This document shows positions 1 through 64,000 of a stretch of DNA of 64,000 bases, in pieces. A model generated the notes under the pieces. It saw only the letters and a program-made list of their open reading frames with translations, ran no database searches and was not told the DNA's origin. Position numbers and translations under genes: made by a program. Position 1 is the first letter of the stretch. Each line of letters starts with the position of its first letter. Source of the stretch: Bilabrum cf. latius (lineage: Eukaryota); assembly GCA_965178125.1 (NCBI GenBank), contig OZ237746.1:496001-560000 (forward strand), given 5' to 3'.

Positions 1-1
1 T

Positions 2-3000
2 CAGCCTCAGCCTCAGCAGCAGTTGCAGTTGCACGCCGAGCAGCAGCTTCAAATCGTGCAGGGGTAGCATGCCGCGCAGCAGTTGTACATCGCGTAGCAT
101 ACTCCGATGCAAGGCAACTCGCAGGCACAGGGGAGTGCCACTACAGTTCTGTTGGATGGTAATGCACCCGTCACTCACTACCTGCCCAGAGACCAAGTCA
201 CAGAGGCGATGGTACATGCGCACCAGGCGACTGGAGTGAACAGCGTCCCGTCTGGACGGGATGCGCAGGGCCGGCACAAGGCAGGCCCGGGCGGGTCCGG
301 CGGGGCAAAGCGCTCCTCTGCTCGACGCAGCAAAAGGCAACAAAAGAAGCAAGAAGCTGCAGCTGAACAGTAGAGTGATGCCATCATCAAAGAGCAGGCG
401 GCGGCTTCAGGTGATACAGGCATGCCCGCTACTGAGTCTGAAGGTGGTGCAGCTGGCCGTAAGCGAGCTAGGCCTCGAAGCAGAACCAGATCACTGGGCT
501 CTGCGCCTGGTGCTCCAACAGCCCGAGATGCCCCTTCCAAGCATCAGGAGTGTGCCGACGTGCCTGGAACTCTAGCCAGCGGGGCGGTGCCCTCCAGCAA
601 GAAGCGACGCACCGGGACTGGAACAAGTGCTGGTGGCGGAAGCGCTGCAAAGACTGCGGGGTCGAGCGCACCAGCAGTCGAGGCTGCCGAGCAGGATGAT
701 GATGACGCAGATGATGATGACGCAGACGACAAGGAGATCGAGTACGTAGAAGCGGTGCAATCGATGAGCTAGGAGGACAGGGACAGACAAGAAGCGCGTC
801 GGCTGCAAGATGAGGAAGAGAGGCGGGTGTCGCCGCGGCGAAGGGGGGCGAGGTGGAAGTAGTCCCCGCAGGGGGATGCGTCAGGAGCAAAGCCTCATGC
901 TGCATCCAACACCCCCAGCCGCGCCTCTGTGGGCAATAATTCCGAGTTCCTGCCGGACGACTCTGACTTTCAAAGCGGCTCAGAACGTACCTCCGCCCGG
1001 TAGAGGGAAGAACCCACGCATCCTCACAAACGCCGAGCATCCCGCGCAGCCGCTGCCACAGCGCGAGCTGCTCTTTAGCAGATCTAGGAATAGTCTGGTG
1101 AGCGCAGCTCCAAATCGGACGCAGACGCTGATTCGAACTCAGGTGCGGATACTGATTTTCAGCAGGATGAAGATACCAGCGAGGCCGATTCACATGATGG
1201 CAGTGGCCAAGCGCCTGGACGGCGGCGGCCTGGCATCACACTGGCGCACACACGCGCTGAGTCTTCGACTTCGTCCTAGGCATCCTTTCCTTCTATGGCC
1301 CTGCCAGATCCTGCTTCATTGCAGTCTTCGATACCTGCAAATTCTGCATCCGTAGACTCTGGGTCTGTACCTGTGCCTGCAACTGCCCGAGGTACGACGT
1401 AGCCGAAGGAGATGCCAGCACGATAGCCCGCCCGCAAACGCGCCTCTTCAAAACAGGCAAGCCACGATTCAGTCCTTGTAAATGGCCGCTACAAGTCGAC
1501 AGGGCACGATTCAAAGATGTCTGCTTCACGTGGAGGAGTGAATGGAACAGCTGAGAATCGTGAGCCAGACATGGCGACAGCAACGGGCAGCAAGTCTCGC
1601 GGGAACCATCCGGCCACATCGGGGAAGACGAAGCCATTCAGGCTGCCTCGGCCTGCGTAGGGTGCCGCTGCTTCTACAGGTAAGGAAAGTTCGGCCCTCG
1701 ACAGCGTGAGGTTGGTGGCTCTCAAGCGTTCCTCTAGACAGCGGGTTGGCAAGCGCGGGCACATGAATGCTGTTCATGTACCCTCGCTAGAAACCTAGCC
1801 AGCTGCTATCGATCTCACTAGCGGGGAGACTGGCTCCAGTGCAGCTCAGCCAGCATCCTCCTCATCCTCGTCGTCCTCCTCATCATCAATGTCAATGGAG
1901 GTCTCTACACGGAGAGCCAGGTCTCGGTCTTCCTCCGTAGTGCCAGTCTCAGATCCCGCCATGGATGTCGTATCCCGCCTTCAACTTGTCAGGACCGGTG
2001 CTGTTGACGCGTCTCACCTCAATATTCAAGTCAACGTGGTGCTGGACGGGGAAGAGGTGTGTGCCTAGTCGGTCAGCGGCCAAGACGCAGTCGATCTGCT
2101 AAGCCACCCTGCCCTCTTCAGCAGGATTAAAGTCGGCTTGCAGAGCGGCCCGTCCGCATAGGCTTAGCAGGCACTGCCAGCTGCAGCAAGTGCGTCAAGC
2201 ACTCGGGAGTCAGGCCGGCAACGATCAGGAGCCCCAGCTCCTGCCCCTCCCTCAAACCCGGCTGCTGCTCCAGTCCTCGCCCTTGCCCCTGATGCAGGCG
2301 CAGCAGCGGGCTAGGCTGAACAACCGGCACCCACCACGGTAGTTCACGTTGGCGCCGAGCACCGCGGTATTGCGACCATACATGCCAAAGAGCTGGTGCT
2401 TGGGTCTGCCACAGGTGGGATCGAAGCAGGGGGGACAGTGCCGGGAGTTGAGAACCCCACTACAACTGATCCTCACGAGCTGCTCTTAATGATCGCCAGC
2501 GGTAGGTTTCGGTACCAAGTCGAGCTTGTGTACAAGTTCCTCGGTTATTCCAAGGGCAGGCAAAATCTTTTGAAGAAAGCAGTGATGATTGTCATCACAA
2601 GACCCGCATCAAAGCGACTGTACGATGACATTTCAGATGGTCCGGGGGCTGATATCCTTGCGCGTCTTGAGGGTGTTCCCAAGGCGGCATGCGGCATAAT
2701 CGGGTGCACGTTCTCGGACGGTTCTGCAGGCAGTGCATTCGCGGTAGATCTAGAGGCGGTTTATGGAGGGATGCCCAAGAAAGCAGCTGGCGACAAGGCT
2801 TTTAAGGTCAAAGACGCGCACAATAAATTGAACCGGAGTGGCGCTTGGAAGAAAAAAAAGACGCCTTTCCTAGCGCATTGCGTCGTGGCTTGCCAGACGC
2901 CGCGAGGCGATGCCATGCCTGTTCCGGTCGACTTGTGGCCTCCATGCCCCCAAACTTCTGCAGTAGTCAAGTAGCGAGATGATGATATCAGGGCACAGGG

Positions 3001-6000
3001 AGGCGACAGATTCTCCTCATTTCAGCCCTGGGATTGCGCAGCAAAAGGTACAGCAAACGATGGTGCTCGGGTTGCTGGTGTTCCTGCTGTGGCTCATTCC
3101 AAAGCTGCCGCGAGGATGCGCGACTATCGTCGGGTGAGCGGGGATTCAGAGACTGTGGACGCCACGGTAGGATTACCGCATCGTAAGATCAGGTCTAGTC
3201 GGCCTGTTGTCGAGTCTGATCTTGATTCTGAGGACGACGGTGTGGACACTGCAGGTGAAGGAGAGAGTGGAAATCAAGCATCGGGCTCTGCCGCGTTACA
3301 GAATCGGGGCGGATTTGGCAATATTGCCCCCAGCTCCAGCCCTGGTTAGCCGCCCAGCCCTCCGGCTGGGTGCGTCGGATACTTCGTGTCAAAGGATGGG
3401 GGAATCAGGGCGCAGCTTCACGGCCCTGCCATAGGGAGCTCCAGCGATGACCTGAACGATGGCCTTGGCACAACTGGATCTCGAGGGTCTGTCCATCCCG
3501 TGCTGAGGGAGCCTGGAAACCATTTCTCAGAGTATTAGAGCAAGCGGATGCACCCTGTATTTTCCAAAGGAAACAGTAGTTCCTCGGCATTCATGCTCGT
3601 TTACTCCCGAGTTAGCGCGCAGAAGACGAAGGAGTGGATGCGTATCGAGAAACACGTCAATCTGGCCACCGGAAAGGACTAGGCACAGCAGCAGCCTTCG
3701 GCCGCGTCGGCCCCATTGGATTTATCTGACGACGCTGATTCCGGTAGTAGCGATATCGAAGAGCTTGGACAGGCGACTGCTTCTGGCACGGGCAACGGTG
3801 GCAGGGGCAAGGCCAGCAAGGCAGCAACGTCTCGAGGCCGCAAACGAAGTCCGCTGCCAGGTGCAGAAGATAGCGAGGATGAGTATGAGCCCAGTCCGGA
3901 CCGCGCACAGTCTCGCAAATCCAAGTCGAAGTCTCCAAAAAAGAAGAAAGCAACGAAAAGCTCCGCAAAAGCGAGCGCACGGAGCAAGAGCAGCAAGGGC
4001 GGAAAGGCAGCCTCTAGCAGACAGAAGCAGAGCAAGGCCGCCCAAATGGCCGAATAGTACCCAGCCACCGGTGGCCATGACCACGAGCGATACATGCCCC
4101 TGCCTGAGGTAGACCCCCACGTTCGGCTGAGGCAGTACATGCATGCAGTTGCAGCGTCCAGGCAGGAGTGGTAGTCCCACTGGCAGGCCACGATACCATC
4201 CAGGCAGTACCCGGTTCTGAAGCCCGTGCAGGATGTGCTGCTGCCTGACCGCGCGCGTCTCGAGGCCGTCGTGAGAGCGAATGAACGGGCGCAAGAACGG
4301 TGCGTGGAGTTTGTGAGATCCTACTGTGCCGTCCTACGCGCCGTCAACGCGCGGCGAATGCTCGCTGCAGCTCTGCTGCAGGGCTCCACAGATGGCACTG
4401 GTGCTTGCGCACTGGTGCCAATGGCTTCTGTGGCCTGGAAATAGAACCGCCAGCTCTCTGCTGTGGTTGGAGTCGACGAGAACCTTGTCGGTGCTGCGAC
4501 AAGCTCAAAGGTGCTGGCCGTCTACCAGTCAACGGTTGTGTTGGGTGCTGATAACGAGGTGACTGAGGCGGGCGCCGCCGCTAGTTCCAGGTCATAGCAT
4601 GGCTATGGAAGCGGGGGTGCCCTTGTCATGCGATCTGATGATGATGTTGAACGTGTTGCCGCGCTGGTATCCAGTGAATAGCTGCCACAGGACGCTCCCG
4701 TTCTTGTGGACACTCGCTGGCTGGTTGCGTGGATCCAAGGTGCGACCGGCCTGCAGGTGACGGGAGCCAGGGCCAAGTCCCGGATGCAGCAGAAGATGGA
4801 GTCGATGGCTCGGTCCGGTTCCCCTAGCCGCAGCAAGTCCTCAGCTTCGCCCAGTAAAGGCTCGCGCCGCACCGACGGAGGGGTCAATCTGCCTGCCTCG
4901 GACGTCGGCAGCATCACCAAGCTGCTCGGGAAGTGGAAGGGTGAGCTCAGCACAGAGATGCTGGTTCGGAGGGGCAGCGAGAGGATGTCGGATTCGGTTC
5001 TTGATGCAGACAGTGAACTTGCCAAGAGCTCGTCCGTCCTGTCATCAACCAAGGTGGGGAGCTCATCAGCAGGCCCGTCGAGCGGGGCAGGTGCAGGCGG
5101 TAACGTTGTCGATGTCAGCGACGACGAAGATGAAGAACATCTTGCTGGAGGCAAGGGTGGCAGCAACTCACACGGTCGTAGCAAAGGAGCTACACCAAGC
5201 CAGATTGCGATGAATGACGACGACGATGATGACTTGGAAATCATGGGCTCGAGCTCCGGTGACCAAGTGGCAGGATCTGGGTCTGCCAGGCTAGACAGGA
5301 GCGAGACGCAGGACTCTAGCGTCATCCTCCAATCGAGTCAGAGCCAAGAGCCCACCACGGAAGCGCAGGCTAGGGCTAAAATACTGCAGTGGTCTGACAT
5401 CGATTGGACTGATGGTCTGCCAAATGAACAGCTGCACGAAGCAGCGATCCAGGCAAAGTAGAACGGCGGTGCGTCGGCATCATCAGCCATGACAGACGGC
5501 GATGAATCCACCCCAACGGAACAGGATCCTGTGGTGGCAGGCGGGATGGCCCGGGCTAACTTGTGCACGGCTTCAATCACTTCTGGAATAGCGCTTGGAA
5601 CAAGGGAGGGGAAGAGGACGGAGCCCAACAGATCGGTAGCAGTCCAAGTCGATGCTGACGTAACCGAAGTGCTTGATCCGCGGATGCTGCCAAGCACATG
5701 CACGGTGACCGTGCAAGCGCTGCTGGCAATGGTACGGCCTGACCACGGCCTGGGAATAATTCAGGATGGAATCAAGCGCGCCGTTGCGCATTTTCAAAGC
5801 GCAAATGGAGGTGGCGTGCCCATGGATTTGGATATCCTCGACGGCGCCGCAAGTGTCACAAGCTAGGCCAAGGGCAAGGGGACAGGCAAGGGCAGCGGAA
5901 AGGGCAAGGCAAAGGGCAAGACTTTAGACGATCACTTCGGCGAGTCGGCTGGTGCAAGTGGAGACGCTAATGACGTGTCTGAGGTTGTGATCAATGAGAT

Positions 6001-9000
6001 CATGGCAGGCAAAGGAGCCCTCTACAGGATGCAGCAGAAGGGAGGTGCTCTCGCCGGACTCAACCTGCTTGAATGCGACCCGTATGGGAGCACCTGGGCA
6101 GAGAACCCTGGTGCTGGATGCCCAGAGGCTGCCAGCAGATTCATGCTTAGGGCTGCGGGCAATTACGCTGATGGAGACTAGCAGCAGCAGGTGCGGCAGT
6201 AGCGTAGTGCGTCTGCGCGGACTATCTCGCTGACGGAGGACGGGGAGGAGGAAGACATGGATGGAGGCAATGCCATAGGCACGGGCAACGGCACGGCAGC
6301 CGGATCAACCAATGCCAGCGCAGAGGCTGGCACTGCGTTGCCGCACCAGAGGCCAGGTTCCAAGCGAGCACGTGGATCTGAACCGGGACACGCAAGACCG
6401 GCGAAGAAGGCTAGAACAGGGACAGCAGCGCAGGAAGTCTCTGGTGTCAGTGCAGTTGACAGCGAATCTTCCATCTAGCTCATGTCTCCCGCTCTATAGG
6501 GCATATGCAGGTCTGACACCGGTCGGGCCATCCTTGCCCGAGCTCTCGCGGGAAGCGAATTAGGCGAGTCGCGCCTGCTTTCCAGTGATCTTGAACGACA
6601 GGCAGTTTGCGTGGATCGCGCCGTAGTGATGCTGCGTCCTAGCGGCGGGGACGAGAGGAGCAGCAGCGACCGGAGTGGGAGGGTGGAGGCACGAGGTCGC
6701 AGAGGTGGTCGAGGCCGCGGGCGTGGGCGTGGGCGTGGGCATGGGCGTGGCAGCAGTAGCGGCAGTAGCGGCAAATCTGGCTCGCGAGCGAGCTTACACG
6801 CGGCATCTTCAGCCCATGCTGGCGATGGTGTGTCCCTTGCGGTGCGGTTTCCGACAGATGAGGAAGGCGTCTTCTCTGCGTTTGTCCGGGAGATGGTAGT
6901 GAGAGCGGCAGGGCAACTGTGCCACTGGGGCGCCCCCGCTTTCCGTGACCTCGCCAAACTCGTGTATTCCACGCCTTAGTCTCTCAAGATTATTGCGGGG
7001 CTGCCGCTGCAGTCCAAGGCGAAGCGTGGGCCAAAGAGAGGTGGCTCGAAGAGAAATTCAGCTGCTGCCGCTGCTGCCACTGCCGCAGCTGCTTCGTCCG
7101 GTGGGGGTCCAGCCAAAGCGGAGAGTGCTGCCAAAGACGGTAAGAAGGGGGCGGGTGGTAACGAGCAAGCATGCCTTGGCGCGATTGGGAGCCTGGGTTC
7201 TGGCGCTAGAAAGACCAAACGAGGCAAGGGAGGGGCTTCCTCCGCCGCATCTGCCGATTCCAACGATGCCGCAAGCGACGAGAGGCAGGAGCCGTCCGTC
7301 TAGAACCGTCCGCCATACATGGCGATCGTGTCAAAAGACTTGCTAGCTAGCATTCGCAGGCGGATGTAGTTCGAACAGGACGTGCTAACTGCCGTCAACG
7401 CTTCCCTTCGGAAACCGCATCGAGCTGCCGACGAGGACCTTGCGCTGCGGGTCGTGCTGGCCATGCAGCCGGTTGATGCTGTTGGGAGCGAGCTGCTTAG
7501 CAAGGAACTGGACCAGCTGGCAGCAGTGGACGTCAAATCGCTGGAGAGGGCAAGCATGGAGGAGGGTGTCGTAATCGAGCTCGACGGGGACGGGGACGGG
7601 GACGAGCAGGACGAGCAGCCTCCCATGGATCAAGACGGAGATGGCGACGACGACGATGACGACATTGAGATGCTGTCAGCGCCAAGTGCCAAGGCTAACA
7701 AGCAGCCCAAGCCTGCAAAGACAATTGGTCCTGCTGATTCTGCTACTAGCAGCGATGCACAACAAGGCCCAGCTCCGCCACAGGAGCTTGCATCTGTGCA
7801 GGCATGCGAGACGAGGATGGACTGGCTGCTTGCAGCTCATGCCGCTCTCATCCCCCGCCGGCCTCCCATCGATCAGATCGCCAGCAGCTGGACACTGAAC
7901 GATGATCTCGCGACAGCAGATCACGGGTTGCGGCCCAGTCGCAGTGGAAGGTAGGTGGTGTACTTGCAGGGCCTTGAAACTGTGATGCGCATGTGTCTTC
8001 GCCTCGCACTGCAAGAAGTCACGAACGCAGAGCGGCTTCGTGCAATCGATTAGCTGAGGCAGAATGCTGTGAAGGACCCATTCGCAGGCACAGAAGGTGG
8101 ATGGGTGAACAGGTGGGCGAGTTTGATCGACCACCAGCCCGGCTTCAAACCAATGCCAAACACAGCAGCTGATTTGCCAGAGGAGCACCGCGAATGCTTC
8201 GTGCACGAATAGCACGAACGTCCGGCACAGCAAGCCGCACCTGCCACGTTTCCCAAGGATTCTCAGGAACATGCTGCAGAGTACCTTGAGTGCGACCCGG
8301 CAATCGTGCTACCGGAGTGGCATCTGCAATCACTTGCAGCGGCACTGGCCGCCATTGGACGACCCGCGCACTACTTCCACAACCGCCAGAGAGACTGCAT
8401 GGTCGCCCTCGATGCTGCGAAACAGGCCAGGAACAAGGTCGATGAGATGGACGAGGTCCGCAGGAAGCTGTATCGCGGGAAGTTCTTGCAGCGTCTGCTG
8501 AAACGTGCCATGGAGGGTCGTCCGAAGCCAGCCAATGGCGTTTCGCTGGGAATCCCACTATCCTACAACCAGTCCTTCCGAGTATTTCCTCGAGCGTGGC
8601 TGGAGAGCTGGCGGCAGTACTACAGCGACCGAACTGCGTCGGCGCAGCTGCCAAGCTGCTCGCGCTCGCCCATGCTTGAGTTCCTATCACCGGCGTGCAA
8701 GAGCGCGGTAGATCGCGCCCTCCAGCAGGCTAGCTAGTTCCGCTCGAAGCAGCCAGGCGGCGGCGTCACCAAGGACCAAGTGGACGACATCTTGCTGGAG
8801 CTGGGCGCCCCTGTCATTGACCTGCCTCTGTACCTACTGGCCTACCTGCAGTTCATTGCACCCTTGGTCGTGCCTTCAGGCCGTGAAGCAGTGCCGGCCT
8901 TACCGCTGGGGCTGATCCCCGCAGGACATCGTGCTGCTGGATCTGGTGGAGACAGCAGCCAAGCACAGGCAACGGAAGTTGTTTCTGCAGGGCAGGCCGG

Positions 9001-10681
9001 GGCTGCAGCTTCAGCTGCGTCTGGAACCTCGTCCTCGGCTCACCACTCGTCATCATCATCATCAGCATCATCATCATCATCATCATCATCATCGTCGTCG
9101 TAGTCGTCATCATCAGCCGCAGCGGCAGCAGCCTACCCCTTGCCATCAGCTAGTGTGAGCGCAGGTGGAAGGCAGGATTCGCTGGGCGACACCGTGGTGG
9201 AAGGGTGCGACAAACACGGACAGAACTACCTCAGGGTAGGCGCGTGGCCTTGGTACACTGGGAGCACGAATGTCGGCGATGTCAGCATCATCTTGGGGAA
9301 CATGCTGCACGCCCGAGCGGTGGATCCAGGCATCCAGCAGGTGGAGATCGTGCAGGAGGAAGAATACCGCGATCTCGTGAAGCACTTCGCGTTCCCCTGC
9401 CCACTGGGTGACCTCCTTGAGTCGGAGGCTCAGATGGCCCACAAGCATCACGCCCACCTGGACGCTCAGCTTGAGGAGGCCAAGGAAGCCGGGGACACCA
9501 AGGCAGTCAACACTCTCCGGAAGGCTATGGCGGCGCCACCCGCTCAGGACGACATCGACATGACGGGCTGCTCTACCGAAGAGCAGAGGGAGAGGGCGAT
9601 GCGGGTGGCCTACTTGAGACACGCATGGTCGCAGTGCGCCCCCACTGTCCGTGTGCAGGGCGAAGACGGTCTGGATGCAGGCAGAGACGTGGGCAGGGTA
9701 TTCGGCAGGACTGCAGGCCTGCGTGATGCCATCATGCAGGGCGGCGAAACGGTCTTGGACAGGCAGCTCGCGTCGATTGCCGCTGCATAGGGTGCGCAGC
9801 ATGACGGCCCTACCGTGACGCAGCTGCTTCAGGACGCATGGTGCGCGGCTGGCCCACCGAGGTCCCTCGAATAGCAGGCCGTGTTTGCTTCCCTGTCGTC
9901 AGGGGCCTCATCGTCTGCAGGCAACAACGGTGCTGCTGCATCTGTAGCCGTGGACCTGGTTGAGGCAGAAGATGCCAAGGGCGGGGAGGAGCTTGCAGAG
10001 AGCCGAGGCGCCTCTGCGGACTGGGCGGAAGAGGCGCGCCTGCACGCATGCAGGCGGGGCGGCGCTGCCTGGACACTTGCCCCTTCGATCGATGTGGGCG
10101 CGCTTCGCGCGAGGCTTGAGCGCTCTGCCGTCCACCGGCATGATGTATCGAAGTCGGGGCTCTCGCGCACTCCCTTGTTCGTGCGAATCGTTCAGTCTTC
10201 ATCTGACGCACCGTCGGAGCAGCCGCTGATCCCGCAGGTGCCCGGCGAAGACTTCGTAAAGGGGATCGAGGAGGTGCTACCCATTGGCGCGGACACATCC
10301 CTCGGGCTGCTCGCCAGCAGCAAGTAGTCAGACGAGTCGAGCGGCAGGTCTCGAAGGCAGGGCAGCCGCAGACTGGCGGGCGGCACGCTGCACCTGGAGC
10401 TCGTGTCTCTTGAGAAAGTGGGCGATGTCGGCGTGCAGCTGTTCCAGATCGCGACGGATAGAACCAAGAGCTCAGAGGCAGCGACGGAGAAGTGCATGTC
10501 GTACCTGTCCGGACAGGTGCATCGGACGTCGACCCACTAGCTAGAGCACGACCTTCCAGTGTCTGCGTGCGACGTGCCTGTCCTCGGCCTCGTGTACTAT
10601 GCGGTGCAAGAGGGAGGCAGCAGCAGGGGCTCGTCGTCTTCCTCTGGTGCTGTCGGCTTCAGCGGGTCGCTCATGACTTGA
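2..10681 (+). CDS. USP48/UBP26-like ubiquitin-specific protease, 5'-partial (end of USP domain, DUSP-like repeats, C-terminal UBL-like region); read with TAG=Gln
   Basis: One frame (ORFs 107, 422, 2396, 3089, 3716, 4226, 4706, 5489 ... 9881) is interrupted only by TAG (>40) until TGA at 10679-10681. It contains the USP terminal motif SSSAFMLVYSR (AFMLVY at 3587-3604), DUSP-like motifs VDTRWLVAWIQG, LNDDLATADHG and VFPRAWLESWRQY, and the C-terminus ...GAVGFSGSLMT*, similar to USP48/UBP26 tails. The Cys and His boxes are not in the window. Confidence 0.7.
9047..9115 (+). repeat. (TCA/TCG)n microsatellite encoding poly-Ser within the USP-like CDS
   Basis: Direct trinucleotide repeat tcatcatca.../tcgtcg; one unit is TAG. 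Confidence 0.9.
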
Positions 10682-10885
10682 ATCTTGAAGTATTAATCAA
10701 GAACACGAACCCGCGACTATGAGCAGATATTTGCATGTATCCACAAGCTCCAGATTCGATTTTGGCGCTCGCCGGCACCAAAGACCACAACTCCGATCGC
10801 GTGTGAGGCATTATTACAAGCAGTGGATTCGGGCAAACGCGTGCCGTGAACGCTTACATTAGTCAGTGAAAAAGAACCGTCAAAT

Positions 10886-13800
10886 ATGCATGGTAGTTGT
10901 CGCCCTTTACGCTTGAATTCCCGCTGTAGTACTGGCGCGACTGGTTCGACTTTTTGTCGTGAGAACCTGCCCACTGAACGAGCTTGCAATGTCTCTCGCT
11001 GAACCTAGACCCGTGCTCGCGCAAACACCATGATGAGAAAATTCCAAATATTTTGACAAATCCATCGCAGGTTTGATCGATGCTGCAGCTCCATTTTTGG
11101 ATCTAACTGATTTAGCTTGCTTGGCTCTTGTATCTAAGCCTGTGTATTCGAGATACTCCGGGCACCGCCTACTTGTTGCAGTTGGGCAGGCAAGTCCCCT
11201 GTCTAGTAGTCAAATCGATCACAAGCTAGACGGTCGCCCATGGATAGATGCATTCAAGGCAGCGTACCATTTGGCCACACTTGTGAGGGCGGGCCAGTAT
11301 CCTATGGTCAGATCAGCAATTCTGCAAGACAACGGGGAAGCTTGCGCTTTACTGCGCGCTCTTCACGAATGGGCGCATGCAGGATATATGTTGCTGGCAA
11401 AACGTTCAGATGTGTCCGCGTGCAGGCCAATGGTGGAGGGAGTTACATCTGATAGCAGTCTCAACATAGCAGCTCTGGCACTGTGTGCATCTTCCAGTCA
11501 GGCAAGCCGGAGGTGGGAACGAGATGCTTTAAAGTAGCCTATCGATGCGACTGTGCGGCTTATGAGCCGCATCGTTGAGAGGCTGAGCACGCCGGGTGGT
11601 TCCTGCGAGCCAACACGAGACCATCGCGCAAGTGGGAGTAGCTCCCTGCATCCATTCGATGACGCGAATGATCAGTCGGAGGCAGCTGATGTGCGGGGAA
11701 AATCCATGAAGATGTTGTCGCGCTCAATTCCAACAATGCTCCGCGGCAGCCCAGGTACCCGTGGTACATCCTCAAAGCCTTCAGTGTGCGTAGATACCGC
11801 CGAATCACTCTTTGAAGAGATGGAACGACTTTGGAACGGTGATCTCGAGACAGTATGCTTTGGGGTGTCACGCTCGACTGTGTGCATGTCGGTCCCAGGA
11901 CTAGTATCGGACTCCCAGCTCAGTGGTGATGGATACCCTAGTGTGCGCGGCCACCTACCGCGACCGAGCCCACTGCAAGGCACGAATGCCGCGCCTCAAA
12001 ATCTAAATCTTCACAGAATGCCATATTCTGCGAGTGCAAGCACTGCTATAGACGTCTTGCAAGCACCGATAGACAGGTATAGTGCCAAGGGGATCCGTGA
12101 TAACGCCTGGCCGAGCCATGACAAACACCTGTCGCCTTCAACACCGTTGCTGAGCCAGTCAGTCGCAGAGCGAAGCAGCATATAGGTGGCCGCCTGTGCA
12201 GCAGCGCCACCTCACGTGTTTGATCAAGAAGTACCAACCGCAATTACGCCTGCAGAAAGTCCACGGAATGCTGGCACACAGCCCACTGCAACGACTTCGT
12301 GCAACATCATCCACTAGGGAACTGGATTCAATGCAGTGCGCTGGCTGCGCACTGCTATTGATATGGGAGCAGTTGGCAAAATGGGCCAAGTTGCTGCCGC
12401 TCAAGAGAGCCTGCATAGAGCGAGGCAGAGCACGGCCTTGCTTCGAGAGCAGATGCCGACGTGCTGTCAGGCTACCCAATGTGGTCGGTGGTGCTACGCG
12501 ACCTGCCCCACGAATTCCATCCAGTCATGCTGTGTCGATTGCTTCCATTTGTTTGTCCCAGCTGTTTTTACTGTGGGCAGTGCAGCCTCCCTGTGCTGGG
12601 GTATGGTGCCGCATGGCTGTGTTTAGCTCGCAATTCGCCACGAGGCAGGCGTGTCCGGCTTCGAGAACGTATCCGCGTTTGTGGAATCCAACACGACGCA
12701 GGCAGTGGACACTCTCAGAGACACACTTCACTGGTGTGGGGCGAACCTCACTGCTCCCAATTGGAGTGAGGACAACGCAACCGTTGCTGATGCGTACAAC
12801 GACGCCCTGGCGCCCTTCTCTGATCTGCAGTGGGCCTGGATGATGGTTGCACCTGCGATCATTGTGTTTCTCTTGCTTGCAACCGTTGCCGCAAACTGGG
12901 CTCTACAGTGTTGTTATTTCAAGACGGACTATACTGCACGAACTGTAGCAATGATGTGGTGCCCTTGGAAGGCTGATACAGCGCGTGTGGTCCCCCTGAA
13001 CGAAGTTGTCAATGCTTAGTCCCCAGATCTCATGGACCCTTGCTGGATGCAGCTGCCTAGCCAGTTCAATCAAGTGCGCAGGGTGTTTAGCAGGATTGGC
13101 TCAGAAGAACAAGCTGCGCTGGGAGCCTTGTCGCAAATAACGGTAGTTTTGAATGTAGCCGCCATCGTGTTCAGTCTCTTTTTCTGTCCTTGGTTGCTGC
13201 CGGCATGGAACCAATTGATAGATAGCAGGATTGTACCGGCAATATAGAACCCGCGACTGCATGGTATCAAAGATACTGCCAGTCCTCCGTTGGCGACAGA
13301 CTTGGATGGGCTGTGGCTAGCTGGCTGGTGTGCGGTCGCGGGCGCGTTGTCGATGCTTGTCGGTGCGGCGTATTCAATGGTACTGCAGATCGCGCAGTCG
13401 TTTGCTGCAAGAAGACAGAGGATTCGCTGCAGCAGCTGCTGCTCCTGCTGCTGCTGCTCGACTATGCGCGTGGAGGGAGCAGACGAGTTGTTTCGTGGGC
13501 TGACTCGGGAGAATGTCCCGGCCATGCTTCTTGGCATTGTTGGGTTTTTTGTTCTACTTGCTGGCTGTCAGGTGACCCACTGCTCAACATCATCTGCCTG
13601 CGATCTCCCTGCTCTAAACGAGAGCGTGCGCTGGACACTTCGCACAGGAATGGCTGTGTTGGTCATGATGTGCCTAATACGGTGCGTGCTTGATTGCATG
13701 AACTTGCGACTCACGAGCTCGCGGGAGAGGTGCTGCTGCGGGTGCGAGGCACTATGTCTCACATGCCACCGAGACCACTATCGCACAGAGAATCGGTCCT

Positions 13801-15272
13801 GGGTCAGTCTCGTGCGGCCAGTACTGTCCACACCGTCGCTGATTATGTGCTGGACAGGCCTTGTAGTCTTTTCGCTGTCCCTCACGCTCTCGTTCGTACT
13901 GCACCCGAGCAGTGCATGGGGCGGCGGTATGTTAATTTTTCCCGTTATTTTCATTTCGTATCCCTTCACATTTGCGGTCCTGCTTTTTCCATCAGGATGT
14001 GCTTTGGGAGGTGCATTATGCAGCTGCAAGCATGATGGATCGAGATACAGCGAAGCAGTGCGAGAATTGGATGATGCCAGTCACAGTCTTCTGTTGCAAC
14101 TAGGCTCGCGCACTCGACAGTCTCACAGCCTGGTTGGCTAGAGTATGGATCGTTCTACTGCACTAGGCTCTGCCAGCAAAATGCATCCACAGCTCGATGT
14201 GAACGAGCTCGAGCCCGGCCTGCGGGCTGATGTACAGTACGCTGTCATCCGCTGCAGTCGTCCTGGCCAGCGCCAAACCGCCTAGCCACAGGTATTCCCT
14301 ACCAGCGACAACTTGCAGCAAAATAGACTTGTATGGACACCTTCACACGTTGCAGAATCGTGCCGAGTGCTCCGCAGAGCCGCTGAGCAGCCTCCAGCGC
14401 TTGCTGAACATGGCAAGAGTCAGCTCGATACGGGCATCAAGCAAGCATCGAATGATGCACTCAAGCGCGCGAGCAATTAGCTGCGCCTCTTTGACAAGGC
14501 TAGTGTCTTTGCGCTTAGGCAAGCCAGTCTGGCCACCCGGGAATACGTCAATACATTCGCAGCCGAGCCATGCACAGCCAACTTGGTCGCATCGATCATC
14601 CTGCGTATGTACGTCTGCATCGAGATGCTGGCAATCAAGCTTAGATCAGAGCTGGGACCTTCCACAACAAACGCAATCAAGCCGCACCAACCAGATAACG
14701 ATTCGAATGGAGATGAAACCGATGATTCATCTGACCCGAAAGTCGCAGCGGTTGGACGCGTATCCGTACACGTATCAAGACATGCCGGCAACGGAAGCAC
14801 AGCAACAGCAGCAAGCATTGGCATTATCGTTGGCGGCAGTTCCAGGATGAAGCGAGAGTTGTTGCTGCAAATCGAGGTCGTGCTGGATGCACTAGTGGGC
14901 GCGTTTCTGGCATTGAATCGAGATCAATTCGAGACTGTCCGATTTGTGGACGAAAGATCTCGTATGCTCCAGCGAATTCGGGGGGAAATTGAGCTGCAGC
15001 AGCAGGGACAGCAGTTTGAGGATGCAATGAGCTGCAGTGGCGAGGGAACTGGGACTGCTATGAGAGCCGACAGGAGCAGTGGGGCTGGACCCCATTCTGT
15101 TGGTCACGGGGTGGGGAGCACGGCTACAGCTGCAGGTGCGAGCATACCATGCTCTGGTTTGGACGCGATGGAAGCTCTGCGAATGGCACGGTCGGCATGG
15201 AGCGGGCCTGCCTCTTGGCCACGAGCCAGTACCGATGCCCTTATCATGGCTACCTGGCGTGATAAAGGATAA
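10886..15272 (+). CDS. Uncharacterised ~1,424-aa protein with N-terminal F-box-like motif and Cys-rich multi-pass membrane region (paralog A)
   Basis: Exon 1 10886-10958, intron 10959-11070 (GTGAGAAC...CGCAG), exon 2 11071-15272. Exon 2 is open except for TAGs and ends in TAA. LIDAAAPFLDLTDLACLALVSK resembles an F-box. Several hydrophobic segments lie at about 12500-14020. It is colinear with paralog B. Confidence 0.75.
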
Positions 15273-15274
15273 TG

Positions 15275-15745
15275 TGGCTTGGAGCATCCAAGCACGAGAT
15301 CGGAGGCATGGTTCGGTGACTCATCAGAACAGCAGTCCTTTTGGAGAGTGGCTGGTGAGGCCAATTAGATCTCTGAGATTGAGGTTGCGCGTTGGGCGCA
15401 GCACGCGGTCGAGATGCAGGATCCGGAGGAGTGAGTGGCCAATTAGGCCAGTCCAGTGAGGTACGAGCAGGCATGGCGGCTGGGGGTGTGACGTCAGGGT
15501 GGGCGAGGGCGGAGTAGGGCGGGGTGAGGGTTCACCGCCAGGGTGGAGGATTAGTGAAGGGGATGATTGGTGGGGTCATTCGGTTGATACGGTGGATTGA
15601 ATGGAGGGGTGTGTGGGTGACGAATGACCCGGGTCAGGGATCGGATCACCCGACCACATGCGGATGAGGAAGTTGGGAGGTCACGATTAGAGCGGCAATC
15701 GGGTCGCGTGCTTTCTGGGCGCTGAGGGGCAGCGCTCGCCAGTTG
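15275..15745 (-). repeat. Dispersed non-coding repeat, copy 1 (inverted relative to copy 2 at 61309-61867)
   Basis: The reverse complement shares ordered blocks with 61309-61867: actggcgag, tcagcgccc, gattgccgctc, gtgacctcccaactt, tcgtcaccca, ttcaatcc.ccgtatcaacc, tcgtacctcact and acctcaatctcagaga. Confidence 0.85.
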
Positions 15746-16034
15746 GTTTTTGCCTGTGAGGTTGCTGTGTACAGTGCCACAGTGTGTGATCTCACGAGCC
15801 TATCTCCACAACGTTGCCCAATGATGAATTGTCAACTAGGTTGCTGAAGTTTAGGGCTATTCTCCAACCCCCGCAAGTTTCAAAGTTCTTGGATCTACTG
15901 GTAGGTAGTGAAAGTGGCCATAGCCTGCTTGCATGTTGCTCCGATCGTTGCATGCCGCGACGTAAATGAGGCATCTAAACACTTCGCTTCAACAAAATCC
16001 AAAATCAAGTCACAGAAACCACAGAAACTATCAA

Positions 16035-19000
16035 ATGGATGCGTCTGCAAAAACCCATGCGTGTATGCTGAACACTCGTCGGGGAGATGCAAAGTGTGGC
16101 TCCATTGATAATTGTATCGTGACGTCTCTCGAACGTGAGAACGCGGACCACCACTCGGTATATCATGGGCATGCTGATGATACCATATGTTTCATTCAAG
16201 TCTATCATGATTGATGTCCATACCGCAGAATCAATTGGTAAAGTTGCACCCTTCTTAGGCATTGCCGATGTGGCTCGGGTAGCCCTATCATCGAAACAGT
16301 TGTACTAGCGTTGTTCTAGGCCTGGGCTCATCATTCGAGCAGCGCGGCAGCAAACCCAATTGTTTAGCAAAACAATTGGTATCAATCTCCAGGGAAATCC
16401 CTGGCTGGATGCATTCAAAGCAGCATGCCATCTGTCTACTGCCGTGCACGCAAGCCAGCACCGCATGGACATGTCAGCAAAAACAATGTTGGCCATTCTG
16501 CGTGAGAATCGGGAGGTATGCGGTCTTGTTCGCGCGTTACACGAGTGGTCGCATGCAGGATATGCTATACTTGCTGGCAAGCCAGTCGAAAGCGGGCAAC
16601 AGTCATTGGCAGACGAGCTCATGTCGACCTGCCTGCTGGAATCAACAGCTCTTGCCATGTGCGCGGCGTCCGAGCTAGCCGCGAGTAGGTGGAACGCAGC
16701 AATGAAAATACAGCCAGTTCAGCCATGCCTCAGGCCCATGGGTCGTATACTGAGGCACCTGATCGCGCTGGGTGAATCAACTCTGCCCGTGCGATCACCA
16801 GGCATGCAATTCGAATACACCCTTGCTGTCAAAAGGCTATTTGGACAGCTAGAATACCGATGGGTAAAGGCACTGGATATTGAATGGAACACATTCTCTG
16901 ATGAGTTCGTAGTTGCAGCGGTGCCAGGGCTTCGAACCAAATAGCAACAGACGACTGGGGTTGTATTGGCCTCCTTCGAGTCGGCCCCAAACTCTGCACG
17001 CAATAGCGCTACCACATCTGTAAGCAGTGCTCAAGGCGGTATTTCCATTGCTCAAAGTAATCCATAGCCTGTTGGTGGTCCGACCGGCTTATTTGGGTCA
17101 CAGCAGTCTCATGTGACACGAACAGCAGCTCGCAGTGGTGCCGAAGTCGGCTTGAGTCTGCAGAGTGCATCCTTGGACGTGAATGCGCCCTCGGTACCAC
17201 GATCACGCCAATTAGATACAATGAAAGTGTTGAATCCTTTGAAATCAGTGGTTAAGCCCGAACATTGCCAAAAGGGAAGTCAAGGATCTCGCAGTACCAC
17301 CATAATGACGATGGGGTCGGGCTTGCATGCTGCGCGCTGGCTGCGCACCGCCATGGACTCTAGACTCAGCACTTTTTTCACCAGTGAGTTTAATCAGGCT
17401 CGGTTAAGCATGAAGGAAGAGCGACAAACCTCATCATCTCTTCGAGATAACATCCCTTCGTGCTACAGGTGGACACGATGTGGGCGATGGTGCTACTCGA
17501 CTTGCCCGACGAATGCCATGCAAGCTTTTGTGATCGATTGCTTACACATGTTCGTGTCAGCAGTATGTATTCTTAGTGGAATGATTTCACTTTGTTGGGA
17601 CATGGTGCCGCATGGCTGTGTTTAGCTCGCAATTCGCCACGAGGCAGGCGTGTCCGGCTTCGAGAATGTATCCGCGTATGTGGCCTCCAACACGACCCAG
17701 GCCATGGATACGCTTGTAGATACTCTCGAGTGGTGCGGGTCACAGCTCACGGATTTTGGAGGGCAACAAGATAATTTGTCCGTTATTGCTGCATACGATG
17801 AGGCCATGCAACCTCTCTCTGACCAGCAGCTAGCACTGGTGATGGTTGGCCCAGCACTCATTGCGATTATGTTGATTGGTACCGTAGTGTTGGACAGCTT
17901 TCTATGTTGTCTAGGATCTCGTAGGAATTGTACCGCGCGTACTGTGGCAATGTTGTGGTGCCCATGCAAGGCGTACACAGGACGATTGGCCACATTGGGC
18001 GAGGTAGCCAATGAATGGGTACCAGAGATTAAAGACCCTGTTTGGATGACGTTGCCCACCCAGTTTGATGCGTCTGGGACAATTCATTTGCATGAGCATG
18101 ACCAAAACGAGCTGGCAGATATGTCTAAGATCTCAGTTGTAGTCTACGTAGCTGCTCTGCTGTTCGGTTTGTGCGTCTGGCCTTGGCTTGTGCCGGCCTG
18201 GAACCATTTGACTCGGAGCACAATCGCGATATCCGATGTGTCGTTGGTACGTGAAAATGTCACAAATGTAAACGCTATACTAGCAACAGACTTGGATGGG
18301 CTGTGGCTTGCCGGTTAGTGTGCAGCGGCGGCTGGATTATCCGTGCTGGCTGGTGTGGCTTGCGCGATGGCATTCCAGGTGCTGCAGGTGCTCGCAGCAG
18401 ATGGCACATGCTGGCGATGTTGCTCCAGCAATTGCTCTGAGACCAGGTACGATATTATTCGCGGGCTGATCATGCAGAATATCCACGCCACTATCCTTGG
18501 TGTGCTTGGTTTCTTTTTCCTGGTTGCTGGCGGTCAAGTTGTCCAATGCTCCACTCGTCGAGACTGTGACTTGCTTGCTCTGACTGATAGAGTGCGCTGG
18601 ACACTGCAGGCGGGAAATTTCTTGGTGTTTTTGATATGTTTCACTCGGCTGGTTATCCATTTTTGCGTCGTGGAGGTCGTGAGCCGTACATGTGCGTGCT
18701 GCTGTTGGCGTGAGGTACCGTGCCTAAATTGTGTATCGCACAGGTATCGCCCTGGTGGTTATACCTGGGGCTTCATCATGAAGCCTCTGTTATCAATGCC
18801 ATCATCAATTTCATGCTTGGTGATGGCTATCACTATTGGAATTTCTATCGTGCTTTCGTTCGCACTGGATCCGAGCAACCCGCTGGGAAGCGTCATGATC
18901 TAGATTAAAATTGCAGTCGTGATGGTAGGATGCCTAGCTACAATTGCTGGAGTAATTGTGCCATTTTGGTTGACTATAGCCGTTGCAGCGTGTAACTGCA

Positions 19001-20148
19001 AGCATGATGGATCAAGGTACAGTGATTCTGTGACACGACAAGATAATTCTTGTCGGGCGGTAGTGATCCAAGCAGGGTTCGGGTCTACGCAGTCTCGCGG
19101 GCTGGCATTAGTCGCAATGAATGGGATGTGCCATAAGGTAGATATGTGCATGCTTGACAGCCGGCTTCAGACTGACATATAGTACGCATGCACACGCCTT
19201 CGTAGAAGGGGGCTTCTTCTATCCCAGCCACGTGCGGGCTAGGTCGCTGCCCTTGAGCCGCAGTTGAGGGCAGTCGAATGGACACCATTTCATATCGCTC
19301 AAGCATGTCATGTGCTTCAGAAGACAGCTAAGCAGCACACGGCAGTTCCCGCCTCCAAATCGATTCACGTGGGCGCAAACATCCGGATGCACGAGCCCAC
19401 GGACCAAGACAATGTACAGGCGCGAGATTCGCTGCGAAGGCTATACTTTGCAAGTGTGCGGGCACTTAAGCAAGCCAGCCGGGCTACTCGACTGCATTTC
19501 AAATCTCTTGAACGTAGGTCTGACCGGAAAGGACAGATTCGCTCCTACATTCTTCGGACATTCGTCTGCATCGAGGTGCTCGCAATCAAGCTAAGGTCAG
19601 AGCTGGGGCCTCTCGCAGATACCGTGCTGCACCAACGCGGCGATGTCGGCGCGGAGCGGCATAGCTCGATGTTCTCAGAGGAGACCGACAATATGGCTTC
19701 GTCTGTATTGAATGACACTGCGTCATGTAGCAGAGCAGCAAGGTTCGGAATCCAATTGGACAGCAGGGTGAAGCCAGAGCTGCTGCAGCAAGTTGAGGCC
19801 GTGCTGGACATACTTGTTGGTGCTTTTGAGGCACTGAATGCGGAAAAATTACAAGGCTTTTTGCTTTTTTACGAACGAGGTTTTGAGCGTCGGCGCCTCT
19901 TGCAGGAGATCGAGCAGCGGCATTACTAGAGGTCCTCAGACGCATCTGGATGCTCTCAGAATGGGACATCCGGATGCGCCACTGCCTGTCCACGAAACAT
20001 GAACTCCACGAAGGATGGTACGCCATGCTCTGGTCTGGACGCGATGCAAGCTCTGCGAATGGCACGATAGGCATGGAGCGGGCCTGCCTCTTGGCCGCGT
20101 GCCAGTACCAATGCCCTTGTCATGGCTACAGGGCGCGAAAATGGCTGA
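16035..20148 (+). CDS. Uncharacterised ~1,339-aa F-box-like/multi-pass membrane protein (paralog B)
   Basis: Exon 1 16035-16134, intron 16135-16228 (GTGAGAAC...CGCAG, same phase as in paralog A), exon 2 16229-20148. Exon 2 is open except for TAGs and ends in TGA. Motifs shared with A: PW.DAFKAA.HL.T, RALHEW.HAGY, CGRWCY.TCPTN, LATDLDGLWLAG, CKHDGSRYS, CIE.LAIKLRSELGP and AWSGPASWPRAST. Confidence 0.75.
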
Positions 20149-21568
20149 CGAGGTATGGCCGATACACGGTATGATCTTGTAATTGTATGTACTCGGACAT
20201 CGGGATTGAAGCGACTGGGAGAAGATATGAGCAGGAAGACAAGGCGGGCACAGGCGGACAGGAGATAGTGAGGAACAGGAGGGGGACACAGGCACAGGCG
20301 ACGATAGTGCGGTGTCAATAGGGAGAACACAACGGGAGGAAGGGGGCTCCAGGTGCTAGGCGCAAGGGAGACGCGAGTGGCAGTGAGCTGCATGGCCAGC
20401 AGCGCGCAGAGGGCCATGAGGCGGGTGGATAGACGGGGCGCATGGCAGGTCGGCCAGGACCTGCCCGTGCAAGCTGTGAGCATAGGGCCAAGGTGACGAT
20501 GCAGGGAGCAGCGCACACGGTCCTAGGGCGGGCTACAGGAACAGGAAGCCATGTAGCAACGGGGCCAGCCGACGACGTGCGGCGGAAAGCGGTGTGCGTA
20601 GTGCGCACTGCACAGTGTACATTTGTAGTATCAAAGGAATACCGCATTCGGGTGGTGTGAGGCCCAATTGGTGTTAACAGTTGGTCCGCGGGACCGGCGG
20701 CAGGAATTTTTGGTCTAGTTTTAACCTAACCTTAAAGATAGATCCGGATGTGAGTTCCAGCGGAATAGACGGTGTCCTAACATAAGGCAAATAAGTAATC
20801 TATTCACATCATGAGCCCGCGCTTGTCTTGTGCCTGAAGCAAAGGATCCGACTCCTTCTTGCTGCTCTTACGCGAATAAATAAGTATCTCATCTGTTGAT
20901 CAGATCAACGTACTACTTAGTAAGTCTCCGAATCCCGGATTCTTGTCGGTCGCAACCACGCCTATGAACAACTCCGCCATCCTCATCCCGGGTCGTGTAG
21001 GATCTCCTCCCTTCGATCCAACTTGAATGGACATCAGCCCACCGCCAGGGGGCTGCCGTAGATCTCCGGGTAGCCTACCTGACTACCCCACCCAAACCGG
21101 AGCATTCGGCACTCCTTTTATCTAGATCTACTTAATCTCCGTTTATGCTGCCAGTGCATCGCCGTTCATCATAGACTTGTTGCGTTCGTAGCCGTGGCAC
21201 CTGTTAAGCTGGTTCCAATTCATGGTAAAAGTTTCGTTCGATGTTTGATTGAAGAGCGACATCAAGAATCTAAATATAGGATTTTAGATGTGAGAGCCAG
21301 CAACATCAGAGCTTCCAGGGCAGGCACGATCCAAAGGATCTAGACATAGCTCCGCCTGATATGGAGATGCGTGTGCGTTCCGAGGGCGCTCCAGCCAACG
21401 TTGCACATGTTGACGACGAATATGATAATGCAGCAGCGACTGCCATGGCGAGTCGGTGTGCAGCAAGCGCGCACGCGGCGGCGCATGCACCCCGCATGGT
21501 TCGACGAGATCAATTCACACCGCACTACGGCGGACAATCCGTCAGCAGGGTTCACCTTGAGCCACTTG

Positions 21569-24500
21569 TCACCCTCTCACCCCGGCGGCCTTCAGCGCGG
21601 CATGCACCGCGGTCGAGAACGCCGCCTCACCGAGCCCTGCTCGCACCAATACTCCACCAGATACAGTTTGCAGGCCGATGGGCCACCTCTGCTGAAGCGA
21701 TCGACAAGTCGAAATGCCGTGCTTGCCGCCGGCTTCCGGCAGAGCTGACGTGCTGTGCTGCCGTCCCGGCGACGAGCCTCTGACTCCGACGGATTGTGCT
21801 GGGATGCCAGCACCCGCCGGTCCACGTCTAGTTCTCTACATGATGGACTTCGTTGCCGCTTTGACCACGCTCTTTACTTGTTCACGGGTCAGGTTCCCAG
21901 CACTATAGGCTGGCTCTACGCACTGCCTCACTGCGTGCAGCACTTGGCTTTGATGTAAGCCAGTCCCAGCTGAGCCGCTTGCCGAGGCCCCGCGTGGGAG
22001 TTTTGTCACCCTCGTTCCTGTGAGTTCCGGACCGGAACGACTGGCACGTGCGGCACTATCGCTTCCTGTCGAGCTGTTGTCTATGCGCTGGCTCGACAAT
22101 GTTGGTGCTGCTTCAAGCTTGGGTCCATGGGACGGTGCGACACGCTGAGACGGCTGCCCTCCTGCCAGTGGGAGCGACACGCTGAGGCTGAAGTCATCGT
22201 CATCTTCATCTTCATCCTCGTCCTCCTTCCCCTGATCGCCGCTGGAGGTGCCTCCGCCGCCAGAACCAGCCAAACCACGAGCCACCCCGCTACGCCCAGC
22301 TAACCTATCGCCTGACACAGGGCCATCCCCTGAGGCTCGTGCCGTCTGAGGGAGCAGTGGGCGTTGGGGGCTCCTCAAGGCATTACCGGCAGGCGAGGGC
22401 GCAGTGGCACTGGTGTTTCTGCTCGCACCTGCGATCGCGCTGATAATGGCTCGTTGCCGCGCTGCGGCTGAGCCGGCGCTGCTGTTTCTTCGGGGCAGTT
22501 CCGATGACATGTTAGGCGCGGTGGATAATGCAGCTCGCGGCCGTATCGACTAGACGGCTGGCTACTGCTTCTGCTGCTACCGCCTCAAGATTCCAAGCAG
22601 GTCAAACGAGCCCCCTGGCTGCGATGATGAGGAGGACGAAGGTCCCGACCTAGCGGATTGCTGTGCCACGCGCTGCGCGTGAAGCCGCCTGGTGATCTCG
22701 TCGGCTCTACGCCGTTGTCTCTCCTGCTGGGCCCGCATGGCAGCTTGTCGGTACATCCGGTCTGCTTCCCTGTTCGCGAGCTCCATGGCATTTCCTGAGT
22801 GCCCCCCACTGGCCGCTGCTGTTGATGAGCTCGATCGGACGGCGGTCCTTCTTGCCCGGGTATTCCCAGCCGAAGATGCTAGTGCACTATCGTACGCTTG
22901 CAGTGCTGCTGCTTCTCCAGCGTGAAACAAATTGCCGCTCGACCTGGAGCCCGCGATTGCGCTGCGGCCACGTCCATGGGTTCTCATGATAGGAGCGGAC
23001 TCGCCCTCTGAGTCAGATGAGTCAACCTCGAGATGACCCACGATAGCCCCACCATTGCCTGGCCTGAAGCCATCACGGCTAGCAATACCACCTGAAGCAG
23101 ATCCTGCGCTGCCAGCAGATGCGTCTGCGCTGCCATTTTGCGTGGCTGCCCGCATCGACCTAGGCAAGTAGGGCAACTCGTTTTGACGCCCGCGTGCACG
23201 GGCTGCCGCCGCCAGGCTCTCCATGACCACAGCGCGGCCGCGAGCAGCCGTCCGTGCCGCCCCTCGCCTGCCACTGCCTCGGCCAGTTGACGCATGGCTC
23301 CCGTCTCCCACGCGCCGTCCACCCCCCACCCATGACCCAGCCGCGCCCTGCCCAGATAGCCGATTAGACCTACGCAGTGCCCTCGCCTGTCTTGCGCGCA
23401 GCCTCATCAGGCTGGACTACACCACACCCTGCTTGTTGCGCCGCAGGCCTGCATTCCTTCCTGTTGATGCCTGATAATGGGATCCGCGCATGAGCGCCCC
23501 ACCAGAATCGCTGCTGCTGCTACTGCTGTCATCCTCATCTACTTTGTCTTCCTGATCAGTGCCGCCGATGAGCTCTTCCTCCTCGGAGCTAGTCGTCCCC
23601 CCGTCCCACTCGACCCCCCTGCTCGCCTACCGCCTGCGGTTCCTGCTGCGCCGCTCCCTCCTCTCTCTCGACTGCACGCAGGCGCGGCAATGCCATTCGC
23701 CCTCGGGGACGCCTGGCAAGCCTTCGCAGAACGTGTGTGCTGCGCGCCCGCAGTGCCCGTCACAGAGCAGCAGCACATCACCGTGGTCATCCCGGCCGCA
23801 GTGCATGCAACCAGCCTCAAGCTCCGCCGTGGTGTATCCATTGTTAGCAGGCACCAGCACGCCCTCCTGAGTCCTCACCAGCTCCATGCCACCTGCGATC
23901 GCCTGGTCCACATCACCCGCATTCCACCAAGTCGTGTCTAGCCCTGCCGCGACAATCACACCGCCCTGCTGCTCCTGCAGCTGCCTAGCAGCCGCTGCGT
24001 CCTCCTCCAAATCCGGCTGCGTGGCCATCTGTCGCTGCACGACCTTCGTGGCCTCTCCGATTGGGCTGCCGTCTGGGCTGCAGCGCTGCACGGAATGTAC
24101 CTTCGCCTTGCACAGGGGACACGTGTTGGTCGCCTGATTGACCCACCGCGCCAGACAGTCGTAGTGGAAGACGTGTGTGCATGCATCGGGCTTGCCGCCC
24201 TATGTGCCGGTGATGGGACACATGCACACCACGCACTCGGCCTCGCCCTATCTCGCTTCCTGACTTTCAATCGCCTTTGCAGTACGATTGCCGCTGCCTG
24301 CGGGCGCCTCTGAGGTGGCCACCGTCGCTGCCTCTGCCTAGTCAGCTGTGCCGCTTGACCCGCTGGAGCTCACCTCCGGAATGACCCTGAGACCCGGTGC
24401 GGAGTTGCCACGGCGCGACCCGGAGCCAGAAAGAGCCACCAGGGAACTGGTCGCGGCGGCTAGCGCGGCTCGCTGCTCCGCGGGCATGGCCTCTATCCTC

Positions 24501-26726
24501 TCTTGCTGCCTTGCGTGCTCCTCTATCTGCTGGGCGCGGCTGGCTGTGCGACGAGTCAGGGGCGGGGAGGCATGCGCAGCTGGGCTTGACGTTCCAGAGC
24601 TGCTGCTACTTGCGGTACTCTATGCTTTGCTTTGCATTCCAGCTCCTGCCGGCACATGCACTAGACTTGTTGCGGACCCGCTGGCCGGGGAGGACTCACC
24701 TCGGGGCGAGGAGCCTGGCTCTGAGGAGACAGTGGACGAAGAGGCAGGACGATCGACTGCCTATCCTGCCCGCCGGCTGCCTCTTCGGCTGGCCCAGCCA
24801 TCACGGCTGGCTGGCCTTGGGACTGACAGAGAGAGAAGGCTGCTGCCGCCTGCTCGCTTGGGCGACGAGGAAGAGGGCGCTCGGAGTCTGTCACTAGTTG
24901 GAGCGATGCCTCGCTCTAAGCTGCCGCTGCTGTTGGACTCATCGCGACCCGTGGATCGGCTGCTGCCGCTTTGCTGGCTGCTTGCACCTGCACTTCTGAC
25001 ATAGTCATCCTCCCGACGGCGTTTCGCTTTGCGGGCATCGCTACCGCCCCTCTTTCGCAGCCTTGTCCTATGCTCCGTCTCTGGCTCGCTGTGGTCGCTG
25101 TCAGGATCAATGCCAGAGCTGGTACCATTCCCAGTGCTTTCCTCGTCGCTGGATTCCGGGACGGTCGGCCTGCCGCTCATGACACGGCCGGTGCCAGCGC
25201 CTGTTCCCTCTCCATTGGTATTCCTTGGCTTCTTGCTCGGGCTGCTGCCACCACTCTCGTCACCGCTGGACCGGTTAGCACTGCTCTCCGTGCCTCTTGC
25301 AGAGGACGCCTCGTCTGACTCGCCGCTGCCTGTCTTATCTGAATCTGCCGCGCCTTGCGCTTCGCTTCTGCTTCGTTTCTTGCCGCGACCCTTGGCACGG
25401 CCGCCTTTCCTGCCCTTTGCTTGTGCCCCGTGTGCCCCTGTCTTGCCCGTGCCTTTGCCTGCGCCCGCGCTGCCACCCGCCCCCTGCCCCTCCCCGTCGG
25501 CAACCCCCAGCAGCACCGGGCCCCCGTCCTCGCTGTAGACCGTGGCCCCAACAGGCAGCAGCGCCTTGAAGTGCGCCTCGCCCCGCAAGGTGAGCCATAT
25601 CTCGCACCCGGAGAACGCCCCAAGCGATGTCCTCAGTCCAGAGTCAATCGCCTCCAGTGACACCCGCCGAGGAGAGACGGCCTCGCTCAGTCTAAGACAG
25701 GTGCCGCGCCTGACCCGAGAGCTGATTGCACCCACACCGAAGCCTCCACTGCTGCCTATACTGCCCGTTGGGCTGGGCCTGCGCACGGCAGCGCTGCCGC
25801 TGCTAGCTGATGTCGACGCCGCTGAGCCACCCTGCTTGTTATCGTCTGCAGACATCCCGCTCGAAAATGAAGAAGCAGATGCATCCATTGCGTCCACCGC
25901 AGCGGCCGCCGCTTCGGTTTCCTCCGCCGATGCAGGCCCGATGTGGAGCACTTTCACAGAGGCACCTGTCGCATCAGCCAGCGCTTGCAGGGTGCAGTGA
26001 TCTCCGTCTGTCGCGTCTCGCCGCATCCTCGCGAGGTATTCCTTGACATTTACACCTGTACCACCCGCCGAGTGCGCTCGGCGGGTGCGTCCTCCAGCGG
26101 AAAGTAGAAAGCTCTGGAAGCGAGCACCGTTGCCCTCGATGACGCCCAGTGCCGCTCTTCGCAGTACCCGGTGCGGCTAGAATTCTTTGGTAGGATGCGC
26201 ACCGCAAGCGCTGTAACTGAAGGATGCAAATTGGCAAGCGCCCGATCTAGCCGAGCCTCTCAGGCATTCAACCTCCATGAGGCCGTGCTTCGAGAGATGC
26301 TCGGCCAAGTCAGACCGGTGGGTCAGTACCCGTCCTCCATACAACCCAGCTGCGACAAAAGGTATTCATCGACTTAACATAATATCAATAGTTCGATTGG
26401 GACAGCAATTCAAAAAATGAGCCGAACTGGTGAGCTGCAGACGCCAGCGCGCAGTTGCTTTTCACAAACGCGAAAGAGGTTGGCCACTCACCCGGAATGC
26501 TGCTGAGACACACGTCTACCTGGTCCTTCATGCAACTAAGTACATGCGAATTTATCTTCTAATATCTTCGAACTGCATCTGAGAGCCACATTGAGCTCTG
26601 AGCTAGCAAATACTCCCTCGCCGATGCACTCATCACCCCCTTCTCTCTCAACGAGGAGTTTCCAGTCCCAGTACTGACAGAATTAGGTTCACACTTCTTT
26701 GCTTTCGATGATTTTGTTCTCGGCAT
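21569..26726 (-). CDS. ~1,670-aa OTU-like + RING-H2 + PHD + PHRF1/SCAF11-like C-terminal domain protein
   Basis: Exon 1 26726-26492, intron 26491-26350 (GTGAGT...CGCAG), exon 2 26349-21569 (TGA), with only TAG interruptions where checked. OTU motifs: GACQFASFS, EYLARMRRDATDGDHCTLQALAD, IWLTLRGEAHF. RING: CVVC..CTHVFHYDC..W..TCPLCK. PHD: CMHC...LLLCDGHCGRAAHTFC...VPEGEWHCRAC. C-terminal motif: VRQCVEPAYSAGNLTREQVKSVVKAATKSI. The 3' end could include one more intron. Confidence 0.8.
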
Positions 26727-26858
26727 CTTGCAGGGTACTTTGAGGGGCCTTAGCTGGTTCAAACGTGCCTTCGTGCGACCGAAGCAAGGTCGAGGCGCCG
26801 CGCAGTAACTTACGGAACATGCTGCGATCGCCCGGCAACGGATACAGTAGTTAGAGGC

Positions 26859-28226
26859 ATGAAGAAGGGAGCCAGAGTGTGTGCATCGCGGCTTGTCGAA
26901 GAGAAGATAATTGCGAGAGAGAAAAGACTGCATCGGCGTCGCAGGGATGTGAGTAATGTGGCACTGCTGGCAGAAACGTGCATTAACCTTGATGGCAGCT
27001 CGAATAAACAGCAACCGTACGTCCTGCGGCGTTATTGATGGCCCCTATCATCGTGATGCAGGACCCCAAGAATGTTGGTATCGATAATAAACCGCCAGTT
27101 GTCGCCCCGCATGTGATCCGTAACAGCAAGCGGCGCATGAAGGAGCGGGAAAGGGGTAAGGCGCAGAGCACATTCATTCCTTTAACCAGTTATACGCAGT
27201 ATCAGGGTGCGATCTTGCATTACGATCTGATTGACCACATTATCATTTATCGCAGTGCTTCAAATTCAGAAGGATAACGAGCTTCTTCTTAGGAAAATGG
27301 TGGCGATAGGATCGCGGTCCAGCCGTGCGGGTTCTCACACAGAGTACGGCCCCGGAGTGCGCCTGGACAGCAGCCAAATGCCTGTCGTTGACTCATACCT
27401 ATCTCCCCGACCGACTCAAAGAGGCGCGGCGATGCCAAAGCCGAGCATGAACTACGCCGTCAGGAAGAAGGAAGCCTTCCGCATCGCGCAGGAGAACCAC
27501 CGCCTTCTCGACCGGATCGTCCACACCAAGAGCGTCATGTCGCACGACGTGCTAGACAGGGGAGCCAGGGACTAGAAGAAGTTCCTCAGGCAGCTAGGGA
27601 CCAAGCCGCTGGGGGAGCCCGGCTCAGGCGTGGGCGTCCACGGGAGGGCGACGATGATGCCTCGCCGGCTCCGATCTAGAAGCCCGCGGGCCAGAGGCGC
27701 CGGGGGATCTCGTAGCAGGAGCCCACGGGCGGCCAGGGGCGGGTACCGCGGTGCCGGTTCCGTTCCCAGGGAGAGCAGGTTGGAGCCATTGGATGGTCCT
27801 GGCGCGGGTGCTGGTGCTGGTGCTGGTGCTGGTGCTGGTGCTGGTGCTGGTGCTGGTGCTGGTGCTGGTGCTGGTGCAGGTGCAGGTGCAGGTGCGGGTG
27901 CAGGTGCAGGTGCGGGTGGGTATTCCGACTCCGGATATGGCCCCAGGTCGAGCGGTGGCGGGGCCGGCATGGCGGTGGCGGTGCCGGCGGGAGCCTCAGG
28001 GGGTGAAGGGGGAGAGAGAAAGGATGGTGGGGAGGGGGTCGTTGGGGGAGGCCCCCCTCATGGGGGTGCCAGTGTCAGTGCCAGTGGGGCTGGGGCTGTG
28101 GCTCCCACCGCTGGAAAGGGACCAGCAGATGAAGAGAGCAAGGTGGAGGGTGCAGCGCATGGTGGTGCTGAGGTCGGCGGGGATGAGGACGATTATGGCG
28201 ATGACTTCGAGGAATCGCAGGGGTGA
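26859..28226 (+). CDS. CFAP97/Hemingway-domain (cilia/flagella-associated) protein, ~384 aa
   Basis: Exons 26859-26948, 27062-27155 and 27256-28226, with GT-AG introns of 113 and 100 nt. Motifs: IDNKPP..HVIRNSKR..ER..IQKDNELLLRKM and SMNYAVRKKEAFRIAQENHRLLDRI. One in-frame TAG (27573-27575); ends in TGA. Confidence 0.8.
27801..27914 (+). repeat. (GGTGCN)n hexamer repeat encoding (Gly-Ala)n
   Basis: About 19 tandem ggtgct/ggtgca/ggtgcg units inside the CFAP97-domain CDS. Confidence 0.95.
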
Positions 28227-28946
28227 CTGCTGTCAGCACCGCCATGGTCCAAGATAGTTTGTGATTGAAAGTGGTTGGATTCGACGTCATGATTGATGCA
28301 AGTGTACCAATTTGTGGTTTGATTCTGACTGAAAGGATTGATGAGCTCGTATATCTAGTTGCGTGTTAAAACTGGTTTTCTGGACGTCGAACTACAGGCC
28401 AGCCCCGTCGGAGCGTCAGCGCATCAGTTGGCCGATCACAACGAGTTGCTGAGTAAGCAGTGCTACAGACTAAGTAAGATATACATATTGAATCTATTTA
28501 GCTCACTGAAGTCGCTCATTTATATCGAGGCTATTTGCAATTGAGGCAAGTGAAGTCCACATCAGCATGGTACACTCCACTGATTTCCAACCGCAGGGAC
28601 GAAGAGTACTCGTTGAAGACCGCGTAGAAACATACAAGTAGTTGATATGAAACGAGCTCGATACGATCTGTAGTCGCAAGGCTCAGTCCCGTCGCAATCC
28701 CTTGGGAAGCAAGCCTAGTCACTTGAACACGTCGACAGTCACGCACCCCTGATTTCATCGGCTTCACACGGATCATCCGCAAAAAAGCGAAGAATTGAGC
28801 GTTCGTCCGGTGGTAGATCTGCGGAGGAGCCGTACGTTTCCCGCAGCGAATTAGATTCAGACCGGCTAGCCACGACGGCGTCCGACGGCCGCTCGGCGCC
28901 TATTGGAACATCGTCGACGCTTTCTGTTGACTAGCAATCCGTGCGG

Positions 28947-31900
28947 ATGGGAAACAGGTCGGGCGATGAAACTGGACATTCCTACGGCAGCCGAGCTTCG
29001 CAGTCGGTAGCTGGACAGAACAGTGATCGTGGGATGGGATCGAGCGGCTCCCCCGATGATGAGGTTGATGCTGCCTCCCCCGCTGATGCATCAGGAAGCG
29101 ATGCTCAAATCAGCAGATCTGGGCAGCTCAGTAAGTAGTCTTCCATTAACGATGGTTTCAGAACAAATGGTGAGATTTGAGCGCTTTACCGTGCGCGCAC
29201 GTGGCGCGTGCCGAAAGTGTAGTGGGACCAGTCAGCATACGATTTCATCCCAAGGCAATACTATTGCATCTTGTAGCTTTGATTCGATGAGTTGACATCG
29301 CAGGCATTCGAGAAAGTAGCTCCAGCACTCTGAAAGGGTCCCGAGATCAGCTGCGACGATCGCCATCGCAACAGGCTGATGGCGAAGCTGCCGCAATTCT
29401 TTTTGGGTTAACTTCGAGCCAGCCCGAAGCAAGCGGAAGCAAGAAGAGTGTCGGTCAAACTAGTCTTAGCGGAGCTACATCAAACAATCTGCAGCAGAAG
29501 GGGGCGACATGGGGCCAAATGGACCGGGATGTGCAATCGGACCGAAGCCCAGAGGCTGCGGGCGGGAGGAGACGGCGGGCATCTCGCAAGGCGCGAGACA
29601 ACTCGCTTGAGGATGAGATTACCAGTGACAGCGACTCGGGCGGCCAAGGAACGTCCACGCGTTCGGGTTCGAGCAGGATTCGTGCAAGAAGTCGAAGCGA
29701 TACGAACGATGAACCGTCCAGTGCGCGGCAGCGGCGGAACTCCTCATCGAGCCAGGGTCGCAGGGGGAAGACGGCTAAATAGAAGCGGGAGGAATCTCAG
29801 ATGGATGAAGCGGCAGCTGCCCTGCTTCAGCAGCAAATGGGACCGCCCCCGGCTTTCTCTAACGGGCGCCGCGCGTCCTTTGCGGAACCTGACAACCATG
29901 GCAGCAATTCGAGCCGGCGCCCGTCCACTCGAACCGTCGGTCGTGCTGTCCCTGGCCTGGGCCGCCCCGGGGGATATCCCCTGCACCCCGTGGCGGGGAC
30001 ACCTGCCGCGAAGAAGGAGTCCCCCAAGCCCTCTGGGGCTGCTGCTGGTGCGGGTTCCGGGGCGGACAGCTCCTCTGCCAGCAGCCACTCGGTGAGCCTG
30101 ACCGCTGCCACTGGCTTTCCCACGGGCAGCCTGGACCTGACCGTGGACCTGGCTTCCTCTGCCCTCCTCCGGTCCATCGTGGAGGAGGCGGAGAGGAGGG
30201 CCAGCGTTCAGCTGCGGGAGGAGGAGGCGGACTCGGTCGGGGGCAAGGCTAAGGGACTGGACGGTGGGCCAGGGAACAGCATTCACAACGGGGAGAGTGG
30301 GAGCGGCGCAGATGGGGGCAAGGGGGACGGGTCAGGGGGCAGGAAACGGGGCCAGAAGCGGTCGGCTGCCGACCGAGCCAGCCGCAGGCGCGAGCTCAAC
30401 CGAGTCAACGCCAAGAAGAGCAGGCTGAGGAAGAAGTACTTCATCGAGAGCCTGGTGAAGAAACTGGAGGAGCTGGAGCAGGAGAACACAGCGCTGAGGC
30501 AGATAGGACCCCCTGACCCGAGGGGACACTCCTCCTCGTCCTCCTCCTCCTCCTCCTCCTCGTCTGCGTCGTCGTCTTTTTCATCTGCTGCTTCGACTGC
30601 GGCCGGGTCCCACTCTGGCGAAGGGACCGACGGACAGGCAGGTAACGGTCTAGGACCGAACCCTGTCGGGCAGATGATGTCCCAAGGCCAAGGGCAGACC
30701 CGAGAAGCAGCCGAACGGCAGATTTCCACCAGGTCCACAGAGGGCGGGTCTGCTTTGCAGGTCCCCGCGTCGGGTATCATGGCCAACGCGTCTGCGGAGC
30801 TTCTCCAGCACCTGGAAGTGAGCTCCCGCACCTTTCTCATTTCGGACGCGACGCTCCCCGACAACCCCATCGTGTACGTGTCGCCGTCCTTCTGTCGGCT
30901 GACTGGATTCGCGGAGCGAGAGTGCATCGGACGCAACTGCAGGTTCCTACAGGGGCCGGGGACGGACCCGCGCACCAGGGGATTCATGCGGTCCGCGCTG
31001 GCGGCCGGCCGGGAGTGCAGCTGCATTCTGCTGAACTTCACCAAGGGTGGGCGGCCCTTCTGGAACTATCTCTACATTTCGCCTCTGGTCGACGTGGGCG
31101 GCAAGGTCAGGAACTTTGTGGGCGTGCAGCAAGAAGTCTCAAACGAGGCCGCCGCTGCGGCAGGTGCCGTCCTGGTCGCACCCGATGGCACGGAGCTGCC
31201 GCCTCACCTGAAAGACCACGTGTTTCTCTCCAATGGCAGCCAAACTGACATCGGAAAGGTGCAGCAGCACGTGAATCAGTCGGCTCAGATGTCACGCCCC
31301 ACAGCCAGCAGCAGTAGCAGCAGCAGTGGCGGTGTTGGGCACGCGTCTGCCGGTGACTCCTCTCGCAGGCCGACCGTCCTTGGTCCTTAGACTGCGCAGC
31401 TGCCGTCGCTGCCCGCGCAAATGCCCGGGGCCCAAGCAGTCCAAGGGCCCGTGGCCCAGGGGCAGGTGGCGCAGCAGCAGGCTCACGCCATGCCGTCCTA
31501 TCAGTCTTTTGCTGCTCACTCGGGTCAGCACCACGCTGGTGGTAAGGTTCAGTGGAACGGATCTGCGACGAGCTTCTCGGCCGCCGCCTCGAGCAGCGGC
31601 GACATCTCGCCACTGGCAGGTACTTCTGCAGGAAGCGTGCAGTGGTCGCAAACACAGGCCCCCAGCTTGGCCAGTGGCAGCCAGCATGCCATGCAGCAGC
31701 AGTAGCAGCAGATGCACCTGTTCCCGCCTGGGGGTCCTCCTAGCGGTGGCAGCAGCGGGGCTGGACTCACGATAGGCGAGTTGGCCCGCCGGGGCCATGG
31801 GCACTCGGCTGGCATGCTGGACCCGCCCTCCCACCAGCAACCAACTGAGTAGAGTCATGGGACGGTGCAAGATCAGCTGCAGCAGCATTTTCAGCGGTAG

Positions 31901-32260
31901 CAGCTGCATCAGGGGATCGGACCTGCACCGGATGGCGCTCCCGGCGGCACACACGCACCCCAGACACAGCCTGCTCAGCCGATCGCCCAGCCAGGCATGC
32001 AGCCAGGGGAGCTGCAGGCAGCCGCTCTGTGGTCCAATTCAAGGACCAGTGGCGGCTCTGGAAGCGCCAACAGGAATGGTAGTACATCGGTGGAGTCGGA
32101 ACCGATGGACGGCTGGGAAGCTCTCCGCAGGCGGGTGGGGGAAAAGGCGTTGCCGTCGCAGCAGGGGCACCAGGCCAGTGCCGGTGCGAGTGGCAACGGG
32201 CAACTTGGCGGCCCCTCGTCTGAGAGTAGTGGGCAAGCTGCGATGGAAGGGCGGTCGTGA
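28947..32260 (+). CDS. Aureochrome-like bZIP-LOV blue-light-sensing transcription factor, ~1,046 aa
   Basis: Exon 1 28947-29130, intron 29131-29303 (GTAAGT...CGCAG), exon 2 29304-32260 (TGA) with TAG read-through. bZIP: RRRELNRVNAKKSRLRKKYFIESLVKKLEELEQEN. LOV: FLISDATLPDNPIVYVSPSFCRLTGF..ECIGRNCRFLQGPGTD..FWN..ISPL..FVGVQ, with the photoactive Cys present. Confidence 0.9.
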
Positions 32261-32523
32261 CACAGTCCTGATAAGGTTCGGGTCACCAGTTGGGTGGTCG
32301 GCTGCGCGGCTTCTTCGGGATGGCGGAACCAACCTCACATTGAGAATGAATCATTTTTAAAGCTGTTGACGTACTTGTTTGATACATGGATTGTTTGTGT
32401 TATTCAATTGTGCAGACAAGGCTTCTTGTTGCTCTAGCGGCCACCGAAGCGAACAGCCACGTGAAGTAACCACAGCACCCAGTTCTGCCGAACACAAAAC
32501 ATTGAGAACCGATCGGATCAACT

Positions 32524-34030
32524 TTACTATCTTTTCTGTTCATTCTTTGACTGATGCACGTCCGAATCAGCCGTGGTCTCTCGTTCCGCCCAGGCTCTCT
32601 CCTCCTCCTCCTCAAGCCGACCCAGCTCCTCTTCAAGCATCGCCCTGAAAGTGTCATCCGCCTGAAGAGCCAAGTCGATCTCGTGGAGACGGCGCTTCAG
32701 CTCCACCTCCACATAGTCCTCCGACACGCGCCGCAGCGGGACCAGCCCCTTGGTGTGACGAGCGAGCCAGGACCACACAAAGCCGAAGGGGTCCGACAGG
32801 AACCCGCGCGGCTCCGCCGCTACGCCCTCGGTTCCCCACGAACCTTCGGCAGCAGACGAGCCGCCGTCCACGTTGTTGTCTTGATCCGATTTCGATTTCA
32901 GCGGCCCCACCAGCCCCAGCTCGTCCACCACGTGGACCAGCCTGCCGGGCGACACCACCTCCACAGGCACGGTCGCGATTGCGAGCGAGCTCCTGGGCGG
33001 GGGATACACGCGCGTTCCAGTCCCGCTCGCCACCGCCTCCTTGCCCTCCCCGCTGGTGGGGTCAAGCACGCGCCCGTCTAGGCACGCCACGGCGCCGCGC
33101 AGCGGAACATGCTGCGCGGCGTTGACGAACAGTCCGGACTCCCACAGCAGCCGTCGCAGCCGGCGCGTCGTGTCTCGGCCCATGAACGTCCCGTCGCCGT
33201 TCTCCACCACCCACCGCTCCCGGGTGTCCATCGAGGCGGCCACTGCCCTAGCTGCCGCGGCGCCGTCCACAAGTTCCGCAGCCTCGGAGTCCTTGGCGAC
33301 TCCGGGTCCGAGCAGCAGCTCCGCTGCGCCTGTTCCCTGGAGCGCAGCCCGGGGATCGATCCCTCTGCTGGCCGCTTCCACCGCAGCCCCCCGCAGCATG
33401 GCCCGCCGCTCCACTGCCTGCTGGTAAGCTGCCGACCTGCGGGCGTCCACGCTCGCGCCGTCCACCACGTCCACCACCGCCTGGCCAGCCATGGCCGAGG
33501 CGCCCCAGAACACGGCAGAGACCGCTCCTTGCCCCGGTCCAGCCATGGCTCCGCTGAAGCCTCCAGCGACTGCTCCTGCCAGAGCTGACGAGAACTTGGG
33601 ATCACCGTCTCCGATGGCTGCACGGAATCCCTCGCGGGCAGCTGCGCGTGAAATCAGGGCAGTCGTAGCGTGATCATGCTCGCGGAGATACACATTGAGG
33701 CAACACCTACGGCTGTGCGTGCGCTCTCACTGAAAAAGGTACCGCAGAACGCAAAGTAATTTGTTGCCATCGCTGCACCGTAAAACATGGGATTCTACCG
33801 GCGGGCTAAGGCCAGTCCTGCGCCAAGCATTGCACCAACCGCCGTCCATCCTATTGTGTACACGGATACTCGCCTAACAGTCGCGTGGATCGGATCTGTG
33901 AGAAGGTGGCATGCTATTCGGACCGCAATTCATGGATGCGGGCAATCGTGCGCGAGCTAGATGAGTAGAAATACGACGCAATCTCACGCAACTCGTCCCA
34001 AATTTCTCTTTCAGTCTTGGGGACAGCCAT
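32524..34030 (-). CDS. Tim17/Tim22/Tim23-family-like membrane protein with long C-terminal extension
   Basis: Exons 34030-33988, 33895-33731 and 33641-32524, with introns of 92 and 89 nt (GTGAG...CAG). Gly-rich TM helices: TAVGAMLGAGLALARR(Q)NPMFYGAAMATNYFAFCGTFF and SALAGAVAGGFSGAMAG. Ends TAG-TAA. Confidence 0.6.
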
Positions 34031-34183
34031 AGCTACTTCACGACATTTGGTGTATTGAGATACTTGCCTCTGAATCCTTCCGGTTGGCTGCATGGATGCT
34101 GCACGGTCGTGCACTGCAATTTGATGAGGCAACTCGAAAATATCTTTGTTGACTATTTCATACACCAATACGCGGATCTAGAT

Positions 34184-34477
34184 ATGTCTGCCCTTGTCCT
34201 TCTGTCCCCAATCGTTCACTCCTTGAAGGAAGTGGGGTTTACACGGCCCTATCTAGTCATGCTGAACGCAGTCCTTGGCTGTCTTGCATTATCGCTCTGC
34301 TGGATATACTGGGTTGGCCTTGGAGACATGCATGTGACTGCTCTTGGTGTAATTGCGTTATGCTTGGGGATGTCTCTAAATTGGATGGCAGCGGTACAGC
34401 GACCACAGGCCGATGTGGATGCTGAGCTAGCGGAACAGCCAGCCGGTGATGGCAGCAGCGACAAGAAAGAAGACTAA
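34184..34477 (+). CDS. Small two-TM protein, Pkr1-like (V-ATPase assembly factor family), 97 aa
   Basis: ATG to TAA. The pattern IVHSLKEVGFTRPYLVMLNAVL..L..MHVTALGVIALCLGMSLNW resembles the Pkr1 family. Acidic tail. Confidence 0.5.
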   Translation: MSALVLLSPIVHSLKEVGFTRPYLVMLNAVLGCLALSLCWIYWVGLGDMHVTALGVIALCLGMSLNWMAAVQRPQADVDAELAEQPAGDGSSDKKED

Positions 34478-35073
34478 GCATTTAGGTCCATTCAAGTTTT
34501 TGGGACTGTGATTCATATGCTTCGAGTAGTAGCTCTACCGTACAGATGCAGAGCTGGGATGAAAGCACATGCAATCGCACTTCAAACTACGAGTAGCTGC
34601 AGTCCACCGTGCAAGCTGCTCCCAGGCGCCCAAGCCAATGGAAGTACAAAATGGTACGTTTGCCCTGGTCCTTGAGTACATACACCAGTCTTTGTGATCG
34701 CGGGGAAACACGCTTGCATGGCCAGCCGCCGTACCTAAGAGAGGCATGTACCAGTCGATCGAGGCTCGTCCTTTGTGTACGATCTTCAGAGTATTTGACC
34801 ATTGCGATGGCTCAGCGATCGATCTGTAGCCGCATATCAAGGGGGAAAGTGACCCGTGACTTCCGCACAGAGGGCGTCGAACTGGGCGCAAAATCGGGTG
34901 CGATTGGGATCTCTGTCGCCCGGCCGGGTATGGATAGTAGGCCAACACCGATTGGGCCTTGAAAAATACTAAAGTTAATTGTCTAGACATCCACGGTCGC
35001 ATGTTGCAATGACATGGATATGTACATGACTACCAGAAGAGGCCCGCATCCCGGCCAGAGGTTTGCTCGCTCA

Positions 35074-36846
35074 CCACACCCAGATAAGCCTGCCAGCGGA
35101 GTCCCCCTGCACGATTGCCAGTGGGCCAGGGCCATCACCGCCAACACCCTTGTTCCCTGGGACAGGCCCGACCCACGGACTCGACTGCATGTGGGGCCTG
35201 CTGTCCAAGGTGGGGCCCTGTCCCAGGGAACAAGAACCGAGGGCCATGGAGGCCGGCGCTGGCACGAGCACGGCACCGTTCACTGCTGCGCCGGCGCTGC
35301 TTGAAGATGCATCAGCCCTCGCGCCCAACAGGCGGCGCATGGCACCGGTGGGCTGCGACCCCGCGGGCTCGACAGAATCGATCTCTGAGGCAGACTCGGG
35401 CCCGACCCTCACCACTCCTGACGTGCCGACCAGACCAGCCTCACCCGACGCATACAATCCATAACCGTTGCCCTGTTCTCTGATATGCTCCCTGGAATGT
35501 TCACTGGTCTGTTCCATTAGAGCACACGCCGATTCAGTCGGATCTATGGCCCACAGCAGCGCGCCCGTGCCCGCGTCGATCGCCCTTAGGAGACCGTCGT
35601 TTGATCCGATCACGGCCGCGAGTCCCGATCCACCGGTGGACTGGCCGACCATGGATCCGACCACCTCATACCTCCCGATAAGGGGACTCGCCGCCACCCA
35701 ATCGCCCGTCGGCGCGGTCCACAGCGCGGCACCATCCTGCAGGCTGATGCCGTACACGTGCTAGTCGTCCGAGCCCACCACAGCACGCGCCACGCCACCG
35801 CTCTCCCACACAGCAGGGGAAGAATCCACGGCAAATCCGGTGCTGGTCATCACCCCCACCTGCGGCGCACTCGTCACGTTGGCAGAGTAGAGCTTACCGT
35901 CGACGTTGCCTACCAGCACACCGCCGCTCCACGCCGCCGCACCCCCCGACGTGCCGCTGGCCGGAGACGGCAACCGAACGTTCGCTGAGGTTCGCTCACC
36001 GGTACCCGCCCGCAGGTAGGCAATTTCTGCGGATTGGAGGGGCAGAGCCACGCGGGTGCCGTCCGGTGTGAGCGCGGGGGCGGTTGCAACCGGCTGGTCC
36101 ACGGCCGCTTGCCAGCGAGTGGTCCCGTCGCTGGCTCGGAGGGCAGCAACGAAACCCGAGTATCCAGCCACTACCAGGCATGGCTCGGTCTGATCGCGGA
36201 TATATGCGTGCTGCTTTGAGGTGCTAAATGTGGGGCCACCTTGGTATGTGCTGGTAGCTGTTCCGCTTGCGCCAAGCCCCGAGCTGCCAGAGGTAGGAGC
36301 GTTGTATAGAAGCGGTGCCGCTTCTACGAACGAAAAATTCGCAGCAAGGTCGTGTCGTTCCCAAACTGTAGACGCAATTGCATTCCCTGTGGCCCCATCT
36401 TTCTTGAGCTGCATGGCTATGATGGTTCCGTTCGATACCGCGATCAGTACCAGCCCCGAGCTTGCTTCAACCGTTGGCTACGCAATAGGCCAGCCAAATC
36501 TCACGACTGGATTCAACTAGACGTGCAGTGGTGCATACTCAGAGCCCAGTGGCAGCGGCTGGCAAGTGCTCAGGTATAGGCTGCCCACCGAATCGGCAAC
36601 CAGAGCGGAACCAGAGAATGGGGAGCCTTCTGGAAGAGTGATCGGCATGGATCCAAACGGGAAACTCGCATTGTTTTCCGTAGTTTGCATGCATCGGACC
36701 CTAGCAGTAGTTCCGGGAAGAGATCCAGATATAATCGATCTATGACGCGTTGCCGATCCACCCCACTAGTATGGCTGCTGAGAGTCCAGGGCTAGAATGC
36801 GAGGGATAATAAAATACACCAAACTGATTTGAAGCAAATCAATCAT
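35074..36846 (-). CDS. Secreted PQQ-like/BamB-type beta-propeller repeat protein (3' end unresolved)
   Basis: Frame continuous through TAGs from the signal-peptide-like MIDLLQISLVYFIIPRILA. Repeats: VVAGYSGFVAALRASDGTTRWQ, VVGSDD(Q)HVYGISLQDGAALW, VIGSNDGLLRAIDAGTGALLW. A GTGAG donor near 35074 suggests a further exon. An alternative start is at 36966. Confidence 0.7.
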
Positions 36847-37019
36847 GCTGGCTGGCTTGCACAGCGCAGTAATATTGTGCGTCCACTCGTGTGTAGCTGC
36901 AGTTGCGACCGCTCGCCGCACTTTCAAGAAGAAGATTAAAACCGCTCGCCGCGTTGCCGCCACCATCTTGAAGTGTAGGCAACTTCAGCCCAGCAAGCAA
37001 CTAGGTAGGCCTGAACGAT

Positions 37020-40000
37020 TTACTTAAGCTCAGTGCTCTCCGCGGCCGCAATCACCTCTGCGGCTTTTGCAAGCACCCACGCATCCATCGCCGCATAGTG
37101 CGCCTGATACAGGGCCAGAGGCCTCTGCCTCCAGTCAGACATCCTGGGTCTCTTGTCCAGCGGTCTGCCGAACATCTGCTGGGCCAGAGCGCCGAGACCA
37201 CCGGTGCTCCCGCCCTTCTTACCACCCTATGCGGTTGCAACAGCTTGGTTCGGGGAGCACAGCCCAGCCAGACGCTTCGTGGCACCGTCTGCTTCGCTGG
37301 ATCCGGCATCGGCATCAGCTCTAGATCCGGTACTAGCACCATCCAAAGCAACGGCATGACCACCGCCACTTCCTTCTCTTAGGATTGCCTGTGCCCGCAG
37401 CACCTTTTCGACTGCCCTGGTCTACGCCTGCCTCCACGGCGCGCACTAGAACTCGAGAACACGGGCCATCCTGCTGCCGGGTGAGGCAGCGCCTGCCTCA
37501 ACATCGTCTGTAGGAGCAAGACTCAAGCTGCCCGGGGCAGCCTCTGGGTTGATCCACGCGTGCGACGAATGCGAGGATGCCACGCCACGGGATGCTGACC
37601 CACCACGCGCTGGTGCGGCAGCCGCAGCGGATGCGCCCCCAGTCGTACTGGCCTTCTCGCCCCCATGAAGGGTCTTTTCTTCCTTCTGCTCTGCGGTTGT
37701 TTTGTTCCCCGCGCGCCAGCTGCACCACTTTGACCATGCCTGATCCGCCATTGGACACCCTTGGAGAGATTTTCCAAGCTCGGACAGATCACCCTGCGCA
37801 CCGAAAAAAGCCAGCACAGGCACTGGCTCAGACTCGGCTGCGGGTGTTATCGATCCGCGAGGATCTTGTCTCTGGCCACCACTCGATCCACCATGGGAAG
37901 AGCTGAACCCCCCCGACTAGCCAGTGAGTGACATTACGAACCGACCAAGGGAGATGTCGGCAGGGGAGCCCTGGCCCCCGCGCCTTGCCTGCGTTGACAG
38001 AGCGGGCATGTCCACCAGCAAAGCAGTGCCAGCCGTGGAGAGCTGCAGTAAGTCTGCCCCTTGGCCCCAAATGACTGCCGCCCCAGGCATTGCGGACTCT
38101 GCCTGTCCCACGGTCGCAGATTGCGTCGATGTCCACTCGCAGTCGAGACCTATCACCACGGCACGTTGCTTCAGGGTTGCAACAGAACCGCCAGAACCAG
38201 GCTTCTGACTAGAAGACTTGGCGGGCCCGCAATCATTCAACCGAAGCTTGGGATCTCCCCCCGCCACGAGAGCCTTCCATGCACCCTCCAGCGCACTGGC
38301 ATTGTCAACCAGCAGCAGCTGGCTGTCCGTTGGCATCCGCAGGAACGGCCAGCCAAGGCTACCTGCTGTCGGAGACCCAGCAGAAATACGCCGCATGCTG
38401 CGCAGCTCCTCCTCCCATGGCATTGAGAGCAGGCAGTCAAACCCCCTTGCCTTTGACGCGAGGCGAAGAGCACGGGCGAGGGGCGCAGCCAGTCTGCGAG
38501 CCGCAGCGACATCAGCGATCCATTCCCTTCCGCGAACGACCACCTCCTCCTCTTCGTCAAGACTAGCATCAGCTGCTGCCACACCAGCGGCAGCAACAGC
38601 CCTTTGCCCTGCCATGCTGTTAATCATGAACCGCATATGCTCCTGCTGTTTCTTGGTGATGCCCACAGCGCGGAGCACCTGGCCAGCGAGCCAAGCCCAC
38701 CGGACAGGCAGGACCGTCTCCAAGCCAAAGTGGCGCTTCGCATCTGCACAAGCTGCCGAAACATCCTTGATTCCATCGGTGGCACCAACTGCCCCAGGCG
38801 GCGCCCGAAGCAGCATAGCCAGCCTTGACAATGCTGCTGACCCGAACAGGATCACGCGCAGCCTGGCGCTTAACAAAGCGATCGCATTATCACTCGCCAC
38901 ACCTGCATCGCCACTCATCACACCTGCACCGCCGCTGCCCTTCAAGTGCGCCCACCAGTCAGGAAGCCCGTCCAACGTGCCCCTCCCCCTGGGCAGCAGC
39001 ACCTTAGGCGAAGCAGTTTCTACTGAAGAAGGTCCATCACCACCAGGCATCGCGAGGGCTGCAGTTGAGCTGCCTGCTGCTGGTACACGAGAGCTTGCCA
39101 CGGCACCAGCATGGCTACCACACGCTGCAGCAGCAGCCAGCACCCCATCGAGTTCCAAAGCCGTGTCGCTGTGCCCACGCTCCTCCTCCACTGTTCTCTA
39201 GGGGCGACCGCCCCTGCGGCCCCCCGGTGCAGGTGGTCCGCCCTCCCCGCATGCCTGTGCCTGCGATGCGACTGCCATGGCCAGCTCTGTGGACATGAGG
39301 GGGGAGGGGTCGCCTCGTGACTTCAGGCCGGACAGCCAGTCTGCAATAGCAGCAGCATCTGCTGCAGGCGATGGCTTGCCCGGGTCACCCCTGTGCTCGG
39401 TGCCTTCCGCGAGTGCCAGCCCAGAACCTGAAGCCTTGTCACTGCGGTCAAGCAAAGCATCGACCACATCGATCATTGCGGCAGGCGGGCAGTACCCCGC
39501 GAGAACGCCATCACCCACGCCTGCCTTGGGTCCGACAGCCCAGTATAGCTTCGCTCTGGCCTGGGGCGGAAGAAGGAGAGGGAAAGCCGCTTGGGGCAGT
39601 CCGCTCGAAGCCACCAGCCTGAGCGCCCCCCTGGAGCCCAGCTCGCTGCTGGTTGATGCCCTGTCGACCAACCAGTGGAGCACACTGTCTCGATCCAAGG
39701 GTGCTTCGCCCCCAGCAGAGCCGGCACCCGCACCTGTCGCAGGTGCACCATCGCCTAGAACACTGCTGCCGGCTCGTGATTCCCCCCGTTCTTTCTTGCT
39801 TATGGCAGCTGCCAGCTGTGCTGCAGATTTGGGATCTTTTCCCGTCGTGCACATGGTCCACAGCGCCTGCCTCACCTCGGCATCTGTCCTGCTCCTCAGC
39901 TTGGCGGGGCTGCTCGTCTTGGCCGCGCCCACTGAGCGGAACCAGCACCTGCCTGCCTTGGTCGATGCGTCCCCACCCGTCACACCATGCAAACCACTCG

Positions 40001-40919
40001 TCACATCGCTCGCACCAAGAGCCCCGAGTGCCCTCGCCCTCCCCTCCTTGCCCAAGCCCCAGAGGTAGACCAGCAGCTGGCTGGCCTCAAGTCTGCGGGC
40101 TTGCATCAGGTCTGCACCTGCGGCTACTGCGGCAGCGAGAGCAGCGTTTGATGATGCAATCTCTGGTTCTGCGCTGGCATCGGACGACTCCACATCAACA
40201 ACTGGCGGCGTTTCGTACATGCTCGCTCCCCGGCGGCACACAGCCTCCATTACTGCCGCCTGCATGGCCGTAGCAATTGCGCGCTGCTTCTCTGACCTCA
40301 AGGACGCAATGTCGCGAGGCAGTACACACCGGAGCGCGGTTCCCATCGCTTTTGCCGGCAGCAAATCGACGAGTGTTTGCAAGGAGCTCTTCGGCGATAG
40401 GTGGGGCCCACCGGTGTCACTGGATGGCTGCGGCGCGCCAGCTGCGATAAACACATCTCCATCTGTGCGTTTCACCGCGGATCGCCATGCATCTCCAAGC
40501 AAGGCGCCAAGGATACCACAAGCTCGCCCAAGGGGGAACCCGGTGCTGTGCGGGGCCCGAGGAGATGCTGCACCCTCTGGTTCCACGGACGCATCAGGCT
40601 CCCGTGCCACGTCCGATGCTTTTTCCAGGCATGCATGATTGTATCGAATAGCAATGACCGCAAGAACTGCTGGCAACGCTGCTGGGCCGAGCAGGGACGA
40701 CGGGTTCTCAAGATCATGCTCAAGTGTTCCATCTCGCAACTGAGCCTCAGGCTTCAAAGCCCCTGCCGTGTCTAGGGCTCTCTGCATTGAGGGGTAGATG
40801 GAACGACCATCGGTACCCTTGGATGATGTTATCACAAGGTTGGCGATGTGCTCTGTCTCAGCAACTGCATGGATCTTCGGCTGGCTTGCTACAGATTTTT
40901 GCTCGCTGCTGCCTGCCAT
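37020..40919 (-). CDS. EXD3/Mut-7-like DEDDy 3'-5' exonuclease, ~1,299 aa
   Basis: Single frame with TAGs, ending in TAA at 37020-37022. Exo I: VIGLDCEW followed by LLQLST..ALLVDM. Exo II: FFGAQGDLSEL. Exo III: GLGALAQQMFGRPLDKRPRMSDWRQRPLALYQAHYAAMDAWVL, reached only by TAG read-through. Confidence 0.85.
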
Positions 40920-41046
40920 AGACAAAAACCAAGCAAACAAATCGATGGATTTGGTTTAGTCTCAAAGCTGGGAAAAACCAACTTCAAGTGAATCAAAGAA
41001 AAGGGGCTCACCAGGAGCTCATCACACCACACCATCGGCCAGCGCC

Positions 41047-44000
41047 TCAGCGCCCAAACAAGGCCGTCGATGCGCGACTGCCAACCCCCTTGCATTCCTC
41101 CACAGCAGATACGATGCTCCGCCCCACGCTAGCCTCAGCCTCGCCAAAGGTGCGGCACACCGCGAAGGACGCACCGGCCGACCGCGCAGCTGCAAGCGTC
41201 ACCAGCGACGCAGCCGGCACGCCAGCGACTCGGATGGCACCGGCCGCGCCGATAAACGCTCTATCCTCATCTTCGTCGTCCTCATCGTCATCGCTGTCAC
41301 TTTCGCTGTCTCCGCCATCGCCCTCCAGCAAAGCCGTCCTCGCCGCCTGAATCTCGCTGGCAGACCAGCTCTCAGACGCCTCCCCGACCGCCTCCGAGCA
41401 CGCTGCCCACTCTAGCAAGCCCTGCTGCAGCGCCAGCAGCGACCGCAGGCAGAACAGCGCGCGCTACAGACCATCCTGACCGCGACGAGCGGCCAGTGCA
41501 GCCATGGCACCGACATCTGCCCCAGCCTTGCTTGAGTCTGCACCGGTAGCACCCAGCAGAACGGCGATGCAAGCACCCAGTCCAGCCCCGATCGCGTCTC
41601 CGAATTCGCCTCCCAGCGATGCGCACCTCCTTGCCACGCAGGCCACCCAGGCCTTGACTGCATCTCCGCCCTCTCTGCCTTCCAGCAGCGAGGGCGGGTC
41701 TAGGCCTGCCTTTGCTTCGCGTCTCTCGATCGACACGCACGCGCCCGACACACAGCCCTCGAGAGCGCGCGCCGCACCCGCCAACAGACGCAGCGTCGTA
41801 TCCGTGCCAGCATCTGCCGATGCATCCTCAACGCTTGCCTAGCCTGCAGCCCGAGACACGGCCGAGAACACCGACCTGCACCACGCCACGCACCCGGCGC
41901 GCCTCCACAGGAAGGACCCCGCCACAGGCATCCGCTGCATCGTGGGCGGCACCTCTTGCACTGGCCCCTCCCACTCGCCCCCCGCGTCCTCCTCCTCACC
42001 TATCCCGTACCCGCCCTCGCCTGTGCCGTACCCAGACCCCTGGCCATAGGCCTGCGAGTCCCAGCTCTCCCCGTACTGGGCCTCCTGCGTGCCTTCACCA
42101 GCGCCGTATCCACCGTAGTTGCCATCGACTCCATCTCCAGACCCAGCACCACCATCCATGGCTGACGCACCGCCGTGCGCTGCACCATCACCGGCTGGAG
42201 GTACCTGTTCCCCTTCTTCCTTCGTCTCCTCTGCTTTGACCGCCCACACGCGGAGCAGAGAAGCCCTGCCCAGCGCGGCTGCAGCCCTCGCCCTCAGCCG
42301 GTCGCCGGCAGCTGGAGCAGTGCCGAGCACCTGCATGGCTGCATACCCTCCGCCCTGGGATGCGGCGCTGTGCGACACACCGCACTGAGCGCCCTCCCCC
42401 ACGAGCCCGGCAAAGAATGCCACCCTCGGGTCCGAACCGTGCGCGCCCGCGGTGGCTGCAGCGAGCGCCGAGGCCGATTCCTTGTCCCCCTTGGCCTCCT
42501 GCGCCGCCTGCGGAACAAGCGCATCGGCGAACGGCGGCTGCCTGAGGACGAAGAAGGGACGGGCCAGGAGTGTCTTGTTCACCTGGGAGTACAGAGCGTG
42601 CTCGGGCTGCAGCAAGACGACGGCAGCATCCGCAGCAAACAGGCAGTGCGCGGCGGGAAGTCGCTGCAGGGGTGCCCTGACGGACGCCCGCACGACGTTC
42701 AGCAGCAGTCGCAGCTGCTGCTGCTCTCCGAATCCATTAATGGGCCGCGCGATCGCCTCAAAGTACAGGCCGACGATGCCGTACGCCAGCGCCCTCAGCT
42801 CGTCGCTGCCTGCAGACAGGCACGCAAGGGCCAGGGGAAGGACGCCGCTGGAGACCAATTTCCGCGGACTCACGGCCACTCGCGCCGTCAGCAGCGCGGT
42901 GGCAGCCTCGAGTACCCACGCTGGATCTAACGCCAACCTCCTCCTTCTCTCCCTCGCCGCCCATGGGCCATCCAGTGCCACGCCGGGCACAATGGGCAGC
43001 GAGGTCGGCGCGTCGGCGTCGTCGGGATGCGGCAGCACGGCGGCAAGAGAGGCCCGCGCACCTGTTCCCTGGGGCACCGCGGCGTCCATGTCGGACTGGC
43101 ACTCGGGATCCCTCCACACGGCGGGGCCAGGGACTCGGCCTGCCAGTGCTCTCTGCAAGGGTGGCCGCTCGTCCACGATCGCGCTCGGCCTCGACGCGCC
43201 TGCGGCTGCTGCCTCGGCGGTTGCATTCGCCGCGGTGCCTGGCGTGCCCCTGTGTGCAGGGAGGGACCGAATGGTGCATGCGAGCCTCGCGCCGACAGCG
43301 GCGCTGCCTGATGCAGACGCAGAGGCGGTGGCAGCGACTCCGCCACCCAGCACCTCACCGCTCTTGCCCGAGACCACGGCGATGCTAGACACCAGTGCCT
43401 GTCGGGCCGCCGCAGCTTCCATCTGAGCTGCAGCCACCGAGATGACAGCGGCATCCGAGGCGTTCAGAGTGCCAGTCACCCGGCGACTGGCTAGGGCACC
43501 GGCTGCCTTTGCGTCGGCCGGAGACACAGTGCCCTGCCGCTTGACCTGGGGTGGTACGTGCCTCTGGCCGACAGCCCGAGCCATGGCTTGTGCCAGCGCG
43601 ACAGACGAGACCCCCGGATCGTCACACCCAGGCAAGGCCACGCCGGAATAGCCACCAGCAGTGAGCCACTCGAGAGTCGCGATTGCACCGGCCGACAGCG
43701 CCGCTGCTTCCTCCTGCTTGTCCCTGCCCCCTGCAGACCCCGCGGCGGCAGCGGCAGACACAGCCATTGCTTCCAGCTCGTCGTGCTTGGGCAAGGGGCT
43801 CTCTCCTCGCAACGCAGATTCGAGCAACATGGGATCCGCCAGCGCCTGCCTCACCGCAGCAGCATGCACGTGCTTCCACACGTCTGCGCCCCAGCCAAAC
43901 CCACACAGCCGTCTCCAGTCCACCCCAGGCCGCGTCTCAGGAGCAACGGGTTCCTGTTCCTCGCCGTACCCCGCGCCTGCTCCGCTGCCCAGCACGCCCT

Positions 44001-47000
44001 GCTGCTAACCAGCGGCATCGGCCCCGTCCACAGGCCTTGGCGCCAGGATCGCAGCGAGGGCCGCGCCGACCCAAGCGTCGGTTTGTCCCAAAGATGCGCC
44101 GCCCATAGACTGCAGAGCGGGCGCAAGGGGAGATGGGAAGGTCGTGGGGGACCGCACAGCGCATCGTGCCATCAGCTGGGCCACACACGCTGCGATGGAA
44201 CCATCCACGGCCACTGGGCGGGTGAGGGCCGAGCCAGCCCGTTCCATGGCGGCATGGGCAGCGGCTTCCTCGCCAGTCCAAGCAGTCTGCATGCGAAGGC
44301 TTCTGGACGACTGGCAAAGCTCCCATGCCTCTGGCGAGGCGTGCTGCACCGAAGCAATGGAAGCAGGCTTGCCAGTCGCATCTGCCTATTCGCTCGATTC
44401 AATACGATCAGCCCCGGTGCGTGCCCTGAGCCGCTTGACCAGCAGCGCTCCTGCCTGCTCCGCAGCGACCGGGCTGGCGATCCTGCCGGCCGCTTCCTCC
44501 CCCATGAGCGCAGGGTGCAGCGGGGGCATGACCAGCATCCGTGCGGCCACAGCAGCAGCCCCGAGCAGGATGGGAGACCAGGGGACAATGCACCCCGCCA
44601 ACGCAGCGGGCGTTAGATGCGATGCGGACTTGCCGATTGCAGCCTTCTTGCCACCGCTAGAACTGGCGGCGCCGCCGCTGCTGCTGCTGCTTGAGGGCGC
44701 TGCTTCTTTCTTGTCGGCGTCACTGCCACTGTCCGAATCCGAATCCGAATCCGAATCTGAGTCGCTCTCGCTCTCACTATCGCTGCCGGAATCGGAATCA
44801 GACGAAGAGTCGCTATCGCTGTCGTCTGCCATCGCTGCGGATCCTGTCGATGGACTGGCCCCGGTCCCGGAGGCCCGAAGGCTCCCATCTTCGAAGAATC
44901 CATCGGCCTCTGCCGCCTCCTTCCGGGCTCGCTGGAGTCGCTCCGGAGGACACTCCTCGTCATCAGCAGCAGCCACAAGCTCAAGCAAGATGCCGCCCGC
45001 TGCCTGCCCCACAGCGCCCCCAAAGACTGCCTGTGCCACAGCCCGGGACGCACCCCCGCTGGCCTCTGCAGCCAACCTGCCTACGGTGTCACCAGCCTTG
45101 CCCCCAGTAGCCGCACTGCCACTGCCAGTCTTTGCCCCCGGCATGCACTGAGCAAGCGCCACCAGCCCGCCTTTGCTTGGCATACCCGGCCAGTGGGCCG
45201 CCTTGTCCTGGGCCAGCGGAAGCGCCCACGACAAGGCACCCGCGCACCTCGAGGCGGACTGAGCAACCTGACGGTCGCCGCGCAGCAAACCAGCGAGCGC
45301 GCCCCGACTTGCCTCGTCATCCCCTGCTGCGGCACCGCTACCGCCCTTGCCCTGCGCTGCAGCCATCGCGCGTTCCAGGGAAGCGCAAACCTCCGCCCCT
45401 CGAACGGCCAGTACGAACAGGGCGCACGCCGCCGAAGCGGCTGCCCTGCATTGGCTCAAGAAGCTTCCCGGCACCACATATCCGCCTTCTACTGCAAGTC
45501 CAGCCAGCACACCGGACGGGCCTGTGGTCCCTGTTCCAGCTGCCAGCACAGCGTCGGGCCGCGCCACTGCAGCTAGCTGTGACAGCGCCAAGCCAGCCAG
45601 CTCGCCGCACAGGGTCGCCGCGCTCCTCACGGTGCGCCTCTTCTTGCGCGCGGCGGCGGGCGCAGCAGCCACCTGCGACCACTGGCTACCTCTTGGTGCC
45701 ACAATGGCGAGCGCGGTCTCCAGCGCCGCTCTGCAAGCAGACACGAATGACCCATCCACGGCGCACACGCGCTGAGTGCTGCTGCTGCCTTCGGTTGTTT
45801 CGCCACCCGCGTGCATAGAGGCCACGAGAGCGGCGTGCCTCCGCCCCGCAAAGGCCCTCGAAAACTCAAGCGCGCTCACCGCCTTTGACGCACTCGGCTC
45901 CCACGTGTCGGCTGTCTGGTCTAGCAATATGCTGGCAGTGGCCGTGTCGCAGGCTCTGGCAGCAGCGCGAGCAAGAGCCAGCTCCGGCGAGGCGCCACTA
46001 ACGCGGTCAGCCGGCAGATTCACGCCCCCAGGACCCAGCGCCAGGCGATCAATCAGCGTAAGGGAAGATACAAACAAGGTCGCAGCACGCCCTGCCACAC
46101 TGGCAGCAGGCAGCCGCGATGCGGCTGGGAGCAACCGAGCTGCCACCGTTACAGGAGCATCCGAGTCTGCGGAAAGGGCTGACTCGGACAGCTTGATGGC
46201 GCCCACGCGCGCGTCAATCCGAGCAGCTTCGATGTCCGAAGCTCCCTCACCGCCCACGGCAGCGACGGTGGCATCAAAAGCGGACAACAGCTATGCGACT
46301 ATGCTGCTGGGCTCGAGCGACGATACGCTCAAACCATCGGCGGGCAGCAGCCCCATGGGAACAGCAGCCGCCAGGAGGGCAAGCGAGGACGATGCCTTGT
46401 TGCCGCCACCCTCGCTAGCCTTGGCACGAGCACGAGAGAGCAGTCTCGCGGCCAGCGGGCGGCACCCGCTCGCGCACCGCAAGGCCGGGTGCCCGATCGA
46501 CCCGGCTCGTAGGGCACCTTCCATCACAGCCAGGCACAGGCGAAGGGCCCGGGCACCGACTGATTCGCCTGCACTTGGGCTGCTGGATGCATCGGAGCCA
46601 GCGCCACTGGATGGGCCTTCCGAGCTAGCTACTCCCGTCATGGACACATCACCGCCCTCGAGCTTGCACAGGCTCTCTGTCAGCCGAAGCAAGGCATCGA
46701 AGGCTGACTCATCAAACCCACCCGGGGCGGTGGGTCGTCCATTTCCGCCCTGCAGCAGCAAGACCCCCTCCAGGACCGTCACCACAGCCGAGGCTGAAGA
46801 CACCAGGGAGGCCAGGCCCGCCGGTGCAGTCTCCGGGGCGCTGTCACCAACGGCTTCATCCGCGTCGGACCGCCTCCGCTTCCGGCTGCTGCTCTTCTTC
46901 TCCTTCTTTGCCTTCTTCTTGCTGGGAGTAGCACCACCGCTTGTTCCCTGGATACTGTTTGTCTGAGCCACCAGGTCCTCTGCCCTGGCAACCACTGCGT

Positions 47001-50000
47001 GAAGCAGTCCGACCGACATCCTCACCAGGTCACGAGGGCTGGCTAGCGGGAGCAAGGCAGCAGCCCCGCTCAGGGCAGCGCCCGAGTCCGCCGCGCCTGC
47101 CATCGCACCAGCCCGCATCTCGCTGGCAGCGGCGGCCGCTCGCACCAGCCTGACGACGAGCCACCCTCCGAGGGTCTGCCCCGACACTGATTGCAGGGGA
47201 ACCAGCCTGCCGTTGGAGCTCATGGTGCCCAGCCGAAGCACCGTCTCTCTGAGGGCAGCGGCTGGGATGATCTCAAGCACGGACGCCGCTGCGTTGGTCA
47301 CCTCTTCGTCCACCAGCACAGCTCCGATGCTCCCCGCGTCTGAATCCATGGAGCCGCTCCGCTGCCGCCTCCTCCTCTTGGGCGTCCTATCCCCCCCTCC
47401 GCCACTGCTGGAGGCACCGTCCTGCATCGCAGCTTCACCGATAGCGGCAGCTGCAGCCAGAGCCCCGTCGCACAGCACGGCCTCCAGAGCAGCACCCAGC
47501 ACGGCATCCCTGCGCTTGCCCTTGCTAGGTGCCAGGGGCAACCCCCGTGGGGAGTTCCCGGCGACAACACCCCATGATCGGAGCCCCACACCAACGGCCC
47601 AGCACACCTGCCCTTCAACAGGCACCAGCGCCTCACCCCGAGCCAGCGTGTCGACAACACTCGTCAGGGACAGGAAACGATTACCAGCCTTGCGGGCTGC
47701 CTCCCTCACATCCTGGGGGAGGCCTGCCCCCGTCAGCAGCGCCACGCTCCGCACAGCGCGCACACCCAGGCGAACGAGGGTAACAAGGGCGAGGCCGCTC
47801 TGGGCTCCATCCCGAAGCACAGCCGCTGGCTTGTCCTTGGAAGGGCCCCCTTTCGCCGGCTGGCAGCACCCGCACACGGCAGCAAGCACGCACAGCCCCA
47901 GGGACTCCTCCACCGCCAGAACTGCGGCGGCAGCGGCCTTGGAGTTGTAGCCGCCACCGACCTCTGGTGCAGCTGCAGAGCATGCGGAGCAGGCCCTAGA
48001 CACGGCTGATGCGGCAGCAGCCATCAGCGCCGATGATCCGATCGACGTTAATGCCTCACCAAGCACCTGCCCGGGTGCGGCGGATGCATCGGAACCTGTG
48101 GTGATGGCACCAGCCACAGCGGCAGGCAAACCACCCTGTTCGCCTTGCTTCAGCGCATCACCAACATCAGCGCTGCCAGCGTCGGCACCCCCAGCACCCA
48201 GCACGGCCCTCGCCGCCCTTGCCAGCCCGAGCGCAACCCCACCTGCCGCGTTGCTCCCCAGGGTTACGAGCGCAGCAGCCAGCGCGCGCCACGGCCTCGG
48301 CCCTAGGCCTGCCTTTGAGCACAGCAGCAGTCCAACCACGCTCGCGGCAGACAAAGCCTGGTCGGCATCAGAGGACTTGACCTGCTCCTCTGCCGCTAGC
48401 AGTCGCACGATGACGGCAGCCAGACCCCCTGCCTCTTCTACCACGCGCTGCACGCCTGCGTCCTTCCCGCATATGCTGGACTGCAGCAGCAAAAGCACCG
48501 AATCGGCGGCAGAGCCTGACTTGCCCTTGCCCTTCTTTCCGCCTCTTTTCTTGCCGGCCTTCGTTGTCCCGTCTGCAGATGAAACTTCTTTGCCAAACAC
48601 AGCAGCGAGCACAGCAGCGTCCTGCTGGGCCGCGCGCGATCGCGCGCCTGAGGAGCGCCCCGCGACCGCGAGTGCCTCGCTACCAGCCGACCGGACCACC
48701 AGAGCAGCGCCAGCGCCGCTGACAGCTCCTCCGGGCGGTACTCCACCAGCTGTCCCAGCGCTGGGCTCGCCCTCGCCCTCGACGTGCAGCTCCAGGGCCC
48801 GCGCTGCTTCGATGGCGCTAAGGTCAAGCGTGCCAGCTCTACCGATGGCAAGCGGCGCCGGGATGGCAGCTGCCGCAAACAAAGCGCAGCCGCTAGCCGT
48901 CAGAACCTGTGAAGCGGAGCGCGCTGCTTGCCTACCAACGGACAGAGTCCGACCATGGGCAGGCTTCGCGACATGCCCGGCAGCATCGTGCCACCTCTAT
49001 AGAGCAGCGTGCAGCTTGCCGCTGGGCACCGCCACGTGCGATCGCACTGCCATCGCCACGTCACGAGCGTCGGCCATCCCGGCCAGAGTAGCCTGCACCC
49101 CGGCAAGCAGCAGCAGCGCCGCTGCGGGCTGCTCTGCCAGCATCGTGCCGGGCACGGCGGGCCGCATGAGCGCAACGACCGAGGCGGTCGTGGCAGCAGT
49201 GCGGGCCGTCAGCGAAGTGGCCACGGACACGCGGTCCGAGTTCAGACTCAGCCCGCTGCCGACTGCCGGTCCGTCTTCCATGGGTGCCGAGGAGGACCCC
49301 TGGCCCACCCCTGGGAGCTCGCCCCCCACGGTGGGGTCACCCGCCGATGCCGCCATAATCCCGCCCCTCTCCTGCTCCAGCGCCGATGCCGCAGCATCGA
49401 ACTCGGCTGCGGCAGCCTCCATCGCCTCTCTGGCCAGCTCCAGGGCGGCGAGGGCAAGCGCGGGCACACGGCCGGGCCGGTAGGCAAGCCCGGCCGCGAG
49501 CTGCTCCGGGTCTGCGGACTGGGCACTGCCCACTGCCGCCAGCCGCGCAGACCGCTCGATCAGCGCGATCGTGGCGATCTCCTGCGCCTCCCTCGCCGCC
49601 ATGGAGGGGGCCACTGGCACCGCGGCACCGCCTGCCGCCAGCCTCAGCCGAGGCGGGGCGATCCTCGCGGCGACCGGCCCCAGCGGCAGCACGCCGTCGA
49701 GCCACACAGCGGCCTCGTCCGGCAGGGCCCGACGGGCCGCGAGCAGGCAGGACGCAGGCGCGAAGCCCTCCAGGTCGTTCCCTCCAGCAGCGCTCATGCC
49801 ACCGACGCTGCCGGCATCGCCACGATCGGCATCCAGGTCCACGCCATCCAGCTCGGCCTCCCAGTCAGCCTATTTCGAGTCCCCGTCCTGCTTTCCTGCC
49901 TCTGCCCTGTCGGCCGAGCCGTGCGACGAGACGGATCCCGAGCGGTTCCTCCGCTTGCTGCCAGGTGTGGCAGCCTTGGTGGCTCGCGCGTCTCCGTCGA

Positions 50001-53000
50001 TGGCTCGCAGCAGCACGGCGGGAAGCTCGCTGAGCTTGGCGCTGGGTGCCGCGAGCGGCCTCGTGGAGGACAGACCGTGCCTCCGCACCAGCCCGTGCAC
50101 CAGAGCCATAGCGGCCTACCTGACCGCCTCAGACCCACCGGTCCACGCCGACCGCAGCACGTGCACCAGCGGGGGCACCCCGTCGTCCCACGGTCCTCCC
50201 GTAGACGCCAGCAAGTCTCCTACTGCATGAGCACCGCTACTGCTGCTCGCTGCCGTGCGTGCCACCCCTTCCTCGTCCTCCTCGTACCCAAGCATCCCCA
50301 TCTGGCTCCGCGCTCGTCGCCCGCTCGACCTGCCTGCCTTGGATCGGATCCAGCGGACAAGAGATCCGCCCAACCCTGCACCCGCCTTCATCAGTGCCAG
50401 CAGCTGCAACTGGACCCCCACGGGGAGAGACGCAAGCGTTGGGCGGCTCATTGCGTCCTTGCCTTGCCCTGCCGCGCCCAGCGCGCCGATGCCAGATAGC
50501 AACGGCAGGTCGCCGGCTGGAAGTAGAGCCACCACATCCAGCTATCTCTTGGCCTCTACTAGCCCAGGAAGTTGCTCACACAAGTGCCGAAGCACAGCAA
50601 GCAGACGAGCGTACACCCCAAGGGCTTGCTGCTTGTCCGCCGCTGCATCTCCAGACCCACTCGAGGACGCAGCCGCCGCCGCAGCCCTTGCTCCAGATCT
50701 CGACACAAGCGCATCCTCGGTGCCACGACCAGCCCTGTCCGAAGAAGCAGAAGAGCCGGTTTCTGCGACGGGTGGCCCGTCCTCGCCATCGACAGCCCAT
50801 CGCACACGCGCCCTCACTGACAGCACTGCCTAGAAATCGGGCAGCTGTGGCCCCACCACCGCGGCCACGGGTGACAGCGCCCGCTGGCAAGCCTCCTCCA
50901 CGAACCAAGCGGTCTCCTCCCCGACGGCAGCGCCCGCCACGGCACCTCCAGTGCCCTGCCGCAGCACCTGACCCAGCACGGCCTCGGCCTTCCTCGCGAC
51001 GTGCCTCTTGAGCGACGCTAGCCTGCCGAGGAGGGCGAGGAGGCTCTCCAGCTGCACCGCCACCACGCGCAGGTCCCGGTGCAGCACACCCTTGGTCAGG
51101 GAGCCACGATGCACGCACCCAGGCACCACAGCAGCAGCGGCGAGCGCGGCGCTCTGGAGGGGAAGAAGGTCGTCAACCACGACACCCCATGCATCGTCCT
51201 CACCCATGTGCCTGCCGGTACCGTGCCCCGCTCGGGCCCGTCTGACTGCGGCCTGCTGCGCGGCATCCGCGGCCCCCACAGCTGCTAGCGCGCTCTCCTT
51301 GGCCGCCTTGAAGGTTAGCTCGTCCTCGTCGGTGTCGGGGGCAAGGGCGCCCTCCTCGTCGACAGCCAAAGACGGGAGCAGACCACCGGCGTGCGTAGCC
51401 TCTGCCGCTTCTGCCGCGCCTCGGTCCAGAAGCCTGGATCGCACGATCAGAGCCGCAGCCCGCACCGCCTGCGTGCTGGCACGCAACACGTGCTACTGCT
51501 GCGACTGGCGGGATCTCCCACACGCTCTCACGCTTGAGGGCTACACTCCACCCGTGCCGGCCACAGCTCCAGCACCTGCTAGTCCAACGGTCCCAGCATC
51601 GTCAGATCCACCGGTGGATCCTACGATCGAAGCGCTGCCTGCCTCGCTCTCCTTGCCAAGGGCAGCATCAGGCGAAGCGCCGTCCAGCATCGCGCACAAC
51701 TGGGGCGCGCAGGACGGGAGCACCAGCAGCCGAAGCATTGCACCGCTGGCCTAGCGCCAGTCCTGGGTGGCCGCGGGGTCCAGCGATTGCGGGAATGAGG
51801 ATAGAAGCTCTGTCCACAAGCTCGGGTGCGCCGACAGGATCCCCTCCAGCAGCGCCCATCGGGCGTGTGCAGGTGTGGACAGAGGGTCGGCTGCATTCGG
51901 GTCGAATGGGGTGGCGCCCTTCAGGAGCAGCTGCCTTGCGACCTGCTGCAGCTGCAGGCGGGCCTGCGCCGGGGACGCGAAAGAAGCCGCCCTGTGCGCT
52001 GACTGCGCCTCTTCGCCCTCGACGTCTTCAGCCACGGTCACGTCGCCGCCCCGAAGGACGAGCTTGGAGGAGTCGCCACCGCTGCCGCGGCCCGCGCCAC
52101 GGGCCGATTCTGCGCCGGCGCCCATCTCGAGCAGCTGGGCGGCTCCGGGGTGGTCGTCGGGCAGCACCTGGAGCATGGCCCGGCCGGCGGAAGCCAGCGC
52201 CCGATCGAGGGGGGCAGAAGCGCCCTTACCAATCACGGCATCCGCTGCGTGTGCCGCCACCTGCAGCGAATCGGCGTCTGGGCTTCCTAGAGGTGAAGAG
52301 GCTCCGCTGGATACAAGCGGTTGCGCGGCGCCCAGCAGCCCTGCCAGGAAGGATAGAATCATGTGCCGCACTGGCAGCACCACAGCACCACACGGCCGGA
52401 GCGCCATGGCGGCAGCTGCCTCATGCTCCGGAATGCCGGCCGCAGCAGCCTTGCCTACAGCAGCAGCAGCAGGAGCTGGTTCTTTCTGTGCCTTTGAGGA
52501 AGTTTCTTCATCCTCGTCCGAGTCGCTATCGTCTTCCTCAGAGTCAGCCTCCATGGCTTGTACCCCAGTCGCACCGTCCCCGCCGGCACCAGTGCTCGGG
52601 AGCCCGCCCTCTTTCTCGCCGTCCTCTGCTTCGCCCTCAGGCGACAGCTCCGCCCCGTCCAGCACGTCCTCTCCGAGAGCCGCCACACCAAAGTGCCTGC
52701 ACCAGTCGCCGCTCACCGCAGCAGCCGGCGCGCCCTCCTCCCCAAGCACGCCGGGGACCATACCATTCGAGTTGAGAGCGCTAGCAGCACCAGCGGACGC
52801 ACCCGCGGCGGCAAACCTGGCAAACCTGCAGGCCACTACCGCGTCCTCTCGGTCCAGGCCCCTCGACACGTGCGGCAAGGCACCTTGGCCAAAGCAGCGG
52901 CTCAGAAATCTACGGCCCGCCCCCGGGATGCCGAGCGTGCTGGCGTGCCCCAGCGGGTGCACTGCATTGGAGAGCCATCCTGCGTTGGAAGACAGCGCGT

Positions 53001-54779
53001 GCTTGGCCTGCCTCGGCAGCGCGTTCATGGCCATGGAAGAGGCCCTGCTGCTCGCGCTGCTCTTCGACTTGCCGCCGCGCTTGCGCCGACCCGCCTTTGC
53101 ACTGCTACCATCTGTGGCTTCGGGAGTGCTTCCGTTCTAGCTTGACGCGGCAGCGGAGCTCCGGGCGCTGGGTGGGAGCACCAGCTCGGCGGCTCCAAGC
53201 GCCTGCTGCATGGCCTATTTCCTCTTGCGGTAGAGCGCTGCTTGCTGCTTTGTGGGCGCGGGCGCCCTCGCCAGAGCACAGAGCACAGGGAGCGCCAGAG
53301 CGAGGGTAGAGGGATGGTCGCGAGACAGGCCCCGCACCACAAAGCCGAGCAGGTGAGGCGCGTGCACGACCGCCGCCCGCACGCCCGGGTCATCGCATGT
53401 CACGAGGGCGCACACATACCGGACGAACCACGCCCGCACGTCGTCACCGGCGCGGCCTCCGCCGAGTCCCAGCCCGAGCAGCAGGTCAAACCTCGGCTTG
53501 TTCCCTGTGGATCCCGCAGACAGCCCCCCAGCCATGGACCCACTGCCACCACGGCCTCTGCCTCGACCGCGGCCCCTTCCCCTACCCCTCTGCGGCCGCC
53601 TGCTCACCGGCGGCAGCCCCTGCAGCCTCCTGAGGTGCGCCACCACGAGCCTGCCCCTGAGCTTCACCGACTCCAACTTGCCCGACCGGATGGCCCTCGT
53701 CACTGCAAGGCTAGTGGAAGACACGTGACCAGTCCCTGTGCTGGCACCCTCCGGCTGTTCTCCGTCTTTGCCCTCCTTCTTACCCCCTCCCCTGGTTCTA
53801 ACCTTCTTCACCTTGCCCCCCATCCTTGCCCATTCCTTCGCAGCCGACTCCAGCGCCTCTTCGTCCACCCCTCGCACGGGGGCTCGCATGGAGGCCAGCG
53901 CTGGCATGGCCCTGTAGGTCAGCGACACTCGCGCCACCGCCTCCCTGCACGCCTGGGAGCTCTGCTGCGCGATGGCCGTCAGCAGCACCAGGAGGGCACG
54001 GGCGAGTCTGGGCTTGGTGCCGCCTAGCCCGCCCAGGATGGCCCGCGAGTGGAAGCGGAGGCACCGCCGTGCGATGACCAGGCCCTCGCGGCTGGGGGCG
54101 AAGCGAATGATGACGGCAACTAGTTCCGGTATGGAGCATGCCAGGCGGTTGCCGGTGCCCTGCGCGTTGTTGGAAGCGAGCAGCAAATCACGAGGCATGG
54201 ACATTGGAATCAAGAACGGCATGTACGACTGGGCAGCTATCGGAGGCGCGCATGTCTCACCACTGGCAGTCGAAGCCAGGCCTCGAACACCTCTGCGCAC
54301 TCGGGTGACCGCGCCAGCAGCTCGGCGAGCAGCCCGCGGCATGCTCCGCGGCGGGGCGGCAGCACGTGCGGCATCCTGGTGGCGCTATTCTGCGCTCTTG
54401 TGTCGATTGCCCCGGGCTAAAGTCTAACGATCCCGCCATTCAAAGACCGCCTAAGCAGAGCGCTGTTTTGCTACACAATCACCAGCGTTGCTCGGCGAAT
54501 CGCTGCGAGATGAGACAGGTACACTTGCCATTCCATCCGTCATTGATCCAGGGTGCAGCCGAAGAAACGACCCTGATTAGTGCACAAATATACGCATTTC
54601 TCACTTTTGGCTCGCTTATCCTAAGACACCGAAGAATCTTGCAATGCCTGCAGAAGTCCACCAAGCTCTACGCTGGCTGTGGCGCCTTCGTCGTCGCTTT
54701 CATCATCAGAGCTGGATTCTGACTCCGATTCTGAGTCATAAGGAGGAGGAAATGAATCCTTTCCTGAAGTCAAACTCAT
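41047..54779 (-). CDS. URB1: Nucleolar pre-ribosomal-associated protein 1 (URB1/Npa1), ~4,570 aa
   Basis: Exon 1 54779-54605, 32-nt intron 54604-54573, exon 2 54572-41047 (TGA). ORF-track pieces 53215, 51751, 50830, 50116, 48997, 46291, 44386 and 41839 are all in one frame and separated by TAG. Npa1 N-domain: ARALLVLLTAIAQQ, DDVRAWFVRYVCALV, GLSRDHP. NopRA1 C-domain: LVSSGVLPLALACLSAGSDELRALAYGIVG, FGEQQQLRLLLNVVR, LLQPEHALYSQVNKTLL. Confidence 0.88.
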
Positions 54780-54967
54780 GATTCCGTGAGCCTATACCCC
54801 GGAAAGTAGCGAGTTGCCGAAGACGAAAGGAACAGCAGTAACTTTGAAAGGAACGTTCTGCCGAAATCGACGAACGTTCGGGCCTTCAGCGAACCAATGT
54901 ATGCGCAGCACCAGATCTCAGCAAACAATCTTTGAAGACTCTAAAAATTAGGCTTTGTTCGCCCGCC

Positions 54968-56289
54968 TCACTTGCCCCCCGCCCCGCCGGCAGCAGGCCC
55001 TCCCTCCTCCCCTCCCTTGGCCTCCTCCTTCTCCACGCTAAGGTCCAGCTCCTTCTGCACGTCCCACAGCGTGGCCGCGCTGGCCCGCAGCTTGTCCGCC
55101 TCGCTCTCCTCCAGGGGCACGTTCACCGTGGATACGATGCCCTTCCTCGCCAGGGCGCAGGGAACAGAGAGGAACACCTCCTGGTCGATGCCGTACATCC
55201 CTTTCACGCACGTGCTCAGGGGAACAACTCTGTGCTCGTTCCTGAGGATGGCCTTTGCCAGGGAAGCGCAGGTCAGCCCGATGGCGAAGCAGGTGTAGCC
55301 CTTCTTCTCGATCACCAACCCCGCCGACTTGATCACGGCGCCGTGCACCTGGGTCCACTTTTCCTCGTCGTCCTCCTCGCCCATCTTGGGGTTGAGCTGC
55401 TTGAGAGTGACACCGCCCACGGTCAGCTGGCTCCACACCGCCACGCTCGAGTCTCCGTGCTCGCCCAGGATCATCCCGTGCACGCTGGTGGTCGCAACTC
55501 CGAGGCGGTCCGCCACCAGGGAGCGGAACCGGCTCGTGTCCAGCGCGGTGCCGGACGCGAACACACGGGACAGTGGGAATCCCGATAGCTTCCAGGTGAT
55601 GTATGCCATGATATCTGCTGGGTTCGCGACGACCATGATGCACGCCTCGGGCGAGTACTTGACGATCTGAGGGACGATGCCCTTGAAGATCTTGAGGTTG
55701 CGGCCCACGAGAGCCAGACGGCTCTCGCCCGGCCGCTGGCGCACTCCCGCGGTGATTATGACTAGATCCGACCCAGTAGACACGGAGTATTCGGTGCTGG
55801 CCTTGACACGAAGAGTGGGGCTGAACGCGCGGCCGTGCGTGAGATCCAGGCCCTCGCCCTCGACCTTGTCCTTCTGCACGTCCACAAGAGCCAATTCGCT
55901 CACCAGACCCTGCGCGATGTATTTGCTGGTAACAAATCTTAATTTTAATCATGATGCGCTCGATGCATGACCACCAAAGCCAGCAATTGTACCGAGATTC
56001 GTCTGTTCGCGACGTGTCTGCAATGCCTGCAATCGAGTGATCACCACGAGTGTCTCACCTAGTTTTGGATGGCAAACGCAGCAGCCATTCCAACTGCGCC
56101 GATACCAACGATAGTAACCTTCTTGTGCGGCAGGCGCTGGTCCTCCTTGAGATATGATACCGCCTCAGCCGCTGCCTCCTTTCCGAAGAGTTTAGTGCGT
56201 GTTTCGTGGCACAACTCGAAGCCTCTGCGGTCCAGAGATGCGTCATCCATCACAACTCCAGACATATGGGGGCTAATTGCGGCTGCCAT
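54968..56289 (-). CDS. LDH: L-lactate dehydrogenase, 390 aa
   Basis: Exon 1 56289-56059 ends in the codon TAG; intron 56058-55910 (GTGAGA...CGCAG); exon 2 55909-54968 (TGA). Motifs: KVTIVGIGAVG, N(Q)GLVSELALVDV, ITAGVRQRPGESRLALVGRN (Gln specificity residue), GTALDTSRFR, GEHGDSSV, KKGYT. Confidence 0.95.
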
Positions 56290-57459
56290 CTTGACTTCAG
56301 TGACTTTATGTGAAGGGTGTCTTCGGTTGATGGCGGCGACTAGGTCGAGATTGCGTGGTGATTGGTCGGGCGAGGTGTGATGAATGGATCGGATCAGATC
56401 ACACTGTTTCGAGATGCATCTTGCCTGCATCCTCGGACCAGCTGATCGGCAGACTGTTCGACACGATGCGACTACATTCTGCGACGCCGCAGATAACCGA
56501 TGCTTTGCTTGCCAGCCGCTTGCACCGCAATGGCAGTACTCAACTGCCAGTGCATGCAGCAGGAGGCCGGAGGCTGCAAGTGGAGTATGCTATCGGGAAG
56601 CGTTGCTACCTGAGCCACACTAGCTCTCATCAAGCCCATGAGTGAGCCAAGCTCGCCACTGGTACACACTGCCATAACGACCTTTGCAGACAGCCCGGCC
56701 CTGCAACGCTCGACGTTGAGACTGCTTGCTTGGCAGCTAGGCACTTGTCCGGGCTGGATGCCCCATAGACAGGCACTGCCTTGATTGTTCGCGGACCGCT
56801 CCAGTGTATGTGATACCGATTCGCGATGGAAACAAATACCTAGTTGATTCCAGTTCCTGTCATCACGCAGGCTTCAAACGGCCGACGACTGAATTTCGGA
56901 GCACGTACGATACGTCAATGTACGAGTGCGCCTACTTAAAGGCTTTTGTGGCATCCTATCCTGCAAGTTGAAGCAAAACATTTCTCCCACCCGAGTGCGT
57001 GCGCGCAAAATCGGTAACGTCGAACACGACTCCGGACACAGCAACCCAGGCATCGCCAGCAGTGGAGTGACGAGCCAACTCCCGGGCAGAAATAGTTACA
57101 TTTTGACTTGATCGTTCTTGGTGTGGTAACCCCGCATCAGTCTCAACCCGCCTCCACGGCCGCGGCTCGGAACCAAACGAGTCCAGCTACCGATGGCGTT
57201 GCCCACTGATTCCGTGCTGGGGTCGGTGCCTAGACTGTCGCGATTCAGATATGATGCGATCAATATTAGGCTGTAGACTCCTACCGGGGTGCACATGCGT
57301 GCTGCCTAAGCAAAGACCCATTCGAACTAACGCGACAGGACGATTCGGTGAATGCACCACAATGCGGTGCACTTGCAGTTTGACGTTCCGCTGTGATGAT
57401 GATGACGTAGTGCCCCACATACTGATAGCATTACATCTTCATTCATTTACTCATCCTAA

Positions 57460-59370
57460 TCAGCCCATGGCCTCCTCCAACACCCTCACGCATTCTTCGT
57501 GACCGCCCAGTCGAGCCGCCTCCAATGGACCCACCACTGTCCCATCCTCCACCTCGCCCTTCATCTCCAGCCCACCTCCAAGTTTGCCCAGCCTCAGCCT
57601 CCTGGCCAGCTCCAGCGGCCTTCCTTCAGCAGCCGCCTAGAACACCATCCCAGCGTCCCTCCGCACCCCGACCGCTTGCATCCACAGCCTCGTGCGCACC
57701 GCCCTCGGGGATTCCACGGCTAGCACACCCCGCTCCCACTCGCTCGTCACGTCAGTGCCCGGCCAGCGAGACTTCAGCTCGTGCAACACGGCAGCCGCAA
57801 GCCGGGGTCCTGCTCCCACCCCCACCGGTGACTCGCCCGACTTGGGCTTGGTCGGATCCGATCCGCTCGAGCGACCTTCTCCCGCTCCCGCTGTCTCGTC
57901 CAGTAGCCTGGCCCAGCGCACCATCTCGTCCTCAACAGGGGAAGGGGCATTGCCGAATACATCGAACATGAGACTGCTCACCAACGCTCCCTAGGAGACC
58001 GGGCGCCGGGGAACTCCATCGCCTGCCGACCTGCCTTCCTTGCCCCTGCGCCCGACCCCCGCCCAGACCTGCACCGCCATGTACTCGGGAAATGAACGGG
58101 GGACGGGGGACCCCGCCTACAGGAGCCCAGCCACGATGGAGGGGTTGGCATGAGCCTCCAGGGCTAGTTCCAGTGGGGTCTGATGGTCGTTGTTCTTCGC
58201 TGTCACGTCGGCCCCGCAGCTGACGGCAAGTGCCAGCATCTGCACAGCCCCTTTGTGCTTCTTCCAGATCCGGTCCATCTCCGCCGCGTTGTAGGATGCG
58301 AGAAAATGCAGCAGGGTGCTTCCACCGGATGCTTTGGCCCGCACAGAGGCGGTGCTCTTGCCCAGGAGTAGCCTGGCGACCGGTAGCAGCACGTCCGAGG
58401 TGCAGCAGTGCAGCGGGGGGGACTCGCCCTGCGCAATAACAACAAGAAGCGACAGCCGTCGGAGGATTGAAACTGGGTGAAGCATATAGTGCGACGAGTT
58501 CATGATTCCATGATGAACGTGCGCTGCGGGCGGATTCAGCACGAAAGCAAAGGCAGTCACGGCGTCGTCCACGTTCAACAAGTTGCCACCACTGCCAATG
58601 GCAGGCAAGCCTCTGGGTTTCTCGTTTGCTTACCGAGCATGCCCGATCCGGGTCTGCCCCTGCCTCCAGCAGCATTCCTACGATTAAAGCGGAGGACCGT
58701 ACTTGTTCAGCAGTTGGAGTCGACCTACCGGGACGCAGTGCTGTACGGTGATCCCCGTCATCGAACATCCGGATCGGCATCGGAATGGCAGCATGTAGAG
58801 GTGAAGATGCGTTGTGCGGCAGATTTGGCTTGGCTCCATGCTTGAGCAGCAGTCGAACCATATCTACATCTTGCATCAAGCAAGCTTCTTCGATTGGGGA
58901 ATATATAGACAACTGCAGGTGATGCTAAGAACGAGGTTCGGAACGGTTGACATTGGATATCTTGTGATTTTCATCAAATGCTGTCACAATACACTTACCG
59001 TACCAGTGTGTAAACTCATGTTCCAGTGGTATCCTGTGTTCGGGTCAGCTCCGGCACCGAACAGGCATGTTGCTAGCACCGGATTCTTGTGTCGAACAGC
59101 GAGTCCAAGCAACGTCACAAACAACCTACGGTGACAGCTGCGTTGGTCTTGCACACCAGGCCCTCGGACCTGGAATAATATATCAGGGGAGATGCTTGCG
59201 TCGGTCACTGCGCTGATGGCATCCTGAAACTAGGATTTGTCACGACAGACAGCCGCTTTCTCAACGATAGGGTCGATTAACTTGTGGATTTCGTCAATGG
59301 CACCAGGTTCAGCAATATACTTTGAAGTCCTAAAGTGGTATTTCCACGGACTATCTCCTGAAGCTGCCAT
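57460..59370 (-). CDS. Ankyrin-repeat protein, ~539 aa
   Basis: Exons 59370-58999, 58912-58634 and 58428-57460 (GTAAG...CAG introns, phase 0); in-frame TAGs; ends in TGA. Ankyrin motifs: GADPN, LLLKHGAKPN..SPLHAA, GADVTAKNNDHQTPLELA, PLEAARLGGHEECVRVL. Confidence 0.8.
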
Positions 59371-59560
59371 GCCTTCTGTTGAAGTGGCTTGGGACCCGGG
59401 CGGGCATCCGTTCCAGGCGGTCGCGTTCCGCCGGTTCCGCTGCCACTGCTGGCGGTGCCGATTAGCCGGGATGGTCTCCTGTGAGCACTTGCCATCCATC
59501 CTTGGGTACACAAACGAAATACTCAATCATGGATGTGACACCACGCAAGGCTGGCACTCA

Positions 59561-61153
59561 TCACTCCCGCTCTGCCCCAGACCGCAGCATCATCTGCTGC
59601 ACTCGAGCAAGGATGTCCCCGGGCAAGCTGGCCTGCTCCTGCCTCCCCGTACCGAGGCACTTGATCGTCACACCGCCGCTCTACGCCTCCTCTTCGCCCA
59701 CCAGCACGGCAACCCTGGCCCCCGCCCTCGACGCAACCTTGACCGCCTTGGAGGCTCGACTCACCGCCGCCACCCTCCTCACGGCCACGGGCTCCCCCGC
59801 AGGTCCAAGCAGGGACTCACTGAGTACGTTCGCTTTGTCTTCAGAACCGGCAGCTTCGCCGTCGCCAAACTTGCGACTGGCTGGCGCGCGGCCATGGGCA
59901 GCTGCACGCGACAGCATCGATGCTGTGCGGAAGGCCAACCCACGGGGCCCTGATGCGCCACCGTGCGATACACCCTAACCGAAAGGCACCACCACCACGA
60001 GCGGCGGTGCCAGCTTGTCCTTATCATTCCCATTCCCGCTGTTCCCCAGCATCTCCTCCAGCTCCAACAGCCTGTCCACCCCAGCGGCCCACCCAGCACC
60101 GGGAATGGCAGGCCCCCCCATCGCCTCGCTCAAACCGTCGTATCTTCCCCCCGCGAGCACCGTGCCTAGTCGAGCCCCAATGGGCTCGCCCTTCATGCCC
60201 CGCTGTCCAGCCACCACCTCGAACGCCGTGTGACGATAGTAGTCCAGCCCCCTCACCAGCCGGGGGTCCTCCACCACGGGCACGCCCTCCGCCCTCAGAT
60301 GCTCCAGAATCTCCTCGTGCCTCCTGCGGTCCTCTCCCAGCAACAGTTCCCTGGGGTCAGGGGCCCCCTCCAGGGCATCTTGGTCCTGGGGGCTCTTGGA
60401 ATCGAGCACGCGGAGGGGGGCGCCGCGGGCCAGCCTCTCCCTGGATGTGTGGGACAGGTCGCTCGACCGCGTCTCGAGGAACTGAGCCAGGGCAGCTTCG
60501 TACTTTTTCCTGCTTTCTGAGGATCCCAGAGAGTTTAGACGCACCTCAAAGCCTGCCCCGTGCAAGGGCAGCCGCTGCAGGAAGGTCCACCCTGCCAGGA
60601 TGATTTCGGCGTCTGCCTCCGGCGAAGGGTCCCCGAGAATTTCAACGCCGCACTGCAGGAACTGGCGGTACCGTCCTTGCTGCGGTCTCTCGTACCGGAA
60701 CATGGGGCCGAAGTACGAAGCTCTTGCTTGCCAAGCACCTCGAGCGGACGCCAGCTACTGGGCCATGCCGCTCTGAATTGAAGCTCGCACGATCCCAGCA
60801 GTTCCTTCAGGCCGCAAGCACAAGACTGCACCTCGTCTCGACTTAAACGAGTACATCTCTTTCTGCACTACGTCCGACGTATCGCCCAGAGTTCTGGAAA
60901 AAACCGAACTTGATTCGACCACTGGGGTTTGCCACTCTTCAAACCCAAAAGCAGCTGCTGTCGTTTCAAATGTCGCCTTAATCAGCTGTAAACGGCTAGA
61001 AACAGGTGGAATAATGTCTCGCATACCTCGTATGGATCTTGTGGGGACGGTCTTCGAGGGTATCGACTCCCTCGAAATGGCCCGACACTGTTGGCAAGCT
61101 GCTCCAAACTGTGAGCTACCATGTGATAGCGTAGATTGAAGACTCTAGAACAT
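59561..61153 (-). CDS. hisS: Histidine--tRNA ligase, bacterial-type (probably mitochondrion-targeted), 530 aa
   Basis: Intronless frame with 4 TAGs (61145, 60755, 59975, 59681), ending in TGA TGA. Motifs: IRGMRDIIP, KEMYSF, LRPEGTAG, GPMFRYERPQQGRYRQF, LVRGLDYY, GGRYDGL, and anticodon domain GARVAVLVGEEEA(Q)SGGVTIK. The N-terminal extension is presequence-like. Confidence 0.95.
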
Positions 61154-61308
61154 ATGTTTGAGGTTGTTAGTTTTGAAACATAATCGTGCCATGTCTTTGA
61201 CTGTGATAAGTACGCCAACATCCCACAATGGAGCTCCGAGTTGCCTGCTTGTTGTGCATGTTGTGTGTCATTGTGATGACTTTGCAAAGGGTTGCTTGGC
61301 ACGGAACA

Positions 61309-61867
61309 CAACTGGCGAGGGGTGGCCATCAGCGCCCGAATAGCACGCGGCTTGATTGCCGCTCAAGTCTGGTTGTGACCTCCCAACTTAAAACCTCCCA
61401 ACTTCCTCATCCAAGGACGTGGTCCGGTGATCTGCAATCTATTCCTGATCCGAGTCACTCGTCACCCACCCACCCGCACCTCCACCTGCCCCGACTGCTG
61501 CCCCCCCTTTTCAATCCGCCGTATCAACCCGATGACCCCAACAATCATCTCCTTCTCCACTACTCCCTCACCCGCTTGGTGAACCGCCACCCCTCTCTAC
61601 TATGCCCCCACTCCACTTACGCCCACCCCTCGCCGCCGTTCCTGATCGTACCTCACTTTCTTGGCCTCTCTAATCGCGCTCTTTCCTCCGCTTCGCTGCG
61701 TCGCATCTGATCTGGCACCTCGAGCGGGTTCTGCACCAAACGCGCGACCTCAATCTCAGAGACCTTGTTGACCTCAACAACGTTTTAGGGAGGACACTAA
61801 GGGTCTTTGGATCACGTTATGTCGTGAGGTCGTATTTGATTGCCCGATCTTTGGGGTGTGGAAGCCA
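61309..61867 (+). repeat. Dispersed non-coding repeat, copy 2
   Basis: Block-wise homologous to the reverse complement of 15275-15745. Has an internal duplication acctcccaactt-aaa-acctcccaactt. Confidence 0.85.
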
Positions 61868-62197
61868 TTCGATTTTTTTTTAATTTTTGGGGGGGGTGCA
61901 GAACTCAAGAAGAAGATAAAAACTCCGGACAAGGAAAAAAGTCCGTTTCTGTACGGTGCCTGGCCTGGTTGATAGAGACGCGCGCATAGAGTGATACATG
62001 CGATTAGCTTAAAATTTAAATTTCTTAACGAATTATATATAAAGACTGTGAAACAAAGTACGTCTCTATAGCTCTGCTCACAACTGAGCTGAGCATCAAC
62101 GGCCGTAGTTCCGTTTAGAACCCTCTATCTTCGCGAACCTTCGCTTCGAATTACCAAGTCATGTCAGTGCCGTTTCGACACCACATCCGCGATTCCA

Positions 62198-64000
62198 ATG
62201 TCCGGTCAAGTCGATGATTCCAAAGCCATTGCAGTCGAGGAAGGAAAATTCTCAGGAGGGAATCCAATGAGAGACCCTGAAATGGTGGAGAAGTCCCATG
62301 ATGTTACCAGCAAGAGCACAACATGCTGCACATTCAAGTACGTCCTACTGGCAAGTGTCGCCGTCCTCATCGTCGGAGGCGCCGTTGCAGCGGCCGCAAT
62401 TCATTTTTCGAAAGATAGTTCGTCTGATTCGGGCTCTATTTCGACAGTTGAAAGCGTATTCGGTCCTGGGACAGTTGGCGAAGAAGCCGCCGATTGCGCT
62501 GATGAATGGCTTGAAAACCAGCGTGTATCGCCCGCACAGTATTATACCCGCGTACAAGTTGGATCTTCAGACTCATTTCCTGACTGTGTCGATGTGGATG
62601 CAATGAACGAAGCAGCTGCAAGCGTTTTTGGCGTCAACGCATCGGCGATTGTCCTGACTGCAGATGCCTCATCTCGCCGTTTGTCGCGCGCAGCGGTACG
62701 GCGAATGCAGGCAGGTAATTTAGTTCTAGTACAGCTTATATTCTCGTACTCCGAGGACGAGTCAGCGACAGTTGCTACACAGGTCCAGGCCAGCGCAGAC
62801 TAGCTTGAGCGGGCTCTGCAGTCCGCTGTCCTGAATGCTACGGGCCAAGCAGCAGCCGTCACGATTCGCGTCATGACAGAAGATATCAGCAATGGCTTCA
62901 TTCTGATGGATACCCTTCCGAGCACGAGCCCAGCTGTGAGCACAAGTTCTGCGGTCCTGGTCAGATGGCCGCAATCTCATGTATCATTGAGCCTCAGGCT
63001 ACTAGCAGTACTGCGCGTTCTATCGTACCAAGGATTGGAAATAACTGATATTGTTTTTCGATATTTTACGCAGGCATCAACCAATGATCCCGGGAATCAA
63101 CCCTCCATTTCATTGGTTAGTAACTCGCAGGAGATGACATGCGTCAAGGTCCAAAGTCAACCACCCAGAGATGCTGAGCACCGCGCTGCTCGGTCTTCAT
63201 GTTTGTCTTTTTTGCTAATGTTCCCACCGAATACTCCGCAGACGCCGACCCCGTCAACATCGCAACAGTCCGTGAGATGATTCGCGGCCACAGCACATAT
63301 CGACAGCACACACCGTGCAGAAAAAATGAAGCGACCTAAACACGCGACAAGCCACTGCATTTTTTCTTGTTGACAATTGCAGGCGCCTGCATCGACCGCC
63401 CCGAGCGACAGTCCGGCCCCTAGCAGCAGCAGCAGCCCGAGTGTAAGCCCATCGCCGAGCATAACAAGCAGCCCGAGTGTCAGCCCCACCCCGAGCATAA
63501 CAAGTAGCCAGAGCGTAAGCCCCACCCCGAGCACCACGGCAAGTGCTACCAGCAGTCCCAGCAACTCACCATCACCAAGCACAACCGCTACCGCGAGTCC
63601 CAGCCCCAGCCCCACTCCAACTCCTAGCCCGGTCCCCCTTGTGCGGCTCTTTGGCGACTCCGTGCCTGCGGCCGACCAGTACACGGTCACACCCACTGCT
63701 GCGACCCAGGCCAAGCAGCTCTCCGACAACTTCTACATGCGAGCACTCGGGGCGGGCAGCTCTGTCCTGGTGTACGCCTGCGATGATGCCACTCCTCCGC
63801 AGTGCAACGACACGGGTGTAGAGAACGGCTCGCACTTCACCGAGCTCGGCGGCAAGGTGTACATTGCAGGCAGGCTCAACAGCGTGACTGGGCTCGTCTC
63901 GTGCACCAGCGTGGGCACGTGCAGCGTGGTGAGTGTTGCGGGCTCGGTGTCGTCTGTCACCCACCTGACAGCGTACAACGGCCGGATCTGGTTCATGGGA
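62198..64000 (+). CDS. Type II membrane/surface glycoprotein with mucin-like Ser/Pro/Thr stalk and probable beta-propeller ectodomain (3'-partial)
   Basis: N-terminal TM YVLLASVAVLIVGGAVAAAAIHF, SRRL motif, and TAG at 62801-62803 read through. Probable exons: 62198-62935, 63074-63115, 63242-63271 and 63383 onward. Includes SPSVSPTPSIT repeats and FTELGGKVYIAG / LTAYNGRIWFMG strands. Confidence 0.65.
63431..63538 (+). repeat. Three imperfect 36-nt tandem repeats encoding SSPSVSP(S/T)PSIT-like units
   Basis: Units resemble agcagcccgagtgt(a/c)agccc...ccgagcataaca. Confidence 0.8.

What the first reader, a model, noticed from the sequence alone, without database searches (positions are those of the whole stretch)
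1..64000. Non-standard nuclear genetic code: UAG is a sense codon (Gln) while UAA/UGA remain stops, in a probable stramenopile
Seen: nearly every gene is chopped in the ORF track only at TAG, and the pieces stay in one frame. Examples are a 10.7 kb frame with >40 TAG and no TAA/TGA, and the 13.5 kb URB1 exon. Essential domains (HisRS, LDH, URB1, exonuclease Exo III, RING) are complete only with TAG read-through, and all 13 resolved gene ends are TAA or TGA. Known: in nuclear genomes UAA and UAG are almost always reassigned together; UAG-only reassignment (the pattern of translation table 15) is known from only a few protists. Inference: this lineage, which has spliceosomal introns and an aureochrome-type gene, has independently reassigned UAG to Gln. 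I do not know of such a code in a stramenopile nuclear genome, but I cannot check novelty here.
Basis: partly seen in the sequence, partly recalled or inferred. Interest (0 to 1): 0.96.

Follow-up and report, generated by a model that had tools for sequence, protein, structure and literature searches.

The report
UAG read as glutamine, stramenopile-like eukaryote
This stretch of a GC-rich protist nuclear genome uses the stop codon UAG as an ordinary codon, most likely for glutamine, while UAA and UGA still end genes; this rare change of the genetic code has apparently not been reported for the stramenopiles, the group the organism seems to belong to.

Summary
With TAG read as sense, the longest stop-free frame grows from 901 to 4509 codons; TAA as sense gives no gain. 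Eleven frames (16,636 codons) hold 113 in-frame TAG. In their off-frames TAA occurs 44 and 61 times and TGA 247 and 329 times. Pfam finds URB1, HisRS, LDH, RING/PHD, a 3'-5' exonuclease and a bZIP+LOV protein, each whole only if TAG is read through.

Spliced contigs from two RNA-like runs remove five GT-AG introns and keep TAG unchanged.

TAG most likely means Gln:
- Close relatives have Q at 5 of 6 TAG sites and K at 1.
- The LDH column has Q in 14 of 19 homologs.
- Three relatives' ORF calls stop exactly at a CAG-Gln of the window.
- Q is 1.9-fold enriched beside TAG.

TAA and TGA terminate: two paralogs end at the same residue, one on each.

The bZIP-LOV gene is closest to Cafeteria, which suggests a heterotrophic stramenopile. 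No tRNA or eRF1 could be examined. This is a new member of a known kind. Seven literature searches found no such code in a stramenopile.

The parts
2..10681 (+). Frame of 3559 codons, open at its 5' end, with 45 in-frame TAG; ends on TGA. No Pfam family.
   Evidence: A close relative's fragment P0123 (77% identity) has Q, Q and K at three of its TAG sites.
11037..15272 (+). Paralog A: 1411-codon frame for a Cys-rich protein with hydrophobic stretches, 9 TAG, ends on TAA.
   Evidence: (no Pfam family).
16123..20148 (+). Paralog B: 1341-codon frame, 10 TAG, ends on TGA at the same aligned residue as paralog A. Both copies have TAG in the conserved block GCV-TAG-LAIRHEAG.
21569..26365 (-). RING + PHD finger protein frame of 1598 codons with 12 TAG, one inside the RING domain (residue 722 of 710-753); ends on TGA.
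27231..28226 (+). Frame of 331 codons with a CFAP97/Hemingway domain (cilia and flagella associated) and a Gly-Ala dipeptide run; 1 TAG.
29291..32260 (+). Aureochrome-type gene: bZIP (residues 360-404) followed by LOV/PAS (521-617), with Q-rich tails. 5 TAG, three of them in or beside Q runs. Ends on TGA.
32524..33726 (-). Frame of 400 codons that ends ...Lys-Arg-TAG-TAA. This is the only place where TAG could itself be the terminator.
35071..36984 (-). Frame for a PQQ/BamB-like beta-propeller protein, 637 codons, 4 TAG, ends on TGA.
37020..40955 (-). Frame of 1311 codons with a C-terminal 3'-5' exonuclease domain (DNA_pol_A_exo1, residues 1252-1297). 5 TAG; ends on TAA 14 residues after the domain.
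41047..54576 (-). URB1/Npa1 homolog: one frame of 4509 codons with 18 TAG, ends on TGA.
54968..56310 (-). L-lactate dehydrogenase gene: exon ending at 56059, GT-AG intron 55910-56058, exon 54968-55909; ends on TGA. One TAG (56059-56061) is the last codon of exon 1, after the GxGxxG motif.
56863..57438 (-). Frame with a cytochrome b5-like haem-binding domain; 3 TAG in the frame as listed.
57601..59368 (-). Gene with weak ankyrin-repeat matches, covered by a twice-spliced transcript contig (introns about 58429-58633 and 58913-58998, GT-AG). 4 in-frame TAG in the spliced reading frame of 492 codons.
59561..61267 (-). Histidyl-tRNA synthetase of alphaproteobacterial type with an N-terminal extension. 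4 TAG; ends on TGA TGA.
62193..63300 (+). Expressed gene of unknown family with two GT-AG introns (62936-63073 and about 63116-63241). 1 TAG in the first exon.

Best explanation
The window is nuclear DNA of a GC-rich, intron-bearing, probably flagellated protist. Its affinities are with stramenopiles, and on the one informative gene it is nearest to the bicosoecid Cafeteria. In this organism UAG has been reassigned from stop to glutamine, while UAA and UGA remain the terminators. This is the pattern of NCBI translation table 15.

Shown here: TAG is an ordinary in-frame codon (about 0.7% of codons, roughly one in seven Gln codons). It stays unchanged in spliced mRNA. It corresponds to Gln in relatives. 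At least one closely related organism appears to share the code.

Inferred from how other such codes work, not shown here: a tRNA-Gln with anticodon CUA reads UAG, and eRF1 has lost recognition of UAG but keeps UAA and UGA.
For: 1. TAG is sense.
- Frames of 4509, 3559, 1598, 1411, 1341 and 1311 codons appear only when TAG is read through. The TAA control gives no gain.
- There are 113 in-frame TAG in 16,636 codons, against 125 and 124 in the off-frames. Off-frame TAA is 44 and 61 and off-frame TGA is 247 and 329.
- Conserved domains span TAG codons: URB1 N- and C-terminal domains, HisRS, RING and LDH.

2. TAG is not edited or spliced out.
- Runs X6 and X8, from two studies, hold contigs that skip five GT-AG introns. 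The DNA runs X1 and X5 do not skip them.
- These contigs match the window with 0 other letters. They carry 6 in-frame TAG in spliced transcripts (LDH 1, ankyrin-like gene 4, gene at 62193 1).
- A further 4 TAG lie in an unspliced HisRS contig.

3. The meaning is Gln.
- Fragments from close relatives have Q and Q (P0003, HisRS), Q, Q and K (P0123) and Q (P0125, LDH). That is 5 of 6 Q and 0 of 6 S, L or E.
- The LDH TAG column has Q in 14 of 19 homologs, K in 4 and R in 1.
- Three relatives' ORF calls (P0003, P0123, P0255) end exactly where the window has a CAG Gln codon, 3 of 3.
- Q is 1.89-fold enriched within 3 residues of TAG (51 seen, 26.9 expected). This equals the self-clustering of Q (1.9) and differs from the values for S, K, E and L.
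- Several TAG sit inside Q runs.

4. TAA and TGA are stops.
- Paralogs A and B end at the same aligned residue, one on TAA and one on TGA.
- LDH ends on TGA at the same C-terminal residue as relatives P0124 and P0125, and HisRS ends on TGA TGA about 10 residues beyond most homologs' C-termini.
- Reading TAA as sense adds only 0-54 codons to any frame.

5. Lineage.
- The bZIP-then-LOV architecture is present.
- The best one-stretch match among 1.84 billion representatives is from Cafeteria roenbergensis/burkhardae, with a near-identical basic region.
- PMC13737086 (abstract and passages read) describes aureochromes as unique to stramenopiles and present in the heterotrophic Bikosia and Nanomonadea.
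- A CFAP97 domain gene fits a flagellate.
Against: - No tRNA gene is in the window (ARAGORN, Rfam) and no genome is held. The decoding tRNA and eRF1 are therefore unseen.
- No peptide evidence exists here.
- In the alignment of the two window paralogs (36% identity), TAG pairs with S five times, Q four times and W twice. That includes S in the conserved block MAR-x-AWSG.
- HisRS TAG-171 aligns with S, N or T in bacterial homologs, next to an insertion.
- One close-relative site has K.
- The RNA nature of X6 and X8 is inferred from the spliced contigs and uneven depth. The run records do not state it, and the tool labels X6 'probably DNA'.
- Contigs drop rare variants, so partial editing cannot be excluded.
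- I could not see the relatives' DNA. That their ORF calls stop on TAG is an inference.
- The stramenopile placement rests on a single gene. LDH and HisRS gave no lineage signal.
- One frame ends TAG-TAA, so some use of UAG as a terminator is not excluded.
Confidence: 0.8

Rival explanations
1. UAG is a sense codon but stands for another amino acid. Candidates are serine (as reported for the green alga Scotinosphaera), leucine (as in the rhizarian exLh and some ciliates), or lysine or glutamate.
For: In the paralog A/B alignment TAG pairs with S five times, including the conserved block MAR-x-AWSG. HisRS TAG-171 aligns with S, N or T in bacterial HisRS. One close-relative site has K, and 4 of 19 LDH homologs have K.
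Against: - Close relatives (77-89% identical) show Q at 5 of 6 TAG sites and S, L or E at none.
- The LDH column has Q in 14 of 19 homologs.
- Relatives' ORF calls stop at the window's CAG codons in 3 of 3 cases.
- Neighbour composition matches Q (1.89-fold). It does not match S (1.12 against a self-clustering of 1.54), K (1.31 against 2.37), E (0.93 against 1.82) or L (0.64 against 1.14).
- The paralogs are only 36% identical and S is a common residue there, so those pairings discriminate poorly.
Confidence: 0.08
2. The TAG codons are removed or changed before translation, by RNA editing of UAG or by unrecognised small introns, and the organism uses the standard code.
For: Only contigs could be laid, not raw reads. 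Contigs can hide minority edited forms, and the RNA status of the runs is a guess by the tool.
Against: Spliced contigs in two studies carry TAG with 0 other letters at 6 sites. The LDH TAG sits directly at the exon-exon joint and is retained. Removing 113 TAG in 50 kb of coding sequence as introns would need in-frame 3-nt excisions that are not seen in any contig (tables 4 and 5).
Confidence: 0.02
3. The frames are pseudogenes, or the TAG codons are assembly or sequencing errors.
For: None beyond the presence of in-frame standard stops.
Against: - Only TAG interrupts the frames. TAA and TGA never do, there are no frameshifts over 10-13 kb, and off-frame TAA and TGA are abundant.
- The same letters stand in contigs of four runs from four studies.
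- The genes are transcribed and spliced.
- The paralogs share a TAG in a conserved block.
Confidence: 0.01
4. UAG has a dual meaning: mostly Gln but also a terminator in some contexts, as in codes with context-dependent termination.
For: The frame 32524-33726 ends ...TAG-TAA, so TAG could be its real stop. The window has too few verified gene ends to exclude rare UAG termination.
Against: All 11 long frames run on through TAG to a TAA or TGA. The verified ends (LDH, HisRS, paralogs A and B) use TGA or TAA. A dedicated pair of stops makes ambiguity unnecessary.
Confidence: 0.07

Closest known systems
Nuclear code of the fornicate Iotanema spirale (UAG = Gln, UAA and UGA stops; Panek et al. 2017, PMC5304391 seen in search listing; summarised in PMC11687900, passages read)
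   Same: Only UAG is reassigned, it goes to glutamine, and UAA stays a stop. This breaks the usual coupling of UAA and UAG.
   Different: It is a metamonad, unrelated to stramenopiles. In the present case the genome is GC-rich (52-69% in this window) and intron-bearing. The tRNA and eRF1 basis has not been examined here.
Ciliates with UAG = Gln only: Protocruzia tuzeti and two phyllopharyngean lineages (PMC11687900, passages read)
   Same: The codon table is the same: UAG = Gln, with UAA and UGA as stops.
   Different: Ciliates are alveolates with many code variants. Here the lineage signal is stramenopile: a bZIP-LOV gene nearest to Cafeteria.
UAR = Gln codes (NCBI table 6: many ciliates, Hexamita, Streblomastix, ulvophycean algae, Amoeboaphelidium; listed in PMC11687900)
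   Same: A stop codon is reassigned to glutamine, one C-to-U step away from CAG.
   Different: In those codes UAA is sense too. Here no in-frame TAA occurs in 16,636 codons. Reading TAA as sense adds only 0-54 codons to any frame, and three frames end on TAA.
Scotinosphaera (UAG = Ser) and rhizarian exLh (UAG = Leu), both cited in PMC11687900
   Same: UAG alone is reassigned in a nuclear genome.
   Different: The amino acid differs. Here close relatives show Q at 5 of 6 sites and S or L at none.
Cafeteria roenbergensis/burkhardae (bicosoecid; genome paper PMC6972860, passages read)
   Same: It has the nearest bZIP-LOV protein: the basic region is nearly identical, with 38% identity over 312 aligned positions. 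Its nuclear genome is also GC-rich (about 70%) and has introns.
   Different: The only non-standard code the Cafeteria genome paper mentions is the mitochondrial one (UGA = Trp), so its nuclear code appears standard. The window's organism is clearly a different and more distant taxon.

Membership tests
Nuclear code with UAG = Gln and UAA/UGA = stop (pattern of NCBI table 15) | In-frame UAG inside conserved, evidently functional genes | tested here: met
   There are 113 in-frame TAG in 11 frames. URB1, HisRS, RING and LDH are whole only with read-through.
Nuclear code with UAG = Gln and UAA/UGA = stop (pattern of NCBI table 15) | UAG positions correspond to glutamine in homologs | tested here: met
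   Close relatives have Q at 5 of 6 sites. The LDH column has Q in 14 of 19 homologs. Relatives' ORF calls end at the window's CAG codons in 3 of 3 cases. The sample is small, and the paralog and HisRS-171 sites are ambiguous.
Nuclear code with UAG = Gln and UAA/UGA = stop (pattern of NCBI table 15) | UAA and UGA still terminate | tested here: met
   Paralogs A and B end at the same residue, on TAA and TGA. LDH ends on TGA at the same C-terminal residue as its close relatives, and HisRS ends on TGA TGA about 10 residues beyond its homologs' ends. TAA as sense adds only 0-54 codons.
Nuclear code with UAG = Gln and UAA/UGA = stop (pattern of NCBI table 15) | UAG is present in mature mRNA (not edited or spliced out) | tested here: met
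   Spliced contigs of runs X6 and X8 carry 6 TAG with 0 other letters. Only contigs could be laid, not raw reads.
Nuclear code with UAG = Gln and UAA/UGA = stop (pattern of NCBI table 15) | A tRNA-Gln with anticodon CUA | not testable with these tools
   No tRNA is in the window and no genome is held.
Nuclear code with UAG = Gln and UAA/UGA = stop (pattern of NCBI table 15) | eRF1 altered so that UAG is no longer recognised | not testable with these tools
   eRF1 is not in the window and the rest of the genome is not available.
UAR = Gln code (NCBI table 6) | UAA used as a sense codon together with UAG | tested here: not met
   There is no in-frame TAA in 16,636 codons. About 38 would be expected from the CAA:CAG ratio applied to TAG (my arithmetic). 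Frames do not join when TAA is read through.
UAG = Ser (Scotinosphaera type) or UAG = Leu (exLh type) | UAG positions correspond to Ser or Leu in homologs | tested here: not met
   0 of 6 close-relative sites and 0 of 19 LDH homologs have S or L. S pairs with TAG 5 times only in the 36%-identical paralog alignment.
Aureochrome (bZIP + LOV blue-light transcription factor) | bZIP domain on the N-terminal side of a single LOV domain that has the flavin-binding NCRFLQ cysteine motif | tested here: met
   Pfam finds bZIP_1 at 360-404 and PAS_9 at 521-617. GRNCRFLQG is aligned to PtAureo1a LOV, the best PDB match at 118 bits, against 113 bits for phototropin. Light sensing itself was not tested.
Stramenopiles (Bigyra, Cafeteria-like) | Phylogenetic placement by 18S or many genes | not testable with these tools
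   There is only one lineage-informative gene, the bZIP-LOV gene nearest to Cafeteria and then to Heterosigma aureochrome4. LDH and HisRS were uninformative.

The most novel reading that the evidence does not exclude
This is the first departure from the standard nuclear genetic code in stramenopiles. It is an independent UAG-to-Gln reassignment in a GC-rich, Cafeteria-like heterotrophic flagellate. At least one sister species shares it, so it would be fixed in a small clade. The organism is already present in sequencing runs of four studies, so it may be in culture and open to tRNA, eRF1, proteomic and ribosome-profiling work.
Probability: 0.55. Interest if true: 0.85.

Novelty: new member of a known kind. 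Interest (0 to 1): 0.78.

Why it matters
Nuclear code changes are rare, and UAA and UAG nearly always change together. Each independent case in which UAG alone is captured tests ideas on how release factor specificity and suppressor tRNAs co-evolve.

Three features make this case useful:
- The genome is GC-rich, with TGA as the main stop. That is an unusual setting for theories that tie stop-codon capture to base composition.
- The supergroup had no such case in any of the literature searches run here.
- It seems to be shared by a close relative, which would allow the change to be dated.

There is also a practical side. Standard-code gene calling cuts this organism's genes into pieces. The fragments P0003, P0123 and P0255 in public protein collections look like that. 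Its proteome would therefore be badly under-annotated in databases and in environmental surveys.

Tried and rejected
- Whole-genome search: no genome is held for this window, so no tRNA-Gln(CUA), eRF1 or 18S could be sought.
- tRNA and RNA families in the window: none found.
- Earlier findings of the scan: none for this genome. A word search gave one unrelated UGA case on other DNA.
- Search with the 3559-aa protein for relatives' fragments: only 1 hit, because low-complexity words crowded the candidate list.
- Two scans of JGI metagenome contigs with paralog A and with an A/B alignment: pattern matches were found, but no relative was confirmed.
- ESM Atlas on LDH and on the URB1 C-terminal part: family confirmed, no lineage information.
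- Cluster look-up of 10 LDH relatives: no organism names.
- The paralog A/B alignment as a test of the amino acid: not discriminating (Q 4, S 5, W 2, shared TAG 1, others 5).
- No listed run holder is on record as RNA. RNA status of X6 and X8 was inferred from spliced contigs only.
- Reading TGA as sense gives longer random frames in this GC-rich DNA and large extensions when TAA is the only stop. I treated this as noise, because in-frame TGA is absent from all frames that carry domains.
- A green-algal origin (prompted by Ala/Gly/Ser-rich proteins and the Scotinosphaera code) was considered and dropped after the Cafeteria match and the Q evidence.
- Supplements of papers were not available. 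The P10K and aureochrome papers may list taxa or codon tables there that bear on novelty.

Full report
**What is in the window.** The 64 kb are GC-rich (52-69%). Under the standard code no stop-free frame exceeds 901 codons. When TAG alone is read as sense, frames of 4509, 3559, 1598, 1411, 1341 and 1311 codons appear. The matching control with TAA as sense gives no gain, and TGA as sense gives only the scattered lengthening expected in GC-rich DNA.

The long frames are real genes:
- 41047-54576 (minus strand) carries the Npa1 domain near its start and the NopRA1 domain near its end, so it is URB1, with 18 TAG between and around them.
- 21569-26365 (minus) has RING and PHD fingers.
- 29291-32260 (plus) has a bZIP followed by a LOV/PAS domain.
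- 37020-40955 (minus) has a 3'-5' exonuclease domain.
- 35071-36984 (minus) has a PQQ-like propeller.
- 59561-61267 (minus) is a histidyl-tRNA synthetase.
- 54968-56310 (minus) is an L-lactate dehydrogenase.
- Smaller frames carry cytochrome b5 and CFAP97 domains.

**Is it more than chance?** In 11 frames (49,941 nt, 16,636 codons) TAG occurs 113 times in frame, against 125 and 124 times in the two off-frames. It is therefore not avoided in frame. TAA occurs 44 and 61 times off frame and TGA 247 and 329 times. The frames were defined as free of TAA and TGA, so the in-frame zeros are by construction. What counts is that frames stay open for 10.7 and 13.5 kb at off-frame stop densities of 1.4-3.3% per codon. 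By my arithmetic, that has a chance probability below 1e-20 for each frame. No frameshift is needed anywhere. TAG lies inside the RING domain, inside the HisRS core, and between the NAD-binding motif and the catalytic part of LDH.

**Transcripts.** Eight public runs from four studies hold the stretch 54800-61400 or part of it. I laid four of them on 54600-63300.
- Runs X1 and X5 are collinear with the window.
- Runs X6 and X8, from two other studies, hold contigs that skip five segments with GT..AG ends on the coding strand: 55910-56058, about 58429-58633, 58913-58998, 62936-63073 and about 63116-63241.
- Depth in X6 and X8 differs about 40-fold between genes. This is what RNA looks like, although the records do not say so and the tool labels X6 'probably DNA'.
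- These contigs match the window with 0 other letters. Rebuilt from their coordinates, they contain 6 in-frame TAG: LDH 1, the ankyrin-like gene 4, and the gene at 62193 1. An unspliced HisRS contig contains 4 more.
- The LDH TAG is the very last codon of exon 1 (AAC TAG | GTGAGA) and is kept in the joined form in both runs.

Editing or excision of UAG is thus not the main route. Minority forms cannot be excluded from contigs.

**Which amino acid?**
- *Close relatives.* The protein collection holds fragments from one or more close relatives (77-93% identical). At TAG sites of the window they have Q and Q (HisRS, P0003), Q, Q and K (P0123) and Q (LDH, P0125). That is 5 of 6 Q.
- *LDH column.* In a mafft alignment of the spliced LDH with 20 homologs, the TAG column has Q in 14 of the 19 that have a residue there, K in 4 and R in 1. 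One homolog is gapped.
- *The reverse direction.* Three relatives' standard-code ORF calls (P0003, P0123, P0255) break off inside the proteins, and each does so exactly before a Gln of the window that is encoded by CAG. The two LDH fragments end with the window's own C-terminus. With CAG at 3-6% of codons in these genes, three of three by chance is about 6e-5 (my arithmetic). The simplest reading is that the relative has TAG there, and so shares the code.
- *Composition.* Residues within three positions of a TAG are enriched 1.89-fold in Q (51 seen, 26.9 expected). This is the same as the self-clustering of Q (1.9). S, K, E and L near TAG fall well short of their own self-clustering. Several TAG sit inside Q runs.

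Evidence against this reading:
- The two tandem paralogs of the window (36% identical) pair TAG with S five times, Q four times and W twice.
- HisRS TAG-171 faces S, N or T in bacteria, next to an insertion.
- These sites are poorly conserved, except for one S in a conserved block.

I put Gln at about 0.85, given that TAG is sense.

**Are TAA and TGA stops?** The eleven frames end on TGA eight times and on TAA three times, which by itself is circular. Three observations are independent of that:
- Paralogs A and B end at the same aligned residue, A on TAA and B on TGA.
- LDH ends on TGA at the same C-terminal residue as its close relatives P0124 and P0125, and HisRS ends on TGA TGA about 10 residues beyond its homologs' C-termini.
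- Reading TAA through lengthens no frame by more than 54 codons. If TAA were Gln, about 38 in-frame TAA would be expected from the CAA:CAG ratio.

One frame ends TAG-TAA, so rare termination at UAG is not excluded.

**Who is it?** No genome, rRNA or tRNA was available.
- HisRS is of alphaproteobacterial type, and its only near hit is the unnamed relative.
- LDH is of the animal and protist type and gives no useful lineage signal.
- For the bZIP-LOV region, searched against 1.84 billion representatives, the best single-stretch match is in Cafeteria roenbergensis/burkhardae. The basic region is almost identical. Heterosigma aureochrome4 comes next.
- A 2026 paper (PMC13737086; abstract and passages read) describes aureochromes as unique to stramenopiles and found them in the heterotrophic Bikosia and Nanomonadea.
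- Cafeteria has a nuclear genome of about 70% GC, and its genome paper mentions a non-standard code only for the mitochondrion (PMC6972860, passages read).
- A CFAP97 domain gene fits a flagellate.

I therefore read the organism as a heterotrophic, Cafeteria-like stramenopile, at about 0.7. This rests on one gene.

**How it most likely works.** By analogy with other stop-to-Gln codes, a tRNA-Gln with anticodon CUA, derived from tRNA-Gln(CUG) by one change, reads UAG. eRF1 has narrowed to UAA and UGA. CAG and TAG then interchange freely by C/T transitions, which is what the comparison with the relative shows in both directions. None of the machinery was seen here, so this part is inference.

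**Comparison and novelty.** UAG-only reassignment to Gln is known from Iotanema spirale, Protocruzia tuzeti and two phyllopharyngean ciliate lineages. UAG goes to Leu in a rhizarian and some ciliates, and to Ser in Scotinosphaera (PMC11687900, passages read). The code table is therefore not new. Seven full-text searches that combined UAG or genetic-code terms with stramenopile, bicosoecid, Bigyra, MAST-3 and related names found no report of a nuclear code change in a stramenopile. The Incisomonas genome paper does not mention codons or codes. The P10K paper discusses code variation in ciliates only, in its main text. Subscription journals and supplements were not searchable. I file this as a new member of a known kind, probably the first in its supergroup.

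**Verdict.** My probabilities are: UAG is sense, about 0.97; it means Gln, about 0.85; the organism is a stramenopile, about 0.7. Interest is 0.78.

Noticed in passing
window 57510-57800 and 61293-62165: Short stretches with contig depth far above the surrounding single-copy level in the DNA run X1 (319-653 against 13-15). Many partial contigs, odd joints and loose ends occur there. They are probably dispersed repeats or mobile-element fragments between genes.
   Followed up: no
window 11037-15272 and 16123-20148: Two tandem paralogs (36% identical over about 1400 residues) encode large Cys-rich proteins with hydrophobic stretches and no Pfam family. No relatives were found in JGI metagenome contigs. 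Both keep a TAG in the conserved block GCV-TAG-LAIRHEAGVSGFENVSA.
   Followed up: partly
window 59561-61267 (minus): The histidyl-tRNA synthetase is of alphaproteobacterial type. Its best named hits are Acetobacteraceae, Elioraea and Acidocella at about 50% identity, and no eukaryote other than the unnamed close relative is among the 120 best. It has an N-terminal extension of about 75 residues and insertions, so it is probably an organellar enzyme.
   Followed up: partly
window 27231-28226 (plus): A frame with a CFAP97/Hemingway domain (cilia and flagella associated) followed by a long Gly-Ala dipeptide run. This suggests the organism is flagellated.
   Followed up: no
window 32524-33726 (minus): This frame ends with TAG directly followed by TAA. 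It is the one place in the window where UAG might still act as a terminator, or TAA may be a back-up stop.
   Followed up: no
runs X1-X8: Near-identical sequence is held by runs filed under four different organism labels in four studies. This would fit a small heterotrophic flagellate living as a companion or contaminant in other cultures, or different labels for one organism. I did not pursue this.
   Followed up: no
window 2-10681 (plus): A protein of more than 3559 residues, rich in Ser, Ala, Gly and Lys low-complexity stretches, with no Pfam family. It has 45 TAG, a density of 1.3% of codons, about twice the window average of 0.68% and three times that of URB1 (0.4%).
   Followed up: no
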